Part shown: positions 1-64,000 of the stretch, piece by piece
Layout: every line of letters begins with the position of its first letter
How positions within the stretch are numbered: the stretch's first letter is position 1
Assembly (NCBI GenBank): GCA_964430735.1
Contig: CAYSFB010000001.1
Location: 60,082 to 124,081, forward strand
Direction of reading: 5' to 3'
DNA length: 64,000 nt
Source: an uncultured Planctomycetia bacterium
GTDB taxonomy: Bacteria > Omnitrophota > Gorgyraeia > 2-02-FULL-51-18 > JAGOUK01
The notes under the pieces: generated by a model
What the model saw: only the letters and a program-made list of their open reading frames with translations
What the model was told of the DNA's origin: nothing
Database searches by the model: none
Translations under genes and position numbers: made by a program

Positions 1-285
1 CGTTACTGCCACGCCCGCGTCATCCATGGCGAGCTTGGAAGCGACCAGCAGCATGGTCGTCGTCCGGTCCAAATTCCGGACTGACATATCCCCCAGGTAA
101 TTCTTGGGGTTGAAGTCCGGGACTTCGGCGGCCAAACGCGGCCGGCCGCTTTGGAACAGGGAGACGGGCCTGAATCCCGTCGTTCCGCTTTCCAACGCGT
201 CAAAGAAGGCGTCCTTTCCGATCCCTATCGGCGACACAATGCCGATGCCGGTGATCGCGATTTTTTTGCCTTGTTTTGACTGCAT
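1..285 (-). CDS. fabF: beta-ketoacyl-ACP synthase II (KAS II), N-terminal part; the gene runs off the window start
   Basis: The reverse-strand translation from the ATG at 285 reads MQSKQGKKIAITGIGIVSPIGIGKDAFFDALESGTTGFRPVSLFQSGRPRLAAEVPDFNPKNYLGDMSVRNLDRTTTMLLVASKLAMDDAGV, a typical KAS II N-terminus. It is absent from the ORF track because it has no stop inside the window. Confidence 0.8.
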   Translation of the reverse strand, partial: MQSKQGKKIAITGIGIVSPIGIGKDAFFDALESGTTGFRPVSLFQSGRPRLAAEVPDFNPKNYLGDMSVRNLDRTTTMLLVASKLAMDDAGVAVT

Positions 286-297
286 GTCTCTCTTCAA

Positions 298-1647
298 TTA
301 GCCGAGCGGGTAACTCAAGCTGGTTGTGACGATGTGGTATACGTTGTCGTATTCGCCGTCGATGGAAACGTTGGCCGTCGCGTTTCCGACCGCGTTGTCG
401 ACGGATTGGTCGGCCGTAAACTGAGCGGCGTACGCCAGGCTCAACTTGGCTTTCCCCCACATATATTCCAAGCCGGTCGTAACCGTATGCCGGTCACCGT
501 CCGGGATCACGTTGCTGTAATACGTTTCGGTGGACGCTTGCGTGAAGTAGGCGTACCCGCCGAGAACCGTCCACGTTTCGTTCAGCTTATGCGTCACACC
601 GGTATTCAGAGAGAAGGTGTCATCATAGCCGAAGCGCGCGGGATTGCCGCCCGACAGCACGGCATTGCTCGTCCCGTAAGCGAAGTTGAATTGCTTAAAA
701 GCCGACCACCCGGTCCAACCCAGATCCAGCTCGACGGTCGTCTGGTCCGTTAAATCGTAGGCGGCGCCCACCACGATCGAATCGGGGAATGTGATATCCG
801 TATCCGCGCTGGTCCGGAAGCTGCTGCCGCCAAAAATCGACTGCATGACAACTCCCTGGATATTGTCGACATTGAGCTCTCCGTTCAGTTGAGCCCGCAT
901 CTGGCTGCGGTACATCGCGCCGAAGCTCAGGCGATCCGTGGCCTTCCAAAAAAGAGCCGCGTTCCATCCATATCCATGGCCGTCCAAATCCCACTCGCCC
1001 TCAGCATCCGCAAATGCTCCGGGGAGGCCGTTGGCATTGCTGATAAAGGTCGAATTGAACTTGGTATTCTGCTTCAGATCGATGTCCGCATAAGAAAACC
1101 CGCCGGAGACGGAAAGCGAAGGCGTCAACTCGTACGCCGCGTTCACCGTATAGGCAATCTGCTGGATTTGGTTGTAATGGCCGATGTACTTAAAGTTGCC
1201 GGTGCTCGAGTACTGCGTCACCAGTCCGTAGGGCGAATTGGCGGACACGCCGAGCGTGAGCTTGTCGATGGGCGTCTTGAAGCCCATCGCAAACGCGGGA
1301 ATATAGACGGGCGTCACAGGGCCCGTATCGCTGGCCGTCCCGGATGCGGACTTGAACTCGAAGTTGGGCAGCAGAATGGTGTTGCTGGCCATGATCTCGC
1401 TGCCTTTGAGCTGGGTCAAACCTGCCGGGTTGTAGATCTGTGTCGCGGCATCGCGGGGGTCCGCCACGCCGGCGTTTCCCTTACCCAGAACGCTCGCGTT
1501 ATCCAGTGCGACTTCAAAACCGGCAGATCCGGCCGAGTGGGCCGAGGTGCTCATGAGGATACCCGCAGCCAGCAGAGCCGCGACTTTGGGCATGGTCCGT
1601 AATGCTATCTTCACGCTGTTTCCTTTCCGGTGATGAAATGTGCTCAT
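298..1647 (-). CDS. outer-membrane long-chain fatty acid / hydrophobic compound transporter, OMPP1/FadL/TodX family
   Basis: 449 aa ORF. Signal peptide MPKVAALLAAGILMSTSAHSAG (start may be the internal Met at about 1593). It has the NPA hatch motif (QIYNPAGL), a beta-barrel-like alternating composition and size typical of FadL. Confidence 0.8.
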   Translation of the reverse strand: MSTFHHRKGNSVKIALRTMPKVAALLAAGILMSTSAHSAGSAGFEVALDNASVLGKGNAGVADPRDAATQIYNPAGLTQLKGSEIMASNTILLPNFEFKSASGTASDTGPVTPVYIPAFAMGFKTPIDKLTLGVSANSPYGLVTQYSSTGNFKYIGHYNQIQQIAYTVNAAYELTPSLSVSGGFSYADIDLKQNTKFNSTFISNANGLPGAFADAEGEWDLDGHGYGWNAALFWKATDRLSFGAMYRSQMRAQLNGELNVDNIQGVVMQSIFGGSSFRTSADTDITFPDSIVVGAAYDLTDQTTVELDLGWTGWSAFKQFNFAYGTSNAVLSGGNPARFGYDDTFSLNTGVTHKLNETWTVLGGYAYFTQASTETYYSNVIPDGDRHTVTTGLEYMWGKAKLSLAYAAQFTADQSVDNAVGNATANVSIDGEYDNVYHIVTTSLSYPLG

Positions 1648-1657
1648 GGGCGGCGGG

Positions 1658-1867
1658 TTAGTTCTTCTTCGCCGAGCGGACTTTGAAGTTGGACCGCTCT
1701 TGTTCTTCGATCCAGGAATCGATGGTCTTCTTCTTGAAGCGCCACTGCGAACCGACCTTAAAGCCCGGGAGCTTGCCGCCCGCGACGTGCTTGTAGATGG
1801 TGATGGGTTTCATCCTGAGGTAGTTCGCCAACTCAGGAACTGTAAAAACGTCTTCGTCGTGGGCCAT
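1658..1867 (-). CDS. small excisionase-family (HTH_17-like) DNA-binding protein
   Basis: 69 aa with a helix-turn-helix stretch VPELANYLRMKPITIYKHVAGGKLPGFKVGSQWRF. GC content is about 52%. It is paralogous to the ORF at 49940-50179. Confidence 0.55.
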   Translation of the reverse strand: MAHDEDVFTVPELANYLRMKPITIYKHVAGGKLPGFKVGSQWRFKKKTIDSWIEEQERSNFKVRSAKKN

Positions 1868-1913
1868 TCTGTCTCCTTTTTCGGTATTCGGTTCGCTTCT
1901 TTATGAGCGAAAG

Positions 1914-1955
1914 TATGTTTAGTGTATTTGTCTGATATATCATTGTCAATACTAA
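1914..1955 (-). promoter_or_regulatory. putative sigma70-type promoter for the HTH-FadL transcript
   Basis: On the minus strand TTGACA lies at 1949-1944 and TACACT at 1926-1921 with a 17-nt spacer, inside a 190-bp AT-rich island (1868-2058). AAGGAG-like RBS lies before the ATG at 1867. Confidence 0.4.
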
Positions 1956-2058
1956 GCGGAATTAAGCAAAACTATATCTTGCGATACAACACTCTCCCAA
2001 GCACTAATTGTGGGAGTAAAACGATACTATATTTAGATTGGATGCTATTTGGAGGGTT

Positions 2059-2598
2059 CTACTGAGGAAAAATCACACGCTCAAGCAAAGGCAGCCCAAG
2101 CTTAAAAATCGCACGTACGTTGTCGTCTAAAGAAATGCCGGAATCAACCACATAAGGTGCGGTAAAAAGCTTCGGCCCGTCATCCACCCGCTCCGTCGCC
2201 CGGTGCAAGGTCAGCCCCGAAGCGCCCCCGCCTTGTTCCCAGACCCGCCGCACCGGCTCCCGCCCCGCCTGACCCGGCAATAACCCCGGATGAAAGTTCA
2301 CAAACCCCGACCGGGCCATCTTCAAGCTGGCTCCGGACAGAATGACCCCGAAGTTTGCAATGATCCCCAGGTCGATCGGCCCCTGCTCGGCTATCTGCCA
2401 CAGCGCCTCGGCCACATCCGAATCCCCGGCCACCCGATAGATCTCAGCCCGCGCCAGCCGCCCAACCCTCAGCGCCGCCTCCGCCTCGCCCTCTCCTTCA
2501 TATAGAAGGCCGGCCAGCCGCACCCCCGGCAACGCGGCCAAGGCCTTCGGGTATTCCCAGATATTGCCGAGATAGACGACGCTAGTAAGTTTGTTCAT
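2059..2598 (-). CDS. formyltransferase-domain protein (Formyl_trans_N fold; PurN/Fmt-N/ArnA-N-like), stand-alone catalytic domain
   Basis: 179 aa. N-terminus VVYLGNIWEYPKALAAL, motif DLGIIANFGVIL and the folate-site motif NFHPGLLPGQAG. There is no Fmt-type C-terminal domain, so it is not the canonical methionyl-tRNA formyltransferase. Confidence 0.6.
   Translation of the reverse strand: MNKLTSVVYLGNIWEYPKALAALPGVRLAGLLYEGEGEAEAALRVGRLARAEIYRVAGDSDVAEALWQIAEQGPIDLGIIANFGVILSGASLKMARSGFVNFHPGLLPGQAGREPVRRVWEQGGGASGLTLHRATERVDDGPKLFTAPYVVDSGISLDDNVRAIFKLGLPLLERVIFPQ
2477..2583. repeat. direct repeat copy A, covering the 5' end of the formyltransferase gene (about 107 bp; partner at 4144-4250)
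   Basis: A 51-nt exact match gcctccgcctcgccctctccttcatatagaaggccggccagccgcaccccc is followed by about 55 nt at roughly 85-90% identity, ending ...attgccgagatagacga. Confidence 0.85.
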
Positions 2599-2872
2599 TG
2601 CGGCGTTTGACGGCCAGGATAAATACTTTTTTCTCGCTGTCCACGATATCGTAAAAAATACGGTATCGTCCTACCCGGATCCGGTAATAGGCAAGCGCTT
2701 GGCAGACTTTGGAAGGCGGGGTTAACTTGGTGTAGCCATGAGGCCTTGGATCCTGCCCCAAATTTTCCACAGCTACTATGATAGCTTCCTGATCGAACTC
2801 GGGATAATCCGACAGATCCTTGATGAAGCGCTTTTCGGACGATGGCGAGGGGTGTAGAACGCGGTAATTCAA
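2582..2872 (-). CDS. type II toxin, RelE/ParE family (mRNA interferase-like)
   Basis: 96 aa. The C-terminal YYRIRVGRYRIFYDI...VFILAVKRR matches the RelE/ParE signature. A 4-nt ATGA overlap joins it to the upstream antitoxin ORF. Its stop sits exactly at the repeat A boundary and overlaps the formyltransferase start. Confidence 0.75.
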   Translation of the reverse strand: MNYRVLHPSPSSEKRFIKDLSDYPEFDQEAIIVAVENLGQDPRPHGYTKLTPPSKVCQALAYYRIRVGRYRIFYDIVDSEKKVFILAVKRRNEQTY

Positions 2873-3165
2873 GCTTTTCGGGATGCCCGGATCTTCTTAA
2901 AGGAGGCTTCCACTGGAATTCCCTCTGCGCCGGCTCCAATGGCCCGCTTGCCCTCGAATACTTGAGACATAAGATCCTTGTCCTGCAAGTCATCGACCAT
3001 TTCGATCAAGTCGAGCATCATCTGATACGGTAGCAGCACCTGCCGAGGCTGGCCATGCTCAGTGATCACGACCGGCTTAACGGACTTGATGTTGCGCGCC
3101 ATGTTATCTCTTAAGTCCTTGGAACCGATATGCGGGGCCTTGAGGATCTGAGTGGCGAGTGTCAT
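2869..3165 (-). CDS. type II antitoxin, Phd/YefM-like
   Basis: 98 aa. It lies immediately upstream of the RelE-like ORF and is coupled to it. The N-terminal core KPVVITEHGQPRQVLLPYQMMLDLIE resembles Phd/YefM antitoxins. Confidence 0.6.
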   Translation of the reverse strand: MTLATQILKAPHIGSKDLRDNMARNIKSVKPVVITEHGQPRQVLLPYQMMLDLIEMVDDLQDKDLMSQVFEGKRAIGAGAEGIPVEASFKKIRASRKA

Positions 3166-3242
3166 GTTATCTCCATTTAGTTACATTATTATGTACACAA
3201 ATAGGATACATGATTATTGAGCGAATTCAAGGCCGGGCTACC
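3166..3242 (-). promoter_or_regulatory. AT-rich promoter/operator of the TA operon with TACAT/ATGTA inverted repeats
   Basis: Half-sites TACAT (3182-3186), ATGTA (3191-3195) and TACAT (3207-3211) form inverted repeats upstream of a GGAG RBS and the antitoxin ATG at 3165. Antitoxin operators typically sit in this position. Confidence 0.4.
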
Positions 3243-3731
3243 TCAGGGCTTCGACACGCCCTCGGAAGCAGTGCGCTGGATCCGGGCAAAACCGGCATCG
3301 GCGGGAGCCGCGTGCTTGAGCACGGAGGTGCGCATGGAGTCAGGGATGGAAAGATACTTACCCTTGAAGTCGTCAAAAGCCAGCTTCTGCATCCCCTCAT
3401 ACATGAGGACGCCGGTCTCCTGATTCTTCACCACGAAGTACATCTCGAAGCTGAACTTGCGGATATTCCCTGTCGAGAGCTCGATCTGAAGCTCATCACC
3501 AAAAAACGCGTGATGGATAAAGTAGGAGTGCTCCTCGACCGTGATCATGTTGAGCCGGCCTTCGTAGACTGCCTTCATGATCTCGGGCCAATCGGGACAG
3601 GTCTGGAGGAAATACTTTTCCCGAGCTATCCCCTGCCATTTCACATAATTGGAAAAGTAAACAACCCCGCCGACGGCGTTCGTCTCATTGAAGAAAACTT
3701 GATGCTGGAGGATGAAGGGGGCGGGCGTCAC
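3243..3731 (-). CDS. hotdog-fold acyl-CoA/acyl-ACP thioesterase (4HBT/YbgC-like)
   Basis: 162 aa. Motif FFNETNAVGGVVYFSNYVKW is of the 4HBT type. The start is GTG at 3731. GC content is about 50%, against about 67% in the flanks. Confidence 0.65.
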   Translation of the reverse strand: MTPAPFILQHQVFFNETNAVGGVVYFSNYVKWQGIAREKYFLQTCPDWPEIMKAVYEGRLNMITVEEHSYFIHHAFFGDELQIELSTGNIRKFSFEMYFVVKNQETGVLMYEGMQKLAFDDFKGKYLSIPDSMRTSVLKHAAPADAGFARIQRTASEGVSKP

Positions 3732-3987
3732 GCGTTACGAGATGGGCTTGGGTCCTGGGGGGGGTCGCCGCCACATCGATCACGTCCTGGACGGTTTTGA
3801 TTCTGGCAAGCTGCTCATCCGTCAGATCAATCCCGAGCTCTTCCTGCAAAGAGATGGAAAGCTCCGCCACGTCCAATGAGTCGGCCCCCAGATCCTGGAC
3901 GATAGAGGCTTCGGGAGTTACTTTTTCCATAGGCACGGAAAGGGCCTTGGATATAACGGCGCGGATTTTGTCGGGTGATACTTCCAT
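3685..3987 (-). CDS. acyl carrier protein; the 3' end is probably frameshifted at a G8/C8 homopolymer
   Basis: Phosphopantetheine-site motif DLGADSLDVAEL in an ACP-like four-helix layout. With one fewer C in the run at 3757-3764 the protein would end ...DVIDVAATPPGPKPIS at a TAA (3737-3735), just before the thioesterase GTG. Confidence 0.75.
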   Translation of the reverse strand: MEVSPDKIRAVISKALSVPMEKVTPEASIVQDLGADSLDVAELSISLQEELGIDLTDEQLARIKTVQDVIDVAATPPRTQAHLVTRDARPLHPPASSFLQ

Positions 3988-4143
3988 GAGATGGTTAGTA
4001 TAGCAATTGCAAGGGCGCGGTGTCTTTGATTCAAACTGGTCTCAGGATCACCTAAGGGGAATTGTGCACTTAGACCTTAGAGGGGGGTCTCACCCCCATA
4101 CGGTAAATCTCCGTCCTCGACGGCCGCCTGAGCCAAAATTCAG

Positions 4144-4255
4144 CCTCCGCCTCGCCCTCTCCTTCATATAGAAGGCCGGCCAGCCGCACCCCCTGGATCC
4201 CGGCCAAGGCTTTCGGGTATTCCCAAATATTGCCGAGATAGACGATGCGTTTATT
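4144..4255 (-). pseudogene. truncated duplicate of the formyltransferase 5' end (repeat copy B), with no start codon and no catalytic region
   Basis: It encodes ...RIVYLGNIWEYPKALAGIQGVRLAGLLYEGEGEAEAE, matching residues about 5-42 of the 2059-2598 protein. It appears in the ORF track only inside the chimeric ORF 4070-4381, which overlaps the 3' end of the next gene. Confidence 0.6.
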
Positions 4256-5526
4256 CAATTTTTTGGGGCTGACGTTCCGACCCGGGTCTCGCCGTAAGCG
4301 ACGGATGGCTGGGTGTGCAGATAAGGCTGAAGAACTTCTTTTAAATAGTCCGCATACACCTTGTTTCCAAAGACATTCCAATGGCCGTCGTACTTCCAGT
4401 AGATGCTGTCCGGATCTATACGGTTCGCATGCAAATATTTGCTGAACTCAAAGTACGGAACCCCATTTTTGGACAAGAATCCTTTGAGCTCGGCGTAATA
4501 GTCTTTGACGTTCGAGGCCCGCTTCGGAATGAGGCTAAAAAGAAGCGTGTAGCCGTGCTTCTTTGAATGCGCCGCCCATTCCAAAATGGCCTTGCGATTC
4601 TCCTCGGCGAGTTCGGAATCAAACGGGTAGGACGCAGTGTATCCGCTCAGTTCGAGAATTCTAGCAAAATGATGGTATGCGGGATCCACGAAGGACGACG
4701 TCTTCAGCCTGTCAAGCAGCCGGTTATTGCGAGGCCAGTTCTTGATATAGCTGAGAATATTCGCCGTTGCGGAGTATCGTTTGACCAAATCCCGGATGTT
4801 TCTATACCGCTGATACCGCCGCCCTCTCTCAAGCAAAAGCTGATGCTCGGTCAGCCGGACCAGCTCATATTTCCCGGTCTTCAGATCGAAGCGGACGTAA
4901 CTATCTTCCGTCAGATATCCGTCAATGACCGTGCTATGCGGAAACGCATAGTCTCCCTGAATATCGTTGGCAACATAATTGACGACGACGATTCTTGGTT
5001 TCTTGTTCAGTGCTTCGTATATTTCCTTGAACTTCTGGAACTGGTGCCTCTGGGCCGTGTGAGTCACGCCGCATTTTAATACCCGCACCCCTAAAGACGC
5101 TTCCAGAAGAGTGCCGAATTTTTTATCAAACGGGGCGAAGGCAAATGTGAAGCTGTCGCCGGCGAGATAGATCTCGGGGCTGTCGGTATCGAGAAGGTCC
5201 GTGTCAAAGCAGCCTAGATTATTGCCCCAGACATCAAAAGGCTCTGTTTCTCTGGGCTTATGACTGCGGCTTTTCACGTTATGCGCCAAATCGAAGCCGC
5301 GCGTGGGATGTGCCACGAACAAATACCGCTCGTAAAGATCCCGATCGTCCGGCGCGGTGGCGTAGCCCGAATTGAGGCAGCGGACTTCGTTGCGCAGGGC
5401 GTAATAGGCAAACAGGTCAAAAAAAGCCAGCGAAGCGAGAATTATGCCGGCAAACGCGGCACAAGACTGCATCCGGGCTCGAAGCTGGCGGGGTCTGGGT
5501 TGCATATCGGATTTATTTGAGCGCAT
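4255..5526 (-). CDS. membrane-anchored SGNH/DHHW-family hydrolase or acyltransferase (AlgX/AlgJ/DltD-like)
   Basis: 423 aa with an N-terminal TM helix (AAFAGIILASLAFFDLFAYYAL), a GDS block (YLAGDSFTFAF) and a C-terminal DGHWN (D-x-H-W) motif. Confidence 0.55.
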   Translation of the reverse strand: MRSNKSDMQPRPRQLRARMQSCAAFAGIILASLAFFDLFAYYALRNEVRCLNSGYATAPDDRDLYERYLFVAHPTRGFDLAHNVKSRSHKPRETEPFDVWGNNLGCFDTDLLDTDSPEIYLAGDSFTFAFAPFDKKFGTLLEASLGVRVLKCGVTHTAQRHQFQKFKEIYEALNKKPRIVVVNYVANDIQGDYAFPHSTVIDGYLTEDSYVRFDLKTGKYELVRLTEHQLLLERGRRYQRYRNIRDLVKRYSATANILSYIKNWPRNNRLLDRLKTSSFVDPAYHHFARILELSGYTASYPFDSELAEENRKAILEWAAHSKKHGYTLLFSLIPKRASNVKDYYAELKGFLSKNGVPYFEFSKYLHANRIDPDSIYWKYDGHWNVFGNKVYADYLKEVLQPYLHTQPSVAYGETRVGTSAPKN

Positions 5527-5561
5527 CGGAATCGAATAATCTTAACCCGTCACGCTTAAAT

Positions 5562-5610
5562 AAAAAAGAAAAACCCGGCCGGGAATTTTTCAACTCCCGA
5601 CCGGGTTTTT
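5562..5610. terminator. rho-independent terminator downstream of glnK (minus strand); the hairpin is flanked by A-run and T-run
   Basis: Stem cccggccggga / tcccgaccggg (5574-5605), with TTTTT on the plus side and a T-rich run (uuuuucuuuuuu) on the minus-strand side. Confidence 0.6.
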
Positions 5611-5637
5611 GATATCAACAGAACGATAGAACCGGAC

Positions 5638-5979
5638 TTATCCGATCGCGACGGGGCCTGTTTCGCCCGTGCGGATGCGGAGCACGTCCTTGAGCTCGAT
5701 CACGAAGATTTTTCCGTCGCCCACCTGGCCGGTACGAGCGCCGCCGGCGATCGCTTCGATGGCGGACTTCACGTACTCTTCGTTCACGGCGCATTCGATC
5801 TTCACCTTGCGCAGAAGGCTTCCCGCTTCCTTGTGGGAGCGGTAGACTTCGGCGACGCCCTTTTGGCGGCCGCGGCCCATGACCGTCGAAACGGTCAGGA
5901 GGTGGATTTCTTTTTCTTCCAATTTACGGAGCACGTCGTCGAGGCGGTCCGGCTGGATTACGGCAATGATGTATTTCAT
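5638..5979 (-). CDS. glnK: nitrogen regulatory protein P-II
   Basis: 113 aa. T-loop GRGRQKG, C-terminal GDGKIFV...RIRTGE. It lies immediately downstream of an ammonium transporter gene. Confidence 0.9.
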   Translation of the reverse strand: MKYIIAVIQPDRLDDVLRKLEEKEIHLLTVSTVMGRGRQKGVAEVYRSHKEAGSLLRKVKIECAVNEEYVKSAIEAIAGGARTGQVGDGKIFVIELKDVLRIRTGETGPVAIG

Positions 5980-5997
5980 ATCAGCTTCCTTTCCGCC

Positions 5998-7332
5998 TTA
6001 GTCGACCAGCGTGTAGCTGGATTCGCGATGTTGTGTGAGGTCCAGACCGATCCGCTCTTCCTGCTGCGAGACGCGCAGGCCCATGAGCATGTCGATCACC
6101 TTGAGGATCACGAACGTCGCGACAAACGCGTACACGGTGACGATCGCGGTAACCTTGATCTGGATCCAGAGCTGGGCGGGATTTCCGTACAGCAGACCGT
6201 CCGCGCCGGCCGGATTGACGGCCTTGGTCGCAAAAAGACCGGTCGCGATGGAGCCCCAGATACCGCCGATGCCATGAACGCCGAAGGCGTCCAGCGTGTC
6301 GTCGTATCCGAACTTCACCTTCACCCAGGTCACGAAGAAGAAGCAAATCAGCGAAACGGACACGCCGATGGCCAGCGCGCCGAACGGATCCACGAAGCCG
6401 GCGGCCGGAGTGATGGCCACGAGTCCGGCCACGACGCCGGTGATCATGCCGAGCCCGGTCGGGTGATTGTTGATCTTCCAGTCGAGCAGGGCCCAGGTCA
6501 GGCCTGCCATGGCCGCGGCGATGTGCGTCACGACGAACGCGTTGGCGGCCAACGCTCCGGAGCCCAGCGCGCTGCCGGCGTTGAATCCGAACCAGCCGAA
6601 CCACAGAAGGCTCGCGCCCAAAACGGCCAGCGGAAGGTTATGAGGCGGAGACATGTGGTCGGGATAACCGACGCGCTTCCCTAATACAAGCGCCGCAACC
6701 AGCGCCGCGACACCGGCGTTGATGTGAACGACCGTTCCGCCCGCGAAGTCGAGCGCCCCGGTGGCCCGCAGCCAACCGCCGACCGCCCACACCCAATGAC
6801 AGACGGGGTTGTAGACGACCGTCGCCCAAACCAGGATAAAAATGCAGTACGCGCTGAACTTCATGCGCTCGGCGAACGCGCCGAGGATGAGCGCCGGCGT
6901 GATGATGGCGAACATCATCTGGAAAATCATGAACGCCTGGTGCGGAATCGTCGCCGCGTAATCCGCGTTGGGCTCAAGACCGACGCCCTGCAGACCGACC
7001 CATGACAGATTGCCGATCAGACCTTTGACGTCCGGGCCGAACGACAGCGTGTAACCGATCAGCACCCACTGGACGGTGATCAGGCACATCGCCATGAAGC
7101 ACTGCATGAGAATCGAGAGCATGTTCTTGCGGCGGACCAAACCGCCGTAAAAGAACGCGAGGCCGGGGGTCATGAGCAGGACCAAAGCCGCGCTGAGCAG
7201 AATCCAGGCGGTATCTCCGGAATCGTTGGTCGGGGCGGGAGCGTCAGCGGCGAACGCGGGGGCGGCCCAAAGGGCCAGTCCCGCGATCATGCCGGCGATG
7301 CTCCGCAGCCAAGGGGCGCGAAATGGGGTCAT
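5998..7332 (-). CDS. amt: ammonium transporter (Amt family) with signal peptide
   Basis: 444 aa with 11 TM helices and the Amt signature LAFFYGGLVRRKN. Confidence 0.9.
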   Translation of the reverse strand: MTPFRAPWLRSIAGMIAGLALWAAPAFAADAPAPTNDSGDTAWILLSAALVLLMTPGLAFFYGGLVRRKNMLSILMQCFMAMCLITVQWVLIGYTLSFGPDVKGLIGNLSWVGLQGVGLEPNADYAATIPHQAFMIFQMMFAIITPALILGAFAERMKFSAYCIFILVWATVVYNPVCHWVWAVGGWLRATGALDFAGGTVVHINAGVAALVAALVLGKRVGYPDHMSPPHNLPLAVLGASLLWFGWFGFNAGSALGSGALAANAFVVTHIAAAMAGLTWALLDWKINNHPTGLGMITGVVAGLVAITPAAGFVDPFGALAIGVSVSLICFFFVTWVKVKFGYDDTLDAFGVHGIGGIWGSIATGLFATKAVNPAGADGLLYGNPAQLWIQIKVTAIVTVYAFVATFVILKVIDMLMGLRVSQQEERIGLDLTQHRESSYTLVD

Positions 7333-7516
7333 GAGAACTCCTCTTCCTTATTTATGCTGTGGCGGTCGGTGTCAAACGGTCAAAGCTGCCAAAACTGCTT
7401 CGGTCACGATCATCGCACCATTGTCCTTTTTGATGTTTCAGTCATGTTACGGGGCCGTAACAATTGCATCCGGCCAAAATACAACCTTCACGCTCCCGAA
7501 ATTTGGCCGTAACACC

Positions 7517-7532
7517 GGGCCGTAGAATTGCA
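7517..7532 (+). promoter_or_regulatory. sigma-54 (-24/-12)-like element upstream of the plus-strand amt gene
   Basis: gGGccgtagaaTTGCAc has GG at 7518-7519 and GC at 7530-7531 with correct spacing to TGGCAC-N5-TTGCA. A second related copy, ggccgtaacaaTTGCAt, lies at 7453-7468 with spacing one nt longer. The repeated ggccgtaaca units could be alternative promoters or regulator half-sites. Confidence 0.35.
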
Positions 7533-7581
7533 CACAAGAACTTCCACAGTCGGGGGTTCGAAACACACACAAGGAGACGAT

Positions 7582-8919
7582 ATGGATTACAAAGTCGCAC
7601 TGGACACCATGTGGACGCTTCTGGCGGGCATGCTGGTGTTCTGGATGAACGCGGGATTCGCCTGCGTCGAGGCGGGATTCGCCCGGCAGAAGAACTGCGT
7701 CAACATCCTGTCCAAGAACTTCATCGTCTTCGCCGTAAGCTCCCTGGCCTTCTGGTTCATCGGCTGGGGTCTTATGTTCGGAGACGGCAACGGTTGGCTC
7801 GGCATGAAGGGAGTCTTCATGCTGCACGGGGCGGACAACAGCCCGGCGACCGGTGACGCGTATCAAGGCGTGTACAGCGCCATTTCGTGGGCTACGGTTC
7901 CCTTCTTCGCCAAGTTTTTCTTCCAGCTGGTGTTCGCGGGTACCGCCGCGACCATCGTGTCGGGAGCCGTGGCGGAACGGATCAAGTACCACTCGTTCAT
8001 CATCTTCTCGTTCATCCTCGTCGCGTTCATGTACCCGATCACGGGTCACTGGATCTGGGGTGGCGGCTGGCTGGCGGGTCTCGGATTCTGGGACTTCGCC
8101 GGTTCGACCGTCGTTCACTCGGTCGGCGGCTGGGCGGCCCTCGCAGGCGTCCTCGTCCTCGGACCGCGCTTCGGCAAGTACAACGAAGACGGCAAGGTCA
8201 ACCCGATCCCGGGTCACAACCTTTCGCTTGGAACCATCGGCTGCTTTATTCTGTGGCTCGGCTGGTTCGGATTCAACCCCGGCAGCACCATGGCCGCCGC
8301 GGTCGAAGACATGTCCCGCATCGCCGTGACCACCAACAGCGCGGCCATTGCGGCCATCCTGACCTCGACCATCACTTCCTGGATCCTGATCGGCAAGCCG
8401 GACCTCGGCATGACGCTGAACGGCTGCCTGGCGGGCCTGGTCGCGATCACCGCCCCCTGCGCTTACGTCTCGGTCGAAAGCTCGCTCATCATCGGCGCCG
8501 TCGCCGGCGTGCTCGTCGTGCTTGCGATCGGATTCTTTGACCGGATCAAGATCGACGATCCGGTGGGCGCCACCTCGGTCCACTTGGTCAACGGTGTCTT
8601 CGGAACCATCTGCGTCGGACTCTTCGCCCAGGACAAATTCCTCCCCAACACGACCGGAGACGGTCTCCTGTTCGGCGGCGGAACCAAGCTCCTGATGGCG
8701 CAGCTTACCGGCATCGCGGCAGTTGCCGTCTTCACGTTCGTCGTCAGCTATGTCGTCTGGATGATCCTGAAGCACACGATCGGCATCCGCGTCTCTCTGC
8801 ATGAAGAAATCCAGGGATTGGACCTTGGCGAACACGGCAACCAGGCCTACCCCGAATTCAACACCCGCAAACAGAGCTACACCTTCCTGGGTTACACCTC
8901 TGCCGGCGGAAAGGAGTAA
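7582..8919 (+). CDS. amt: ammonium transporter (Amt family), second copy
   Basis: The start is taken as ATG 7582 (MDYKVALDTMW...) with an AAGGAG RBS at 7571-7576; the ORF track begins at an upstream in-frame codon at 7528. Sequence shows a clear Amt fold. Confidence 0.9.
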   Translation: MDYKVALDTMWTLLAGMLVFWMNAGFACVEAGFARQKNCVNILSKNFIVFAVSSLAFWFIGWGLMFGDGNGWLGMKGVFMLHGADNSPATGDAYQGVYSAISWATVPFFAKFFFQLVFAGTAATIVSGAVAERIKYHSFIIFSFILVAFMYPITGHWIWGGGWLAGLGFWDFAGSTVVHSVGGWAALAGVLVLGPRFGKYNEDGKVNPIPGHNLSLGTIGCFILWLGWFGFNPGSTMAAAVEDMSRIAVTTNSAAIAAILTSTITSWILIGKPDLGMTLNGCLAGLVAITAPCAYVSVESSLIIGAVAGVLVVLAIGFFDRIKIDDPVGATSVHLVNGVFGTICVGLFAQDKFLPNTTGDGLLFGGGTKLLMAQLTGIAAVAVFTFVVSYVVWMILKHTIGIRVSLHEEIQGLDLGEHGNQAYPEFNTRKQSYTFLGYTSAGGKE

Positions 8920-8922
8920 GGC

Positions 8923-9261
8923 ATGAAAAAAATCACCGCCGTCATTCGCGTCGAAGCTTACGAGCCGGTCACCAAGGCGCTCGAGCGTTGCGGTTACCCC
9001 GGCATCATGGTCTCGGACATTGAAGGTCACGGTAAACAAAAGGGTGTCGTGCAGGTCTGGCGCGGAGAGAAGTTCCGCATGGAACTCCTGCCGAAGCTGA
9101 AGATCGAGATCGTGGTTCCGGATTCGCAGGTCGACCGCCTCATCGGCGAGATCTGCAAAGCCGCGAGCACCGGCCAGCCCGGCGACGGCAAGATCTTCAT
9201 CTCGCCGATCGACGAAGCCGTCCGCATCCGCACCGGAGAAAGAGGAGAAAAGGCCCTCTAA
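8923..9261 (+). CDS. glnK: nitrogen regulatory protein P-II, second copy
   Basis: 112 aa, GHGKQKG T-loop, and a GGAAAGGAG RBS. Confidence 0.9.
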   Translation: MKKITAVIRVEAYEPVTKALERCGYPGIMVSDIEGHGKQKGVVQVWRGEKFRMELLPKLKIEIVVPDSQVDRLIGEICKAASTGQPGDGKIFISPIDEAVRIRTGERGEKAL

Positions 9262-9272
9262 CCGTCCGCTCT

Positions 9273-9394
9273 AAGCGCCTGGGTTCAGGCGCTTGAAAAA
9301 AAACCGCCGTCCCGTTCCTTATCGGAGATCCGCGCAAGCAGAAATCCAGTCCCTTGAGGGGTCGAGGGGCTTACGGGGCGGCGGTCTTTTTTTT
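9273..9394. terminator. bidirectional rho-independent terminator between convergent glnK (+) and the LpxL-like gene (-)
   Basis: An inner perfect hairpin aagcgcctg-ggtt-caggcgctt (9273-9294) sits inside an outer stem ccgccgtcccg (9304-9314) / cggggcggcgg (9374-9384). The structure is flanked by A8 (9296-9303) and T8 (9387-9394), giving a U-run on both strands. Confidence 0.55.
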
Positions 9395-9397
9395 GGA

Positions 9398-10270
9398 TCA
9401 CTTCTTGCGGGAGTGGAGACCCTTGTTCTTCCAGCGCTTGTGGAACCAGAGCCACTGGTCGGGATGCTCGCGGATGATCCGCTCAATCTGGCGGTTGTAC
9501 GCAAGCGTGTTGAGGAGGATTTCCTGGTCGGGATCGTCGTTGGAGATCCAGGTCAGCGGTTCGAAGAATTTGAGCACATGCGTGCCGTCCGGCTCCCGCC
9601 AGCAGGCGGCCGGCAGCACCGGCGCTTCGGACGCGCGCGCGACGACGGCAAGACTCTTGAAGGTGCCGGCCGGCTTGCCGAAAAAGTCGGCGACGATCCC
9701 CTCTTTGCCGGGCTTGGCGTACTGGTCCATGATGAAGCCGACCGCGTGGTTCGCCGCGAGCGCGTCCATCACGCGGTTGAGCGACGAGCGCTTCGGAATC
9801 ACGTCCAGCCCCGCCGCGTAATACCGCTTGAACAGCTGCCGCTCGACCCATTTGTTCACGATCTGCCGGCGCAGCATGTGGAAGCGCCCGCGGAAGTCGT
9901 CGAACTGCATCATGCCGCCCACCGGCGCCGCCTCCCAGTTGCCATAATGCCCGCCGATCACGAGGACGCCGCGTCCGGGTTCCGCCGCCTTGAACAGGCG
10001 GTCGAGCCCCTCGATTCGCACCGCGCGTTTGGCGGCCTCGACGCTTTTCCAGCCGAAGAAGAGGTTCTCCCACAGCGTGAGCGCCAGGTGGCGGTAAAAC
10101 GCCTTGGCCAGATGCCGGATCTCGTCCGCGTTCAGCTCGGAGCCGAAGGCCGTGTGAAGGTTCTCCAGCACGACTTTGCGGCGGATCGGGATGCAGCGAT
10201 AAAAAAACGCGCCGAGCCAGCCGGGCTTCAGGGCGCGGACCGTGGTGCGGATCGGAGATGCGGATGTCAT
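9398..10270 (-). CDS. lipid A (Kdo2-lipid IVA) secondary acyltransferase, LpxL/HtrB family
   Basis: Probable start is MTSASPIRT at 10270. It has the HX4E-type motif GGHYGNWE and a length typical of the family. ATGA overlap with the upstream gene. Confidence 0.6.
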   Translation of the reverse strand: MTSASPIRTTVRALKPGWLGAFFYRCIPIRRKVVLENLHTAFGSELNADEIRHLAKAFYRHLALTLWENLFFGWKSVEAAKRAVRIEGLDRLFKAAEPGRGVLVIGGHYGNWEAAPVGGMMQFDDFRGRFHMLRRQIVNKWVERQLFKRYYAAGLDVIPKRSSLNRVMDALAANHAVGFIMDQYAKPGKEGIVADFFGKPAGTFKSLAVVARASEAPVLPAACWREPDGTHVLKFFEPLTWISNDDPDQEILLNTLAYNRQIERIIREHPDQWLWFHKRWKNKGLHSRKK

Positions 10271-11691
10271 GCCGGGCGGGTCTCCAACAGATAAAGCTTT
10301 TCGCCCGGAGTTTCGGTACGGACGACGACGTGGAAGCCGCGCCGGGTGAATTCGCGGATGTTGGGTTCGAAGGCGCGGGCCGGAACGACCAGGCGCAGCG
10401 GGCGCTGCTTTTTGCGGGCGGCGTCGAGCTGCGCCAGTGAGTCGGCGTACACGACGGGCCGGTCCCAATAAAACAGCGCGGCCGGCTGCTCATGATAATC
10501 GTACAGATGGACCGTTTCGTACGCGGGCACGCGCGACTGAATCACGGGGGTCAGGCGCTGGATGCCGGCCGAATAATCCACCGCGAACGCGCTGCCGGCG
10601 GCGACATGCACGGCAAGTCCGGCCGCCACGGCGCCCGAGATCCAAACGCCCCGGTTCTTGAGCCAGCCGGCCAGACAGACACCCGTCAGGATCGACAGCG
10701 CCGGATGCAGCGGCAGGATGTACCAATTGAGCTTGGTCTTGATCGCGAAGGTGAAAAACAGAAACACGATGAGCGCCCAGGACACGAGCAGCGCTTCGCG
10801 GGAGCGGTCTTCTGCCCGGCCGCGGACGAGCCGGCCGGCGGCCGCCGCGAGCGCGACCGGCGCGAGAAAAATCCACGGCTGATACTTGTTGATCAGCACG
10901 CGGAGATAGAAAAAAGCGTTTCCCTCATGGCCGTCGAGCACGGTCGTTCCGCGCGTCACGTAATGCTTGATGATGAAGTTGTTCCAGAACTCCTCGGGCT
11001 GAAGCCGGAAGGCGGCGACATGCCACGGCAGGACGATGAGCAGAAAAAGCGGGATGCCGAGCCAAAAAACCGGGGTCTTGAGACGCTCCCAGCGGTTCTC
11101 GACCGCAAAATGCACGGCGACCGCCGCCCACGCCAGAACGACCAAAGGTCCTTTGGTCATGAAGCACAGGGCGCTTGCGGCCCAGAACCACCACCAGCGC
11201 GAAGCTTTTTCGCGCGTGCCGAGATAGGCCAGGATCGCCGCTGAAAAAAAGCACAGCTGCAGCACGTCCAGCGTGGCGAAACGCGCGTAGCGGATGAAGT
11301 CCGTGGTGCCCAGCAGGATTCCGGCGCCGGCCACCCCGGCCCAGCGGCCGTACAAGCGGCGGCCGAGCAGGTACGTCACGCCGACCAATCCGACGCCGCC
11401 CAGCGCCGACGGCAGCCGTGACGCGAATTCCCCGACGCCGAAGACCTTGTAGCCGAGCGCGATCGCCCACATGAACACCGGCGGCTTGTCCAAAAAGTAT
11501 CCGCCGCCCGGCCAGCGAAACAGGATCCAGTCCCCCGTCTCGAGCACCAGCTTGGCGGGAATCGCGTAATTGGCCTCGTCCCAGCTGGCGATGCTGCCGC
11601 CCCACAAGTTCCACAGCAAAAGCACCGCCGCCGCTCCGCAGAGGAAGAGCAGGTCTTTGGACTTTTCGGGGAGACTTCTTAAAAAATTCAT
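10267..11691 (-). CDS. GT-C membrane glycosyltransferase, ArnT/PMT family (GT39/GT83-like)
   Basis: Start MNFLRSLPEK at 11691. About 12 TM helices with a PMT_2-like N-terminal loop (WDEANYA). ATGA overlap with the priA stop. Confidence 0.6.
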   Translation of the reverse strand: MNFLRSLPEKSKDLLFLCGAAAVLLLWNLWGGSIASWDEANYAIPAKLVLETGDWILFRWPGGGYFLDKPPVFMWAIALGYKVFGVGEFASRLPSALGGVGLVGVTYLLGRRLYGRWAGVAGAGILLGTTDFIRYARFATLDVLQLCFFSAAILAYLGTREKASRWWWFWAASALCFMTKGPLVVLAWAAVAVHFAVENRWERLKTPVFWLGIPLFLLIVLPWHVAAFRLQPEEFWNNFIIKHYVTRGTTVLDGHEGNAFFYLRVLINKYQPWIFLAPVALAAAAGRLVRGRAEDRSREALLVSWALIVFLFFTFAIKTKLNWYILPLHPALSILTGVCLAGWLKNRGVWISGAVAAGLAVHVAAGSAFAVDYSAGIQRLTPVIQSRVPAYETVHLYDYHEQPAALFYWDRPVVYADSLAQLDAARKKQRPLRLVVPARAFEPNIREFTRRGFHVVVRTETPGEKLYLLETRPA

Positions 11692-13688
11692 CGGGGGTCG
11701 ACGTCCACGGTGATCTGGACTCCTTTGTGATCGAACTTTTCGAGCACGCGGCGCACCGCGGCGTTGGCTTGCACGGCGTCGGGCGCCTTGAGGAACGCGT
11801 TCCACAGATACTGGTTGAAGCGGCGCGGGACCAGGCACGGCGCCGGCCCCATGAACTCGACATCCCCCTGCTCGACCGGCGGAAGCTCCGACCAATGCTT
11901 GCGGAATTCGAGCGCTTTTTTAAAAACTTCAGGCTCCATTCTACCCGAGAAAACGATCTGGATCAGCCGGCGGAACGGCGGCAGGTTGAGTTCCTTGCGG
12001 AAGCCCGACTCCTGGCGGTAGAAGCCCTTGTAATCGTGCAGGCGCGACGCGGCGATCGCGTAGTGGTCGGGCGCGAAAGTCTGGATGAACACGCGGCCCG
12101 GGATGTCGTTGCGGCCGGCGCGGCCGGCGACCTGCGTGAGGAGATCGAAGGTCCGTTCGGCGGCCCGGAAATCGGCGAGGTTGAGCGCCGTGTCCGCCGA
12201 GACCACGCCGATCACCGACACGTCCGGAAAGTCGTGTCCTTTGGCGACCATCTGCGTTCCGATCAGGATGTCGATCTCGCGGCGGCGGAAGGCTTCGAGG
12301 ATGCGTTCGTGCTCGCCCTGCTTGGCCGTCGCGTCCCGGTCCATGCGCACGATGCGCGCGCCCGGAAAAATCCTCGCGGCCTCCTGCTCGACCTTTTCGG
12401 TGCCTGTCCCCAGGAAGCGCAGTTCCCGGCTCCGGCAGGACGGACAGGAGGTCGGAACTTCTTCGACGTAGTGGCAGAGATGACAGAGGTTCTTGCGTCG
12501 GTCCTGATGAAAAACCAGCGAAACGTGGCAGCGGGGGCATTTGGCGAGGAATCCGCACGACGGGCAGCTGATGAAGGGCGCGAAGCCGCGGCGGTTGAGC
12601 AGCAGGATCGTCTGTTCTTTATTGGCGAGCGCTTCGCGGATCGCGTTTTCGAGCCGGACGGCGAAGAGGCGCGTGGCGCGGCCGGCTTTTTCGTTATGCA
12701 TGTCGATCACCGTCACTTCGGGCATGGGGCGGTTCAGGATGCGGTCCGGCAATTCCAGGAGCTCGATCCGGCCTTCCTGCGCGGCGTGGAAGGATTCGAG
12801 CGACGGTGTCGCGCTGGCGCGGAGCAGGCAGGCGTTTTCGAGCCGGCAGCGTTCGCGGGCGACCTCGCCCGTTTCGTAACGCGGTGTTTCGTTCTGCTTG
12901 TAGGAGTCGTCGTGCTCTTCGTCGATCACGACGAGGCCGAGATTGCGCACGGGACTGAAGAGCGCGGAGCGGGGTCCGACGACGACCTGCGCCTCCCCCG
13001 ACCGTGCGCGCCACCAGGCCTCCAGCCGCTTGCCGGCCGAGAGCCGGCTGTGGACGACGGCGACCCGGGCGCCGAACCGCGCGACGAAACGCTCGGTGGT
13101 CTGGGGCGTGAGGGATATTTCGGGGACAAGGACGATCGCGGAACGGCCGGAGGCGATCACGCCGGCGATGAGCTTCAAATAAACTTCCGTTTTGCCGCTG
13201 CCGGTGACGCCGTGGAGCAGGAAGTCCCCGAACGCGCCCGACTTGAGACGCGCGTCGACGCGGGCGAAGGCCAGGGTCTGGGCCGGCGTCATCGTGTGAT
13301 CGAGGGTTGCGTGGACGAGCTCTTTGTCCGGAGCGGACTTGGCGGCGCGCGTGCGCATCGTGGTCCGGCCTTTCTTGAACGGCGCGGGCATCACGCATTC
13401 CAGCGCCTGGCCCCAGGAGCAAAAATAATACCGGCTCATCCAGCGGGTCAGTTCGAGGAAATGCGGCGGAAGGATGACGGTCTCGTCGACGAGGCCGGCG
13501 ATGGGCTTGAGCTTGGCGACGTCGACGGCGGCGACGTCCGAGACGCCCACCACATAACCGAAGCGCTCCGATGCAGCGAGCGGCACGCGGACGCGGATTC
13601 CGGGCTTGATCGAGGCTTCGAGCGGTTCGGGGACGAGATACTGATACGGCTCTTCTCTCGGCACGCCGAGCGCGACGTCGACCAGCAT
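11688..13688 (-). CDS. priA: primosomal protein N' (replication restart helicase PriA)
   Basis: 666 aa. Walker A GVTGSGKTEVY, DEEHD box, Cys4-Cys4 zinc ribbon CPSCG...CPRCH...CHLCHY...CPSC. Confidence 0.9.
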   Translation of the reverse strand: MLVDVALGVPREEPYQYLVPEPLEASIKPGIRVRVPLAASERFGYVVGVSDVAAVDVAKLKPIAGLVDETVILPPHFLELTRWMSRYYFCSWGQALECVMPAPFKKGRTTMRTRAAKSAPDKELVHATLDHTMTPAQTLAFARVDARLKSGAFGDFLLHGVTGSGKTEVYLKLIAGVIASGRSAIVLVPEISLTPQTTERFVARFGARVAVVHSRLSAGKRLEAWWRARSGEAQVVVGPRSALFSPVRNLGLVVIDEEHDDSYKQNETPRYETGEVARERCRLENACLLRASATPSLESFHAAQEGRIELLELPDRILNRPMPEVTVIDMHNEKAGRATRLFAVRLENAIREALANKEQTILLLNRRGFAPFISCPSCGFLAKCPRCHVSLVFHQDRRKNLCHLCHYVEEVPTSCPSCRSRELRFLGTGTEKVEQEAARIFPGARIVRMDRDATAKQGEHERILEAFRRREIDILIGTQMVAKGHDFPDVSVIGVVSADTALNLADFRAAERTFDLLTQVAGRAGRNDIPGRVFIQTFAPDHYAIAASRLHDYKGFYRQESGFRKELNLPPFRRLIQIVFSGRMEPEVFKKALEFRKHWSELPPVEQGDVEFMGPAPCLVPRRFNQYLWNAFLKAPDAVQANAAVRRVLEKFDHKGVQITVDVDPR

Positions 13689-13689
13689 G

Positions 13690-14451
13690 TTACTTGGCTG
13701 CGGGAAGCGGCAGTCCGAGCTCCTTCATGATGAGCTGGCAGTCCTTCCAGACCGTGATCTTTTCGGCGGGGTTGCGGAGCAGGTACGCCGGGTGGTACGT
13801 CGGCATGAGCCGCGTGCCGTGGTAGTCGAAGAATTTGCCGCGCAGCTGGGAGATCGGTGTCTCGGTCTTGAGCAGCGTCTGCGCCGCGTGCTTGCCGAGG
13901 GCGCAGATCACCTTGGGCTTGATCAATTCGACCTGACGCAGCAGGAACGGGTTGCAAAAAGCGATTTCGTCCGGCTGCGGCGGGCGGTTGTCGGGCGGAC
14001 GGCATTTGAGGCAGTTGGCGATGTAGACCTCCGAACGTTTGAGGCCCATGGCTTCGATGATCTTGGTGAGGAGCTGCCCGGCGCGGCCCACGAACGGCAA
14101 GCCCTGCTCGTCCTCGTCCGCCCCCGGCGCTTCGCCGACGAACATGAGCTGCGCCTTGCGGTTGCCGTCCCCGAAGACGACTTGCGTGCGGGTGGAGTGA
14201 AGCCGGCATTGCGTGCAGGCCCTGGCCTGGGCCTCGAGCGCTTCCCAGGTGGTCGCGGCCGTGAGGGCCTGGGCGGCGGCGGTCTTCGCGGCGGCCGGAA
14301 CGGCGCGAGGGATCAGCATCTCGGAAGGGGTCGTGGTGAGCGCCTGCTGGAGCTCGGCCCATTTGGACTTGGGCCAGGAATCGACGCCAAAGGCCTGTTC
14401 GGTCGACGCGATCTGCTTGAGCAGGCGGCGTTTGCGAACGGGGTCGGTCAC
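13690..14451 (-). CDS. uracil-DNA glycosylase, family 4 (4Fe-4S type)
   Basis: Motifs [23 protein letters not shown] and [13 protein letters not shown] start overlaps the upstream stop (GTGA). Confidence 0.8.
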
Positions 14452-15572
14452 GCGAGCACCAGCCGCGCGACGTCATGCGCCGCGTCGGGCTTGCCAACGG
14501 CCTGGATCGCCGCGCGGATCGACTCGCGTTTGGCGGCATCGGTCCGGAACGCATCGATCGCATCCGGCACTTCGGCAAGGGATTTGGCTTCGAGCGCCGC
14601 TCCGCGCTTCAACAGAATATCGCGGTTGAACGCCTCCTGTCCGGGGACGGGCTCGAGAATCATCATCGGAACACCCTTCGCGAGCGTTTCGCAAGTCGTC
14701 GAGCCGCCGGCCTTGCCGACGACCAGGTCCGCGGCGGACATGAGCTCATGCATGTTGTTCACGAAGCCGAGCACGCGGAGATTCGGGAATTCTTTGGCGC
14801 GGGCATCCAGCGCACTCTTGAGCGCCGGGTTGTTGCCGCAGACGACGACGGCCTGACCGTCCGGCGTCCGGCGGCAGAATTCCGCCACCGGAGCCTGAAT
14901 GGCCGAAGCGCCCATCCCTCCGGAGGTGAACAGCACGGTGAAGCGGTCCGGATCGAGCCCCAGATGCGCCCGCATCGCGGCCGCATGCTCCCGCTTGCCG
15001 AAGATGTCCGCGACCGGAATGCCGGTGATCCGGATCCGGGACGGATCGATCCCCTCCCGCTCCAGCGCCGCGCGCGTCTCGTCGCACATGCCGCAGTACA
15101 GATCCGTTTCTTTGGCGAGCCAGAACCGGTGGACCAAAAAGTCCGTCACCACCGTCACCGCCTTGCCCTTGAGTTTGCCCTGCCGCTTCAAATGCGCGCT
15201 GACCTCAGCCGGCATGAAATGGGTCGAAATCACCGCGTCCCAACGCTCGGCCTGCATCAGATTCTCGAGTTCGCGGCCGCAGAGGCCGTTGAAGATGCGG
15301 CGGAGAATCCGGGTGACCGGATACAGGTAGCGGTTGTCGGAAACGGCGTAGGTCAGACCCCACATTTTGGGAAGCTTGGTGATCGTGTAGAGATAGGAAG
15401 CAACGTATTGCTTTTTGACCGGCTTGGGAAAAAAGTCGAGCGCGTCCTTCACGAGCACCAGCGCGCCCGGGTTCTGGAAACGGATGGCTCCGGCGATCGC
15501 CTCAGCGGCCTTGAGATGCCCATGGCCGGCGGACGCGTGGAGGATCAGGAATTTTTTGGATTCAGAAGCCAT
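14448..15572 (-). CDS. diacylglycerol glycosyltransferase, MGDG-synthase-like (GT28)
   Basis: N-terminal MGDG_synth-type motif KFLILHASAGHGHLKAAEAIAGAI plus a GT28 C-terminal domain. Probable start is MASESKK at 15572. Confidence 0.55.
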   Translation of the reverse strand: MASESKKFLILHASAGHGHLKAAEAIAGAIRFQNPGALVLVKDALDFFPKPVKKQYVASYLYTITKLPKMWGLTYAVSDNRYLYPVTRILRRIFNGLCGRELENLMQAERWDAVISTHFMPAEVSAHLKRQGKLKGKAVTVVTDFLVHRFWLAKETDLYCGMCDETRAALEREGIDPSRIRITGIPVADIFGKREHAAAMRAHLGLDPDRFTVLFTSGGMGASAIQAPVAEFCRRTPDGQAVVVCGNNPALKSALDARAKEFPNLRVLGFVNNMHELMSAADLVVGKAGGSTTCETLAKGVPMMILEPVPGQEAFNRDILLKRGAALEAKSLAEVPDAIDAFRTDAAKRESIRAAIQAVGKPDAAHDVARLVLA

Positions 15573-16138
15573 GTGACCGCCTCTTTCAGGTTGCGGACGA
15601 CGATGTCGGGACAAACGGCGAATTTTTTGACATCGGCGTCGGTGCGTGTTTTACCGGACAGCGTCAGGATCGTGCGGCAGCCGGCGGCTTTGCCGGCGGC
15701 GATGTCGCGCTCGGTGTCGCCGATCATGAACCGGGCGGCGCGGCCCGTCTTGAGCGCGCGGTCGGCCGCCTTGAACAAACCCGCCTTCGGCTTCCGGCAG
15801 CCGCATCCGGCCTCCGGCGCATGGGTGCAGTAAAACACACCGTCGATGCGGGCGCCGGCCTTTTCCGCGTCGGCAAATATCTTGCGCGTGATCGCCTCGA
15901 GCGCTTCCGGCTTCACGAGCCCCTTCCCCACGCCGGCCTGGTTGGAGATGACCGCGATACGGGCTCCGGAACCGGTCAACGTCTTGAGCGCGGGCAGAAC
16001 ACCCGGGATCCAGCGGAACTGCGCGGGCGTGCGCACGTAATACGCCTTGCCCGGATCGCGGTTCAAGACGCCGTCCCGGTCGATGAAGACGATGCGCTTC
16101 TTTAACAAACGCTCAGCGGCCGGCCGCGTAAGGGGCAT
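15545..16138 (-). CDS. gmhB: D-glycero-D-manno-heptose 1,7-bisphosphate phosphatase (HAD-IIIA)
   Basis: FIDRDGVLN HAD motif and the zinc-site CTHAPEAGCGCRKP. Confidence 0.7.
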   Translation of the reverse strand: MPLTRPAAERLLKKRIVFIDRDGVLNRDPGKAYYVRTPAQFRWIPGVLPALKTLTGSGARIAVISNQAGVGKGLVKPEALEAITRKIFADAEKAGARIDGVFYCTHAPEAGCGCRKPKAGLFKAADRALKTGRAARFMIGDTERDIAAGKAAGCRTILTLSGKTRTDADVKKFAVCPDIVVRNLKEAVTWLLNPKNS

Positions 16139-16910
16139 GCCGGCGCTCCCAGTACTTGGCCCAGTTTAAAAAATGCACCCACGCGTACAGGATCGAAAAA
16201 ATGAGGCCCGTCGAACCGTCCAGGAACCCCGCTTTTTTGACATAAAACTTGAAAAAGCGCTGCAGCGGCTTGCGCTTCAGATTGTAATCGAGCTCCCGGT
16301 CCGAAACCGCCTTCCCCTCGTCCAGCATGAGCGCCTCGAGCGAGGAGTAACGGTTGTGCCGCGGAAGGAAGAGCCGGATCGTCGGGTAGGGATAATGAAA
16401 AACGTCGGCGTGGATTTTGCCGATCGTGCCGTCGACGACGAGCTTTTCGTGGATGTGGCCTTCGTAATGCGCTTTTTCGCGGCGGAAGAGATGCAGGCTG
16501 TAGTGAAGCCAGCCGCCGTGGCGCATCCGGTGGCCCAAAAAGAAATTGGTCTTGCGGAACTCGAACGCGGCATGCGGCGTGCGCGAAGCGAGCATCTTGA
16601 GGATGGCGTCTCGGACGGCCGGGGTGGCGCGCTCGTCCGGATCGATGTGGAAACACCAATCCTTCGTCGCGTGCCGGATCCCGAGGTTGCGCTCATCGCA
16701 GAAGCGCGTGCCGTTCCACTTGTTCTGGACGACCTTGGCGCCGTACTTTTTGCAGATCTCGACCGTGCGGTCGGTGCTGAAGCCGTCGATCACGACGATC
16801 TCGTCGACCCAGTCCTTGACGCTCTTGAGCGTGCCTTCGACCAGGTCCTCGCAGTTGCGCGTCATGGTGACCGCGCTGATCGTCTCGCGCGGCGCGGAGG
16901 ACAAGCTCAT
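16113..16910 (-). CDS. glycosyltransferase family 2, LPS-core WaaE/KdtX-like (paralog B)
   Basis: True start is MSLSSAPRETISAVTMTRN at 16910; the longer track ORF to 17618 is an overprinted extension. ATGA overlap with paralog A. Confidence 0.6.
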   Translation of the reverse strand: MSLSSAPRETISAVTMTRNCEDLVEGTLKSVKDWVDEIVVIDGFSTDRTVEICKKYGAKVVQNKWNGTRFCDERNLGIRHATKDWCFHIDPDERATPAVRDAILKMLASRTPHAAFEFRKTNFFLGHRMRHGGWLHYSLHLFRREKAHYEGHIHEKLVVDGTIGKIHADVFHYPYPTIRLFLPRHNRYSSLEALMLDEGKAVSDRELDYNLKRKPLQRFFKFYVKKAGFLDGSTGLIFSILYAWVHFLNWAKYWERRHAPYAAGR

Positions 16911-17683
16911 GCGGGGACTTTGGCGGCGCCGGTGCGCATCTCTCGGACTTTGAGGTAGGTCAAAAGCTGGTACATGCCGGAATTCACGGACAGAAAAAGT
17001 CCGATCACACCGTCCTTGTGGCCTTTTTTGGTCACATAGGACTTCCAGAAGCGGTCGACGGTTTTGTACAGCGTGAGGCCGAGGCCGATTTTGCGGTTTT
17101 CGCGGAACCATTTGCGGGCTTCGAGGTCGGTCTGGCGGTCGAGCTTGGCAACGATGTCGCTGAAGTCGCGGTAGGTGTAATGGATGAGGTCGCTCTTGAG
17201 CTCGCCGCGCGGGTCCTGCATGAACGCCCGCGGATGCACCTCGGCATCGTCCTCGTACTTGAACGCATCGCGGCGGAAGAACTTGAGCTGGCGCGACGGG
17301 TACATGCCGCCCCAGCGGACCCAGACGTTGCCGACGTAATTCTTGCGCGGGACACCGAAGCCGTTGCACGGCGTGCCGTCTTTGAGGACCTGGCGGATCT
17401 CCTGCTCGAGTTCGGGGGTGACGCGCTCGTCCGCGTCCAGACTGAACACCCATTCGTGGCTGGCCAGCGCATAGGCGGCGTTGCGGTGGCGGCCTTCGTT
17501 GTCCATGCGGCGGACGGTGACCTTCGCGCCGAGCGAACGCGCGAGTTCGGCCGTGCCGTCGGTGGATTCGTCGTCGACGACGATGATTTCGTCCGCCCAG
17601 GCGACGCTTTGGAGGCATTCGCGGATGCGGGAGGACTCATTTTTGGTGATGACGACGACCGAGAGGGGTGCTTTTTCGCTCAT
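16907..17683 (-). CDS. glycosyltransferase family 2, LPS-core WaaE/KdtX-like (paralog A)
   Basis: LSVVVITKNES...DDESTDGT GT2 core, 258 aa. Confidence 0.6.
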   Translation of the reverse strand: MSEKAPLSVVVITKNESSRIRECLQSVAWADEIIVVDDESTDGTAELARSLGAKVTVRRMDNEGRHRNAAYALASHEWVFSLDADERVTPELEQEIRQVLKDGTPCNGFGVPRKNYVGNVWVRWGGMYPSRQLKFFRRDAFKYEDDAEVHPRAFMQDPRGELKSDLIHYTYRDFSDIVAKLDRQTDLEARKWFRENRKIGLGLTLYKTVDRFWKSYVTKKGHKDGVIGLFLSVNSGMYQLLTYLKVREMRTGAAKVPA

Positions 17684-17699
17684 AAGAAGGACTATGTTA

Positions 17700-18782
17700 T
17701 CACAAAGATTCGGCGGTCAGCAGGGAGCGGATGGCATCCGCCGCGCGGTCCGGACGGATCAGAGTCAGGCAGCGCTTGGCGTGGGCACAGCCGGTGAAGC
17801 GGAAGGCCTGGTAGCAGGGGCGGCACGGCACGTCGGCGGTCAACACGCAGGTCGGCGCGGCCGTCTCGAGCGGCGCGTATCCCCGCTCGCTCACAGGACC
17901 GTAAATACCGACAGACGGCGTGCCGGCGAGGTTCGCCAGGTGCAGGAGCCCCCCGTCGGTTCCGACGAAGGCGCGGGCCGCGCTCAAATACCCCAGCACC
18001 GTCTCAAAAGAGGCGCCGATCACCGGCGTCACCCGGGCTCCGGCGCCGCCGGAACCCTGACACACCGCTTCGACCAGCTCCGCTTCGGACCGGGAGCCGA
18101 TCACGGCCACCGACGCGCGCGTTTCGCGGGTCAGGACACAGACGAGTTCCGCCCAGGATTCAGCCGGCCAGCGCTTGTAATGGGCGTCGCGGCCCCAGCT
18201 TTCGCCGCCGCCGGGAGCCACAACGATCCACGGACCCGGGCCGGCGGGCGCCGGCATCCGGCGCAGATCCAGCTGCGGATACTCCGGCCTGGGGCCGCAG
18301 GCCGGATCGGCGATGCGGGCCAGATCCATCGCGTAGTCGCGCGGCGACCGGTCGTCGAACCCGGTCACCGGGACGCGGTCGGTGAGCCAGAAGCCGCGGC
18401 CTTTGTAGTCCCAGCCGATCCGTCGGCGGATCCCGGCCCATTGGGCGAGAAACGCATATTCCCGGCCCATCGAAAAGTCGAGCGCCGCGTCATACCGCTC
18501 GGCGCGGAGGCGGCCGGCGAGTGCGCGGTAGGTACCGAACACGTGAAGCCAGCGGCCGGCTTTGAGATCGGTGCGGATCGCTGAACGGTCGAAGCGATGC
18601 GTCGTCCGGACGGCCGGGCACAACTTGAGGAGGTCTTCGGTGCGCTCGTTGCAAAGGTAGTCGACCGTGTGGCCCCGCCGGCGCAGCGCTTCGGCTGCGG
18701 TCAGCGAAAAAATCACGTCGCCGATCCCGAACGGATGGATCAGGAGGATCTTCAATGGATTTCTGCCGCGTTGAGCGCGCAT
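17700..18782 (-). CDS. ADP-heptose:LPS heptosyltransferase (GT9)
   Basis: Start MRAQRGRNPLKILLIHPFGIGDV at 18782, typical of GT9 (WaaC/WaaF/WaaQ) N-termini; the N-terminal extension in the track ORF is spurious. Confidence 0.7.
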   Translation of the reverse strand: MRAQRGRNPLKILLIHPFGIGDVIFSLTAAEALRRRGHTVDYLCNERTEDLLKLCPAVRTTHRFDRSAIRTDLKAGRWLHVFGTYRALAGRLRAERYDAALDFSMGREYAFLAQWAGIRRRIGWDYKGRGFWLTDRVPVTGFDDRSPRDYAMDLARIADPACGPRPEYPQLDLRRMPAPAGPGPWIVVAPGGGESWGRDAHYKRWPAESWAELVCVLTRETRASVAVIGSRSEAELVEAVCQGSGGAGARVTPVIGASFETVLGYLSAARAFVGTDGGLLHLANLAGTPSVGIYGPVSERGYAPLETAAPTCVLTADVPCRPCYQAFRFTGCAHAKRCLTLIRPDRAADAIRSLLTAESL

Positions 18783-19747
18783 TCCTGGATGGCGGCGAGG
18801 ATGGTCGACGGTTCGAATTCCTGATGTTTGGCCTGGATCGTCCGCGACGGAGCGAAGTTGGGATACACGCCCCAGCGCGCCGGCGTTGAACCTTCGACCC
18901 CGCTCACGAACAGGGCCACGGTCGGGATGCGCTGGATCCAGGCCAGATGAAACGGGCCCGAATCCGTCGAAACGACGCAATGCGCCTCCCTCAAGAGCAG
19001 CCCCAGCGCGGCGATGCCGGTGCGGCCGGTCAGATTGATGAAGCGCGACTCCCCCTCGAACGTGCGCAGCATGTCCGCGTGACGGCCGGCTTCGGCGCCG
19101 ACGACGATGACCTGATGCCGCGGCTGCTCCAACAGGCGCGCGATCACGGCGGCAAAAACGGAGGAAGGGATTTCTTTGTCCGGATTGGTGCTGGTCATGT
19201 GGAACACGATGCGCTTCTTGCCGGCGATGAGTCCCAGCGGCTCGACGAGCTCGGCGCGGCGCTGATGCATGTCGAGACCCAGGTCCATCCGGCCGTTCCA
19301 GCGCTCGGGACACAGCGCGTCGACCGCCTCGAGGTTGGAGTCGATTTCGTGCCGGCCCGACGCGGCCTTGCGGTCCTCGGTCTTGTGCGTGAGCAAAAAA
19401 CCCCACTTGCGGTTGAACCCCGCGCGGACCGGGATCCCGAGCCGGAACGCGGCCCAATGCCATTCCTTGGACGGCGCCGTCATCACGACACAGTCAAAAC
19501 GCTGGGCCCGCAGATCCCGGAGCATCGCCCGGCGCTGCCGCGCATCCTTCGGTCCGGACGGACCGTTCACGGCGATGACGCGGTTCACGTCCAGATGGTT
19601 GTGGAAGAGCGGCGCCCATGCGGAATTGCAGACCAGCGTGAGCGTCGCATGCGGATGATTCTGCTTGAGCCGGTGGATGACCGGCAGGTTCATGAGCAGG
19701 TCGCCGAGTCGGTCGGTCCGGACGAGCAGGATTTTTTTAATAGGCAT
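18752..19747 (-). CDS. ADP-heptose:LPS heptosyltransferase (GT9), second copy
   Basis: KILLVRTDRLGDLLMNLPVIHRLK GT9 N-terminus, 331 aa. Confidence 0.7.
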   Translation of the reverse strand: MPIKKILLVRTDRLGDLLMNLPVIHRLKQNHPHATLTLVCNSAWAPLFHNHLDVNRVIAVNGPSGPKDARQRRAMLRDLRAQRFDCVVMTAPSKEWHWAAFRLGIPVRAGFNRKWGFLLTHKTEDRKAASGRHEIDSNLEAVDALCPERWNGRMDLGLDMHQRRAELVEPLGLIAGKKRIVFHMTSTNPDKEIPSSVFAAVIARLLEQPRHQVIVVGAEAGRHADMLRTFEGESRFINLTGRTGIAALGLLLREAHCVVSTDSGPFHLAWIQRIPTVALFVSGVEGSTPARWGVYPNFAPSRTIQAKHQEFEPSTILAAIQECALNAAEIH

Positions 19748-21137
19748 TCTTGAAGGCGAAGAAGGTTCGGAAAAGGATTTTGACGTCCAACGCCAGCGAC
19801 CAGTTCTCGATGTAGTAGAGGTCGTACTTGGTGCGCTCCTCGATCGAGGTGTTGCCGCGCAGGCCGTGGACCTGCGCCCAGCCGGTGATGCCGGACTTGA
19901 TCCGATGGCGGCCCATGTAGCGCGGGATCGACTCGCGGAACTGGCCGACGAAGTGCGGGCGCTCGGGGCGCGGCCCCACGAGACTCATGTCCCCTTTGAA
20001 GACGTTCCAGAGCTGGGGCAGCTCGTCGAGATTCGTCTTGCGCAAAAAACCTCCGATGCGCGTGCGGCGGTCGTCGTTTTCTTTGGCCCAGACGGGGCCG
20101 GTCGCGGCTTCGGCGCCGACTTTCATGGTGCGGAACTTGAAGAGGTCGAAGGTCTTGCCGTCTTCCCCGACCCGTTCCTGGCGGTAGAAGACTGGACCCT
20201 CGGAATCGGATTTGACCCAGACGGCGATGACGGCCAGCACCGGAGAGAGCAGGACGAGGCCGGCGAGCGAAAGCAGCATGTCGGCCGCCCGCTTGATCAG
20301 GCGGTTTTCCCAATCGAGCAACGGCGACTCGCGGACCGACAACAGCGGCAGACCGTGCTCGTGGCGGACGCGCATCCGCGTCGCGATGAGACCGAGGATG
20401 TCCGGCGACCATTTGAACCCGACCAGATGTTTTTCGCAGACCATGAGCACTTGCATGATGTCGCGGTGTTCGAGCGCCGGATCCGTGATCACGACTTCGT
20501 TGATCTGTCCGTGCGCGGTCAGCACCGCGTCCAGGTCACCCACCCGGCCCAGCACCGGCAGGCGCTTGTACGCGTCGCCTTTGGCCGTCCGGTCGTCCAG
20601 AATACCGACGATGCGCGCGCACAACCTCGGCTCGGCCGCGATGCCGAGCGCAAATTTGACCGAGTCGTGGTTGGCTCCGACGAGCAGGATGTCTTTGTGC
20701 TTGCCCTTGGCGCGGCGATACCCCATGTAAGCGTAGCCGAGCGCGGTGCGGGCGGCGAGGACAAAGATCGGAATGAGGATCCAGATCACGAGGAGGTAAC
20801 CGCGCGAGAATTCGAATCCGCGGTAAAAGAACGACAGGGCGAGCAGGATGAGGAGGGTCACGGTCGACGCGCGCAGGACCAGCGAGAGTTCTTCCCAGAA
20901 CGCGAGCACCCGCTCTTCGATATACAGCGCGTATGCGCGGTACACGGCGATCATCAGGATGACGACAAGGGCGTATGTCTGGGTGTACTCCTGGGCGTCG
21001 GGCACGCCCATGGAGGCCGGCACGATTCCGCTCGTAAAGCGCAGCCAGAACGCCGCGTGAAGCGCCGCGAGGATCATGAAGATGTCGCTCACGAACAGGC
21101 TGATCGTAAAGTAAGTTTGGCGGTACCGCACTTTCAT
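19737..21137 (-). CDS. undecaprenyl-phosphate hexose-1-phosphate transferase (WbaP/WcaJ-like initiating phosphoglycosyltransferase)
   Basis: 466 aa, N-terminal TM block and a C-terminal bacterial sugar transferase domain (DELPQLWNVFKGDMSLVGPRP). Confidence 0.8.
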   Translation of the reverse strand: MKVRYRQTYFTISLFVSDIFMILAALHAAFWLRFTSGIVPASMGVPDAQEYTQTYALVVILMIAVYRAYALYIEERVLAFWEELSLVLRASTVTLLILLALSFFYRGFEFSRGYLLVIWILIPIFVLAARTALGYAYMGYRRAKGKHKDILLVGANHDSVKFALGIAAEPRLCARIVGILDDRTAKGDAYKRLPVLGRVGDLDAVLTAHGQINEVVITDPALEHRDIMQVLMVCEKHLVGFKWSPDILGLIATRMRVRHEHGLPLLSVRESPLLDWENRLIKRAADMLLSLAGLVLLSPVLAVIAVWVKSDSEGPVFYRQERVGEDGKTFDLFKFRTMKVGAEAATGPVWAKENDDRRTRIGGFLRKTNLDELPQLWNVFKGDMSLVGPRPERPHFVGQFRESIPRYMGRHRIKSGITGWAQVHGLRGNTSIEERTKYDLYYIENWSLALDVKILFRTFFAFKNAY

Positions 21138-21149
21138 AATGCGGTTATT

Positions 21150-22250
21150 TTATCTCAAATCGGGGACGTGCTGGCGGATAAAGCGGTCAAATTCGGCCCG
21201 GAACCGGGGTTCGGAAAAATATTCGGCGCGGGCACGGATGCGGGCGGAATCCCAGGCGGTGCCTTCAAATCCCCAGAGCGTGCCGACGAGGTCGTCGACG
21301 GTCAACTGGTCAAAAAAGATCCCGCTCACATTTGCGGCGACCGTTTCGAGCGCGCCGCCCTTACCGTAGGCGATCACGGGAGCGCCGCACCCCTGCGCCT
21401 CCACCGGAACGATGCCGTAGTCCTCTTCTCCTGGAAAAATCAGCGCTCGGCAGCGGCGGTAATGGTCGCGGATCTCTTCGTTGGTGGCCCAGCCCTTGAA
21501 GCTGACGGTCGGACCGGCCATCGCCTTCAGCCGTTCGAGCTCGGGGCCGGAGCCGATCACGACGAGCTTGCGGCCGAGCCGGTTACAGGCCTCAACTGCG
21601 AGATCGGGCCTCTTGTATGGCACCAGCGCCGACACAAGCAGGTAAAAATCTTCGCGCGGGACCGCCGGGTCCGGCGTATAAAATTCCAGATCCGCCGGCG
21701 GATAAATGACCGCGGCGTCGCGGCCGTAGAACTTCTGGATACGCTCGCGCACATGCTGTGAGATCGCGACGAAGTGCGTGACGTTGCGGCTCGTCGCGCG
21801 GTCCCAGCGCCGGAGCGCCGCCAGGACAAGTTTGAGAAAGGGCTTGAGAACCGGATTGAAACTGCCGAAGTACTCGTCGAAAAACAGCCACGCGTAGCGC
21901 ATCGGCGTGAAGCAATAGCTGACGTGAACTTTTCCCTTCGGTGCGCGCATGCCCTTGGCGACGCAGTGGCTGGTCGAAATCACCAGATCGCATTCCCCTT
22001 CTTTGGGATCGAGCGTGCGAACCGCCAGCGGAAACAGCGGCAGGAACCACTTGTAACGGTCGACGCCGCCGGGCAGCTTCTGGACAAAGGAGGTTCGGAT
22101 CGGCCGGGAGCGGATGAGGTCGCTGAGTTTTTCGGGCTTTGCCAAGAGTGTGCGGATGCTGCCGTCCGGATAGAGCCGGATCAGCGACTCGAGGCACTTT
22201 TCGCCGCCGCGCATGCCGTTGAGCCAGTCGTGGCAGAAGATCACCTTCAT
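21150..22250 (-). CDS. glycosyltransferase family 4 (GT-B)
   Basis: Start MKVIFCHDW at 22250 with ATGA overlap. EEDYGIVPVEAQGCGAPVIA motif (E-X7-E). Confidence 0.65.
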   Translation of the reverse strand: MKVIFCHDWLNGMRGGEKCLESLIRLYPDGSIRTLLAKPEKLSDLIRSRPIRTSFVQKLPGGVDRYKWFLPLFPLAVRTLDPKEGECDLVISTSHCVAKGMRAPKGKVHVSYCFTPMRYAWLFFDEYFGSFNPVLKPFLKLVLAALRRWDRATSRNVTHFVAISQHVRERIQKFYGRDAAVIYPPADLEFYTPDPAVPREDFYLLVSALVPYKRPDLAVEACNRLGRKLVVIGSGPELERLKAMAGPTVSFKGWATNEEIRDHYRRCRALIFPGEEDYGIVPVEAQGCGAPVIAYGKGGALETVAANVSGIFFDQLTVDDLVGTLWGFEGTAWDSARIRARAEYFSEPRFRAEFDRFIRQHVPDLR

Positions 22251-23530
22251 GGGCGGACCGCCTTTGACCCGGTGCCGGACGGCCAGACGCGCGCGATCGC
22301 GATGCCCAGCATGCACCAGAACAGCGTGCGGAGCTGCGTCGACTGGAGCAGCGATTCGAAGAGCGCATTCACCAGCAGTCCGACGGCGGACGCCAGCGCG
22401 GCCGCGCGGATCCAGCGGAGTTTTTCGGAGCCGGGCTCCTTCAGGAGGAGGGCCGATTGGCAGAGGGCGGCGGCGATGAGCGCCAGATAGAGTGTCAGTC
22501 CGATCCAGCCCGTCTCCGCCGCAAATTGCAGGTAGCTGTTGTGCGCGTACATCACGACCGGCCTGAACGAATCGGGCGGATTGAAGACCGGAAACCATTC
22601 GGAATAGGTGTTCGGGCCCAGTCCGAACCAAGGCGACTCGTGAATCATTTTGAGCACTCCGCGAATCAGGTACATGCGCTCACCGAGACTTCCCTCCAGA
22701 CTCAGCAGCTGATGCAGCCGGGACGCGATCGGCGACGGGATGAGCCAAGCGGCTGCGGCGCATCCACCCATGACTCCGAAGATCCAGCGTCGGTAAGGCA
22801 GCGTGAGCGCGAGCACGAGCATCCCCGCGCCCATCCCGATCATCGCTCCGCGCGACAACGTGCGGACCACGGCCCATCCGATGAGCGCCATGAACACAGC
22901 CGCCAGAATTGCCTGAGGCAAATTGCGGCGGCGCAGTCGCTCGACGAACAGCGAGCAGCCGAACAGCCAGCCGGGAATCAAAAACGTGCCGAAGTCGTTG
23001 CAGTGCTTGAAGGGGCCGGTGATCCGCGTGATGGAGTCCGTGTAGAGGACCGGCAGCCGGCCGCAGATGAAGTCCCGGCCCCAGAAGTCCTGTCCGATTC
23101 CGGAAAAAGCCGCCAACCCTTCGCACAGGAGGACGGTTCCCGCCGCGATCGTCCAGCGGCGATGGCCGCGCAGCACGTCCAGCGCGGCGTAGAGCGCGAG
23201 GAAGCCCCAGATGTATTTGAGCATCCCCTGTCCGGACTGCGCCGGAAAACCGTTGAGCACGATCGAGCCCGCGAGCGCGGCGGCCAGCGCCGCAAAGACG
23301 GGTGCGAACGGCAGGCGCGGCAAACCGGACGCCGACGGCCGGCGGATCCAGGAGGCTGCCAGCGCCGCGGCATACAAGACGCTGCCGATCGACGCGACGC
23401 TGATCGAGAAGGCCGCGCCAGCCAGTGTGATGCAGAAGCCGGCGAAACGGAGGCGCTCGAGCGCCCGGTCGGCCGGATGCGGTTGCGGCGCCGCCGCTTC
23501 TTCCTTACCGGGAGGACAGCACTTTTTCAT
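22247..23530 (-). CDS. O-antigen ligase / Wzy_C-domain membrane protein (WaaL-like)
   Basis: Polytopic protein with a Wzy_C-like loop YAHNSYLQFAAETGWIG. The start is uncertain: 23530 (MKKCC) or 23611. Confidence 0.6.
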   Translation of the reverse strand: MKKCCPPGKEEAAAPQPHPADRALERLRFAGFCITLAGAAFSISVASIGSVLYAAALAASWIRRPSASGLPRLPFAPVFAALAAALAGSIVLNGFPAQSGQGMLKYIWGFLALYAALDVLRGHRRWTIAAGTVLLCEGLAAFSGIGQDFWGRDFICGRLPVLYTDSITRITGPFKHCNDFGTFLIPGWLFGCSLFVERLRRRNLPQAILAAVFMALIGWAVVRTLSRGAMIGMGAGMLVLALTLPYRRWIFGVMGGCAAAAWLIPSPIASRLHQLLSLEGSLGERMYLIRGVLKMIHESPWFGLGPNTYSEWFPVFNPPDSFRPVVMYAHNSYLQFAAETGWIGLTLYLALIAAALCQSALLLKEPGSEKLRWIRAAALASAVGLLVNALFESLLQSTQLRTLFWCMLGIAIARVWPSGTGSKAVRP

Positions 23531-24662
23531 AGAGCTCGAGGGTTTGGGTTGCGGTATGGGACCATTTGAACAAATCGAATCTTTTGGCTTTTTCCAGACT
23601 CCTGCCGGCAAGCTCGAATTTGAGGCCCGTGTCGGTCAGTACCCGGAGCAGCGTCGACGCGAGCGCGGCGGCGTCTCCGGCCGGGAACGCGAGCGCGGCG
23701 TCGCCGGCGATTTCTTTGAGGACCGGGATGTCCGAAACGACGACCGGCGTTCCGGACTGCATCGCTTCGACGACCGGCAGCCCGAACCCCTCGGCGGCCG
23801 ACGGAAGCGTAAAAACGGCGGCGTGGCGGTACAGCGCTGCGAGGTCCGCGTCGTCGGCGTCCGCGACGTGGCGGATATCGGGATTCTGGAGGATGCGGGA
23901 TGCGAACCCGTGCTTCCGGTCAAAACGGGCGTCCAGCTTGCCGGCGAGGACGAGTTGCGCGCTTCGGGCGCGGGCATCTGTTTTGAGGCGGTCAAAAGCC
24001 CCGGCCAGAACATGCACCTGCTTGTGCTCGCGGATGGCGCCTACGTACAGGACGTACGGGCGGGTGGCGTCGACCCTCATCCGGCGGAGACGATCCGCGT
24101 CGTCCTGCTTCGCGGCGGGATTAAAAACGGCTTCGGCGCCTTCCCAGATGACTTTGCACTTTTTTTCCAGCCGAAGCGAGGGATAACGCTTCCGAAGCGC
24201 GTCGGCCGTCGCCTGCGACACGGTTAGGATGCCGTCCGCGCGCTTGAGCAGGCGTTTGAGCTTCCATTCGAGAATCCGGTTCGCGAACGGGAACGGCTGA
24301 TATTCGGGATAGTCGAAGTGGATGAGGTCGTGGAGCGTGACGATGAGCTTCGCAGGGCCTGCGGCGAGCGGCGCATTGAAGTGCGGCACATGCACGAGGT
24401 CCGCTCCGGCGAAGTACCGGCTCATCCCAAAGGCCTCTTCGGCCGAATAAATCCGCGCGCGGCAGTCCCGGATCTCGACGGCCGCGTCCCGTGCGGCCGC
24501 AGCCAGCGGACGCAGGCGCCCGGGGTCTCCGACCAGAATCCAGCGGAAATGCGCCGGACGGACCCGCAGCATTTCGCACAACAGGGACTCGGTGTAGCGG
24601 CCGATCCCGCCCATCCCGATCATCCGCGCATCGACGGCGACGGCCGGAGTACCGGGCTTCAT
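23505..24662 (-). CDS. glycosyltransferase family 4
   Basis: Start MKPGTPAVAV at 24662 with ATGA overlap. AEGFGLPVVEAMQSGTPVV motif. Confidence 0.65.
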   Translation of the reverse strand: MKPGTPAVAVDARMIGMGGIGRYTESLLCEMLRVRPAHFRWILVGDPGRLRPLAAAARDAAVEIRDCRARIYSAEEAFGMSRYFAGADLVHVPHFNAPLAAGPAKLIVTLHDLIHFDYPEYQPFPFANRILEWKLKRLLKRADGILTVSQATADALRKRYPSLRLEKKCKVIWEGAEAVFNPAAKQDDADRLRRMRVDATRPYVLYVGAIREHKQVHVLAGAFDRLKTDARARSAQLVLAGKLDARFDRKHGFASRILQNPDIRHVADADDADLAALYRHAAVFTLPSAAEGFGLPVVEAMQSGTPVVVSDIPVLKEIAGDAALAFPAGDAAALASTLLRVLTDTGLKFELAGRSLEKAKRFDLFKWSHTATQTLELYEKVLSSR

Positions 24663-25768
24663 GGCAGCAGAATGCGGAGCCGCGTAAACACGGCGTCCGG
24701 ATCGATGGTGTGCATGCCGGCCGGAGTGCCGGCGATCACTTCGGCGCGGGGGCTCAAGGGACGCCATTCCGCCGGGTTGTTGACGAGACTGAAGAGAACC
24801 AGGGTCGGCACGGCGCAGGCGGCGGCGACATGCGCGGGTCCGGAATCGTGCGTGACCAGCAGGTCGCACATGCGCAGGAGCGTGCCGAGCTCGCCCAGAT
24901 TCAGCTGATGGCAGATCACGATCGAGCGCTCCCGGTCCTTGGGCTCGAGCAGCGACAGGACGATGCGCGCGCGGTCGTCCGCGTCCCGGTCGCCGATCCA
25001 CAGAATGCGGGCGGACGTTTCCCTGGAGACGCGCTCGGTGAGGCGCTTCCAATGGTCTTCGGGCCACCGCTTGGAATCGTGGCCCGCTCCGATGTGGAAC
25101 GCGATCCAGGGTTCATTTTTTTCTTCCGGCAACAGGTCGCGCACCCGGCGGTTGAGCGGCTGGCCGGCGATGGCCGCGTCGATCGTGAGGGGTCCGGCGG
25201 GAACCGCGACATCCAAAAAAGTGAAGTTCTTGAGCGCCGCGTGCCGGGCCGGATCGTACGACGGGACATGGTCCGCCAGGAATCCCCCGCCCGTGATTCC
25301 ATAGCCTTCGATCCAGGCGCCGGGCAGCGCGCGGCGCGCGGACCACAAATGACGCACGTCGCCGCGCAGGTCCACGACGGCGTCGGCATCGATCTTCTTG
25401 AGCAGCACGCGCAGGTCGCGCATCGCCTGGAGAATCCCCCGGTCGCCCGAGAACCACGGCGCGTCGAACACGCGCACGTCGGCGAGGCCCGGCACGCATT
25501 TTAGGAGCGCCTGACCGGCGGACGTGGTGATGAAGCTGATCCGGGCGAGCGGATAGCGGCGGCGGAGCGCCTGGAGGAACGGGACAGCCAGCACGATATC
25601 GCCGATCTGGTCGACGCGGATCACGGCGATATGCGCGAAGGCCTGCGGGCGGGGTTGCGGCTTGCGGCGGCCGAGGACGAGGGGCGCCCAGCGGTCGAAG
25701 ACGGAGGCAAAAAAACGGAGGCGGCCTTTGCGATAAATGTACGGTTGGGCCGGCGCGGGAGCACTCAC
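24659..25768 (-). CDS. ADP-heptose:LPS heptosyltransferase (GT9), third copy
   Basis: IAVIRVDQIGDIVLAVPFLQALR N-terminus; C-terminal HDSGPAHVAAACAVPTLVLF block. Confidence 0.65.
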   Translation of the reverse strand: MSAPAPAQPYIYRKGRLRFFASVFDRWAPLVLGRRKPQPRPQAFAHIAVIRVDQIGDIVLAVPFLQALRRRYPLARISFITTSAGQALLKCVPGLADVRVFDAPWFSGDRGILQAMRDLRVLLKKIDADAVVDLRGDVRHLWSARRALPGAWIEGYGITGGGFLADHVPSYDPARHAALKNFTFLDVAVPAGPLTIDAAIAGQPLNRRVRDLLPEEKNEPWIAFHIGAGHDSKRWPEDHWKRLTERVSRETSARILWIGDRDADDRARIVLSLLEPKDRERSIVICHQLNLGELGTLLRMCDLLVTHDSGPAHVAAACAVPTLVLFSLVNNPAEWRPLSPRAEVIAGTPAGMHTIDPDAVFTRLRILLP

Positions 25769-25778
25769 GCGAAAAAAC

Positions 25779-26468
25779 TCACAAAGACAGACGGAGCTTG
25801 AATAACGTCCAGATCGCCTTCACGCCGTCCAGCCAGGTGATTTTTTTGCCCTGGGCGTAATTGCGGCCGCGGTAGGAAACCGGCACCTCGACGATGCGCG
25901 CGCGGGATTTGAGCAGCTTGCAGGTGATTTCGACTTCGATTTCGAAGCCGTCCGAAACGAGTCCGAGTCCCTGCAATTCGCGGGTGCGGAACATTTTGTA
26001 GCACGTTTCGAGATCGGTCAGCCGGCCGTTGAACAAAACGTTTCCGGTCGCGGTGATGAACCAGTTGACCAGGTAGTGCAGGGCGTTGGTGACTTTTTTG
26101 CCGGACAGGAATCGGGAGCCGTAGACCACCTGCGTCCCGGGGCGTTCGAAAGCGGCGAGCAGCGCCGCGTAGTCGCGCGGATCGTATTCCAGGTCCGCAT
26201 CCTGGATGAGCGCGTACTCTCCTCGTGCGGCGGCGATGCCGGTTCGGACGGCGGCGCCCTTGCCGCGGTTCTTGGGATGCTCCAAGTAGACGATGTTGGA
26301 ATGCTTCGGAAGAATTTTTTCGCGGATCACCCGGTCGGAGGCATCCGCGGATCCGTCGTTGACGATGATGAGCTCCATGTCGATGGCGACCGAAGTCACC
26401 GCCGCGACGATCTCCTCGACGTGGCTTTCTTCGTTAAAAACCGGAATGATTACGGATAAACGGGGCAT
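25779..26468 (-). CDS. GT2 polyprenyl-phosphate sugar synthase (DPM1/GtrB/ArnC-like)
   Basis: Start MPRLSVIIPVFNEE at 26468. DxD motif IQDADLEYDP. About 230 aa, with no TM C-terminal extension. Confidence 0.6.
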   Translation of the reverse strand: MPRLSVIIPVFNEESHVEEIVAAVTSVAIDMELIIVNDGSADASDRVIREKILPKHSNIVYLEHPKNRGKGAAVRTGIAAARGEYALIQDADLEYDPRDYAALLAAFERPGTQVVYGSRFLSGKKVTNALHYLVNWFITATGNVLFNGRLTDLETCYKMFRTRELQGLGLVSDGFEIEVEITCKLLKSRARIVEVPVSYRGRNYAQGKKITWLDGVKAIWTLFKLRLSL

Positions 26469-26469
26469 T

Positions 26470-27552
26470 CTACCGACCCTTCTTGACGCAAGCGCGATAG
26501 GCTTCGACCGTATCCGCGGCGACCTTTTCCCACGTGAAGTTGGCGAGGATATGCCGTTTGAGTTCGGTCTGGTCCTTGCGGTCCATCGCCGCCCGGAGCG
26601 CCCGCGCGATCGAGTCGGGGCTTCCGGGATCAAAATATTCAACGCGCGATCCAAAGTATTCGCGGGTCGATCCGCCTTCGGTCGCCGCGACGTGCGCTCC
26701 CGCCAGCGCGGCCTCCATTGCGACGAGTCCCGGCGTCTCGAACCAGCCCGGCAGCGCGTACAAGGATGCGGCCGCATACGCAGACGCCAGAATCGGATCG
26801 CCATGCGCAAATCCGCCGGCAAAAACGGTGAACCCCTCCCCTTCGCGCCGGCACGCGTCGGCATACGCCTCGAAGCCGCTGACCGGCTTGCCGATCACCA
26901 CGAGCTTCGCGCCCGGGATCCGGCGCACGGCCCGGATCAGGTTGAGCTGATTTTTGCGCGGCTCGATGCGGCCCACGGTCAGAATGAACTTTTCGCTCCC
27001 GTGCGCGGCGCGCCATGCGGCGGGATCGGCGTCGGCAAATTTGGGATCGACGCCGTTGTAAACGACGGTCATGCGCTCCTTCGGCAGGGCGAAGAGCCGC
27101 GCGAGCTGGTCGAGCTCCATCACCGAGTTCGGAAAAATCAGGTCAGACGCCAGCATCATCGACCGGCGGCCCGACGGAAAAGCCGGACAAGCCAGCTTCA
27201 TCGCATGACGCAGCGTGAGGATCGCTTTTTCGCGGAGCGGGCCGTAACAGCCGAAGGCGCGCTTCCAGGAGGACCAGAACAGCGGCGTGATCGCGACCTT
27301 GGTTCCGCGCACGCGGGCCACGCGGATGAGGTCCAGACATTCTTTGACCGAACCGAAGACGTGGATGAGGTCGAAGTCCTCAAGCCGGTCCTTCCACATG
27401 TCGAAGAGCTTCACTTCCGTGCCCGTGCGCTCGACGTACTCCTTCATCTTGAGCAGGAGGATCTCGCCGCCGCCGATGTTCTGAAACGCCGACGCGTACG
27501 AAACGTACGCGACGCGAAGCGGACGGGAGGCGGGAGGAAGTCGGTCAGCCAT
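26470..27552 (-). CDS. glycosyltransferase family 4
   Basis: Start MADRLPPASRPLRVAYVSY at 27552; GT-B fold with ETPGLVAMEAALAGAHVAA. Confidence 0.65.
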   Translation of the reverse strand: MADRLPPASRPLRVAYVSYASAFQNIGGGEILLLKMKEYVERTGTEVKLFDMWKDRLEDFDLIHVFGSVKECLDLIRVARVRGTKVAITPLFWSSWKRAFGCYGPLREKAILTLRHAMKLACPAFPSGRRSMMLASDLIFPNSVMELDQLARLFALPKERMTVVYNGVDPKFADADPAAWRAAHGSEKFILTVGRIEPRKNQLNLIRAVRRIPGAKLVVIGKPVSGFEAYADACRREGEGFTVFAGGFAHGDPILASAYAAASLYALPGWFETPGLVAMEAALAGAHVAATEGGSTREYFGSRVEYFDPGSPDSIARALRAAMDRKDQTELKRHILANFTWEKVAADTVEAYRACVKKGR

Positions 27553-28681
27553 GACGCACCGCGGCGGCCAGCATGCGTTCGGACGCGCGGCCGTCGCCGT
27601 AGGGATTGCGCCAGGTGCGCGGACGCTTCGCCATGAGGAGCGCGGCGCGGACGATGTCTTTTGAGCGCACGCCGGCCAGGATATTACCGCCCGCGCGGAC
27701 CGTTTCGGGCCGCTCGGTCGTGGTGCGCAGCGTGACGCATAGAACGCGCAGGATGCAGGTCTCTTCCTGCAGGCCGCCGGAGTCGGTGAGGACGATGCCG
27801 GCATGCGACTGAAGCACCAAAAACGCAAGGTAGCCGACGGGCTCGATCAGCGTGAAGCGGTCGGAGAGACGGATGCCAAAAGCATCGATCTTGGCGCGCG
27901 TCCGCGGATGGATCGGAAACACGATCCGCATCCCGAGCCGGACCGACGCTTCCTCGATCCCCTTGAGCAATTCTTTGAGGCGCGCGGGATCGTCGACGTT
28001 TTCCTGCCGGTGCAGGGTCACGAGGATGTAGCAGCCGGATTTTTCGGCGGTCAGGTCGCGGAGCTTGAGGCGGCGGTGCGCGATGCGCAGGTTCTGCCGG
28101 ACCGCGTCGACGACGGAATTGCCGGTGACGATGATTTTGCGCGGGTCGATCCCCTCTTTGAGCGCGTTGCGGCGCGACAGGTCCGTCGGAACGAAGAGCA
28201 GGTCCGAAAGGTGGTCGGTCACGACACGGTTCACTTCCTCGGGCATGTCGCGGTCATAGCTGCGCAAGCCCGCTTCCACATGGCACAGGAGCGGTCTGAG
28301 GCCGGAGGTCCGGTGCGCGGTCGAGGCCTTGGCCGCGCAGAGCGCGCCGGCCAGCACCGTGTTCGTGTCGCCCTGGACAAAGACGTGCGTGGGCTTTTCC
28401 TTGTAAAAAACGTCTTCGATGCGCTGGATCATCCGCGCGACGTGATCGCCCTGGCGGTTGTTGCGGGAGCGGATCTTCAGCTGATAGGCCGGACGCGGGA
28501 GTTCGAGCTCTTCGAAAAACACGCGGTCCATGTTCGGCGAATAGTGCTGTCCCGAGTGGACCTGAAAATAAGGGATTTTGCGCTTTTCGAAGAGCCGCAG
28601 GAACGGCGAGAGCTTGATGATCTCGGGCCGGGTTCCGAACACGAGCGCGATCTTTACGCGCGGACGGGGCGCAGCGGGCAT
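27545..28681 (-). CDS. wecB: UDP-N-acetylglucosamine 2-epimerase (WecB/NeuC family)
   Basis: 378 aa. KIALVFGTRPEIIKLSP and HVEAGLRSYD motifs. Confidence 0.8.
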   Translation of the reverse strand: MPAAPRPRVKIALVFGTRPEIIKLSPFLRLFEKRKIPYFQVHSGQHYSPNMDRVFFEELELPRPAYQLKIRSRNNRQGDHVARMIQRIEDVFYKEKPTHVFVQGDTNTVLAGALCAAKASTAHRTSGLRPLLCHVEAGLRSYDRDMPEEVNRVVTDHLSDLLFVPTDLSRRNALKEGIDPRKIIVTGNSVVDAVRQNLRIAHRRLKLRDLTAEKSGCYILVTLHRQENVDDPARLKELLKGIEEASVRLGMRIVFPIHPRTRAKIDAFGIRLSDRFTLIEPVGYLAFLVLQSHAGIVLTDSGGLQEETCILRVLCVTLRTTTERPETVRAGGNILAGVRSKDIVRAALLMAKRPRTWRNPYGDGRASERMLAAAVRHG

Positions 28682-28684
28682 GGC

Positions 28685-29869
28685 CTAAACGAGCTGTTCC
28701 AGGTCCGGCTTGCGGCCCTGACGGACGAAGGTGTCGTGCATCCAGATCGCCTGAAGCGCGAACATCGTCCCCCACGCGTTCAAATGGATGCGCATGCGTC
28801 CGTCGGTGTCGGATCCGTACAGGAATCCGCCGTTCTGGCCGCCGAGTTCCGCGAACTGGAAAAGCCCGAGGTGCGCGCGCACGCGCTGGAGGTCGCGCGC
28901 GTCGAGCTCGGATGCACCCCGCGCATGCAGGATGGAGCCGATGCGCAGGATCTGCGCGACGATGTCCGATCGTTCGTGGAACGCGAAGCTGTCGTGTTCG
29001 TAGATCGCGGACACGGACCCGTTTTCCGAAATGGCCTTGCGGGCCCATGCGAGCCCCTTGGCGGCGGACGCGAGCCAGGCCTTTTTGCCGAGGAAGGCCT
29101 CGCCGTACAACAGGCCTTCAAGGGTGTACGAGTGCGGGTGCAGGTGCGTGCTGGAGTCGGAGCGGTTCGTGATGAAGCGGCCGTCCTTCTGCTGAAGCGA
29201 CACGGTGTGGTCGAGAAGCGCCTCGGCCTCACGCCGGTCGGCCGCGTCGCCCGTGATCCGGTAGTAATCGATGAGAAAAAGCGCCAGCTTGGCATGGAAT
29301 CCGCCCGGCTGATCCGACCACTTGCCGAAGTTCTGCCCCGTGCTCCGGGTTTTGGCGTCCCAGTACGGCGCGATCACGCCGCGGTGTTTGAGGGTGCGGG
29401 TCAAAAAGCGGTGCATCGACTGCGCCGCGCGCCACAGCTTCGGGTCGGGAGCGATCTTGTGCAGTTGCAGCAGACCGTAGCCGGCCATCGCGGTGTCGAA
29501 CGCGTACACATAACCGGAATCGAACGAATAATTCGGAGTTTTGTAATTCTTGACCAGGTAGTACCGGGTTTTGACGCCGCCGCACGGATGCATCGCGTTG
29601 CGCAGCAGCCAGTCCGCCGCGGCCTGCGCGCACCGGACCCAGCGGCGATCCGGGGAGATCCGGTTCATGAACGCGAATGTCGTGATCGCGTAACCGGTGA
29701 TTTCGGAGTACAGGAACGGGTAACGGCGCAAATGGATTTCGTACCAGGCGGATACGCCTCCTCGCAGCGCGGGCCGCGCAGATGCCGACTGGATGCCGGA
29801 ACCGGCCAGCCATTCGGCCGCGTCGAGCACGGGCCGGGTGATCTCAGATTTTTTTGAGGATGGTTTCAT
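28685..29869 (-). CDS. hypothetical protein, probably (alpha/alpha)6-toroid fold (AGE / PL5-alginate-lyase-like?)
   Basis: 394 aa, soluble, with repeated aromatic-rich helices and HLHPHSYTLEGLLY and NAWGTMFALQA blocks. The family assignment is weak. Confidence 0.3.
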   Translation of the reverse strand: MKPSSKKSEITRPVLDAAEWLAGSGIQSASARPALRGGVSAWYEIHLRRYPFLYSEITGYAITTFAFMNRISPDRRWVRCAQAAADWLLRNAMHPCGGVKTRYYLVKNYKTPNYSFDSGYVYAFDTAMAGYGLLQLHKIAPDPKLWRAAQSMHRFLTRTLKHRGVIAPYWDAKTRSTGQNFGKWSDQPGGFHAKLALFLIDYYRITGDAADRREAEALLDHTVSLQQKDGRFITNRSDSSTHLHPHSYTLEGLLYGEAFLGKKAWLASAAKGLAWARKAISENGSVSAIYEHDSFAFHERSDIVAQILRIGSILHARGASELDARDLQRVRAHLGLFQFAELGGQNGGFLYGSDTDGRMRIHLNAWGTMFALQAIWMHDTFVRQGRKPDLEQLV

Positions 29870-30479
29870 AAAGTCCTTTGGGGATTTTGTGCGAAAAAGT
29901 TTTTTTCGGATTCGAGAGCGTTACCTGCTGGCCGCGCTCCGAGGCAAATTCCAGGCGGTTGCCGGCCGTGTCCACAAAACCTTTGATCCGCGCCGGATTC
30001 CCGGCGACCAGCGCGTGGTCCGGTACGCTGCGCGTCACCACGGATCCCGCTGCGACAACCGCATAGCGGCCGATCTTGACGTTCGGCAGCACCTGGACGC
30101 CGGCGCCGATGCTCGCGCCGCGGCGCACGGTGATCCCCTCGCCGCGGATGTCGCGGATGCGGTTGGCGCGCGGCAGCGGGTCGTTCAAAAAAGCGGTCAT
30201 CGGCCCCACGAACACGTCATCCTCGATCGTCAGGTTCCGGTACAGGAGGGCGCGGTTATGGATGTTGCAGCGGTCGCCGACACGGACGCCGCTGTCGATA
30301 TACGCTCCGTTGCCGATGATGCAGGCGCGGCCGATCTTCACGCCTTCACGGATCTGGACGAAGGCCCAGACCTTGGACCCCGTGCCGATCACGGCCGACG
30401 CGTCCACGATGGCGGTCGGCTCGATGTGCGCCCGGGACGCCCCGGAGCGCGGGCTTAGGCGCGGTTTTGCAGCGCCCAT
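29844..30479 (-). CDS. left-handed beta-helix (hexapeptide-repeat) sugar N-acetyltransferase (PglD/WbpD/LegH-like)
   Basis: Hexapeptide repeats IGTGSKVWAFVQIREGVKIGRACIIGNGAYIDSGVRVGDRCNIHN. The start near 30479 is uncertain. Confidence 0.6.
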   Translation of the reverse strand: MGAAKPRLSPRSGASRAHIEPTAIVDASAVIGTGSKVWAFVQIREGVKIGRACIIGNGAYIDSGVRVGDRCNIHNRALLYRNLTIEDDVFVGPMTAFLNDPLPRANRIRDIRGEGITVRRGASIGAGVQVLPNVKIGRYAVVAAGSVVTRSVPDHALVAGNPARIKGFVDTAGNRLEFASERGQQVTLSNPKKTFSHKIPKGLYETILKKI

Positions 30480-31426
30480 TCGACGTTGCGGCGGACGCCT
30501 TCTTCGAACCGGACGCGCGGGCGCCAGCCGAAGAGTTTTTTGGCCAAAGACCAATCGCAGATGAGACGCTTCACCTGAGACTGGCGGTCGCCCGTGTGAA
30601 CGATCGGCGACTTGCTGTTCAGGGCTTTGAGGATGAGCTGTGCGGTTTTTTTGATCGTCTCGTCGCGGCCGGTACCGAAGTTGACCGCCTGGCCGACCGC
30701 CTTGGGGTGATGACCCATGACGAGGAAGGCGTCGATCATGTCGTCGACATAGGTGAAGTCCCGGGTCTGAAGACCGTCGCCGTGCACCGTGAGCGGCTTG
30801 CCGGCCATCGCGAGCGTGATGAACTTGGGGATCACGTCGTAGGTATGGCGCGGTCCGAAGGTGTTGAAGGGCCGGATGATCGAGATGGGCGTCCCGTACG
30901 TGTTCCAATAGGAATACGCGGTGCGGTCGGCGGCGACCTTCGAGGCCGCGTACGGCGACGAGGGGTTGAGCGGATGGTCCTCGTCGATGGGCGCGTACTG
31001 GGCGGTGCCGTAGATCTCGCTCGAAGACGTGCAGACCAGACGCTTGAGTTTGGGCATTTCGCGCGCGGCGTCGAGCATGTTGACGGTGCCGGTGAAATTG
31101 GATTCCATGACTTCGCGCGGATGGTCGAACGAGTTCGGGACATAAGCGTCCGCGGCCAGATGGAAGATGTATTCGGGGGCGTTGTCCTTGATGAGCGCGA
31201 TCGAGTCGTGGCTGGCCAGATCGCCCGTGAGGATGGCTTTGAACTTTTTCTCGCGGCCCTTGAGGTTGCGGAGCGAATATTTAACCGTGCCGTTCACCGA
31301 GTTGCCGCGCACGAAGATCGAGACATGCGCGCCGTAACCGAGCAGGCGGTCGGTCAGGTGGGAGCCCATGAACCCGTCCGCTCCGGTGACCAGGACCCGC
31401 TTATTTTTCCAGGAATGAGATGCCAT
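30455..31426 (-). CDS. NAD-dependent sugar-nucleotide epimerase/dehydratase (extended SDR)
   Basis: VLVTGADGFMGSHL Rossmann motif and the YAASK catalytic dyad. Confidence 0.75.
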   Translation of the reverse strand: MASHSWKNKRVLVTGADGFMGSHLTDRLLGYGAHVSIFVRGNSVNGTVKYSLRNLKGREKKFKAILTGDLASHDSIALIKDNAPEYIFHLAADAYVPNSFDHPREVMESNFTGTVNMLDAAREMPKLKRLVCTSSSEIYGTAQYAPIDEDHPLNPSSPYAASKVAADRTAYSYWNTYGTPISIIRPFNTFGPRHTYDVIPKFITLAMAGKPLTVHGDGLQTRDFTYVDDMIDAFLVMGHHPKAVGQAVNFGTGRDETIKKTAQLILKALNSKSPIVHTGDRQSQVKRLICDWSLAKKLFGWRPRVRFEEGVRRNVEWALQNRA

Positions 31427-31466
31427 GAAAAACGCCTTTCTATTAGGGAAATGTGCCCTTAAAAGG

Positions 31467-32258
31467 TCATATGTTAGCAGAAAGATTACCCGGTTTGTTC
31501 CAAAATTTGGCCAACCGGACGAACTCGTAATAGCCGCTCAAAAATGCGTAAACAAAGCCCGCCCAGCCGTCGGCCAGGCCGAGCTGGAGGAAGTACTTTT
31601 GGCCGAATCGGGCGATGGGTCTGAGCCAGATATCGCTGCGGCGGCCGGCTCCCTGCCCCCCGTCCTGGCTCCGGTCGCGGAGCGACTCGACTTCGAGGTC
31701 TGTGTAATGGTTCAGCTTGCGAAGGTAGTCCTTGGCCGTGAGGGTCGTGTAGTGGAGGAGCGGTGAACGGAGGCGATCCACCCGTCCCTCAACCCGGACT
31801 TCTTCGTGAATCTTGCCGGCGAAGGATCCCGCCGATCGGCGAAAAAACCGGACAGGCCGATCCGATTGATGTCCGCCGAAACGCAGCGCCTGTCCCATGA
31901 AAAATGTCCGGCGCGGGATCCGGTAGCCGGCGGCCACGCCGGTGTCAGCGGCGTCAGGACCGTCCGCCAGCACCCGGCGGATCTCGGCGGCCAGTTCCGG
32001 CGTGACCGCTTCGTCCGCGTCGATGGACAGGATCCAATCATGGGACGCCAGCGAAACGGCGTGGTTTTTTTGCGCGGCGAAGGAATCAAAGGTCCGCAGA
32101 TGCACGCGTGCGCCGTGAAGCGCGGCGATCGCCGCGGTCCGGTCCGACGACCCCGAATCCAAAACGACGATTTCGTCGCAGAATGCGACGCTCGCGAGCG
32201 TGCGCTCCAGCGTGGCTTCGGCATTTTTTGCGATGAGGACTGCGGTGAGTTTTTTCAC
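31467..32258 (-). CDS. glycosyltransferase family 2, WaaE/KdtX-like (third paralog of 16113-17683)
   Basis: LTAVLIAKNAEATL...LDSGSSDRT; same architecture as the two tandem GT2s at 16.1-17.7 kb. Confidence 0.6.
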   Translation of the reverse strand: MKKLTAVLIAKNAEATLERTLASVAFCDEIVVLDSGSSDRTAAIAALHGARVHLRTFDSFAAQKNHAVSLASHDWILSIDADEAVTPELAAEIRRVLADGPDAADTGVAAGYRIPRRTFFMGQALRFGGHQSDRPVRFFRRSAGSFAGKIHEEVRVEGRVDRLRSPLLHYTTLTAKDYLRKLNHYTDLEVESLRDRSQDGGQGAGRRSDIWLRPIARFGQKYFLQLGLADGWAGFVYAFLSGYYEFVRLAKFWNKPGNLSANI

Positions 32259-33193
32259 ACGGTCCTCGAGACTGCGAAGATGGCTTCATCGTTGCGGACC
32301 GAGCGTTCGGCGGCGGTCGCGCGGCGGCGGTCGAGGGCCCGGCCCAGCCGGCCGAATGCGTCCCATAATCCGAGAGCCAGACCCCAGCGGCCGCGCGCGA
32401 GGTCCCAAACGAGCCGGAACGGGAGCAGCAGAAGGTATTGCGCCCAGAGGCGCGGGCTGCGGATATTTTTCCAGATAAAAAGATGGAGGTTGCGGCGGTT
32501 CATCCTCAGGATGCCGTTCAATCCGAACTCGCGTTTGAAGCTCGTCTGTCCCATGTGATACACGACGCTGTCCGGCCGGTACATCCCCTTCCAGCCGCGC
32601 CGGTACGCGCGGAAACAGAGGTCCGCATCCTCGACCGTTCCCGGAAGATAAAGGTCGTCGAATCCCCCGAGTTCGAGGAACATGCTGCGGCGGAAGGCGC
32701 CGAAGCCCGTTTGCATCGTGGGGCCGGGCGTGTTTATTTGCTTTTCGTGGCCCGGAAACACCGCAGCGCCCCACAGGAATCCCGAACGGAATTCCCACTT
32801 GGCCCGTCCGCCCTCATACGCGGTCCCATCGTATTTCATCGTCTTCGGCGCGGCAAAAAAAACGTCCGCATCTTCTTCGAGCGCGCGCAGCAGAGGGTCG
32901 ATGAAGTCCGGCTCGACGCGGATGTCGTTGTTGAGCAGGATCACCGCTTCTTCCGGCGTCGCCTCAACCAGCGCGTTGTAGGAGCAGAAGATGCGGTTGG
33001 ACGGAGCGTCGATCCATTCCGCCGACGGAACATGCTCACGCACGTACTCGCGGCTCGCGTCCCGGCTGCAGTTGTCGAGGACGGTGAGCCGGACGGCGCG
33101 CGAACTGCGCCGCACGGCCTCGACAATGGACGGAAGGCATTGCTCGAGGATCGTGCGTCCGTTGTAGTTCAGGACGATGATCCGGCAGTTCAT
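32255..33193 (-). CDS. glycosyltransferase family 2 (rhamnosyltransferase/WbbL-like)
   Basis: Start MNCRIIVLNYNG at 33193 (ATGA overlap); NNDIRV DxD region and EDADLCFRAYRRGWK block. Confidence 0.6.
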   Translation of the reverse strand: MNCRIIVLNYNGRTILEQCLPSIVEAVRRSSRAVRLTVLDNCSRDASREYVREHVPSAEWIDAPSNRIFCSYNALVEATPEEAVILLNNDIRVEPDFIDPLLRALEEDADVFFAAPKTMKYDGTAYEGGRAKWEFRSGFLWGAAVFPGHEKQINTPGPTMQTGFGAFRRSMFLELGGFDDLYLPGTVEDADLCFRAYRRGWKGMYRPDSVVYHMGQTSFKREFGLNGILRMNRRNLHLFIWKNIRSPRLWAQYLLLLPFRLVWDLARGRWGLALGLWDAFGRLGRALDRRRATAAERSVRNDEAIFAVSRTV

Positions 33194-33984
33194 TTTTTGT
33201 AGCAAATGTAGGTCATCTGCGCGGCGGTGATCCACGGCAGGTGCTTTTCGCACCAGGCGCCGGCCTTGAGGGCGAAGGGACCGGCCTCGTCGTAGGTTTT
33301 TTTGTCGCGCAGGAACCCGAACGTCGAGACGATCGCGTGCGCGTGGTCCATCGCGTGGATCTCGCGGACCTCGAAGCCTTCGTTTTCGAGGATGCGTTTG
33401 AGCTTGTTCTTGGGGAAATACTGCTCCCAGTAATGGGTGTCGAGCGGCTTTTTGAGGAGTTTGCGCAGCCACGTCCAGCTCTTGGCCCAGCGGAGCGGCG
33501 CTTCCAGGCGCATGAACAGATGGTTGCGCGGCACGGCGCAGACGAACACGCCGCCGGGCTTGAGGACGCGGCGCGCTTCGCGGATCGCCTTTTCGGGACC
33601 TTCGGTGAAGTGCTCGATGACGCCGAGCGAGAGGTAACCGCCGAACGTATTGTCCGGGAACGGGATCTTGGTCACATCGCCGACCTGGACGGGCAGCCGG
33701 TAATCGAACTGCTTGATCTTGCGGATCGGGCCTTCGTTGTAGTCGATCCCCTCGACGTCGTAGCCGAGCTGGCGGAGGCGGATCAGATAGGGCCCGAGGC
33801 CGCAGCCGCCTTCGAGGATGCGCTCGTTCTTGGGCAGCACGCGCTGGTACAGCTCCATCTGCTTTTGGACGCGCTGGTACTTGAAGATCTCGAGGACGGA
33901 GTCCATCGTGATGCCTTCCCAATTTTTTTCCCAGGCTTCCTTGGTCAGGGCGTCGGTGTCGGCGTGGTGGTCGTGAGAGCTCAT
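33190..33984 (-). CDS. class I SAM-dependent methyltransferase
   Basis: Start MSSHDHH at 33984. Motif I ILEGGCGLGPY; motif post-I LKPGGVFV. Confidence 0.65.
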   Translation of the reverse strand: MSSHDHHADTDALTKEAWEKNWEGITMDSVLEIFKYQRVQKQMELYQRVLPKNERILEGGCGLGPYLIRLRQLGYDVEGIDYNEGPIRKIKQFDYRLPVQVGDVTKIPFPDNTFGGYLSLGVIEHFTEGPEKAIREARRVLKPGGVFVCAVPRNHLFMRLEAPLRWAKSWTWLRKLLKKPLDTHYWEQYFPKNKLKRILENEGFEVREIHAMDHAHAIVSTFGFLRDKKTYDEAGPFALKAGAWCEKHLPWITAAQMTYICYKK

Positions 33985-34009
33985 AGGGGATCCCTTCCGA
34001 TGGTGGTTT

Positions 34010-35842
34010 TTATAAAATCCTGTAAATGACGTACGAGCGGCCCTGCGAACGGACGACGAGCTCGTCTTTAAAATACTTCCGACTCGCAGCGCGCTCCGCC
34101 ACGATCCGCTCCGTCTCGGTCGCGGTCCCCTGACCGGCTTCGAGGTCCGACAACAGCACATGCGTGAATCCGAGCGAACGCAGGTACCGCGCATAAGCAG
34201 CCGCGTCCTTCGGCCGATCGGCGGCAGGCGTCATTCTCTCAAAATCCCCAGCCAGCGTGAACCGCTGATCAAAGTAAAAGCCGCGCACTTCTCCGGCCGA
34301 GAGAATCCACGCGTCCACGCCCAAAAACCGGTTGGCCTCCCGTGCCGTACGCGAACTGCGTTCGTTGGCGTCCAGATAGGCGCGCCGATCTCCGCCGGTG
34401 ATCCAAAGCCGCGCTTCATCTGCAAAGTAATATGGAGCAAATGCGCTCTGCAGCAGGATCAGGAATAAAAAAAGTCCCGTGAGCACGCGGCGAGGCGCGG
34501 CATGAGCTGTCTCCCGGATCCAGGAGGCCGCAGCGATCCCGCACAAAACCGCCGACCAGGCAAACACCGCATAAAAAAACCGGATGTTCGGGTCAACCTT
34601 GAACCAGGGCGCGGCATAGGCCAGTAACGCGACCGCCGTCCACTTGGCCGCAGGTGTTCGACACGCCCACAGCAGAATCAAAGGTGCGCAGGCCAAAAAC
34701 AACGGACCCGTGAGCTCGCCTCCGAACCAGTCAGGATGCATCGTCACATCCCACGGCAGCAGAAAAAAGGCCCAAAGCCCGCTTCCGCGGCCATGCGAAT
34801 CAACATAAGTCAGGTCTTCAAACCCGTTGCCACCAAAGATACCGGGGTAGAACGGATAGACAGGATTCCCCGTGAGGATCCAGGAGCGGATATACCAAAC
34901 ACAGCCGGCGGCCACAGCTCCGACTGCGATCCGAAACGCTCCGATCCAAAATGCCCGCGGCTGACCTGCTTTATGCGCCCAGATACATGCAATCGCCGCG
35001 ACCGGAAAGAGGGAAAAAAGACCGATGAGTTTGACGGACGCCGCCAACCCGCAGGCGATTCCGGCGAGCCAAGCCCAGCCGGACGATAGCCGCTGCGCCC
35101 ACGCGCAGGCTGCATAAAACGCCAAGAAGACGTACAGCGCCAGCGCATGATCGATATAGGCATATCCTGCCTGGGCAAAAGCTGCCGGGGTGGCCAAATA
35201 ACAAACGGCGGCGATCCAGCCGGCTTTTCCGCTCACAAAGCGGCGGGCGAACGAGCCGACAGCGGCGGCGGTGAGCACATAAAAGATCCAATGAAAAAGC
35301 TTGGCCGCTTCCGCGCCCTGGATCAAAAGTCCGAGCGTGAACAGCATGTGTGAGAGATAGGGCCACAGCGCATTCACCGAATACGGAACGGCATAGATCT
35401 CACCGGCGCGCACATAGTTCTGGGGCTGAACGAGGTGGTAACAGAGCTCGTCCTGACCCACGGCGGGAGCGAGCGCCGCCGCCAACGAAAAGAAAAGGCA
35501 GGTTGAGGCCGGGATAACCAAAGACCTCTCGAACCAGGATGCTCCCCCCCAAGCGGATGAGGCCGCTGCGGCACCGGCTTTGAACTCCCCGGCCAATCTC
35601 CGCAACCCCACGGACAGCAGCAACACCAAGCCGATCAAAAAAACTTCCTTGCGCAGCCAGCCGGCGCTGCCGACCGCCAAAACGACGTAAGCCAAAGCGG
35701 CCAAACCCAGCGCCAGCGTCCACACCCAGCGCTCAAGCCGCGATGCGCCGATCTTCCAGCGGTCAGTGATGCGCAATCCCGTGCCGAGGATGCCGGCGAC
35801 CACGCAAAGCCCCAGCGCCAGCGCTTCCCAGGGAGCGCTCAT
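34010..35842 (-). CDS. GT-C-like polytopic membrane glycosyltransferase (GT39/PMT-like)
   Basis: At least 12 predicted TM helices, a large periplasmic C-terminal domain, and a probable start MSAPWEALALGL at 35842. Confidence 0.45.
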   Translation of the reverse strand: MSAPWEALALGLCVVAGILGTGLRITDRWKIGASRLERWVWTLALGLAALAYVVLAVGSAGWLRKEVFLIGLVLLLSVGLRRLAGEFKAGAAAASSAWGGASWFERSLVIPASTCLFFSLAAALAPAVGQDELCYHLVQPQNYVRAGEIYAVPYSVNALWPYLSHMLFTLGLLIQGAEAAKLFHWIFYVLTAAAVGSFARRFVSGKAGWIAAVCYLATPAAFAQAGYAYIDHALALYVFLAFYAACAWAQRLSSGWAWLAGIACGLAASVKLIGLFSLFPVAAIACIWAHKAGQPRAFWIGAFRIAVGAVAAGCVWYIRSWILTGNPVYPFYPGIFGGNGFEDLTYVDSHGRGSGLWAFFLLPWDVTMHPDWFGGELTGPLFLACAPLILLWACRTPAAKWTAVALLAYAAPWFKVDPNIRFFYAVFAWSAVLCGIAAASWIRETAHAAPRRVLTGLFLFLILLQSAFAPYYFADEARLWITGGDRRAYLDANERSSRTAREANRFLGVDAWILSAGEVRGFYFDQRFTLAGDFERMTPAADRPKDAAAYARYLRSLGFTHVLLSDLEAGQGTATETERIVAERAASRKYFKDELVVRSQGRSYVIYRIL

Positions 35843-35945
35843 CGGATCGCTCCCCCCGCCTTTTCGGCGAATTGAGGCCAGATAAAAAGCACCGCAAACG
35901 CCGTCGTCACCAGAAGCATCCACAGGAGTCCGAGCCCGAATTTTT

Positions 35946-38213
35946 TCATGACCGGATCCTTTTTTTGAGCGCCCCGGCGATCAGCAGCGCGAGCGCCATC
36001 AAGCTGATGCCGAGTCCGATCCAGAAGCGCATCGGCCGATATTCCGCCGTCACCTCATGCGTCCCTGCCGGGACCGGGATCGAAACGAACCCGTCCTGCC
36101 GGACATCCGACGCAGCCATCGCAACTGATTTTCCGTCGATCCGTGCAACCCATCCGGAATCCCAGGGCTTACCGGAACCGACGGCGTTCTCCGAGATTAC
36201 GATCCGATCCGCCCGATCCAGATCGGCCGCGATCCGATAAAACCCCGGCCGGCTCTCCAGAACTTCAAGACCGTTTCCGGCGGCGGCCGGATCCGACGCA
36301 CTGCCGCGATACACGCGCGGCCACGGATCCGGGTGCTCGTAAAGGACCGTTCCCGCTATTGGGGTCTCGATACGCTTCCAGGGCCCGGAATCCGGTAAAG
36401 GCTCCTTGCTCATCAAGAATCGCACATTCAAACGGGCCAGTCGCTCCGCTTCTTTCACCGGAACTTCGTAAGACACGGCGCGGACTCCCGTCGAATCGTC
36501 GACCGCGCCCAGCCCGTCGACGGTCCTGGAATACGAAGAAAGAGCCAGCGGCGTGTAAACGCCGACGCTCGGATAACCGGCGATCAGATTCGAGTTGGGG
36601 ATCCAATCGGGAGGACTCATGGGGTCGCGGATGAATTCATAAGCCCGATGCCCGCCGCCGGCGCGCAGTACTTCGAAGACGGCCGCGTCCGGCCGCAAAG
36701 TCGATGCCGGCACGCGGTTTCCTCGGAATCCGGACCCGACCCAACTGAACCAAAACAGGTCCGCCAGGACCAACAGCAGCCCGAACACGCGGACCCGCTT
36801 CCAGGCGGCGGCCGACATCCATGGCCGCTGCATCCAAAACCAGACCAAGACGCCCGCAAAAACCGCAAAGACGCAGATCACGTAATAATTCGACAGACTG
36901 GTCCGCTCGGTCAGGATGCCGATCAAACCGGAAATACGCGACAAGTAATTCTCCATCGAGTGGGGATGTCCGGCCTTTCCGTATACATCGGAGCGCACAT
37001 ACGCCTCCGCCCAACTCCGGATCGCCGGTTCCGCCCAACGCGCCGCCGCATACCCGGCGGCCCACACGACCGGGATCGACCCCAGCACCGCGGCCGTCAC
37101 AACCGTTTTGGCCCGGCGCGCGCCGTCTTTCCACCACGCCCCCCATCCCAACCCGGCCAAAAGCGCCAGTCCCAGGGTCGCGATCACCGCCCATTTGGAC
37201 GAGGCGCGGAACGAATAGAGCTCCAGACTGCGCACGATCGCCACGTACAGCGGATTCCACTTGCCGAGCGCGAGGAACAAAGCACCTGCCGTGATCACCG
37301 TCAGCGCGCGGACCGCGGCGTCTTTCCTTGATCTCCAAGCGGCATAAAAAGCGAGCATGAGCGGCAAAATGCCGATGTAGAGATCCGAACCCCAGAAGCC
37401 CAGGCTCGGCATCACAAGCGTCGAGAGATTCGCGGGGTGCAGGGATTTTTGGAGCGCGAATTCAAGCCCTGTCTGGCTGCGGGCGCTCATGGCCGCAAGC
37501 TCCAGCGTCGGCAGCATCTGGGCGGATCCGGCCAACAGTCCCGCCGTGAGCGCGAAGGCGCCGAATCCAGCCGCGGCGGGCCGGCGCAGAAGGACATAAC
37601 CGCCGGCGAAGACAGATGCGTACAGCGCCATCTGAGGAAAGCCCCCGACCCACAACAACGCACTCGCGATCCCGAGCTTGCAAGCCTTGCCCCATCCCGG
37701 CCGGGCGCACAGCGCTTCCGCGCGGTCCAACACCAACGGCAGCCAGGCCAGCACCCATAGCGACGCGTTCCCCCACACCAATCCGGCGTAAGCGCTGCCG
37801 TAACAATAGACCCACGCCGCCAGGATCCCGGAAGAGAACGGCTGATCGAGCCGCCGCAAAAGACAGCAAACAAACCAGCCCGCCGCAAAAAAAGCCGCCA
37901 AGAATCCCAGCGGATAACCCCACTCGATCGGCAACAATCCGTACAGGATCCACTTGAGGGGCTGAAGCGCCCCGGCCTGCCCTTCCGCCAGCAGAGGAAA
38001 TCCGCAGCCGATATCCGGCGACCAAAAGGGCAGCGTCAGACGCTTGAGCGCCCGGGCCAGCTCCAGCGCCCAAGGGTAATACTGCGCGCGGTAGTCGCCG
38101 TAAAAAAATCCCCGCCCCTGGAAGATCATGTCGGAGAAAAATACGAAGAACGGCAGGATCAGCGCCGCTGCCGATTTGAGGGACCAGCCCATGTCTCCCC
38201 GGCTGCGACTCAT
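35946..38213 (-). CDS. YfhO-family membrane protein (GT-C type glycosyltransferase)
   Basis: 755 aa. The N-terminal YfhO-like block is GFFYGDYRAQYYPWALELARALKRLTLPFWSPDIGCGFPLLAEGQ. Many TM helices and a C-terminal periplasmic domain. Confidence 0.55.
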   Translation of the reverse strand: MSRSRGDMGWSLKSAAALILPFFVFFSDMIFQGRGFFYGDYRAQYYPWALELARALKRLTLPFWSPDIGCGFPLLAEGQAGALQPLKWILYGLLPIEWGYPLGFLAAFFAAGWFVCCLLRRLDQPFSSGILAAWVYCYGSAYAGLVWGNASLWVLAWLPLVLDRAEALCARPGWGKACKLGIASALLWVGGFPQMALYASVFAGGYVLLRRPAAAGFGAFALTAGLLAGSAQMLPTLELAAMSARSQTGLEFALQKSLHPANLSTLVMPSLGFWGSDLYIGILPLMLAFYAAWRSRKDAAVRALTVITAGALFLALGKWNPLYVAIVRSLELYSFRASSKWAVIATLGLALLAGLGWGAWWKDGARRAKTVVTAAVLGSIPVVWAAGYAAARWAEPAIRSWAEAYVRSDVYGKAGHPHSMENYLSRISGLIGILTERTSLSNYYVICVFAVFAGVLVWFWMQRPWMSAAAWKRVRVFGLLLVLADLFWFSWVGSGFRGNRVPASTLRPDAAVFEVLRAGGGHRAYEFIRDPMSPPDWIPNSNLIAGYPSVGVYTPLALSSYSRTVDGLGAVDDSTGVRAVSYEVPVKEAERLARLNVRFLMSKEPLPDSGPWKRIETPIAGTVLYEHPDPWPRVYRGSASDPAAAGNGLEVLESRPGFYRIAADLDRADRIVISENAVGSGKPWDSGWVARIDGKSVAMAASDVRQDGFVSIPVPAGTHEVTAEYRPMRFWIGLGISLMALALLIAGALKKRIRS

Positions 38214-39829
38214 AATTCGTAGATCTCCAGAACAGGTCCGAATCGCTGACGGGAAGCCAGTTCAGGCCAGGCATAAGCGGCAAAAGTAACGCTCCAGGAT
38301 TCCAGCGGCTTCACGCGCGAAGGGTCTTCGTAGGGCGAAAACCTCCGGATCAAACGCGCCTGAGTCCGGAGCTCCCCCCGCCACGCCGTCTCGCCCTCGG
38401 TTCCCTGATGCGCAACGACGTAACGGACGCCGCTCTTGCGCAACGCTTCCACGGATGCAGGTGCGGCGGGCCAAACACTGCCGAACGGAGGCAGCGGACG
38501 CTCTTCAATAAAACTCAAACGATATCCTTTTCCCGGCTCCGAAGCCTGATATTCCATCCGCGTCTTACGGTTCGTGGACGCGCGAGCCGGCTCTTCGTCC
38601 CATTGCCGGCGGTCACGCTCCAATTGCGGCCTGAGACGCGTGTCCGTGAACGCGATGCGCGTTCCGGGCTCCACATGTTCATGGATCCAGACGCGGGCCT
38701 GATCCCTCGTGTCGGGCGCGAGAAAAAGCATATCCGCCGTCACGATCTTGACCGCGCCGATCAAGAGGGTCGATGCCATGACGCAGGCGGCCAGCCATTT
38801 GTTCCGCCCCTTCCGTTCCGCCGCGGTAAAAACCATGTCCACACCCCTGCCGAACGCGAGCGCCAGGAACGGCAAAAGCGGCATCACATAACGCTCATGC
38901 GGCTGGCTGAAGCACATCAGCTTGACGAAAAAAAGCGCGGGAAACGCGTAGATCACCGCCGCCCGCTGACGATCGGAGACAAGACTCGTCACGCAGCCGA
39001 CGGCCGCGATCATGAGCGCTCCCCAACCGCAAGATTCGGCCAGCGAATATCCGACGAGGTGTCCAAAGGAAACAGGTCCTTCCGCGGTCGCCTGAGACGT
39101 GATCTCCGACCAGAAGAACGGAGCGTCCAAAAATGCGAACGGATTCAAAGCGGCGAAGGCAGCAGTCGTTCCCGCGAGAACCGCGACAGCGGTCGAGATC
39201 TTTCGCGATGCGAGCATCCAGGCGGTGAGCACCGCCGCTCCGGCCAGCAGCGCGTTGTACTTGGCCGCGGCGGCGGCGCCGACGGCGACACCGGCCCAGA
39301 AGGCGGGCCATTTTTCAGGCTTCTTTAAAAAATCGACGGCCAGACCGGCGCTGACCCACACCAGTAAAGTCATCAGAATGTCCGTATAGATCACATGCGA
39401 GTCCCGGGCATGTAAAAAATTAAAGGCTATCGCGGCAGCGGCCCACAATGCCGCGCGCTCGCCGCACCAGCGACGCGCCAAAAGCCAGACGACGCCGACG
39501 GTCGCGGTCCCCGGGAGCACGCCCAGCGCCGCGCGGCCGACCCAATAAAACCATTCCGGATGGCGGATGAACAGCGTCTCGAAGTCGGCGGCCGACCCGA
39601 AGATGCCGATCAGCTTGCCCAGCGCAAACCACCCGCCATAAACCAGGAAGCACAGATATGAGACCAGCGGTGGGATCTTAAAAAAGTGCGGGTTCAGATC
39701 GCCGGTCGCGTACATCAGCGCATGATTCACCACGATCGGCTCGTCCGCGTGATACATGCCGTACGTGATGCCGACTCCGCGCAGGAGCAAAGCCGCGGCC
39801 ATCAGCAAAAAAACGGGCCAATACTTCAT
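38210..39829 (-). CDS. GT39/ArnT-like GT-C membrane glycosyltransferase
   Basis: Start MKYWPVFLLMAAALLL at 39829 (ATGA overlap). PMT_2-like YHADEP loop and multiple TM helices. Confidence 0.55.
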   Translation of the reverse strand: MKYWPVFLLMAAALLLRGVGITYGMYHADEPIVVNHALMYATGDLNPHFFKIPPLVSYLCFLVYGGWFALGKLIGIFGSAADFETLFIRHPEWFYWVGRAALGVLPGTATVGVVWLLARRWCGERAALWAAAAIAFNFLHARDSHVIYTDILMTLLVWVSAGLAVDFLKKPEKWPAFWAGVAVGAAAAAKYNALLAGAAVLTAWMLASRKISTAVAVLAGTTAAFAALNPFAFLDAPFFWSEITSQATAEGPVSFGHLVGYSLAESCGWGALMIAAVGCVTSLVSDRQRAAVIYAFPALFFVKLMCFSQPHERYVMPLLPFLALAFGRGVDMVFTAAERKGRNKWLAACVMASTLLIGAVKIVTADMLFLAPDTRDQARVWIHEHVEPGTRIAFTDTRLRPQLERDRRQWDEEPARASTNRKTRMEYQASEPGKGYRLSFIEERPLPPFGSVWPAAPASVEALRKSGVRYVVAHQGTEGETAWRGELRTQARLIRRFSPYEDPSRVKPLESWSVTFAAYAWPELASRQRFGPVLEIYEL

Positions 39830-41592
39830 CGCGCCGCCGTTCCGGCCGAGATGCGGGCCGCCGCGCGCCGCGCATTCCCGCCGTCCGAATACGCCCAATA
39901 GAATCGCAGCAGGTCTGGCCGAACGTTCGGCAGCCGGCCGCCGAACGCTTTTTCCAGACATCGGTCCAGAGCTTCCCTGGACTTGACCTCCGTCACCAGA
40001 CCCGACGCCTCGCATCCCAATTGAGAAGGCCCGGGCGCGTAGTTGAGCAGGATCACCGGCTTTTTGAGCGCGGCCGCTTCGAACATGACCGACGATTCCG
40101 CCGTCACGACGACATCCGCTTGGGCTTCCAGCGCATGGATGTCCGACGCGCCGGGAACGACTTCCGTTTCGGTATCTCCGACAGTCTGCAGCCAGCCGCG
40201 GTAAATCGATTCGTCGTCATAGTGCGGCTTGACGACGAGGCGGGCGCCCGCCTGCTGCGCTGAAGCGGCCAGGTCCAGCAGATAGCGCTGCGTGATCTCG
40301 CGGGTGTGGGTTTCCGGGCACATGACCTCCATCACCGGAATCAGCCTCGAAAAATCGTACGGGATCGTCGTGCCCGCGCAATACAGGACGGTCTTACCCG
40401 GCTTCCCCGCGGCGGATGCCGGCAGCCCCGCCAGACGGTCGTATCGCGGCACGCCGGTCACGTGGAGGCGGGCCGGATCGAACCGCCAGCTTCGGTACAC
40501 ATTCTTCTCGAAGTCCGAATTGACGAGCGTGTCGGACGTTCCCAGATATTCCGTGATGCCGTCCAGATCGGCTTCGACCCGGTTCATCGGCACTCCATGC
40601 GACACCACGAACGACGGGATCCTCTCGAGGCGCGCGGCCAGCCAAAACGCGCGCCGGATCGACGTGTCGTCGTCCAGAAGAACCCCGGACGGACGCAGCC
40701 GCCGCATCCAGGAGCGGAGTCGGTTGAATTCAAAAAAGTCGTTCATAAAAGGACGCTGCCAGTTCTGGATCCAGATGGCGTTGGCCGACGCGGGTAAACG
40801 GAGCGTTCCAACTTCCAGCTGCCCGGCGCCCAGCATTGCTTCGGTCGGCGCAAAGGGACAGTCCGGCATGCGCCTCATCCTCATCACGCAATAAATCAGA
40901 CCGAGACGCCGGCAATTCATCCAAGCGGACGGGCGCAGATCCGTGTCGGCATAAACCAGCCGATGACCGGCTGCGCGCAGCGGGGCGAATAAAGGCTCCA
41001 GATGTCGAAAAGAGCCGGAAACGACCAGCGTCTTCCGGCTACCGGAGACCGCCAAGCGCGCTGCAGCCATCGCATTGCTGACCGGAACGAGTCCGGCCAA
41101 GAGCCTCCGGATCAAAGAGGCCGGAGCGGGCGGAGCGGGCGCCGGTGCCGGCAGGAGCCGCACCGTATCGGGTCGGCCCCGTTCCTCAAACCACGCCTGT
41201 AGACTGCGGACGAACATGAAGTCCGCCCCCTCGCACACAAACACCGCCTCCGGCAGACGACCGGCGAATTTGAGGTCCCACATCGCAAAATATTTGGCCA
41301 ACCGGATCAAGTCTGACCGCACGTCATAAAAATGGTTTTCAAGAAAAATATACTTGTCGGGTTCCTCCTCATGACGGCGCGACAACTCGACAAATGTCCG
41401 GTAAGCCCATCGGTTGATCGCATCGAACTGGCTCCTTAGATCGGACTGATCGAGCAGTTCTGCCGGACGGCCGGAGCGGCGCGACGCCTCCAGCGAAGCC
41501 CGGTCCGCGCACCAAAACACGTCGGCCGGCCCCGCTGCCTCGGCAGCCGCTTTGTATTCCGCTTCCGACGTCACGATATAGACGGCGCTCAT
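39826..41592 (-). CDS. CDP-glycerol glycerophosphotransferase-like protein (TagB/TagF family, GT-B)
   Basis: C-terminal blocks VLYCAGTT, LVVKPHY and DIHALEAQADVVVTAESSVMFEAAALKKPVILL resemble TagF LYAPTWR / KxHP / D(I/L)LITDYSS motifs. A KpsC/KpsS-type capsule transferase is an alternative assignment. Confidence 0.45.
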   Translation of the reverse strand: MSAVYIVTSEAEYKAAAEAAGPADVFWCADRASLEASRRSGRPAELLDQSDLRSQFDAINRWAYRTFVELSRRHEEEPDKYIFLENHFYDVRSDLIRLAKYFAMWDLKFAGRLPEAVFVCEGADFMFVRSLQAWFEERGRPDTVRLLPAPAPAPPAPASLIRRLLAGLVPVSNAMAAARLAVSGSRKTLVVSGSFRHLEPLFAPLRAAGHRLVYADTDLRPSAWMNCRRLGLIYCVMRMRRMPDCPFAPTEAMLGAGQLEVGTLRLPASANAIWIQNWQRPFMNDFFEFNRLRSWMRRLRPSGVLLDDDTSIRRAFWLAARLERIPSFVVSHGVPMNRVEADLDGITEYLGTSDTLVNSDFEKNVYRSWRFDPARLHVTGVPRYDRLAGLPASAAGKPGKTVLYCAGTTIPYDFSRLIPVMEVMCPETHTREITQRYLLDLAASAQQAGARLVVKPHYDDESIYRGWLQTVGDTETEVVPGASDIHALEAQADVVVTAESSVMFEAAALKKPVILLNYAPGPSQLGCEASGLVTEVKSREALDRCLEKAFGGRLPNVRPDLLRFYWAYSDGGNARRAAARISAGTAAR

Positions 41593-42344
41593 AACCGGAC
41601 CGGTATCCCCTTGGACGCCAGGAAGCGCTTCGCCTCCATGGGCGTCTGCTGAGTAAAGTGGAAGATGCTGGCCGCGGCCACCGCGCTCGCCCGCCCCTCC
41701 TGGACCGCCTGGGCCATGTGCCCGTATTCTCCGGCGCCGCCGGCCGCGATCACCGGGATCGAGACTGCCGAGGTGACCAATCGAATCAAGTCAAGGTCGT
41801 ATCCCGTCATCGCCCCGTCCCTCTCGACCGATGTCACCAGGATCTCGCCGGCTCCCATGACTTCCAGCTGACGCGCCCATTCCGCCGGCTTCTTGCCGGT
41901 CGGCCGGGATCCGCTGTGGCTGTAACATTCATATCCCCCGGCCGTTTTCCGGCAATCCATGCTGCCCACGAGACACTGGGAACCGAACCGCACCGCGGCT
42001 CGCTGTAGAATCTGAGGATCTCCGTAACAGACCGTATTCAATGCAACCTTATCAGCCCCCGCCAAAAGCAGCGACCGGATGTCGTCAACGTTGCGAATCC
42101 CTCCGCCGACCGTCAACGGAACGAAGCAATCGCAGGACCAATCCCGAATGCTGTCGATATCCGGACCGCGGCCTTCCTCAGTCGCGGTGATATCAAGCAA
42201 AATGAGCTCATCTACTTCCCGTGCGTTGTAGACGCGAATCGCCGGCAGCACCGTTCCGACGCGGCGCCAGCTTTCGAAGGCGACGCCTTTGACGAGACCG
42301 ACATTTTTCCACAGCAGCGTGGGGATTACGCGGGTCTTCAGCAT
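41589..42344 (-). CDS. HisF-like cyclase subunit of a glycan amidotransferase (WbuZ-like)
   Basis: TRVIPTLLWKNVGLVKGVAFE...ELILLDITATEEG (HisF TIM-barrel signature). Confidence 0.8.
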   Translation of the reverse strand: MLKTRVIPTLLWKNVGLVKGVAFESWRRVGTVLPAIRVYNAREVDELILLDITATEEGRGPDIDSIRDWSCDCFVPLTVGGGIRNVDDIRSLLLAGADKVALNTVCYGDPQILQRAAVRFGSQCLVGSMDCRKTAGGYECYSHSGSRPTGKKPAEWARQLEVMGAGEILVTSVERDGAMTGYDLDLIRLVTSAVSIPVIAAGGAGEYGHMAQAVQEGRASAVAAASIFHFTQQTPMEAKRFLASKGIPVRL

Positions 42345-42961
42345 TTTCTCAGGCCCAAAAAATTCCGGATCAGCTTGAAGCCGTTTTTTGAGCTCTTCTC
42401 GGGATGAAATTGCACGCCGTAGACCTGGTCGCGCGCGACGGCCGAGACGAACCCTCCGGCATAGGGCGTCGTCGCCAGCACGGAAGCCGGGTCCTCCGGC
42501 ACAAATTGATAGCTGTGCACAAAATAAAAATCGCTTCCATCGGCGACGCCTTCGAACAACGGGCTCGGCATTCCCATCCGGACCTCATTCCAGCCGACGT
42601 GCGGAATGCGTTCGCCTTCGCTGGGAACCATCCGCCGCACGGCGCCGGCGATCAGGCCAAGCCCTTCGCGCGGCCCCCCTTCCTCGCCGGTCCGGGCCAA
42701 CAGCTGCATGCCCAGACAGATGCCGAGGAGCGGGATCTGGAACTTTTCCACCGCCGTGCGGATGGATGCGTCCCAGCCACGCCCGGTCAGTGTGCGCATG
42801 CCGTCCGCGAAGGCGCCCACTCCCGGCAGAACGAGGCGGTCGCAGGCGGAGGCGGCGGCCGGGTCCGTGATGACCGTGACCGAGGAAGCGCCGCATTCCT
42901 CGAAGGCCCGGCGGACCGAGCCCAGATTGCCCATGTCGTAATCGATGATCGCTACGTTCAC
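42338..42961 (-). CDS. HisH-like glutamine amidotransferase subunit (WbuY-like)
   Basis: VAIIDYDMGNLGSV...LPGVGAF...GICLGMQLL...VQFHPEKS; class I GATase triad. Confidence 0.8.
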   Translation of the reverse strand: MNVAIIDYDMGNLGSVRRAFEECGASSVTVITDPAAASACDRLVLPGVGAFADGMRTLTGRGWDASIRTAVEKFQIPLLGICLGMQLLARTGEEGGPREGLGLIAGAVRRMVPSEGERIPHVGWNEVRMGMPSPLFEGVADGSDFYFVHSYQFVPEDPASVLATTPYAGGFVSAVARDQVYGVQFHPEKSSKNGFKLIRNFLGLRKC

Positions 42962-44124
42962 AGGTTGTCGTCGTTGACTTTGGTCAAGTTGCCTTTGCGG
43001 TCCTTCAACAGCGTCCCCTTCGCGTCCTTCATGAAGAGCTTCCGGTTGGTGAACCGGTCGCAGATCGCGACGAACTGGTCCACGCTCAGGTCCAGCTGCT
43101 CCAGGATCTGGTCCAGCGGCTTGCCGAGGTAACTCCAGGGAAAATTTCCGTCGTGGCGCTTGACGATCTTCATTCCGTCGGCGCGCTCGAGTCGGCCGCG
43201 TCGGATGTGCAGGCTCACCTGATCGCTGCAGCGGCTGTATCCGTATTTGAGGAACTTGAAGTAATCATGGATGCCCATGTAGTGGTTGTCGAGATTTTCG
43301 TAGCCGACCATCGCGCCCTCGATGTTCTTCGGGTACGACTCGAACCCGTAGCACTGGGCAATCAGCATGTTGGTCAGTCCGTCCCACGGCATGAAGTACC
43401 CGAGAAAAAGCCCGGTCACGCCGACCCGCTTCAGGTCGTCGTCGCTCGGATACGAGTACGCGATCAAATCGCGCTTGGTGAGCCCTTCCATGCCGATTAG
43501 ATCGGTGACGCGCATGCCCAGCAATCCGCCAAACTCTTCGAGCCAGCGGCGATCGAGCACCGAGTTCTCAGCCGCGACCGCCGGGCCGCCATATTCGTCC
43601 TGAGAATTTTCGCCCCAGATGATGAGCGGAACCTTGTATTTCACCGCCACGGCGACGGGGATTGTAAAAATACCGACGTGTTCGGGCCAGGAAACGTCGC
43701 CGACCTGATTCAGGCCGATCCGGGCGATCTTGCGCCGGACGACAGGATTCGGCGAGAATTCCAGCACATCGACCCCGAGCTCCTTGATGGCCTCGATGTT
43801 CCGGCGGCCGACGTCGGTGAATTCCCAGACGCGTGCGTTCACGACGAGCGGGTTCATTCCGTGCTCAAGCATCCGGAGCACCTGGTACGTGCTGTCCTTG
43901 CCTCCGCTGACCGGCACGACGCAGTCCCAGTCGCTGTGCTCGTTGTTCCGGTAACGGTCCAGCGTGCGCTCCAGCAGCTGCTTGCGCTGCGCCCACTGGA
44001 TCGCCGGGCGCTTGTCGTAGGAACGGCAGGCGTTGCACAGTCCCTCTTCGTCGATCCTGAGGTCGGGGCGGGTTTCTGGCATCACACAACGTTTGCAATA
44101 TCGGATCATGTTTCCTCCACTCAT
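42958..44124 (-). CDS. N-acetyl sugar amidotransferase (WbuX/WbpG/PseA family, PP-loop ATPase)
   Basis: N-terminal zinc ribbon CKRCVMP...CNAC and PP-loop VPVSGGKDS. Confidence 0.75.
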   Translation of the reverse strand: MSGGNMIRYCKRCVMPETRPDLRIDEEGLCNACRSYDKRPAIQWAQRKQLLERTLDRYRNNEHSDWDCVVPVSGGKDSTYQVLRMLEHGMNPLVVNARVWEFTDVGRRNIEAIKELGVDVLEFSPNPVVRRKIARIGLNQVGDVSWPEHVGIFTIPVAVAVKYKVPLIIWGENSQDEYGGPAVAAENSVLDRRWLEEFGGLLGMRVTDLIGMEGLTKRDLIAYSYPSDDDLKRVGVTGLFLGYFMPWDGLTNMLIAQCYGFESYPKNIEGAMVGYENLDNHYMGIHDYFKFLKYGYSRCSDQVSLHIRRGRLERADGMKIVKRHDGNFPWSYLGKPLDQILEQLDLSVDQFVAICDRFTNRKLFMKDAKGTLLKDRKGNLTKVNDDNL

Positions 44125-44852
44125 GCGGACGCTTTTTGCTGAATATGACAGTTGATCAGGTTCCAGGACGGATTTTTATTCAGGAGCTCGACGACGTCTT
44201 GCATGCCGAATTCCGGATTCACGGGATAAAGGGCGCCGATGATTTTTTCCATCAGCATAAGGTCTTCCCGCGTGTCGACCGTCCAACGGTGGGCGTTCAG
44301 ATCCTCCGGCCAAACGAAGGGGCGCAGCCGGAAGCGGTCGGGACGATTATAAATGAACGGGGTCACATGCTCGCGTTCGTACGCGTCGGCGGAGCGGTCC
44401 GCCTCGTCGAGAAGCCTGGCCCAAAAAACCTCCGCGTCCATCCCGCGGGGCAGGCGCCGGACCATCACATTCGACCCGTAGTCGGCCTCTGAAGCATGTT
44501 CAGTGAAGTCCCGCACGGTGGCGTCGACGATCCGGGGATCGATGATGGGGCAGTCGCCGCAAATCCGCACGACCGCTTCGGCCTGCGCGAGCCGGGCCGC
44601 GCCGATAAAACGCGAGAGCACGTCGTGTTCCGAACCCCGGAAACACCGCACGCCCGCCGCTTCCGCAGCCGAGGCCAGCGGATCGTCGGACGCGTTCACC
44701 GTCGTGGCCAAAACGATGTCGGAAACGGAGCTGCAGCGCTTCAACCGCTCGATCTCGTATGCGATCAGCGGCTTGCCGAGGATCGGCATCATCACCTTGC
44801 CAGGCAGGCGGGTCGATGTCATGCGGGCCTGCAGTACAATGACGGTCTTCAA
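44121..44852 (-). CDS. CMP-nonulosonate cytidylyltransferase (NeuA/PseF-like)
   Basis: The probable start is TTG at 44852 (LKTVIVLQARMTSTRLPGKV), giving a TTGA overlap; the ATG at 44822 is an alternative. It has the CTP_transf_3-type N-terminus. Confidence 0.6.
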   Translation of the reverse strand: MKTVIVLQARMTSTRLPGKVMMPILGKPLIAYEIERLKRCSSVSDIVLATTVNASDDPLASAAEAAGVRCFRGSEHDVLSRFIGAARLAQAEAVVRICGDCPIIDPRIVDATVRDFTEHASEADYGSNVMVRRLPRGMDAEVFWARLLDEADRSADAYEREHVTPFIYNRPDRFRLRPFVWPEDLNAHRWTVDTREDLMLMEKIIGALYPVNPEFGMQDVVELLNKNPSWNLINCHIQQKASA

Positions 44853-46295
44853 CGGCTTCTCCCCCGGCCGAGGATCCTCAGGACGGGTCCGAGCACCGGC
44901 TCCCGGCGTTCGAACCGCCACCAAAAAGGAGCCCACGCCGCCCAGACGGCGGAGCACTTGAGCGCGGCGTCGCCGATCACCGAACCGGTCGAGATCCAGC
45001 GGTCGGCCGCGAGAAAGGCGGCCGCAAAATAGCCGAAGATCGCCCAGATCCCGGCGTACCGCTTCCACAGCACGCCCGCTGGTTCCAGCTCCCCGAAGCA
45101 TTCGAAGTATATCAGCGTGAACGCGGCGGCGTAGGCCGCCGACGTGAGAAGAGCGATGGCCTCGATCGATCCGAATGTGCGGGCCGTCCAGGCGACGGCG
45201 AAGATCTCCGCGGTCAACAGCAGCGAGAGGGGCAGGATGAGCTTCCTCTGTTTGTTCAGGGTGAACAGGATGCTGGTCGAGATCTCGCCGGCGGCGATGA
45301 AGAAAAATCCGAGGATGAGGATCTTCATCGAGGGAACGCCGGGCTCGAACCGCTGCAAAAAATAATGCACGATCACCGGAACCCCGAATCCGACCAGGGA
45401 GATCAGAAACGGCAGGTGGTGCGCCAGAGCGTCGGTGAACCGCCAATACAAGGAAGCCGATTCGCCCGCGTTCCCGGTGGCGCCGTATTTTTCCTGCAGA
45501 TGCGGCAAGAGGATGATCTGGGCAAAACGGCCGATCGAGCCGATTTGCTGGACCGCCATCAAGCCGATGCTGTAGAAGCCCAGCGGCGCAAAACCGATGT
45601 AACGGGCGATCAGGATCGAATCGACGGTCAGGAACGTCGCGATGAGGTAGCCGACCGCGACCATGGGCAGGCCGGTGCGGATCAGGCGAAGGATGACGGT
45701 CGGCGACGGCCGGCGGCTCAGGTCGGGCTTCAGACAGAATGCGACAAACACGAGACTGGTAAAGGTCGCCGCCGATGCGCCGGCGAGCATGCCGTTCACA
45801 CCCGCGGCCCAGGCACCACTAAGAGCGAACAGCGCGAACGCCGCCATGTTGAACACGATGAGCGCCGACAGTGCTCCCATCCGCTTCTCGACCCGCAGCA
45901 GCACCACGCCCAGGCTGTAGAACTGGCTGAGCGCGGTCAGGACACCGGTCAGGGCGTAACCCGTGCGCAGCTGCCCGTCGGCATGCAAAAAGCCCGCGAC
46001 CGACAACACGATCAGCGAACACGCCGCGCCGAAGCCGACGAAGAAAAAAGCGTTGGACCGCAGCAGGTCCGCTTCGCCGGTTTTACCCGCGCCGCGGGCC
46101 TGCGACACCTCCCGCAGCAGCGCGTCCTTGACGCCGAGGTCCGAGTATTCGCCGTAAGCCGAGCACGTCTTGAAAAAAGTCCATTGTCCCGCTCCGGCCA
46201 CGCCGAGCAGAGACTTGGAGACGAGGCTCACGACCACGCTGAACCCCATCGCCAGATAATTGGCGCCGGCGTACCACATCGTGTCCTTGAGAAGC

Positions 46296-46312
<17 letters not shown>
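44849..46312 (-). CDS. Wzx-type oligosaccharide flippase (MOP superfamily polysaccharide biosynthesis protein)
   Basis: Start MSLKDRLLKDTMWYAG at 46312; about 14 TM helices. Confidence 0.6.
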
Positions 46313-48897
<2,585 letters not shown>

Positions 48898-48908
<11 letters not shown>

Positions 48909-49938
48909 CTTGCCTCCGTATCCCGCGTCCGGACACGATGGCGCGGCGGGCGTGAAGCGGACCGACCGCTTCGAGATGCCGGGGATGCATCCCCTTGGGC
49001 TGCCGACCCGGACGCAAAACGGCGATGTTCCGACCCATGAGCAACCGCTCCCCCTTCCGTATATCGGCGACGGCCTGCACGGCGCGCTGGGCATAGGCAT
49101 GAAGTTCGCGTTCAGCGGGAAGTACGGCCTTGACCCCCGTGCCGAGCATGCGTTCGCACGCACGCACGGCGCGGACCATGTCCTTCAGCTCCTCCGCCGT
49201 CACGGCGTGCGCATGATCCGGACCCGGAAGGCGGTTGTCGAGGGTGAAGTGTTTTTCGATGCAAACGGCACCGAGCGTGACGGCGGCGATCGGGGCGGTC
49301 AAGGGGTCCCGTGAATGATCGGAGAATCCCACCGGCACGCCGTACCGCTCCCTCAAAAAAGAAATAGTCTTCAAATTGAGCGCGTCCTCCGGAGCCGGGT
49401 AGGCGGCGGTGCATTGCAGCAGCGTGAGCCTGCGGCCGCCCTTGCGGCGAAAATAACGGACCGCCCAATCGATGTCCTCGACTGCACTGGCGCCCGTCGA
49501 CAGCAGCAGGGGTTTGCCGGACCGGGCGGCGAGCTCCAGAAGCCGTGGATACGTAATCTCGTAGGAGGCGATTTTGTGCATTCGGACATAAGGATCGACC
49601 GCGCGGAAGTCCTGCTCGGAAAAAGCGGAGGAAAGGAACCGGATCCGGCGCTGCCGGCACCGCTGCGCCAACCGGGGAAGCAGATCATACGGCATGGCCA
49701 TTCGCGCGAACAGTTCCGTGATGGATTCCCGGATGCCTCGCTTGGAAAGGTAGCCGCTGGCACCGGCGTTGGCCACATACACCTGATCCGCCCGAAACGT
49801 CTGGAACTTGACCGCATCCGCGCCGGCTGCGGCGGCGGCATCCACGAGCTTCATGGCCATCGCCTGGTTGACGCGGGCTTTCTCGGAAACGCGCCAATTC
49901 GAACCCGCCTCGGCGATCACCAACGTTTTGGTCCGCAC
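48898..49938 (-). CDS. pseI: nonulosonic acid synthase, NeuB family (pseudaminic acid synthase-like)
   Basis: Probable GTG start at 49938 (VRTKTLVIAEAGSNW). AVKFQT block and a C-terminal SAF domain. Confidence 0.7.
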
Positions 49939-49939
49939 G

Positions 49940-50179
49940 CTACTCTTCCAAGTCCTTATGCGCCCAATTCCGGGCTTTGTTGTACGCTTTTCCGACCTTG
50001 TCTTCCAGGCGGGGAGAAAGGACACGCAGGATCTCCTTTCCCATGATCCGGTACTGCTTGCCGATCTTGGCGGCATGGATCAGCCCCTTTTTGATCATGC
50101 GGGTCAACGTGCTGGAGCTGATCTTGAGCAGCTCCTGCGTCTCCTCGTGCGTATAGACCTCGTTTTCTTTGATTTCCAT
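49940..50179 (-). CDS. small excisionase-family HTH DNA-binding protein, paralog of 1658-1867
   Basis: Start MEIKENEVYTHEETQELLKISSSTLTRMIKKGLIHAAKIGKQYRI at 50179 behind a GGAGG RBS. Its stop abuts the pseI-like start. GC content is lower here. Confidence 0.55.
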   Translation of the reverse strand: MEIKENEVYTHEETQELLKISSSTLTRMIKKGLIHAAKIGKQYRIMGKEILRVLSPRLEDKVGKAYNKARNWAHKDLEE

Positions 50180-50258
50180 AGATCCTCCAAAATCACAATG
50201 TATCAACAGATGTCATTAGTAGTCAATAGTGGTCATGCTCGTCTTCATCCCAGGCAGG

Positions 50259-50298
50259 TTATTTACAAGCGGCGTATAGCGTGTATAATCCCTGTCTT
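50259..50298 (+). promoter_or_regulatory. putative sigma70-type promoter (TTTACA-N15-TATAAT), probably giving a leaderless or near-leaderless mRNA for the methyltransferase
   Basis: TTTACA at 50263-50268, TATAAT at 50284-50289, ATG at 50299. It sits in a 120-bp AT-rich divergent intergenic region. Confidence 0.35.
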
Positions 50299-51051
50299 AT
50301 GCCATCCAATCAAAAAACGACGCCCCAATCGAACGACACTTCCTTTGACTATCACAAGGTCCGCGCAGGACATTACGACAAGATCTGCACGGACGGCGGC
50401 AAGATCCGCACCTTTTGGCATCAGTACCGCTTCCAGGAGATCGAGAGGATGATCGATTCGGACCAAAACTCCCGCATCCTGGATCTGGGGTGCGCGAACG
50501 GCACTTTTTTGGGCAATCTTAAAAAGCCCTACGCCAAAGCCGTGGGACTTGAGCTTTCCAAAAGTCAGGTGGAAACGGCGAATCGGTTGTACGGGAGCGA
50601 AAAGCTGACGTTTTTGACGGGAGATGTGAGGGAGTTGAAGCTTCCCGAGGGCGGCTTTGACTACATCGTGATCAGCGAAGTGATCGAGCACGTCACCTAC
50701 GACAAGTCGATCCTGCTGCTCAAGCGCATCCACGAGCTTCTATCCGACCGAGGCCGGCTCGTTCTTACGACGCCCAATTACCAGAGCCTATGGCCGGTGT
50801 TGGAATTTTTTGTGAATAAATTCACGGATGTGAGCTACGAGCACCAGCACATCAACAAGCTCAATCTCAAGACGCTCGATCAGCTGATCGCAAAGGCGGG
50901 CTTCAAGGCGGAACGGCTCGAAACGTTCCATATCGTCGGCCCCTTTTTGGCGGGTATTTCCGAAAAGCTCGCTTCCAATGTGTGCGATTGGGAGAAGCGC
51001 GCGTTCCCCCGTTGGGGAGAGGAGATCAACCTGCGCGCCGTCAAGGCCTGA
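50299..51051 (+). CDS. class I SAM-dependent methyltransferase (plus strand; converges on the next gene)
   Basis: Motif I ILDLGCANGTF; post-I LSDRGRLVL. It is the only plus-strand gene within the glycan array, and GC content is about 55%. Confidence 0.65.
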   Translation: MPSNQKTTPQSNDTSFDYHKVRAGHYDKICTDGGKIRTFWHQYRFQEIERMIDSDQNSRILDLGCANGTFLGNLKKPYAKAVGLELSKSQVETANRLYGSEKLTFLTGDVRELKLPEGGFDYIVISEVIEHVTYDKSILLLKRIHELLSDRGRLVLTTPNYQSLWPVLEFFVNKFTDVSYEHQHINKLNLKTLDQLIAKAGFKAERLETFHIVGPFLAGISEKLASNVCDWEKRAFPRWGEEINLRAVKA

Positions 51052-52426
51052 CCGGCGCCGCCTTTCCCCCGTTCTTTTCCCGTATCCACGAAACCCCGAG
51101 CAGCAGCAAGTACCCGGTCAATCCCGCCAGCAGCAGGTAGTTCGGCCGTTTGAAATAGGCAAAAAGTCCTACCAAGGTCAGCATCAGATACAGCCATGGG
51201 TTCTTTGGAAAACGCGCCAGAATGAGCCATGGGAACGACCACGTCAGATACCACTGGGACCAGGCAGAGGTGATCTGGAAACAAAAGCCCAAAAAGGCCA
51301 CGGTGAGGATTTTCATGAACGCGGATGAGGCGGCCTGCGGGACCCTGAAGCACGCGATCAACAGACCAGCGTAAAGGACCAGATATCCCTTGCGGAAGAT
51401 GGCGGATATCAGCTCGGGGCTCACATCAAGACCGGCGAGACCCAGCGCCTGCCGGACCGCATACGGGACCGCATTCGTATAGAATCCGTCCGAGAACGCG
51501 AGCAGAAATTTAAAATGCTCCATGATTTTTTCCAAAAACGGCGCATACAGCGCAGCGATCAGCAGGAGACCTGCGAGCGACGTCATGACAAGCCACCGAA
51601 GGACGGCTTTCCAACCGCCCAGGCGGAACTGGGACTTGAGCGCCATGATGAACAAAAACGGCGCAGCGTAAACGGCCGTGTACTTACTCATGATCGCCAG
51701 GAGGGTCAACAGCATCGCCGCAGTGTTTTTGGAGGCCGTAAGCGCGAGCACCGCAAACACCAAAAAGCCGATCATGAAGATGTCGTTGTGCCCGTCCTGA
51801 AGGAAAGAGACGATCACGAACGGATTGAAGCAGAACATTGACATGGCGATGCCCGGATTTGCGTCCATGAGGCGGGCAAGCCGGCCGATGCCGAATGTGG
51901 TCACGGCCAGCATCGCCAAGGTCATCAGCTTGAAACACCAGGTCGGGGCCCATACGGTGTGACCGCAAAGCCAGGTCACCAAAGCCTGGATGTATGCGGT
52001 GACAGGGCCGTAGGATTGCGGGACCCTCGTCCAGACTGAGAGCGGATAAAACAAGTCTTGGGGGAACTCCATCGGATAGTGCGCATACGGGCTGAGGCCG
52101 TAATGCGACATGATCCTTCCGCGGATCAGGTATTCGTTCAAGTCTCCCGAGAATATCGGGAAGGAAGTGGCGATCAGGGCCCCGGCCGCCAGATAGAGGG
52201 TGATGCTTCGGGCGCTGAAGCCGGGAGTGATCCTAAAATAAATGAGCCAGGTCGTCGGAAGCAGCATCAAAAAAACCAAGTTGATCCAGACCCGGCCGTA
52301 CGGGTGCAGCGGCGGAAGGTTGCCGTCTCCAAATGCGTTTTTTACAAAATGAAACGTGATCAGCAGCAAAAGGACCGCCAGATGAATGGCGATCGCCCGC
52401 TTTTCGATCCACTTAATCAAGTTCAT
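51041..52426 (-). CDS. polytopic membrane protein, GT-C-like (DUF2029/GT87-like?)
   Basis: Start MNLIKWIEKRAIAIHLAVLLL at 52426; at least 11 TM helices. Confidence 0.35.
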   Translation of the reverse strand: MNLIKWIEKRAIAIHLAVLLLLITFHFVKNAFGDGNLPPLHPYGRVWINLVFLMLLPTTWLIYFRITPGFSARSITLYLAAGALIATSFPIFSGDLNEYLIRGRIMSHYGLSPYAHYPMEFPQDLFYPLSVWTRVPQSYGPVTAYIQALVTWLCGHTVWAPTWCFKLMTLAMLAVTTFGIGRLARLMDANPGIAMSMFCFNPFVIVSFLQDGHNDIFMIGFLVFAVLALTASKNTAAMLLTLLAIMSKYTAVYAAPFLFIMALKSQFRLGGWKAVLRWLVMTSLAGLLLIAALYAPFLEKIMEHFKFLLAFSDGFYTNAVPYAVRQALGLAGLDVSPELISAIFRKGYLVLYAGLLIACFRVPQAASSAFMKILTVAFLGFCFQITSAWSQWYLTWSFPWLILARFPKNPWLYLMLTLVGLFAYFKRPNYLLLAGLTGYLLLLGVSWIREKNGGKAAPVRP

Positions 52427-53627
52427 CCGCCGCCTCCCTAAGTATGACGTCCGCCACGACCGCATGAGCCTCCCGGGTCCAATGGGAATCCATCGCAAAG
52501 TACATTCGCTTCCCTCCCCCGGGTTCCCGCGCTGCGCGGATCAGGTCTTCTGACGGGTCGATCAGCGGAAGGCGCAGCCGGGCGCAGATGGCTTCAAGCC
52601 TCTTGGCGACTTCCCGGATATCCCAGTCGGTGTCATTGAACCCATAACGGATCCTGGTGGCCAGCCAATGCTCGGGGTACACCGCCGGTCTCGGCGGCAC
52701 ATACACGATAACGAGCCGGCCTCCGTCATCTTCGATCCGCTCCTGTAATTTTTTCAGAATGGCTTCGGTGAGGACCCATGCCTCCTCCGTCCGCTGGTCG
52801 GGCCTCACGGCCCAGACCTTAAAATCCGCCGGAATTTCTGCCAATTGCACTCCGGTGAGACCGGCACGCGCCGCCCAACCGACCAGAACGGAGCTCTCCC
52901 GGACCTTCTTCCGGATCCAGGCATAAAGCTTGGAATGCCCGGACAAATATTCCTTGGCGGCGACCAGAGGGTTCGGGCGCGCCGACGGCGCGGACGCGCC
53001 CGGTCCCGCCGAAGGCGCCCAATTCGGATCGGGATGGTGAGCCAGCACGAGCTCGTCGTTCCGGTATTCGAGCCGTGGCTTCTGGACATCGATAAAAACA
53101 TCCTCGGTGTTCATCCAGACATCGTTGTCATGAAACAGCAGCAAGGTCAGGTCGGGATCGAACTTTTTTCCCTCTTCCAGATATGTCAAATACTCCTGGT
53201 CCGTGCTGTATCCGCTGACCCCCAGGTTCCGGACGTCGAACTTTTTGTCCGCTGCGCGCGCGTTCAGGAGGGCCTGCAGCCGCTCCGAGAACCTCTCCTC
53301 CAGGAGGATCTGGTCCGCCTGCGCGAAGGAATCGCCGAGCACCAGGATCCGCTTGACGGCCGGATCCGCCGCAGACTCAAATTCCCCTCCCCGATACCCG
53401 TCCGCATTCACATAAAAGTCGATGTGCCGGCCGTCTTCCGACCGGTAGCTGTGAGACCCCCGGGTCAATCGAGGGTTCAGCTTCCATCCGAGGGTCGGAT
53501 GGAATTCGCCGATCTTGACCGGAGCATGACTTGCGGCCTGAGCGATGCCGATGACCCTGAGGGTCAGCTCGCAGCCGACGAGAAGCGCGCCGCACACGAA
53601 ACAGAAAAGAAGGATATTTTTAATCAT
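52413..53627 (-). CDS. membrane-anchored SGNH/DHHW-family protein (AlgX/AlgJ-like), paralog 2
   Basis: N-terminal TM helix, ILVLGDSFAQ (GDS block), C-terminal AMDSHWT (D-x-H-W). Confidence 0.55.
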   Translation of the reverse strand: MIKNILLFCFVCGALLVGCELTLRVIGIAQAASHAPVKIGEFHPTLGWKLNPRLTRGSHSYRSEDGRHIDFYVNADGYRGGEFESAADPAVKRILVLGDSFAQADQILLEERFSERLQALLNARAADKKFDVRNLGVSGYSTDQEYLTYLEEGKKFDPDLTLLLFHDNDVWMNTEDVFIDVQKPRLEYRNDELVLAHHPDPNWAPSAGPGASAPSARPNPLVAAKEYLSGHSKLYAWIRKKVRESSVLVGWAARAGLTGVQLAEIPADFKVWAVRPDQRTEEAWVLTEAILKKLQERIEDDGGRLVIVYVPPRPAVYPEHWLATRIRYGFNDTDWDIREVAKRLEAICARLRLPLIDPSEDLIRAAREPGGGKRMYFAMDSHWTREAHAVVADVILREAADELD

Positions 53628-55134
53628 GGGGCGTGGGTTCAGGGCGCTGCCGGTCCTTCAATTCAAAAATGACATAGTTCGAAGCGATCCTGATCGGGAC
53701 GTATCGGCGCTTCAGTTCAGCGATGAATTCGGGAGGGTTCGGCAGATCGCTCAGCTGGGACTGGACATAATAGGAAGCTCCTTGAGAACGTCTGCGGTCC
53801 AGGTCCGACAGAATGTCCTCCGCGGTCCGGCCCCGGACATCGATCGTCCATCCTCGGCGGTCACAAAAATAGACCTGCACGTTCGATCCCCCGTAGCCCG
53901 CGACGACAAGCGCGTCCTTTGGAGCGACGGCATCCAGCGCCTCTCCGGCTTCCCGGGTGACCGCCAAATTCCCGGGCACCGAGAATATCCCCCGGTAATA
54001 ATGGGCGGTTGTCACGACGCTGCAAACCAGCGCAACAAACCCCAATGCGCGGATCTGCCGGCGGAACCTTCCTCCGGTAGAAGCAAGAGAAGCCGACCCG
54101 ACGCCGACCGGAACGGCCAAAAAAGCCGCGAGGGGGTATTGATAGTACCCGTGATCGATCAGAATTCTCCACAATCCCAGTACATAAACGGCCATGCTAA
54201 AAGCCCACCAGGCCACGGCGTGATCCTTCTTTTTCCAACAACTCCAGGCGCCGACGGCGGCCGCCAAAACGCCGGCAGGCGTCAGGATGTGCAGCAAAAA
54301 GATCTTGAGGATCCTGACCAAATAGAGCGGCGCCCAAAGATCCCAGTATCCGGAGCCCTCGGGGCCCCGGGTATGAACAAAAGCGAACGGCAGGTACGCC
54401 AGTTCCAAGGTCCGGCCGGCATGCCACATCGCGAGATACCAAGGCAACGACCCCAGAGCGATCGCGGCGTAAGCCCAGTTCTTCCATCTTCCAAAAAGGG
54501 CCGGTCCCTGCACCGACCAAAGCATGACAAAGGCCGGGAGCAAAAGAGGCGCCGATTGGATCTTCGTCGCCACGGCCAAAAAAGCGCAAACGGACGACGC
54601 CCAGAACCATCTTTCGCGGCCAAAGGTCCTGTACCGGTCCATGAAAAAGAGCGCCCCAAGCACGGAAGCCAGCATCATGGCGTCCGGCTGCAAAGCCCGG
54701 GAAAGCCCGAGACTCAAAGGACTGAAGGCAAAAAACGCGGCTCCAAAAAGCGCGGCCGGACGGCCGTAGCGCCTCCGAATCCAGAGATAAAGGAAGCTGA
54801 TCGAGATCATCGAACACGCCACCGGCACCAGACGCGCGGCCCAGGCTTTGACGCCGCCGGCAACGGCATATCCAAGCGCCATCAAATACGGCGTGAACGG
54901 CATTTCGGCGTTGAAAAGATACGGACCGTGCCCGTTCTCGTCGATCTGAGGATAAAAAAAGTTCCAATCTCGCTGATAAAAGTTCCGGGCGACGGAAGCG
55001 ACGATGGCCTGGCGCGACAGCGAGTTGTAAGGTTCGAGGGTGGGGAGATCGATCTGCCAAAGGCGGATCAGGAGCGCGGCGGCGAACAGAAGCGCCGCCG
55101 GAAAACTAATTTTTTTTAGAACCGGTAAAAACAT
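53620..55134 (-). CDS. GT39/ArnT-like GT-C membrane glycosyltransferase
   Basis: Start MFLPVLKK at 55134 (55143 is possible). PMT_2-like loops and at least 11 TM helices. Confidence 0.55.
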   Translation of the reverse strand: MFLPVLKKISFPAALLFAAALLIRLWQIDLPTLEPYNSLSRQAIVASVARNFYQRDWNFFYPQIDENGHGPYLFNAEMPFTPYLMALGYAVAGGVKAWAARLVPVACSMISISFLYLWIRRRYGRPAALFGAAFFAFSPLSLGLSRALQPDAMMLASVLGALFFMDRYRTFGRERWFWASSVCAFLAVATKIQSAPLLLPAFVMLWSVQGPALFGRWKNWAYAAIALGSLPWYLAMWHAGRTLELAYLPFAFVHTRGPEGSGYWDLWAPLYLVRILKIFLLHILTPAGVLAAAVGAWSCWKKKDHAVAWWAFSMAVYVLGLWRILIDHGYYQYPLAAFLAVPVGVGSASLASTGGRFRRQIRALGFVALVCSVVTTAHYYRGIFSVPGNLAVTREAGEALDAVAPKDALVVAGYGGSNVQVYFCDRRGWTIDVRGRTAEDILSDLDRRRSQGASYYVQSQLSDLPNPPEFIAELKRRYVPIRIASNYVIFELKDRQRPEPTPHD

Positions 55135-55849
55135 TGCGCGCAATGACCCGGAGATACCCCTGGATCGTTCGGCCGACCCTCATCTTGCTCTTGCCGATCC
55201 GGTTGGCGCCCTGCAGCACCATCGGCACCTCGTCCAGCCGCTGACCCAGCTTACTCATCCGGACCAGCAGCTCCAGCACGCACGCAAAACCCTTCTCCTG
55301 ATAAAAATCCCCGTAAGCTTCCCGCACGGCCCGAAGAGCGCGGACGCGGTACAGACGGAAGAACGAGCTGTACGTGTGGATGCCGCGCACGCCCAGCGTT
55401 CCGGATATCAAAACGTTCGCCGCGCGGCTCAACAGCTTGCGGTGCCAGGCCGTCCCCTCGACGGACCCACCCTTGGCATAATACGAAGCGACGACCAGAT
55501 CCGCTCCGGCAGCCGCTTTGGCCAAAAACCCTGTGACAAGGTTCAAATCCGCCGTGCGGTCGGATTCGAGCGTCACGATAAAATCCCCGTCTTTCGCCTG
55601 TTCCAGAAGCGAGTTGAACCCCCGGCGGAACGCTTCGCCCGGTCCCTGGTTGGGTTTGTATGAAAGGACTTCACAGGGATATCGCGCCGAGCATTCCGCG
55701 ACGATCTCGGCCGTCCGGTCGCCGCTTCCGTCGTCCGCGATCAGCAGACGGTATTCGATCCCGTGCGACCGGGCAAAAGCGTCCACGTCCCCGATCAACC
55801 CCGCGACATTGGCTTCTTCGTTATAGGCCGGCGCCAAAAAGTAAATCAT
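55106..55849 (-). CDS. GT2 polyprenyl-phosphate sugar synthase (GtrB/ArnC/DPM1-like)
   Basis: Start MIYFLAPAYNEE at 55849 (overlaps the upstream stop); LLIADDGSGDRT block. Confidence 0.65.
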   Translation of the reverse strand: MIYFLAPAYNEEANVAGLIGDVDAFARSHGIEYRLLIADDGSGDRTAEIVAECSARYPCEVLSYKPNQGPGEAFRRGFNSLLEQAKDGDFIVTLESDRTADLNLVTGFLAKAAAGADLVVASYYAKGGSVEGTAWHRKLLSRAANVLISGTLGVRGIHTYSSFFRLYRVRALRAVREAYGDFYQEKGFACVLELLVRMSKLGQRLDEVPMVLQGANRIGKSKMRVGRTIQGYLRVIARNVFTGSKKN

Positions 55850-55851
55850 AC

Positions 55852-56808
55852 TCAGAACGCTCCGCCCCTTGACGCCTCGAGCCGGATCCACTCGACCGTG
55901 CGACGGATCCCCTCCTCCAGCGGCGTGGTCGGCTTGTAATTCAAGTGGGCGCGGGCCGCATCGATCGACGCCAGGCGGCGGGAAACGCTGTCCCAGTTCC
56001 GGCGGGGCCGGAATTCGACCCCGGCCTTGTTGCCCGTGCATTCGTTGATGATCTCAGCGACCCGGAGGATGGGCGTTTCGACCCCCGAAGCGATGTTGAA
56101 GATCCGGCCCGAGATCCCTGGGGTCTTGAGCGCCGAAACGACACCGTCGACCGTGTGGCCGTTGAAGTTGTAGTCGCGCGTCTCGGTACCGTCTCCGGTG
56201 ATCGACAGCGGCTTGCCCTGAAGGGCAAGGTGGATAAAATTAGGGATCACGTTCCGGTATTTTCCGGGCCGCTCCCCGGGCCCGAACGCGTTGAAGAATC
56301 GAAGGATCACCGTGTCCATTTTATAAAAATCGTGAAAAAACCGGACGTACCGCTCGCCGAGCAGCTTGGTGATCGCATAAGGGGTATCCAAGCTGAATTC
56401 CTGCGTGTCTTCTTTGAGCACGCCGCCCTTGTTGCCGTAAACGCAGGAAGATGAGCTGTAGACGATTCGCCGGACCCCGGCGCGGTGGGCGTACTCCAGC
56501 ACCTTGAGCGTGCCCATGCCGTTCACTTCCAGGTCCTTGCGCGGATAGTCGACGGAATTTTGGTTCGCAAAATTGGCGGCCAGATGACAGACGTGGGTCA
56601 GGGGCTTTGAAAAGATCTCTTTGAGGATCTCGTCGTCCGTGACGCTGCCGCGCAAGAAGGTGAGCTTGGGGCTGGCTGGAAGATTTTCAATATATCCGGA
56701 CGAAAGGTCGTCCAGAACCACGACCGAACGCACGTCCGCGTCCGCCGCGAGCCTGCTAACCACATTTCCGCCGATCGCCCCGGCGCCGCCGGTCACAAGA
56801 ATATCCAT
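55852..56808 (-). CDS. NAD-dependent epimerase/dehydratase (UDP-glucuronate decarboxylase/ArnA-C-like extended SDR)
   Basis: ILVTGGAGAIGGN and YAITKLLGE motifs. Confidence 0.7.
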   Translation of the reverse strand: MDILVTGGAGAIGGNVVSRLAADADVRSVVVLDDLSSGYIENLPASPKLTFLRGSVTDDEILKEIFSKPLTHVCHLAANFANQNSVDYPRKDLEVNGMGTLKVLEYAHRAGVRRIVYSSSSCVYGNKGGVLKEDTQEFSLDTPYAITKLLGERYVRFFHDFYKMDTVILRFFNAFGPGERPGKYRNVIPNFIHLALQGKPLSITGDGTETRDYNFNGHTVDGVVSALKTPGISGRIFNIASGVETPILRVAEIINECTGNKAGVEFRPRRNWDSVSRRLASIDAARAHLNYKPTTPLEEGIRRTVEWIRLEASRGGAF

Positions 56809-56835
56809 GATTCCCCCTCAGTGAAGAATCGCAGA

Positions 56836-58332
56836 CTATACCATGTCTGCCGGAAGGCGGGCAACACGGCCGGCGGCGCCATCGGCTCCGGCCGCGGCGG
56901 ACGGCCGGCTCAAGCGTTCGGCGATCGCCAGAGCGGCGGCGGCATGCCCCTCATCATTCCAATGCGTATCATCGCGCCAGTACAGCATCCTCGAAGGCCC
57001 TGGCGCGGCGCCCCCGGCCCAAGCAGCGTTTCGAAGAAGAGGTTTCAGATCCAAGAAGTCGAATCCGTTCTCCCGCGACAGCTGTCCGACAACCGTCGCG
57101 AATCCGGAGGATTCGGCATCGCCGTCCGAGCCTGCCGCGCCGGCGCCCCGCATCAGCTCCCGATACACGCCCTCTTTGGTCGGTACGGACACCACCAGGA
57201 CCTGGATCCCCCGATCTGCGGCCAGCCGCGCCATGGCACGAAAAACCTCGGCCAGGCTTTTGTAATTGGGGTGGCTGCGAACCGATTCGGCGGAACGCTC
57301 TTCTTCGGATAGAAAAGACTTCAGAAAAAGAACGGGGCGGCCGCTTCCGTCATCCGACTGAACAACGTCCCGGGATGCGGACCGGCCGAGACGGACCGCA
57401 TAGCGGATCTTGTCGAAGAGTCTGCGCAGCGGAGAGAGATTTCGGAATGTACTCCAGCGGACCAGGGCCCTCTCCGGGAGGCTCAGCAGCCTCGGATGGA
57501 TCGGCCCGTAGTCGCTTCCCAGATCGTTGCCCGTAAAAAAAGTCCAGACGAGCTTTGATCCGGGGGCGATCTTGATCCTCGGGAGCTCCGTTTTCATATG
57601 GATCCACTCGTTCCACGGGGACCCAAAAGTGGAGAGGTTATAAACCCTGCGGCCATGTTCGGAGCCGAGCAGGGACGGCCAGGTTTTTTCCTGCGACACC
57701 CCGAAGCCCGCGCCAAAGGAATCTCCAAGCGCGATGAGGTCCACGTCCGATGCACCCGCTCCGGAAGCGTTCCTGAAGCCGTGCGCGTCCGTGCTGAATA
57801 CGATCGTCCTGGGTTCGGCGGCCGCGTCGTTGCCGCTCACACCGATCAGATCACCGACCACAATCCCGCGATAGTTGGAATTCGGAACAAAACGCGCCTG
57901 AACGGGCAGCGAAGGCCAGCGTCTCATCAGCGCGTCCTCGGGGCGGCCGCCGATCCTGTCTCCGATCACCGGCCTCAGCGCGAGATCCGAGGCCGTCAAA
58001 AAAAGCGCCGTTGCCGCCGCCGCCAAAAGCACGCGGTCGAGCCTCCACCGAAGCATGCGCTGCGCGCTGGAGGCAGCGATCAGCAGCGACAGTCCTGCGG
58101 CAACGTAAAGGACGGCTGCTTTGGGGGGAAAAGCGATCGCTGCCAGCGGAGAGAAAAAAATGACGGACCAGACCGGCATCCATACCCGCTTGGGCACGGG
58201 CTCCGAGGATCTGGTCTCCTGCGCGCTCACCGCCGCCTCTTCGACGCGCGGAGGAGGCGTCTGTCGAGCGCGGACACGATGCGCTCGGCAGCCCGACCGT
58301 CCCACTTGGGAGGGACGAGGCCGCGCTTCCAA
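56836..58332 (-). CDS. membrane-anchored SGNH/DHHW-family protein, paralog 3
   Basis: IALGDSFGAGFG (GDS block) and RDDTHWND (D-x-H-W). The start is uncertain; an internal Met at about 58179 is possible. Confidence 0.5.
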   Translation of the reverse strand: MEARPRPSQVGRSGCRAHRVRARQTPPPRVEEAAVSAQETRSSEPVPKRVWMPVWSVIFFSPLAAIAFPPKAAVLYVAAGLSLLIAASSAQRMLRWRLDRVLLAAAATALFLTASDLALRPVIGDRIGGRPEDALMRRWPSLPVQARFVPNSNYRGIVVGDLIGVSGNDAAAEPRTIVFSTDAHGFRNASGAGASDVDLIALGDSFGAGFGVSQEKTWPSLLGSEHGRRVYNLSTFGSPWNEWIHMKTELPRIKIAPGSKLVWTFFTGNDLGSDYGPIHPRLLSLPERALVRWSTFRNLSPLRRLFDKIRYAVRLGRSASRDVVQSDDGSGRPVLFLKSFLSEEERSAESVRSHPNYKSLAEVFRAMARLAADRGIQVLVVSVPTKEGVYRELMRGAGAAGSDGDAESSGFATVVGQLSRENGFDFLDLKPLLRNAAWAGGAAPGPSRMLYWRDDTHWNDEGHAAAALAIAERLSRPSAAAGADGAAGRVARLPADMV

Positions 58333-59351
58333 CGCCCGGCCAACGCACGGTCGACGAGCGCCGGCACGGCCGAGGGGTCCTCACCGGCCAACACGTTCGT
58401 GCCCATGCTCAGCGTCACCGGGCGCTCCGTATTGGGCCGAAGGGTGATGCATGGCCGGCGAAGATACGTCGTCTCCTCCTGAATGCCTCCCGAATCAGTC
58501 AAAGCAAATGCGCAGGACCCGATGAGCCTTAAAAAATCCAGATATCCCAGCGGGTCGCACAAGACGAGACCCGGGATCCGTTTGAGCCGCCGATCCAGCC
58601 CAAAACGCTTGGCATTCGCCAGCGTCCGCGGGTGAATCGGAAACACCAGACGGGTCTTCTTGGCAACCGTCTCGAGAACGCCCAGAATGCGCGCAAAAGC
58701 CCGAGGATCATCGACATTGATCGGCCGATGAAGCGTCAAGACGCCGTAGCCCCCGGTCCGAACGCCGAGGCGGTCCAAAATACCCGATCGGCGGATGGCC
58801 GGGCGGTTGGCGACCAGCGCGTCGATCATCACATTGCCGGTCCAATCGATCCGCTCAGACTCAACCCCCTCCCGACTCAGGTTGCGGACGCCCGACGGCT
58901 CGCTGACGAACCAAAAATCGGAGATCCGATCCGTGAGCACCCGGTTGATCTCTTCCGGCATGGAAGTATCGAAGCTCCTGAGACCCGCCTCCACATGAGC
59001 GACCTTGACGCCCAATTTGGCGGCGGCCATCGCGCAGGCGATCGTCGAATTCACGTCGCCGACGACCAGCACGACGTTGGGCCGATGCTTGAGAAGGACA
59101 GGCTCGAACGACTCGAGAATACGGGCGGTTTGGACCGCGTGGCTCCCCGACCCCACGCCCAAATGCTCGTCCGGCTTGGGAATGGCCAAGTCCTGAAAAA
59201 AACTTTCGGACATCGCGTAGTCGTAGTGTTGACCGGTATGCACCAGGATCGTCTCAAAGTCCGCGCGGTGCTTCCGGAACGCGGCCGCGAGCGGAGCGAT
59301 CTTGACGAAGTTGGGGCGGGCGCCGGCGACCATCAGGATACGGTGTTTCAT
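58227..59351 (-). CDS. wecB: UDP-N-acetylglucosamine 2-epimerase (WecB/NeuC family), second copy
   Basis: Start MKHRILMVAGARPNF at 59351 (ATGA overlap); HVEAGLRSFD motif. Confidence 0.75.
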   Translation of the reverse strand: MKHRILMVAGARPNFVKIAPLAAAFRKHRADFETILVHTGQHYDYAMSESFFQDLAIPKPDEHLGVGSGSHAVQTARILESFEPVLLKHRPNVVLVVGDVNSTIACAMAAAKLGVKVAHVEAGLRSFDTSMPEEINRVLTDRISDFWFVSEPSGVRNLSREGVESERIDWTGNVMIDALVANRPAIRRSGILDRLGVRTGGYGVLTLHRPINVDDPRAFARILGVLETVAKKTRLVFPIHPRTLANAKRFGLDRRLKRIPGLVLCDPLGYLDFLRLIGSCAFALTDSGGIQEETTYLRRPCITLRPNTERPVTLSMGTNVLAGEDPSAVPALVDRALAGRWKRGLVPPKWDGRAAERIVSALDRRLLRASKRRR

Positions 59352-60685
59352 GCGTGCGATTTTTCCCGGGATTTGAATGCGAGGATACTTTTTACAATTT
59401 GAAAAACCCAGAACAAGCATATCACCGAAAATGTCAGCCGCGCCAGCGCGACACACTTGCCCCAAGGCATGTAGCGGTCCATAAGCTCGTGGAGGCTGGG
59501 TGCCTCCGCCAAAGCCGGATCCAAATGCACCATAAGGGCCAGATTCATCTCACGGGAGTCCAGATTGAACAAAAAAAGCAACCCGACCGTCGCTGCAGCC
59601 AGCCATCCGGGGCGCAGAATGCCGCTCACCCGGACCAGGATCCAGAACGCCAGCACCCACATGAAGTAATGGATCATCGTAGTGGATGTTGCATACAACG
59701 CCAGCAGCACCGCCGACGATGCGGAAGCCCACAGGATCAGCCGCTCGGCCGGCGTCCTCGCGCCGCCCCTCCAGCATGCCGCGACGACCCATACCCATAA
59801 ACATGCGAACAGCGCCTTGAACGCCAAAGCCGATTCCGGCGTGAGGCCCCTGAAGATCCCCTGCATCGATGCGCGCTGGACCACCGGCGAAAAGTAACAG
59901 GCCAGCACATACCCCTTCGAGATCAGGGCCCAGGGCGCCAGCACCGCAACGGCCGGCGCGAGCATCGTCGCCAAAAGGCGGGCTCTTTCGCGCCACCCGT
60001 CCGCCCAGGTGAGCACGGTCGGAAGCAGGATCAGAAGGCCGAAGTTGTCCAGCAAAAGGACACACCCGAACGCCAATGCCGCCAGGGTTTTTCGGTCCCG
60101 CTGGAGCAGGGCCGCAGACGCCCATACCGCCAAAGCCGGCAGGATCCGGTATTGGCCGAATGCAAATATCGAGAACAGCAGCACCGGATGAAAAAGCCAG
60201 GCCCGCTCAAGGCCCCGCAGGCCCGGATCGCGCCGCGCGATGGCGCGGACCAGCGGCCAGCACAGCAGATCCGCGATCAAATATAGCAATTTGGCGAGGA
60301 ACAGCCAGCGGATCACATCGATCTGCGCAAACCCGTCCAGATAATCCAGGATGCCGCGGGGGCTCGCCGCACCCATCAAGCCGTCGGCTCGCTGCATCCA
60401 GGAGTCGAAACCGGCCGCCAAGGGACGCGTGATCATCTGCCAGAGTCCGGTGATCCAAAAAACCATCGGATGATAATACGTAAACCCTTGCTTCAAAAAG
60501 GTGTCGGCAAAATGGCCGTAGATGTCCTGAACGCCGCGGTAACTCCAATGCCACGGAAAATATTGAATGAAGATCAGATCTCCGTGCAGGACAAGCGGCA
60601 TCAACGCCAGACGCGCCGCTATGGCAGCGGTCCATTCCCATCGAGAAATACCCGGCTTATTCGGGGATGCCGTCGCGGAAGTCAT
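59348..60685 (-). CDS. hypothetical polytopic membrane protein (possible GT-C or polymerase-like)
   Basis: 445 aa with about 12 predicted TM helices; no motif is confidently recognised. Confidence 0.3.
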   Translation of the reverse strand: MTSATASPNKPGISRWEWTAAIAARLALMPLVLHGDLIFIQYFPWHWSYRGVQDIYGHFADTFLKQGFTYYHPMVFWITGLWQMITRPLAAGFDSWMQRADGLMGAASPRGILDYLDGFAQIDVIRWLFLAKLLYLIADLLCWPLVRAIARRDPGLRGLERAWLFHPVLLFSIFAFGQYRILPALAVWASAALLQRDRKTLAALAFGCVLLLDNFGLLILLPTVLTWADGWRERARLLATMLAPAVAVLAPWALISKGYVLACYFSPVVQRASMQGIFRGLTPESALAFKALFACLWVWVVAACWRGGARTPAERLILWASASSAVLLALYATSTTMIHYFMWVLAFWILVRVSGILRPGWLAAATVGLLFLFNLDSREMNLALMVHLDPALAEAPSLHELMDRYMPWGKCVALARLTFSVICLFWVFQIVKSILAFKSREKSHA

Positions 60686-62282
60686 AAACCCAAATGGAGT
60701 TGCCGATCACCTTGACCGGCCGATAACGCTCGAACCACTTCATCGTGTCAATATGATGGACGGCCAGCGCGTAAACGGTCGCGCGCGGATGCTCGTAGTC
60801 GGCCGGCGTCGCCTCCACGGCAGGGATCCCGTAATAGGCCGGATCGGCCGAACCATAGTACATCAGCACCACTTCGCGATACCCCCGAGCCCCGACGAAC
60901 TCGCCCAATCCTTTCAGGTCCTGGCCCCAGTCGATGTTGGAGTCGCGGAGCCAGCGATAGCCGTTCTTCGGGCCGCCCGCCAGCTGATTAAAATACGTCA
61001 GGTGGTCCGGAAAGATCCGGGCCGCTTCCAGCGCATGCCACGCCAAAATGGCGAGGCACCCCGCTTGCGCGGCACGGATCCGCGAGGACCAGGCGCGGGC
61101 GATAAGCGATCCCGCAAGGATCATCAGAAGCGGATAGACCGGCAAAAAGTAACGGATCCCGGCCTGCGCCCGGTCCGGCATCGTCACAATAAAGAAAAAG
61201 ACGGCCGGCACCAGCAGCACGGCGCGCGCCGCGCGGTCCAGCGGAAGCCATTTCCATCCGGCCAGCGCCAGAAGGATCAGCAAAAGGAACGGAAGCGTGT
61301 TTTTAACCCCGAAGGCCGCGTAATAATACTGCGGCCAGCTTTTTTTACCCTCGGACCATTCGCCGAGAAAAAAGGCATTGGTCCCCTTGGCCCGCGTGAA
61401 CACCATGCTCCCGATCGACGACGCAAAGGTGGTGAGCGGCAGAGGGACGTCGCGGGCGATCATGACCAGGGGCTCTCCGCCGATCTGCCTCAAAAAAGCC
61501 TCTTTCTTGAGCGGATCGGGCGTATTTTTCAGCAAGGGCTTCATTTGGAAAAAGTACCCCGCCCAGACCGTCAAAAGACAAACGGCGGCCGTCAGGACGA
61601 TCCTCGAGGGACGGACCAGGCGGGGTTTGCCGGCAGCGGCCGCGACCAGAAGCAGGACCGGCGGCAGTAGCAGCGCCGTGAACTTGGATAAAAAAGCGCC
61701 GCCTGCCGCCAGACCCGTCCACACCAGCCATTTCTTTTTCTCGCCGCTCAGATATTTCCAAAAGGCCGCGAGCGCCAGCGTGAAAAACAAAGCGATGGAA
61801 AGGTCGGACGTGGCCAGCTGCGAATGCGCGAGGATGTCGGGACAAAAAACGTAGAGCGCGAGCGCCGCCAGGCCCGCGACCGGGCCCGCCAGCCCACGCG
61901 CCCAAAGAAAAACGACCCAGCCGAACAGCATCGACAGCAACACGATCGGAATCCGCGCCCAAAAGACCAGCCGGTCCGCGCCGATATCCGAATTGGCGCG
62001 ATAAAAGAATTCCCGCGCAAAAGCCGGACTGTCCCCCGCCTCCCAGGACGGATGCTCCCATGGCCCCTTCGCGCCCATGAGCGCCATCGGGACCGCCGTC
62101 AAATACCGCGGCAGCGGCGGCATTGCGGGGTTCATCCGGAAGTCCTGCTTCATCAGATGGGAGAAGCCGCTGGCCAAATGATGCGCGAGCTCGTCGCTGG
62201 TCGGAGACTTTTGAATCATCGCTGGAATGAGTTGAAGCGGGAGCAGCAACAGGAATATGAGCGGCAGGAATTTACTCCTCAT
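60657..62282 (-). CDS. GT39/ArnT-like GT-C membrane glycosyltransferase
   Basis: N-terminal PMT_2-like region MIQKSPTSDELAHH, TM helices and a C-terminal periplasmic domain. Confidence 0.55.
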   Translation of the reverse strand: MRSKFLPLIFLLLLPLQLIPAMIQKSPTSDELAHHLASGFSHLMKQDFRMNPAMPPLPRYLTAVPMALMGAKGPWEHPSWEAGDSPAFAREFFYRANSDIGADRLVFWARIPIVLLSMLFGWVVFLWARGLAGPVAGLAALALYVFCPDILAHSQLATSDLSIALFFTLALAAFWKYLSGEKKKWLVWTGLAAGGAFLSKFTALLLPPVLLLVAAAAGKPRLVRPSRIVLTAAVCLLTVWAGYFFQMKPLLKNTPDPLKKEAFLRQIGGEPLVMIARDVPLPLTTFASSIGSMVFTRAKGTNAFFLGEWSEGKKSWPQYYYAAFGVKNTLPFLLLILLALAGWKWLPLDRAARAVLLVPAVFFFIVTMPDRAQAGIRYFLPVYPLLMILAGSLIARAWSSRIRAAQAGCLAILAWHALEAARIFPDHLTYFNQLAGGPKNGYRWLRDSNIDWGQDLKGLGEFVGARGYREVVLMYYGSADPAYYGIPAVEATPADYEHPRATVYALAVHHIDTMKWFERYRPVKVIGNSIWVYDFRDGIPE

Positions 62283-63423
62283 GCGCCTGGCCCTCTGCAG
62301 AATGTGCGGTCAACAGCCCGCGCTTCTCAAGGGCCTGCTCGATCGACGAGGCGATCCGCCGGTGGCCCTCAGAATTGGGATGGAAGCTGTCCGTGGGCAC
62401 GATAATAAGCTGTGACGCATCGGACCCCGCGAACTCGGGCAAAAGATCCAGCGTATCGATCCCGAGGCGTTCCGCCTCCGACGCCACTTTTTGATGAATA
62501 AAACTCCAGGGGTAGCCTTGGATCTTTTCGAGAGACTCAAATCGCGGGATCAGAACCAGAAGAAGGGGGGTCTTCCGCAGCTCCGACCAGCGCTTGAGGT
62601 CCGCCAACGCCTGCCGGCACGCCCGCCAGCCCCCGTGGTCGTCCGCAAATTGATCTTCATAGCTTTCGGAATGCCGGCCGGTGGCCGTCTGATGGCGAAA
62701 AAGCTCCATCGCCCGGCGAAGCACGGCGTAGAGATAAGAATGATCCCGAACCCAATTTTTGATCCGGATCAAGGTGCCGTATTTGGGGTCGATGAGCCCC
62801 GCCTGCTTGGCAAGCGGTTCCGCGTCATTGAGGACGAACCCGACCAGGACCAGGTCCGGATCATAGACGCCTCCGGCCTCCTGCAGCAACATGTATTGCT
62901 GCAGCGTGTTGTAACCTCGCACGCCGGCATTCAGGACCTCAGCGGTGCGCCCCTGAGCTCCCAACCGCCCGACCAGACGACGCTCCAGGACATCAGAAAA
63001 GGTATCTTCGACGCGCACGCCATCGCCAAAAGCCACAGAATCACCGAGCACGAGGATACGGAAGGAATTTTGGGGTTTTGGGATTTGATACTCCCGATCC
63101 CGAAGCCCGCGCGAGTTGATCCGGATCGGATGGCCAAATCGGTCCTTGCCCTTGAATCCGGGTCGATGCTCAAATGCCCGAGTTTTGCTGGCCCGAAAAA
63201 GCCCGGGAGGCGTGTCCACCACCGCAAATGTCGCGGCGGCCCATTCGGAGATCAATAAAGCTGCAACACATCCTGCAAACAAAAGCGAGACAGGCGCGAC
63301 CCAGGCTGCGATCCTGCCCCCCTGCCGTTTCACCGGACCGGGACCTCGGAGGGTCCTTTGCGCAGGAACGCAGTCGCAAATGCGTACCGGTACCAGCGCA
63401 AATAGATCGGCAGCCATTTCCAC
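62272..63423 (-). CDS. membrane-anchored SGNH/GDSL hydrolase, paralog 4
   Basis: ILVLGDSVAFGDG (GDS block) and DSFHPNSEGH (D-x-x-H). Confidence 0.55.
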   Translation of the reverse strand: MEMAADLFALVPVRICDCVPAQRTLRGPGPVKRQGGRIAAWVAPVSLLFAGCVAALLISEWAAATFAVVDTPPGLFRASKTRAFEHRPGFKGKDRFGHPIRINSRGLRDREYQIPKPQNSFRILVLGDSVAFGDGVRVEDTFSDVLERRLVGRLGAQGRTAEVLNAGVRGYNTLQQYMLLQEAGGVYDPDLVLVGFVLNDAEPLAKQAGLIDPKYGTLIRIKNWVRDHSYLYAVLRRAMELFRHQTATGRHSESYEDQFADDHGGWRACRQALADLKRWSELRKTPLLLVLIPRFESLEKIQGYPWSFIHQKVASEAERLGIDTLDLLPEFAGSDASQLIIVPTDSFHPNSEGHRRIASSIEQALEKRGLLTAHSAEGQAHEE

Positions 63424-64000
63424 AACCGGAAGCGGCTCTTGCCGGTGGCCCGCTCAAACCATTGCGCGGGAACCTCGGAGATCTTCCATCCCAACCGCCG
63501 GCATTTAACGAGCATCTCGATGCTGAAGGCCCATCCTTCGGAGGATTCGACGCGGACCGTGCGTATGAGTCTGCGGGAAAACAGCCGGAAACCGTTCGAG
63601 GAATCGTGCGTGGGGATACGGGCCAAATGGTACAGCGTGAACGCAGCCGAGCGGACGAGAACAGCCTTGATCCACGGACATCCCTTCATGCAGCCGCCCG
63701 GCATGAACCGGCTCGCGGAAACAAGCTCCGCGCCGTCGCGGAACGCTTCCATCATCCGGTCGATGATGGGTCCGTTGAACGTGTCATCCGCCGGAAAAAC
63801 CAGAACAGCCGGCGCGGTCGCCGCCTCGAAGCCCGTCATCACCGCTCCGTGGACGCCGCGGCCCCGGTTGCGGATGCGCCGGATGATCCCGTGCGACAAA
63901 TAACGGTCCAAAGCCGCGAGCGTGTTGTCTTCTTCGCTGTCGTAAAGGATATGGATCTCGAACGGCGTGCGGACGCTCGCCTCAAGATGATCGAGAACTT
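63330..64000 (-). CDS. GT2 polyprenyl-phosphate sugar synthase (GtrB/DPM1-like), 5' end beyond the window
   Basis: The reading frame stays open upstream of the annotated Met (ILYDSEEDNTLAALDRY...). The C-terminal part carries DSSNGFRLF, typical of GtrB/DPM1. Confidence 0.6.
   Translation of the reverse strand, partial: VLDHLEASVRTPFEIHILYDSEEDNTLAALDRYLSHGIIRRIRNRGRGVHGAVMTGFEAATAPAVLVFPADDTFNGPIIDRMMEAFRDGAELVSASRFMPGGCMKGCPWIKAVLVRSAAFTLYHLARIPTHDSSNGFRLFSRRLIRTVRVESSEGWAFSIEMLVKCRRLGWKISEVPAQWFERATGKSRFRLWKWLPIYLRWYRYAFATAFLRKGPSEVPVR

Follow-up and report, generated by a model that had tools for sequence, protein, structure and literature searches.

Tandem duplication followed by random loss is a classic model of gene-order change in organelle genomes. 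The locus described here resembles its outcome in two respects: a circular permutation of a conserved gene order, with genes for an acyl carrier protein and a thioesterase (ACP-TE) moved from behind a FadL-type channel gene to ahead of a formyltransferase-like gene (FT), and a relic, resembling a pseudogene, of the first gene in the duplicated block. It differs from that model in that relics of the intervening genes were not found in the window, the whole 64,000-nt stretch of DNA analysed here, and in that the mosaic age structure of its relic is more than a single duplication can explain.

Another parallel is Campbell-type integration, known from suicide vectors and occurring spontaneously in E. 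coli conjugation, where single crossovers of circularised molecules duplicate the homologous segment over 109–950 bp (PMC3240628). The locus shares with it a direct duplication of part of the target gene flanking the insert, one copy truncated and one complete, the lack of a site-specific recombinase, a duplication (~107–160 bp) within the reported range and reversibility through recombination between the repeats, while it differs in having arisen naturally, between diverged alleles in lineages that are uncultivated, with a hypothetical donor circle and an insert of native-type cluster genes plus a toxin-antitoxin (TA) pair and no plasmid backbone. In the T6SS effector-immunity arrays of Vibrio cholerae and the orphan 3' ends of Rhs/CDI systems, modules are acquired by an upstream homology anchor together with an illegitimate join (HFIR), and 3' orphan arrays accumulate (PMC5361080). 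Here too a conserved stretch within a gene anchors modules of relatives and fossil partial gene copies are left without an integrase, but the fossil is a 5' end situated within a lipid-gene cluster, and with its distal part (b3, Table 1) not of the recipient type, the relic is at odds with classical HFIR. TA pairs, finally, stabilise chromosomal cassette arrays according to Szekeres 2007, as cited in PMC8230891. Compared with the superintegron relBE/parDE pairs described there, the RelE/ParE-Phd pair of the window similarly lies inside a repeat-bounded, potentially excisable segment, and a sister lineage holds a different TA pair in the same slot; the window differs by having no integron, attC or integrase, by a stabilisation that is presumed by analogy, and by a TA operon that also provides the context for the start codon of FT downstream.

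Pfam profile searches confirmed the gene content that had been read from the sequence in the original prediction, all on the minus strand (Table 1). In FT the match covers only residues 62–153 of the full protein. The toxin matched PF05016 (32.8 bits, cut-off 23, residues 15–94 of 96) and no NCBIfam model, while the antitoxin scored 20.2 bits against PF02604, under the gathering cut-off of 29.8; the two genes are co-oriented with the antitoxin first, its end overlapping the start of relE by 4 nt, and are predicted to form a type II TA module. In ACP a C8 tract, which is C6 in the sister lineage (L005), shifts the frame of the C-terminal tail, and the -10 box of the spacer together with the ACP start region is conserved in L005. 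The SGNH gene, for which the product called by NCBI is 405 aa (its start would be 5472), separates the glnK terminator from the start of FT. This terminator closes the conserved amtB-glnK unit, the direct predecessor of FT in relatives, and L008 and L012 have comparable hairpins behind glnK. The HTH_17 gene is found in all relatives, with or without an insert, and the FadL allele is very divergent, with 39–42% identity to all relatives.

Table 1. Positions in the window of the genes, repeat parts and signals of the FT locus
Feature	Position	Strand	Remarks
FadL/TodX-type outer-membrane channel	298..1647	-	cluster member
HTH_17 gene	1658..1867	-	excisionase-family DNA-binding fold; conserved cluster member
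FT, formyltransferase-like	2059..2598	-	Formyl_trans_N, intact, 179 aa; copy A = 5' end (2430-2582/2598), core A 2477-2527
Toxin, ParE/RelE family	2582..2872	-	96 aa; last 17 nt overlap FT start
Antitoxin, Phd/YefM-like	2869..3165	-	98 aa, weak match
Thioesterase (TE)	3243..3731	-	hotdog 4HBT_2, YbgC/FadM-like; orthologue of cluster TE
ACP, acyl carrier protein	3685..3987	-	orthologue of cluster ACP
Spacer	3988..4096	-	ends in promoter-like AAGACA-18-TG-n-TATACT, 9 nt ahead of ACP ATG
FT' (copy B)	4070..4258	-	62-codon ORF, 5' relic of FT; homology 4258/4252 to ~4097
b3, post-core copy B	4097..4142	-	diverged 37% (17/46) from L005 FT, 39% (18/46) from copy A
Core B	4143..4193	-	51 nt identical to core A
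b1, pre-core copy B	4194..4249	-	near L005 FT, 2 differences/56 nt
SGNH/AlgX-like hydrolase or acyltransferase	4255..5526	-	ORF 423 aa; Pfam ALGX / Lipase_GDSL_2
Intrinsic terminator after glnK	5569..5610	-	19-bp stem + T-run
glnK (P-II)	5638-5979		

The direct repeat first noticed in the sequence was borne out by a repeat search, which gave 153 nt of 84% identity (2430–2582 and 4096–4248, spacing 1666) with a longest identical stretch, the core, of 51 nt. This pair of FT 5' ends is the sole direct repeat of at least 40 nt within the window, and a 50-nt core occurs exactly twice against none expected in shuffles. From the offset of 1666, copy B runs from 4143 to 4249 and not, as given originally, from 4144 to 4250, a shift of 1 nt. 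Beyond these 107 nt about 46 nt more of homology, at ~61–65% identity, reach 2431 and 4097, and if a 6-nt indel is allowed the homology probably extends up to both start codons. The start regions read ATGAACAAA at 2598–2590 in copy A and TTGAATAAA at 4258–4250 in copy B. The RelE stop (2582–2584) does adjoin the ungapped repeat, as had been said of this boundary, but copy B is not start-less: it retains TTG-AAT, the start called for FT in L005, and its TTG (4258–4256) overlaps the SGNH stop (TTGA). Both copies are the 5' end of one formyltransferase-like gene, of which FT' (4258–4097) is truncated and FT (2598–2059) complete. The relic of ~52 codons, which has no Pfam match of its own, occupies the place that FT has in relatives, downstream of amtB-glnK, although it is cut off from glnK by the SGNH gene, while the intact FT headed by copy A lies 1666 bp further along. 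A GC hairpin, GGGGGT-GAG-ACCCCC, is seen where the FT homology of copy B ends.

Alignment with the FT of L005 shows copy B to be a chimera, with ~94% identity to that gene over the first 107 nt and 63% over the following 46 nt, that is, 6/107 differences before and within the core versus 17/46 after it (p=3e-6). The site patterns switch at the core (p=0.0017, or 0.03 by a conservative count), since before it copy B agrees with L005 at 6 sites and copy A at 2, while after it copy B agrees at 1 site and copy A at 14. Between the copies themselves there are 8/56 differences before the core and 0/51 within. The contrast between b3 and the corresponding part of copy A (a3) is strong, whereas that between b1 and the pre-core part of copy A (a1) is weak, 2 versus 6 differences from L005 in 56 nt, which is not significant alone, three of the six being clustered, and makes a donor type of a1 tentative. 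We infer that the core is the crossover or heteroduplex tract. The outer halves, the 5' part of copy B and the 3' part of copy A, make up one coherent FT that would directly follow SGNH. At four-fold sites the divergence from L005 is 35.5% (22/62) in TE versus 11.2% (10/89) in FT (p=0.0005), a threefold difference between TE and FT in synonymous divergence. The depth of divergence of b3 is that of the thioesterase and not that of the surrounding FT, the four-fold-site value of TE being comparable to the 37% raw divergence of b3. The changes in b3 by codon position, 8/4/9 in our own tally, fit functional divergence and neutral decay alike. Because copy B is chimeric and TE is three times as divergent as FT at synonymous sites, the segment between the cores has a history of its own, and in this the idea of a separate unit between the repeats holds.

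What the segment carries is another matter. In six related lineages (L006, L007, L008, L010, L012 and L013) the order is amtB-glnK-FT-HTH17-FadL-ACP-TE-HisKA_7TM kinase, and the window proteins share 65–67% (TE), 45–61% (ACP), 93–96% (P-II) and 85–90% (Amt) identity with their orthologues there; the window TE is 88% identical to that of L005. By identity and position, the window ACP and TE are orthologues of the cluster pair that follows FadL, and a second ACP of the window lineage (L016) is unrelated in sequence. Since the pair stands after FadL in all six lineages, ACP-TE are native cluster genes that were relocated and not alien cargo, and the term accessory cassette, used originally, does not suit them. 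L005 has the order ACP-TE, permease (reverse), HigB-HigA, FT-HTH17-FadL, and its DNA homology with the window is confined to ACP-TE (87%) and FT-HTH17 (92%), with a right-hand limit at the HTH_17 stop codon. The TA pair is a separate passenger, its slot being taken in L005 by HigB/HigA and the permease, and the inner DNA a composite of cluster ACP-TE and a Phd/RelE module in the slot of HigBA. A second FT start was not found on the L005 contig, which ends 300 nt upstream of the gene preceding ACP, and in the window lineage the slot between FadL and the kinase holds a KAS-ACP2-dehydratase cluster without ACP-TE. Every relative examined has a single FT 5' end and none has SGNH, the nearest homologue of which is 40% identical and which is absent from all related loci; it is a lineage-specific foreign gene. 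The deep ancestral upstream neighbour of FT in related lineages is glnK (P-II), and not SGNH as had been proposed. An empty site (SGNH-FT with a single copy) was not found in the searchable data, which hold one close relative, L005, and the searched data gave no donor in the form of a full-length FT of a1-core-b3 type behind RelE.

Base composition was part of the first argument for an insertion, with ~50–52% GC set against ~67% in the flanks. This contrast was overstated, the inner segment having 52.5% GC, the whole FT 61.5% and only the 153-nt copy A alone 67%, and it fails at the right flank, where SGNH has 51.6%; positions 1751–6000 form one low-GC trough in a window of 61.6% GC. The thioesterase has a host-like GC3 of 74%, while SGNH has 62% versus 72–83% in host genes, and this low GC3, together with the lack of a homologue above 40% identity, marks SGNH itself as an import.

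The repeat and the mosaic divergence support the view of the locus as a recombination scar. The likeliest explanation, at about even odds, is that a block from a related lineage entered the FT 5' end by homologous recombination within its core. On this view a related lineage with the order ACP-TE-TA-FT already in place would have supplied the inner segment (b3 - spacer - ACP - TE - Phd - RelE - a1) as a single unit, by addition or exchange, through RecA-type recombination inside the conserved FT 5' end with the 51-bp core as crossover or heteroduplex tract. In the simplest version, a fragment of ~1.67 kb ending ~160 nt into the donor FT would have closed into a circle, and one Campbell-type crossover would have inserted it into a resident SGNH-FT locus. 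A single crossover gives a direct duplication whose length is that of the shared homology, with one truncated and one complete copy and neither integrase nor transposase, so that a repeat deemed too long for a target-site duplication ceases to be puzzling (109–950 bp duplications, PMC3240628). As originally remarked, no integrase or transposase was found, here among the ORFs and Pfam matches within 5 kb on either side; the repeat search found no terminal inverted repeats pairing the insert boundaries, and the segment gave no match to plasmids or phages. Translation of FT would now begin inside the 3' end of RelE. With 51 bp identical, a loop-out deletion could leave a single hybrid FT beside SGNH, and loss of the enclosed TA pair may be counter-selected, by which ACP-TE would be stabilised; by analogy, a TA pair in a segment prone to loop-out is compatible with a stabilising role. 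Against a single crossover, the recipient would lie nearer on an FT tree to L005, a lineage with ACP-TE ahead of FT, than would the donor, and for this reason extra recombination is needed under any model.

The foremost alternative, possible but doubtful, places the events in situ, with a tandem duplication of FT-HTH17-FadL-ACP-TE in the ancestor of the window lineage and L005. Deletion of the FT 3' part, HTH17 and FadL of the first copy would yield FT'-ACP-TE-FT, and later the second ACP-TE would be displaced, TA and SGNH arrive and gene conversion renew the first 107 nt of FT'. The conserved order, permuted circularly, gives that of the window, and a relic of the edge gene, the FT 5' end, stands exactly at the place predicted. 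At this ancestral position FT' still has the TTG-AAT start typical of the clade, and ACP-TE stand upstream of FT, and not after FadL, in the window and in L005 alike. The age of copy B is, however, uneven (5.6% vs 37% divergence across the core end), and the differences between the copies before and within the core require two or more additional events of conversion or replacement. The spacer between FT' and ACP resembles neither FadL 3' ends nor FadL-ACP spacers (p>0.3), L005 lacks an FT' between its upstream gene and ACP, and TE and FT differ in synonymous depth.

It is improbable, on our estimate, that the ACP-TE-TA unit between the FT 5' copies constitutes a recurrent integrase-free mobile cassette, with the FT start as "attachment site", RecA loop-out, transfer as circle or fragment, re-entry by crossover and a swappable TA pair (Phd/RelE, HigBA) as addiction function. 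Quite improbable, too, is an assembly mis-join among mixed strains, or a different pairing of the repeats, in which the chromosome would read SGNH-b1-core-a3 with a single FT and the inner segment would come from the locus of another strain, or from a looped-out or tandem form, threaded via the 51-nt repeat. Logan unitigs from other, independent samples match the window at 100% identity, but those of five samples all end inside the core (L001 at 4164, L009 at 4172 and 2498, L016/17/19/20 at 2506), as expected where k=31, below the 51-nt repeat, leaves the graphs ambiguous, and the pairing across the core thus rests on the MAG assembly. The hybrid b1+core+a3 is a perfectly coherent L005-like FT, as the mis-join reading also predicts. 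A unitig beginning at 2482 (L018) hints at an additional variant in one sample. On the other side, the unitig L009 matches 4172–2498, running from core B through the entire inner segment to core A, and with FT 5' sequence on both sides it shows that the duplication exists in some genome under either pairing; normal reads, like the largest k of common assemblers, exceed the repeat in length, which makes read support for the 303-kb MAG contig probable, and a 1.67-kb circle would presumably lack a replication function.

That copy B has been kept as functional, either as a 62-aa peptide translationally coupled to SGNH or as a leader or regulatory element for ACP-TE, would explain a conserved first 107 nt beside a drifting remainder, and the open ORF with its TTG overlapping the SGNH stop, the sharp conservation boundary at the core end and the GC hairpin would agree with it. 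This is nevertheless highly improbable, as no Rfam match was obtained, none of the other lineages examined has a fragment like FT', the catalytic part of the fold is missing (Pfam covers residues 62–153 of the full protein) and recent recombination accounts better than selection on a peptide for 107 nt conserved even at synonymous sites. Insertion of a dedicated mobile element (transposon, integrase island or integron-type cassette, the repeats being a target duplication or att), to which the att-like identical 51-nt core on both sides, the excisionase-family HTH_17 gene 190 nt downstream of FT and the enclosed TA module might point, is largely refuted already and hardly credible, given that 9 kb contain no transposase or integrase (the ORFs in 1–9300 all belong to other families), that the boundaries have neither terminal inverted repeats nor an attC-like palindrome, that 153 nt of 84% identity far exceed the 2–14 bp identical target duplications of transposases, that the copies diverged mosaically on either side of the core, that HTH_17 is 94–99% conserved in all insert-less relatives, that ACP-TE are cluster orthologues and that plasmid or phage similarity is absent.

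The FT duplication is a real and fairly ordinary rearrangement scar, most likely due to recombination into the FT start, and not a novel kind of mobile element, and the locus opens no new class of system. It serves as a clean natural example of a gene block with a TA passenger placed before a gene without mobile-element machinery, the resulting long direct duplication being puzzling if taken for a transposon footprint, and as a warning for annotation that repeat-bounded low-GC "cassettes" may be native genes. The comparison further brings to light a cluster beside amtB-glnK that is widely conserved and had not been described before, consisting of FT, HTH_17, FadL, ACP, TE and the 7TM kinase, the slots of which have been repeatedly refilled with SGNH, a polysaccharide deacetylase, TA modules and an aryl-polyene-like lipid cluster.

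The 5' end of a formyltransferase-like gene (FT) is found twice among the genes of 1-7332, all of which lie on the minus strand: once in the intact gene (copy A) and once in a 62-codon relic (FT', copy B) on the other side of an acyl carrier protein gene (ACP), a hotdog thioesterase gene (TE) and a toxin-antitoxin (TA) pair. The direct repeat is genuine, comprising 153 nt with 84% identity (2430-2582 versus 4096-4248, offset 1666), and is the only one of at least 40 nt in the window. Its longest identical run, the core, is 51 nt long (2477-2527 = 4143-4193) and occurs twice in the window but never in shuffles; with just two copies in 64 kb a common genomic repeat was ruled out. The flanking duplication of the original prediction therefore stands, with the coordinates of copy B shifted by one base and with homology that runs 46 nt past the proposed limit at ~61-65% identity, and when a 6-nt indel is allowed it probably extends to the start codons. 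These read ATG-AAC-AAA in A, TTG-AAT-AAA in B and TTG-AAT in the FT of L005, a contig from a sister lineage, and are separated by in-frame indels. Copy B had been described as start-less but keeps its TTG-AAT-AAA start, the TTG overlapping the stop of the SGNH gene as TTGA. A break of all three upstream junctions at FT codon 3 was considered and dropped, as A, B and L005 share [A/T]TGAA[C/T] starts, and the native FT start codon is probably kept in all three.

Features of the FT locus and the Logan unitigs that match it (window positions)
Feature	Coordinates	Strand	Remark
amtB	7332-5998	-	first in transcription order
glnK/P-II	5979-5638	-	after amtB
Terminator, strong	5610-5569	-	after glnK
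SGNH/AlgX-like gene	5526-4255	-	after terminator
FT', 62-codon ORF, 5' fragment of formyltransferase-like gene	4258-4070	-	after SGNH
ACP	3987-3685	-	after FT'
TE, hotdog thioesterase	3731-3243	-	after ACP
Phd-like antitoxin	3165-2869	-	after TE
ParE/RelE toxin	2872-2582	-	after Phd-like antitoxin
FT, intact formyltransferase-like gene	2598-2059	-	after ParE/RelE
HTH_17	1867-1658	-	after FT
FadL	1647-298	-	after HTH_17
Ketosynthase, start only	285-1	-	after FadL
Unitig L001	5729-4164		match
Unitig L009	4172-2498		match
Unitigs L016, L017, L019, L020	2506		start
Unitig L018 (SRR14271372)	2482		start

Alignment of A, B and the L005 FT from the R/S-I/V-V-Y codons onward revealed a switch of site pattern at the core (Fisher p=0.0017, or p=0.03 with the junction base dropped and a 3-change cluster counted once). 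Over the 56 nt before the core, 6 sites group B with L005 to the exclusion of A and 2 group A with L005 to the exclusion of B. The core is identical in A and B, with L005 different at 4 sites. Over the 46 nt after it, 14 sites group A with L005 and 1 groups B with L005. Differences between A and B number 8/56 before the core and 0/51 in it. Copy B differs from L005 at 6 of 107 positions through the end of the core and at 17 of 46 beyond (p=3e-6), and is thus a chimera whose 5' part is young and whose 3' part is old. The divergence between window and L005 at four-fold sites is 35.5% (22/62) for TE, 22% for ACP, 21% for HTH_17 and 11.2% (10/89) for FT, the difference between TE and FT being significant (p=0.0005); at 37% divergence from the L005 FT, the older stretch of copy B lies at the neutral depth of TE, and the young part matches the divergence of the FT body. 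This pattern indicates that the inner segment, from the end of the B core to the start of the A core, has a deeper and different history from that of the surrounding FT.

The FT search gave only 8 homologues, scanning metagenomes with the alignment of FT gave no match, a scan with HTH_17 returned distant or already known loci only and a scan of genome contigs with SGNH gave at best ≤38% identity, in unrelated taxa; neither an empty site nor a donor was found across the FT, HTH_17 and SGNH searches. In six related lineages (L006, L007, L008, L010, L012 and L013) the gene order is (amtB-glnK)-FT-HTH_17-FadL-ACP-TE-HisKA_7TM kinase-RR-RR-HD, and their identity to the window is 85-90% for Amt, 93-96% for P-II and 94-99% for HTH_17 but 50-55% for FT, 65-67% for TE and 45-61% for ACP. 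From this conserved order glnK, and not SGNH as was first proposed, is the deep ancestral upstream neighbour of FT, and ACP-TE, taken originally as accessory cargo, is native to the cluster with its normal place after FadL. Just upstream of FT the locus is variable, with a polysaccharide deacetylase in L007, UbiD-STAS in L006 and a 246-aa secreted protein in L021, a further locus. No SGNH homologue above 40% identity was found and the gene is missing from all related loci, which makes it the truly foreign gene of the locus.

The sole close relative is L005 (FT 89% identity), with the order 369-aa protein, ACP, TE, amino-acid permease (reverse, split), HigB, HigA, FT, HTH_17, FadL. DNA homology to the window is confined to two blocks, ACP-TE (window 3966-3271, 87%) and FT-HTH_17 (window 2582-1659, 92%), so that ACP-TE upstream of FT is common to both while the TA module differs. 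No FT' was seen between the upstream gene and ACP in L005, and a second FT 5' end is absent from every relative's locus retrieved. The reversed permease (L005 2216-3567), predicted in two pieces of 260 and 187 aa and therefore probably disrupted, indicates that the slot between TE and FT takes more than TA modules. Between FadL and the kinase, where the six relatives carry ACP-thioesterase and L005 a double-hotdog protein and an ICMT/methyltransferase fusion, the window lineage has KAS-ACP2-FabA/ApeI-KAS-FAD oxidoreductase-KAS, then a full-length kinase, with no ACP-TE remnant. Unitig L016 continues the left edge of the window beyond position 1 and carries KAS/ACP/FabA-ApeI-like dehydratase genes (L016 2222-8181); those that it has between FadL and the 7TM histidine kinase form an aryl-polyene-like lipid cluster.

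The contrast in base composition held only in part. The inner segment is low in GC (52.5%) but so is the SGNH flank (51.6%), and where ~67% had been claimed for the flanks, FT has 61.5%, 67% being reached only by the 153-nt copy A. All 1.5-kb windows below 54% GC fall within 1751 to ~6000, against a whole-window mean of 61.6%. GC3 is 74% in TE and 72-83% in host genes, and lower in RelE (57%), ACP (59%), SGNH (62%) and Phd (67%). The low-GC, high-GC3 profile of TE is repeated in every relative, and this together with its GC3 ruled out low GC as a sign that ACP-TE is foreign.

These sequences are most economically explained by import or exchange of the inner segment, as one unit, through homologous recombination in the conserved FT 5' end, with the 51-bp identical tract as the crossover or heteroduplex region. 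In one version a single crossover would have joined a resident SGNH-FT locus with a circularised fragment of ~1.67 kb, reaching from ~100 nt upstream of ACP to ~160 nt into the donor FT, from a related lineage with an L005-like order. The products would be a direct duplication as long as the homology carried, a truncated copy followed by donor sequence and one complete hybrid copy, and a recombinase gene would not be needed; a double crossover at both cores, with a donor already FT'...FT, would leave the same pattern. In a study of E. coli, products of exactly this type predominated, their duplications measuring 109-950 bp (PMC3240628). Classical homology-facilitated illegitimate recombination (described in PMC5361080) was rejected, as it predicts a relic whose distal part is of recipient type, while the post-core part of B is 39% diverged from that of A. 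The insertion scar of the original prediction thus survives in refined form, with a cargo made up for the most part of genes that are native to the cluster and come from a related lineage, and with SGNH as the alien gene. That ordinary homologous recombination, with no unknown mobiliser, is the mechanism, making the scar a new example of an already known type of event, carries about half of our belief.

A tandem duplication of FT...TE in situ, with a later deletion, is possible, if doubtful; it accounts neatly for the permutation of the genes and for the place where the relic lies, but the two ages within copy B demand additional conversion events and junction relics are lacking. By eye the end of FT' looked like the stop region of FadL, but local alignments to seven FadL 3' ends with their downstream spacers and to the 3' end of the FadL in the window itself did not score above shuffled sequences (p>0.3), and a deletion junction inside FadL was discarded.

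A mis-join in a strain mixture, or a circular or tandem form, is improbable. Unitigs from five other runs match the window at 100% identity, all ending inside the core because a k=31 graph cannot cross a 51-nt repeat, and the span of L009 means that one molecule carries FT 5' sequence on either side of the inner segment; for how the outer flanks pair, the evidence is the 303-kb MAG contig. The start of the FT-side unitig L018 at 2482, against 2506 in the other four, hints at an extra branch, or another strain's variant, close to the core in the SRR14271372 sample.

That FT' acts as a functional peptide or leader is very unlikely and unsupported, with zero Rfam matches at E≤1 for structured RNA in 1500-5800 and no second FT 5' end in relatives. 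A dedicated mobile element is scarcely credible given the lack of transposase and integrase genes in 1-9300 and of terminal inverted repeats, a duplication far too long, an HTH_17 conserved in lineages without the insert and no blastn match to plasmids or phages.

The locus shows several further features. The HTH_17 protein (69 aa) is 94-99% identical across lineages (L005-L013 and L021 were considered) against 50-55% for the flanking FT and 39-42% for FadL, and its stop codon is precisely where the DNA homology between window and L005 ends. The gene resembles either a recombination anchor that stays fixed within a hypervariable locus or a regulator under strong constraint. The window FadL shares 39-42% identity with its counterparts in all cluster relatives, the sister L005 included, but 49.5% to that of the unrelated metagenome contig L024 (2721-3959), where the neighbouring HTH_17 is 78% identical and FT is absent, which suggests allelic replacement of FadL. 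Between window and L005, FT has 87% amino acid identity at merely 11% four-fold-site divergence and TE 88% at 35%, suggesting relaxed or diversifying selection on FT with fast change at the protein level.

The spacer between FT and HTH_17 (1868-2058, 191 nt, 36% GC, 92% identity to the L005 spacer) contains the best σ70-like site of the region, TTGACA-17-TACACT (1949-1921), probably the promoter of HTH_17-FadL. An extended -10-like TGnTATACT is situated only 9 nt ahead of the ACP ATG (4026-3985), with no Shine-Dalgarno sequence, and is kept in L005 as TGnTATACT-N9-ATG (1440-1473), and TATACT or TATAGCT is found 7 nt before the FT ATG in L012 (~6950-6975) and L010 (~3270-3290); such boxes close to the ATG suggest leaderless transcripts in the FT/ACP cluster. 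A C8 homopolymer in the ACP 3' tail (~3764-3771, minus), C6 in L005, shifts the tail by +2, giving an ORF of 100 aa with a 47-nt overlap with TE instead of the ATGA stop/start overlap of L005; the tract is probably real, being identical in the independent unitig L009, and could be slippage-prone. Two divergently transcribed amtB-glnK pairs adjoin the locus (5998-7332 and 7528-8919), an arrangement also kept in L012 and L013, and the amtB paralogues are linked by a 51-nt stretch of 86% complementarity (6558-6608/8249-8299).

If the inner segment did arrive by homologous recombination, FT would now start from an ATG that lies within the 3' end of relE, and the 51-bp identity would permit a loop-out deletion that leaves a single intact hybrid FT beside SGNH. 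Selection would act against cells that lose Phd/RelE, as PMC8230891 relates from Szekeres 2007 for TA pairs in superintegrons. The hypervariable cluster of FT, HTH_17, FadL and ACP-TE may be of more interest than the scar itself.

What the first reader, a model, noticed from the sequence alone, without database searches (positions are those of the whole stretch)
51041..64000. Reiterated GT-C / DHHW-SGNH / polyprenyl-P-sugar-synthase modules forming a periplasmic glycan-decoration array
The last 13 kb repeats a pattern three times. Block one: polytopic GT-C-like protein (51041), DHHW-SGNH (52413), GT39 (53620), DPM1-like GT2 (55106), decarboxylase-like SDR (55852). Block two: DHHW-SGNH (56836), WecB (58227), membrane protein (59348), GT39 (60657). 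Block three: SGNH (62272), DPM1-like GT2 (63330, continuing past the window). Together with 10267, 25779, 34010, 35946 and 38210, the window encodes eight GT-C-like transferases and three lipid-phosphate sugar donor synthases. This is a Gtr/Arn-like logic: cytoplasmic charging of a polyprenyl-phosphate with a monosaccharide, then periplasmic transfer by a GT-C enzyme. It appears here multiplied and interleaved with membrane-anchored SGNH paralogs, probably O-acyl transferases or esterases. The SDR, DPM1-like GT2 and GT39 trio resembles ArnA(C-domain), ArnC and ArnT. Such a dense paralogous array suggests combinatorial or phase-variable surface-glycan modification. No GtrA-type small flippase is seen.
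Basis: inference. Interest (0 to 1): 0.65.

Follow-up and report, generated by a model that had tools for sequence, protein, structure and literature searches.

The report
Two lipid-carrier sugar-decoration modules with esterases
The end of this window, probably from an uncultured Omnitrophota bacterium, is one long operon that appears to load unusual sugars onto a membrane lipid carrier and attach them to a surface glycan outside the cytoplasm; this is a crowded, lineage-specific version of a known strategy, not a new kind of system.

Summary
The genes are real and sit at the stated coordinates, all on the minus strand, overlapping like one operon that runs past the window end.

**Gene content:**
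- two DPM1/ArnC/GtrB-class GT2s with no membrane helices
- four GT-C-fold transferases: two PMT_2 type, one MptA/B-like, one divergent GT87-like (shown by structure prediction)
- three membrane-anchored SGNH hydrolases with intact catalytic motifs
- a WecB 2-epimerase
- an SDR

- Read in the direction of transcription there are two GT2-to-GT-C modules, not three repeats.
- The paralogs are ancient (40% identity or less, or undetectable). There are no DNA repeats and no sign of phase variation.
- The SDR is a WbmF/Mth375-class epimerase, not an ArnA-like decarboxylase.
- PF14286 (DHHW) is not hit.
- The SGNH fold is closest to esterases and to CgnD, not AlgX.
- No MBOAT/AT3 partner and no GtrA/ArnEF flippase is encoded in the 64 kb.

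**Comparison with relatives:** related metagenomic loci keep GT2-SGNH-PMT_2-(GT87-like) and WecB-SDR-GT2-PMT_2 units. They swap tailoring cassettes such as formyltransferase, ArnD-like deacetylase and carbamoyltransferase.

**Verdict:** this is a periplasmic glycan decoration array that uses polyprenyl-phosphate sugar donors, a new variant of a known kind. The acceptor, the sugars and the SGNH role remain inferred.

The parts
63330..64000 (-). GT2a: DPM1/PpgS/PgfS-like polyprenyl-phosphate sugar synthase. The full gene is 244 aa; its 5' end lies 64 nt beyond the window. No TM helix.
   Evidence: Pfam GT2 53.9 bits. PDB best hits are Dol-P-Man synthase 5mlz (8e-12) and GtrB (2.7e-5). The full gene is seen on L001. 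NCBIfam best hits are PgfS, Dol-P-hexose transferase, PpgS and AglJ, all below the equivalog cutoffs.
62272..63333 (-). SGNHa: signal-anchored canonical SGNH hydrolase (353 aa; GDS97, DSFH315-318).
   Evidence: Lipase_GDSL_2 49 bits. Motifs checked. One N-terminal TM. It lies between the GT2 and PMT_2 in the window and L087; in L089 a methyltransferase/GT2 fusion takes the GT2 place, and L067 has an SGNH nearer the 52413 type there.
60657..62282 (-). PMT_2a: GT-C transferase of PMT/ArnT type (541 aa, at least 8 TM, D30-E31 after TM1).
   Evidence: PMT_2 54.6 bits and PMT 28.4 bits, both above threshold. TM count. 75% identical ortholog in L087 and 58% in L089.
59348..60685 (-). Divergent GT87-like GT-C (445 aa from ATG 60685; called as 417 aa from 60601). 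It has an 'HGDLIFIQYFP' loop after TM1.
   Evidence: Pfam GT87 19.3 bits, below threshold. AF2 model with pLDDT 85.8 and pTM 0.88. Foldseek top hits are all GT-C: GPI-MT-I 9wno, PIG-U, ALG6, ArnT, Emb, ALG3. A profile search finds 977 cluster representatives. 5 of 10 remote ones pass the Pfam GT87 threshold. hhalign to the 51041 protein gives 74% probability and E 2.7e-5.
58227..59351 (-). WecB-type non-hydrolysing UDP-HexNAc 2-epimerase (374 aa).
   Evidence: Epimerase_2 334 bits. TIGR00236 307.9 bits against a cutoff of 210. 40% identical to the second WecB at 27545.
56836..58230 (-). SGNHb: SGNH hydrolase with about three N-terminal hydrophobic segments (464 aa; GDS169, DTHW421-424).
   Evidence: ALGX 53.4 bits (partial, profile positions 13-138 of 268) and GDSL_2 39.5 bits. 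Motifs checked. 42% identical ortholog in L088/L090, there on the opposite strand beside WecB.
55852..56808 (-). WbmF/Mth375-class SDR nucleotide-sugar epimerase (318 aa).
   Evidence: PDB 6pmh 3e-95 (322 bits) and 2pzj WbmF 1e-54; UXS decarboxylases about 105 bits. ArnA model 28 bits. The fingerprints NFANQ, SSC, YAITK, FFNA, ERPGKYRNV and ETRDY match those listed for Mth375 in PMC12820599.
55106..55849 (-). GT2b: DPM1/ArnC-like polyprenyl-phosphate sugar synthase (247 aa, no TM, basic amphipathic C-terminus).
   Evidence: GT2 54.2 bits. PDB hits 5mlz 1.3e-20 over residues 4-238, ArnC 2.9e-12, GtrB 3e-3, and no other GT2 class. 55-59% identical orthologs sit next to a PMT_2 in L087 and L088.
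53620..55134 (-). PMT_2b: GT-C transferase of ArnT/PMT_2 type (504 aa).
   Evidence: PMT_2 63.9 bits. 37% identical ortholog after GT2b in L087.
52413..53627 (-). SGNHc: signal-anchored SGNH hydrolase (404 aa; GDS98, G136, N168, DSHW380-383).
   Evidence: GDSL_2 42.6 and ALGX 34.3 bits. Catalytic residues are invariant in a 40-sequence alignment. AF2 pLDDT 89.5. Foldseek best hits are CgnD 8a2n, TesA and acetyl-xylan esterases. Absent from L087.
51041..52426 (-). MptA/MptB-family GT-C (461 aa, about 9 TM, 'GDLNEY' loop). It is the last gene of the operon and lies in a lower-GC stretch.
   Evidence: NCBIfam MptB NF038066 54.4 bits against a cutoff of 40, but only a partial alignment; TIGR03459 83.7 bits, below cutoff. 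Precomputed PF26314 MptA_B_family. GC 0.56-0.59 here. Absent from L087.
50299..51051 (+). Class I SAM methyltransferase, convergent with the operon end and overlapping it by 11 nt.
   Evidence: Methyltransf_23 74.6 bits. A promoter-like site with 11 of 12 matches at 50262-50289. Absent from L087.
49940..50179 (-). HTH_17 / excisionase-type small DNA-binding protein at the boundary with the nonulosonic-acid genes. Probably a local regulator.
   Evidence: PF12728 45.3 bits. TIGR01764 31.4 bits against a cutoff of 28.8. 81% identical and in the same position in L087.
44849..46279 (-). The only MOP/Wzx-type flippase in the window. Candidate for O-unit flipping or for flipping the lipid-linked sugar donor.
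   Evidence: Polysacc_synt_3 25.5 bits. 10 TM. No small multi-TM ORF exists anywhere in the window.
25779..26468 (-). Third DPM1-like GT2 (229 aa from Met133 of the ORF).
   Evidence: GT2 106 bits. PDB 5mlz 6.4e-17 over the full length. NCBIfam AglJ 97.6 and PpgS 69.8 bits, below cutoffs.

Best explanation
Window 51,041-64,000 is most of one minus-strand operon that starts about 3 kb beyond the window end. It contains two 'lipid-carrier monosaccharide' glycosylation modules inside a locus of roughly 50 kb for LPS, O-antigen and nonulosonic acid.

**Module A.** An oxidoreductase, an SDR and a sugar C-methyltransferase lie just outside the window. They are followed by GT2a, SGNHa, PMT_2a and a GT87-like GT-C.

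**Module B.** A WecB 2-epimerase and a WbmF-class SDR epimerase are inferred to produce an unusual UDP-N-acetylhexosamine or uronic acid, possibly an L-configured sugar. They are followed by GT2b, PMT_2b, SGNHc and an MptA/B-like GT-C. SGNHb is inserted between WecB and the SDR.

**Proposed mechanism.**
1. Each soluble, membrane-peripheral GT2 transfers its sugar from the nucleotide to undecaprenyl phosphate at the cytoplasmic face.
2. An unidentified flippase moves the lipid-linked sugar across the membrane. It is not of the GtrA or ArnE/F type. It may be the single MOP flippase in the locus, or it may be encoded elsewhere.
3. Two different GT-C enzymes per donor attach the sugar to periplasmic acceptors. 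The most likely acceptor is the LPS-linked glycan made by the rest of the locus.
4. The three periplasm-facing SGNH hydrolases, all with intact Ser/Gly/Asn/His motifs, most likely remove or move acyl groups on the glycan or on the lipid-linked donor.

**Shown:** gene order, family and fold assignments, predicted topology, and conservation of the sub-modules in relatives.

**Inferred:** the lipid-linked product, the sugars, the acceptor and the SGNH chemistry.
For: - **Operon.** Genes are on the same strand with 4-30 nt overlaps, and there are no convincing internal terminators.
- **GT2 class.** PDB sequence hits are restricted to Dol-P-Man synthase, ArnC and GtrB. A control GT2 (31467) hits GmaR and SunS instead. 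The best NCBIfam neighbours are PgfS, PpgS, AglJ and Dol-P-hexose transferase.
- **GT-C.** Pfam and NCBIfam scores are above threshold for three proteins. Predicted fold plus family transitivity covers the fourth.
- **Topology.** The GT2s, the SDR and WecB lack TM helices. The SGNHs have N-terminal anchors.
- **Synteny.** GT2-SGNH-PMT_2(-GT87like) recurs in L087 and, with a methyltransferase/GT2 fusion, in L089. PMT_2-GT87like recurs in L128. WecB-SDR-GT2-PMT_2 recurs in L087 and L088. L067 has GT2-SGNH-PMT_2-WecB-GT2.
- **Arn-type neighbours.** Relatives carry a formyltransferase and a Polysacc_deac_1 (ArnA-N/ArnD-like) next to the same GT2/PMT_2 genes. This is the signature of lipid-linked sugar tailoring.
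- **Archaeal parallel.** The closest solved SDR, Mth375, also sits among DPM-synthase-related genes in its archaeal genome (PMC12820599).
- **LPS context.** The window holds an LpxL-like gene, three GT9 heptosyltransferases, a Wzy_C ligase-like gene, a Bac_transf gene and Pse/Leg-type genes.
- **Precedent.** Three-component systems are established for O-antigen side chains (PMC11127046).
Against: - There is no biochemical evidence.
- All curated equivalog cutoffs for ArnC, PpgS, PgfS and ArnT are missed by wide margins.
- The GT2s lack the C-terminal TM helices of GtrB, ArnC and PfDPMS.
- No dedicated flippase is present.
- No acyl-donor partner (MBOAT or AT3) for the SGNHs is encoded in the 64 kb.
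- SGNH homologs elsewhere are mostly not next to GT-C genes, so their link to the modules is lineage-specific and could be incidental.
- The SDR next to WecB in relatives is only about 29% identical to the window's SDR, so the sugar cannot be transferred by analogy.
- The acceptor is unknown.
Confidence: 0.55

Rival explanations
1. Same machinery, but the acceptor is lipid A or the inner core. This would be an Arn/Lgm/Flm/Rgt-type envelope-charge modification, not O-antigen or surface-glycan decoration.
For: An ArnT-like PMT_2 (10267; 94 bits to the ArnT model) sits next to an LpxL-like acyltransferase in the same window. Relatives carry formyltransferase plus ArnD-like deacetylase, or a DegT aminotransferase, inside the orthologous array.
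Against: Window 51-64 kb has no aminotransferase, formyltransferase or deformylase. The SDR is epimerase class, not a UDP-GlcA decarboxylase. Four different GT-Cs for two donors is more than lipid A needs. The array adjoins nonulosonic-acid and flippase genes rather than lipid A genes.
Confidence: 0.12
2. The modules O-glycosylate periplasmic or surface proteins, in the manner of the streptococcal Pgf system or actinobacterial PMT.
For: 60657 passes the PMT (protein O-mannosyltransferase) Pfam threshold. GT2a's best NCBIfam neighbour is PgfS, and 35946 matches the PgfM1/M2 C-termini. Pgf also has one GT2, one SDR epimerase and two GT-Cs (PMC12041528).
Against: All these matches are far below equivalog cutoffs. 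No candidate Ser/Thr-rich substrate gene was seen in the window. The context is LPS and O-antigen biosynthesis.
Confidence: 0.1
3. The GT-Cs, especially the MptA/B-like and GT87-like ones, polymerise a periplasmic homoglycan or branch directly from lipid-linked monosaccharides, as in mycobacterial lipomannan or arabinan, rather than adding single side-chain residues.
For: 51041 passes the MptB model cutoff, and the 59348 family is GT87-related. There are two GT-Cs per donor synthase.
Against: The MptB match is partial: residues 107-259 against profile positions 147-303 of 553. Processivity cannot be read from sequence. In L087 the second module lacks the MptA/B-like gene altogether.
Confidence: 0.08
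4. There is no integrated 'module'. The region is simply a gene-dense glycan island in which independently acting GT-Cs, generic periplasmic SGNH lipases or esterases and Leloir-type GT2s have accumulated by cassette exchange.
For: Paralogs are ancient and unrelated at the DNA level. SGNH homologs are usually not beside GT-C or GT2 genes. A fourth SGNH paralog lies outside the locus at 4255-5526. Content differs between relatives.
Against: GT2/PMT_2 adjacency with overlapping reading frames is conserved at 37-75% identity across several loci. The GT2s specifically resemble polyprenyl-phosphate sugar synthases.
Confidence: 0.1

Closest known systems
Gtr O-antigen glucosylation (GtrA/GtrB/GtrC) of Shigella and Salmonella prophages
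   Same: A GT2 of the GtrB/DPM1 class is followed by a GT-C that modifies a surface glycan in the periplasm. Several such units can coexist in one genome.
   Different: The GT2s here lack GtrB's two TM helices. There is no GtrA. There is no prophage context and no phase-variation signal. There are two GT-Cs per GT2. Dedicated nucleotide-sugar tailoring genes and SGNH genes are embedded in the array.
Arn pathway (ArnA-F, ArnT) and its Lgm and Flm/NaxD analogues for lipid A
   Same: ArnC-like GT2 plus PMT_2 GT-C. Orthologous loci in relatives add a formyltransferase and a Polysacc_deac_1 like ArnA-N and ArnD.
   Different: In the window region there is no ArnA-type decarboxylase, no ArnB, no ArnD and no ArnE/F. 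The SDR is WbmF class. Scores are far below the ArnC and ArnT equivalog cutoffs.
Rhizobium RgtE + RgtA/B/C/D (one dodecaprenyl-P-GalA synthase serving several GT-C enzymes). Recalled from my own knowledge, not tested here.
   Same: One lipid-linked donor synthase feeds more than one GT-C. An SDR epimerase supplies the nucleotide sugar. The target is LPS.
   Different: Different GT-C subfamilies occur here (PMT_2 plus GT87/MptB-like). SGNH genes are interleaved. The sugar is unknown. No sequence comparison was run.
Streptococcus mutans Pgf system (PgfS GT2, PgfE epimerase, PgfM1/PgfM2 GT-C); PMC5856776, PMC12041528
   Same: The same parts list: a GT2, an SDR epimerase and two GT-Cs in one operon. 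PgfS is the top NCBIfam neighbour of GT2a.
   Different: Pgf GT-Cs are YfhO type and glycosylate proteins in a Gram-positive. All matches are below cutoffs. Pgf has no SGNH.
Three-component pentofuranose side-chain systems of Citrobacter O antigens (PMC11127046)
   Same: Post-polymerisation periplasmic O-antigen decoration with a lipid-linked donor, an auxiliary epimerase and a non-GtrA (MOP/MATE) flippase.
   Different: The donor synthase there is PRPP-dependent (DPPRS-like), not a GT2. The GT-C is GT136. There is one GT-C per system.
Mycobacterial Ppm1/PpgS with MptA, MptB and PimE (GT87 clan)
   Same: TM-less polyprenyl-phosphate sugar synthases. MptA/B-family and GT87-like GT-Cs.
   Different: The organism here is a diderm LPS producer. 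Matches to the MptB model are partial. There is no evidence for mannose or for polymerisation.
AlgX/AlgJ/PatB-type SGNH O-acetyltransferases and AT3-SGNH (OafA/B)
   Same: Membrane-anchored periplasmic SGNH domains. A DxHW motif and a partial ALGX Pfam match occur in two of the three.
   Different: The motif order is canonical SGNH, with GDS first. No MBOAT or AT3 partner is present in 64 kb. The predicted fold is nearest to CgnD, TesA and acetyl-xylan esterases rather than AlgX.

Membership tests
GtrB/ArnC/DPM1-class polyprenyl-phosphate glycosyltransferase (GT2) | GT-A catalytic domain specifically similar to DPMS, ArnC and GtrB, including the C-terminal acceptor-loop region | tested here: met
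   5mlz 1.3e-20 over residues 4-238 of 247, ArnC 2.9e-12 and GtrB 3e-3 for GT2b. 5mlz 8e-12 for GT2a. No other GT2 class was hit. The control GT2 31467 hits none of these.
GtrB/ArnC/DPM1-class polyprenyl-phosphate glycosyltransferase (GT2) | C-terminal transmembrane helices (GtrB and ArnC have 2; PfDPMS has 4) | tested here: not met
   No hydrophobic segment is found in GT2a, GT2b or the 229-aa 25779 protein (its ORF's one flagged stretch lies in the GT2 domain). They resemble the TM-less PpgS and human-DPM1 type (own knowledge).
GtrB/ArnC/DPM1-class polyprenyl-phosphate glycosyltransferase (GT2) | Formation of a polyprenyl-monophosphate sugar | not testable with these tools
   Needs an enzyme assay.
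Arn pathway | ArnA: formyltransferase plus UDP-GlcA oxidative decarboxylase | tested here: not met
   The SDR scores 28 bits to the ArnA model and 322 bits to Mth375. There is no formyltransferase at 51-64 kb; one lies far away at 2059-2598.
Arn pathway | ArnB aminotransferase, ArnD deformylase, ArnE/F flippase | tested here: not met
   None is present at 51-64 kb. There is no small multi-TM ORF in the window. Orthologous loci in relatives do carry Polysacc_deac_1, Formyl_trans_N and DegT.
Arn pathway | ArnC and ArnT equivalog-level similarity | tested here: not met
   ArnC model 49.5 bits against a cutoff of 529. The ArnT model is hit only by 10267, at 94 bits against a cutoff of 567.
Gtr three-component system | GtrA-type small flippase | tested here: not met
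   No ORF of 70-230 aa with 3 or more TM segments on either strand of the window.
Gtr three-component system | Phase-variable or prophage-borne | tested here: not met
   No repeats, simple-sequence tracts or long inverted repeats. The only phage-like item is an HTH_17 gene that is conserved in place in L087.
GT-C fold glycosyltransferases | Polytopic membrane protein with GT-C family or fold similarity | tested here: met
   PMT_2 63.9 and 54.6 bits. MptB model 54.4 bits against a cutoff of 40, plus PF26314. The 59348 model's top PDB matches are all GT-C, with TM-scores of 0.54-0.60 for the best (GPI-MT-I, PIG-U, ALG3) and lower for the larger targets, and its remote homologs pass the GT87 threshold.
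GT-C fold glycosyltransferases | Acidic catalytic residue in the first extracytoplasmic loop | tested here: inconclusive
   By eye only: D30-E31 (PMT_2a), E36 or D64-E65 (PMT_2b), GD36L (GT87-like; D36 nearly invariant in A3), GD94L (MptAB-like). No structural superposition was done.
MptB (NF038066 equivalog) | Full-length similarity to polyprenol-phosphomannose alpha-1,6-mannosyltransferase | tested here: inconclusive
   The score passes the cutoff (54.4 against 40), but only residues 107-259 align to profile positions 147-303 of 553. The MptA model is far below cutoff (83.7 against 439).
DHHW family (PF14286) | Match to the PF14286 profile | tested here: not met
   PF14286 is not among the Pfam hits at E 0.01 or better for any of the three SGNH proteins. 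Only the DxHW motif is present in two of them.
AlgX/AlgJ-type O-acetyltransferase | ALGX domain | tested here: inconclusive
   Scores are above gathering (34.3 and 53.4 bits) but cover only profile positions 13-138 of 268. AlgX and AlgJ are absent from the top 50 structural neighbours.
AlgX/AlgJ-type O-acetyltransferase | MBOAT (AlgI/PatA) or AT3 partner supplying the acyl group | tested here: not met
   No PF03062 or PF01757 hit in any substantial ORF of the 64 kb. The rest of the genome was not searched.
SGNH hydrolase superfamily | Blocks I, II, III and V (Ser, Gly, Asn, His) intact | tested here: met
   GDS and D-x(1,2)-H are present in all three. S100, G136 and H382 are invariant and N168 nearly invariant (at least 90%) in 40 homologs. 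The AF2 model has an SGNH core.
WbmF/Mth375-class SDR epimerase | Best similarity and active-site fingerprints of the class, including the catalytic Cys | tested here: met
   6pmh 3e-95 and 2pzj 1e-54. NFANQ, S-S-C, YAITK, FFNA, ERPGKYRNV and ETRDY match the published HFANQ, SGC, YQVTK, FFNV, EVPGKYRNV and ETRDW. Activity and substrate are not testable here.

The most novel reading that the evidence does not exclude
The SGNH proteins may be true extra components of the lipid-carrier glycosylation modules. They could be periplasmic deprotecting or acyl-shuffling enzymes that act on the undecaprenyl-phosphate-linked sugar or on the nascent acceptor, as a periplasmic counterpart of ArnD/NaxD. Each donor would then be used by an obligate pair of GT-Cs (PMT_2 type plus GT87 type). 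That would define a 'GT2 - SGNH - two GT-C' system not yet described, used by Omnitrophota to build branched, C-methylated or L-configured sugar decorations.
Probability: 0.12. Interest if true: 0.65.

Novelty: new variant of a known kind. Interest (0 to 1): 0.4.

Why it matters
If the reading is right, a candidate-phylum bacterium concentrates periplasmic, lipid-carrier-dependent glycosylation to an unusual degree: eight GT-C enzymes and three donor synthases in 64 kb. It would diversify that machinery by swapping sugar-tailoring cassettes.

This extends the Gtr, Arn and 'three-component' paradigm in several ways:
- TM-less GT2 donor synthases
- two GT-Cs per donor
- an uncharacterised GT87-like subfamily
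- membrane-anchored SGNH hydrolases that have no acyl-donor partner

It also supplies concrete enzyme sets for finding new lipid-linked sugar donors and GT-C specificities. It does not overturn any concept.

Tried and rejected
**Recent duplication.** All-vs-all BLASTP, the DNA repeat finder and TRF found only ancient paralogy. Rejected.

**Phase variation.** The homopolymer, simple-sequence and inverted-repeat scans found nothing longer than 8 nt. The A8 tract at 55110-55117 was noted but not pursued.

**GtrA or ArnE/F flippase.** A scan of all six frames for small multi-TM ORFs found none.

**MBOAT or AT3 partner.** Pfam scans of essentially all substantial ORFs found none.

**General SGNH-GT-C coupling.** I examined 80 genome loci and 37 metagenome loci.
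- Adjacency to polytopic proteins occurs in about 20% of loci.
- Those neighbours are mixed: Wzy_C, MFS, EptA-like, Wzx, PMT.
- Distant homologs of the 62272-type SGNH mostly form tandem SGNH pairs.
- Rejected as a universal module.

**ArnA-like decarboxylase reading of the SDR.** Rejected.

**'Only 12 homologs' for the 59348 family.** This was an artefact of the word index. A full profile search gave 977 cluster representatives.

**Technical limits.**
- The genome-contig scan did not recover the source genome.
- Taxon assignment rests on PriA neighbours only.
It was redone with 4 sequences.

Full report
**Observation**

The window has about 62% GC, and from 9.4 kb to its end almost every gene lies on the minus strand. 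They are reproduced by independent gene calls on a Logan metagenome contig that is 100% identical to the window over 18,149 bp (L001; window coordinate = 66,809 minus L001 coordinate).

That contig also shows what lies beyond the window end. A GFO/IDH/MocA oxidoreductase, a 323-aa SDR and a 432-aa sugar C-methyltransferase (Methyltransf_13/14) come immediately upstream of the truncated GT2.

Gene boundaries overlap by 4-30 nt or are separated by less than 60 nt, and no convincing internal terminator stands out. I therefore treat the array as a single operon that ends at 51,041, where it converges with a plus-strand methyltransferase.

**Gene identities**

Pfam and NCBIfam gave the following.

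| Gene (window start) | Assignment | Key scores |
|---|---|---|
| 63330 (GT2a), 55106 (GT2b) | GT2 | 53.9 and 54.2 bits |
| 60657, 53620 | PMT_2 GT-C | 54.6 and 63.9 bits; 60657 also passes PMT |
| 51041 | MptA_B family | passes the NCBIfam MptB cutoff, alignment partial |
| 58227 | WecB 2-epimerase | 334 bits |
| 55852 | extended SDR | 173 bits |
| 62272, 56836, 52413 | SGNH hydrolases | 49, 39.5/53.4 (ALGX) and 42.6/34.3 (ALGX) bits |
| 59348 | no significant family | GT87 19.3 bits, below threshold |

PF14286 (DHHW) is not hit by any of them.

*The 59348 protein.* Its homologs show that the true start is probably the ATG at 60685, which adds TM1 and a conserved HGDLIFIxYFP loop.
- An AlphaFold model built from a 12-sequence alignment is confident (pLDDT 85.8, pTM 0.88).
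- Its best PDB matches are all GT-C enzymes: GPI mannosyltransferase I, PIG-U, STT3, ALG6, ArnT, EmbA/B and ALG3. TM-scores are 0.54-0.60 for the best (GPI-MT-I, PIG-U, ALG3) and lower for the larger targets.
- A full profile search finds 977 cluster representatives.
- Five of ten remote ones that I scanned pass the Pfam GT87 threshold.
- hhalign links the family to the 51041 protein (74% probability, E 2.7e-5).

So the region holds four GT-C proteins: two of PMT_2 type and two of the GT87/MptA-B clan.

**What the GT2s are**

Against all PDB sequences, GT2b hits only the following:
- Pyrococcus Dol-P-Man synthase (1.3e-20, over nearly its whole length)
- ArnC (2.9e-12)
- Synechocystis GtrB (3e-3)

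GT2a hits DPMS and GtrB. The third small GT2 at 25779, which is 229 aa from Met133 of its ORF, hits DPMS over its full length. As a control, another GT2 from the same window (31467) hits GmaR, SunS and MpgS and none of these.

The best NCBIfam neighbours are PgfS, PpgS, AglJ, Dol-P-hexose transferase and ArnC. All are polyprenyl-phosphate sugar synthases, and all scores are far below the equivalog cutoffs.

None of the three has a TM helix. They end in basic, aromatic-rich amphipathic stretches. This makes them like the TM-less PpgS and human-DPM1 type rather than GtrB or ArnC (own knowledge).

**What the SDR is**

It scores 322 bits (3e-95) to Mth375 (6PMH) and 189 bits to Bordetella WbmF. 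It scores only about 105 bits to UDP-glucuronate decarboxylases and 28 bits to the ArnA model.

It carries the fingerprints published for this class, including the catalytic Cys: NFANQ, S-S-C, YAITK, FFNA, ERPGKYRNV and ETRDY (PMC12820599). That paper regards WbmF as a likely 3,5-epimerase of UDP-2,3-diacetamido-mannuronic acid. It also notes that Mth375 sits among DPM-synthase-related genes.

The 'ArnA C-domain' analogy therefore fails. An epimerase feeding a lipid-carrier GT2 is the better reading. With WecB upstream, module B plausibly makes an epimerised UDP-HexNAc or HexNAcA. This last step is inference.

**The SGNH proteins**

All three keep GDS and the block V His (DSFH, DTHW and DSHW). 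In 40 homologs of 52413, S100, G136 and H382 are invariant and N168 is nearly invariant (at least 90%). Each has an N-terminal anchor: one hydrophobic segment in two of them and about three in 56836. I infer that the catalytic domains face the periplasm.

The model of 52413 (pLDDT 89.5) is closest to CgnD, an amide-cleaving SGNH of crocagin biosynthesis (PMC10070186). Next come TesA and acetyl-xylan esterases. AlgX, AlgJ and PatB are not in the top 50.

No MBOAT or AT3 protein is encoded anywhere in the 64 kb. A hydrolytic role (esterase or deacylase) is therefore at least as likely as O-acyl transfer.

**Are the blocks a repeat?**

Not at the sequence level. DNA repeat and tandem-repeat searches find nothing beyond chance matches. 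Protein comparisons show only old relationships:

| Pair | Result |
|---|---|
| SGNH 52413 vs 62272 | 40% identity over 99 aa |
| GT2a vs GT2b | 30% identity over 152 aa |
| The two WecB genes | 40% identity |
| The two PMT_2 proteins | barely align (E 0.028) |

Read in transcription order the array has two modules rather than three blocks:
- **Module A:** [oxidoreductase-SDR-C-methyltransferase]-GT2a-SGNHa-PMT_2a-GT87like
- **Module B:** WecB-SGNHb-SDR-GT2b-PMT_2b-SGNHc-MptAB-like

Each module has one donor synthase, one PMT_2-type GT-C, one GT87-clan GT-C and at least one SGNH.

No homopolymer exceeds 8 nt and there are no invertible-element-like inverted repeats. Phase variation has no support.

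**Comparative evidence**

Homologs of the GT87-like protein lead to related loci.

| Locus | Relationship | Gene order |
|---|---|---|
| L087 | its contig carries a PriA 77% identical to the window's | dehydrogenase-GFO-SDR-C-MTase-GT2-SGNH-PMT_2-[Polysacc_deac_1-Formyl_trans_N]-GT87like-[Hexapep-DegT-GFO]-WecB-SDR-GT2-PMT_2-HTH_17-...NeuB |
| L088 / L090 | related | SGNH-carbamoyltransferase-DUF5989-GT87like-WecB-(SGNH/ALGX)-...-FormylT-deacetylase-GFO-WecB-SDR-GT2-PMT_2 |
| L089 | related | GT2-...-MTase/GT2-SGNH-PMT_2-GT87like-...-deacetylase-...-WecB-SDR |
| L128 | related | GFO-SDR-C-MTase-GT2-Hexapep-DegT-GFO-WecB-SDR-PMT_2-GT87like |
| L067 | Gammaproteobacteria MAG | GT2-SGNH-PMT_2-WecB-GT2-Wzx |

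What these loci show:
- The GT2/PMT_2 pairs, and the GT2-SGNH-PMT_2(-GT87like) unit, are conserved at 37-78% identity.
- The tailoring genes are exchanged between loci.
- The SDR beside WecB in relatives is only about 29% identical to the window's.
- SGNHc, the MptAB-like GT-C and the convergent methyltransferase are absent from L087. In the window the latter two, with the 3' end of SGNHc, lie in a lower-GC stretch (0.51-0.59). Together this suggests a cassette insertion.
- Formyltransferase and ArnD-like deacetylase genes sit inside the orthologous arrays. This is strong circumstantial support for Arn-type chemistry on lipid-linked sugars in this family of loci, even though those genes are missing from the window's copy.

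In contrast, the SGNH families as a whole are not tied to GT-Cs.
- Of 80 genome loci with homologs of the 52413-type SGNH, about 17 have an adjacent polytopic protein.
- Ten of those neighbours were scanned against Pfam: two were PMT-type GT-C (PMT_2 above threshold in L067, PMT just below it in L025). The rest were Wzy_C (two), MFS (two), an EptA-like protein, a Wzx and two unknowns.
- Of 37 metagenome loci with homologs of the 62272-type SGNH, only the L088-like one shares the context.

**Context and organism**

The rest of the window encodes:
- an LpxL-like acyltransferase next to an ArnT-like PMT_2
- three GT9 heptosyltransferases
- GmhB
- a Bac_transf initiating transferase
- GT4 and GT2 enzymes
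- a Wzy_C ligase-like protein
- three more GT-C-like proteins (34010, 35946, 38210)
- a pseudaminic/legionaminic-type set: PseB-like SDR, DegT, GNAT, NeuB, cytidylyltransferase and a HisH/HisF-like pair
- one MOP flippase

This is an LPS/O-antigen super-locus of a diderm. The named neighbours of PriA are all but one Candidatus Omnitrophota (the other is Candidatus Eisenbacteria), at 46-53% identity. The GTDB representative scan did not recover the source genome. Assignment to Omnitrophota is therefore probable, not proven.

**Mechanism and comparison with known systems**

The best-supported model is periplasmic glycosylation from undecaprenyl-phosphate monosaccharide donors. The same logic operates in:
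- Gtr
- Arn, Lgm and Flm
- Rhizobium Rgt
- streptococcal Gac, Scc and Pgf
- the Citrobacter three-component systems (PMC11127046; PMC12041528)

The array differs from each of these in five ways:
- TM-less GT2s
- no GtrA or ArnEF flippase
- two GT-Cs of different clans per donor
- embedded sugar-tailoring genes that predict unusual sugars (C-methylated, or epimerised HexNAc)
- membrane-anchored SGNH hydrolases that lack an acyl-donor partner

It fails the membership tests for Arn (no ArnA, B, D, E or F) and for Gtr (no GtrA, no TM-anchored GtrB). It should be filed only as 'works like' these systems.

The acceptor is unknown. It could be O-antigen, core, lipid A or protein. Whether either GT87-clan enzyme is processive, and what the SGNHs do, are also open.

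**Verdict**

The finding is real and correctly placed, and its central interpretation is broadly right. Several labels are wrong or too strong: three repeats, DHHW, GT39, decarboxylase-like, and recent or phase-variable. It is a new, lineage-specific variant of a known kind of system. Interest is moderate. Most of it lies in the conserved GT2-SGNH-PMT_2-GT87like unit and in the cassette-level diversification of lipid-linked sugar donors in an uncultured phylum.

Noticed in passing
window 4255-5526 (-), with 298-1647, 2059-2598, 3243-3731 and 1-297: A fourth SGNH paralog of the same DxHW/ALGX type (GDS123, DGHW380) lies outside the glycan locus. Its neighbours are a formyltransferase-like ORF, a 4HBT thioesterase, a FadL-type outer-membrane transporter and a ketoacyl-synthase fragment. 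This hints at a lipid or acyl context for this SGNH family.
   Followed up: partly
window 49940-50179 (-) and 50197-50289: An HTH_17/excisionase-type 79-aa gene sits exactly between the GT-C array and the NeuB operon. It is 81% identical and in the same place in L087. Divergent promoter-like sites flank it, one with 11 of 12 matches to consensus. It is probably a local regulator rather than a mobile-element remnant.
   Followed up: partly
window 50000-52500: GC drops to 0.51-0.59 over the plus-strand methyltransferase, the MptA/B-like GT-C and the 3' end of SGNH 52413. These three genes are missing from the orthologous L087 locus, which is consistent with a recently inserted cassette.
   Followed up: partly
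window 55110-55117: An A8 tract (T8 on the plus strand) lies in the 28-nt overlap between the end of GT2b and the start of PMT_2b. It is the longest homopolymer in the region. It was not examined in relatives for length variation.
   Followed up: no
window 41589-50076: A nonulosonic-acid gene set: PseB-like dehydratase, DegT aminotransferase, GNAT, NeuB, cytidylyltransferase, a HisH/HisF-like pair and a 388-aa ORF with no Pfam hit. The HisH/HisF-like pair and the unannotated ORF may point to an acetamidino-modified sugar; this is recalled from my own knowledge and not tested here.
   Followed up: no
L085 9193-12609; L088 7612-9993: SGNH homologs elsewhere lie beside a carbamoyltransferase, a small protein and DUF5989 (an SxtI/J/K-like trio). 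In L088 this trio directly precedes the GT87-like GT-C, which suggests O-carbamoylated sugars in sister loci.
   Followed up: no
L054 (Trichodesmium erythraeum IMS101), about 8.4-21 kb: Six tandem or near-tandem paralogs of these SGNH proteins occur in one 13-kb stretch of a cultured cyanobacterium. This could be a tractable organism for testing the family's function.
   Followed up: no
window 5638-9261: Two AmtB ammonium transporters, each with a P-II gene, in divergent orientation. They are unrelated to the finding.
   Followed up: no
window 35946-38213 (-): A 755-aa polytopic protein matches YfhO and PgfM1/PgfM2 only weakly, at its C-terminus (24 bits, below threshold).
   Followed up: partly
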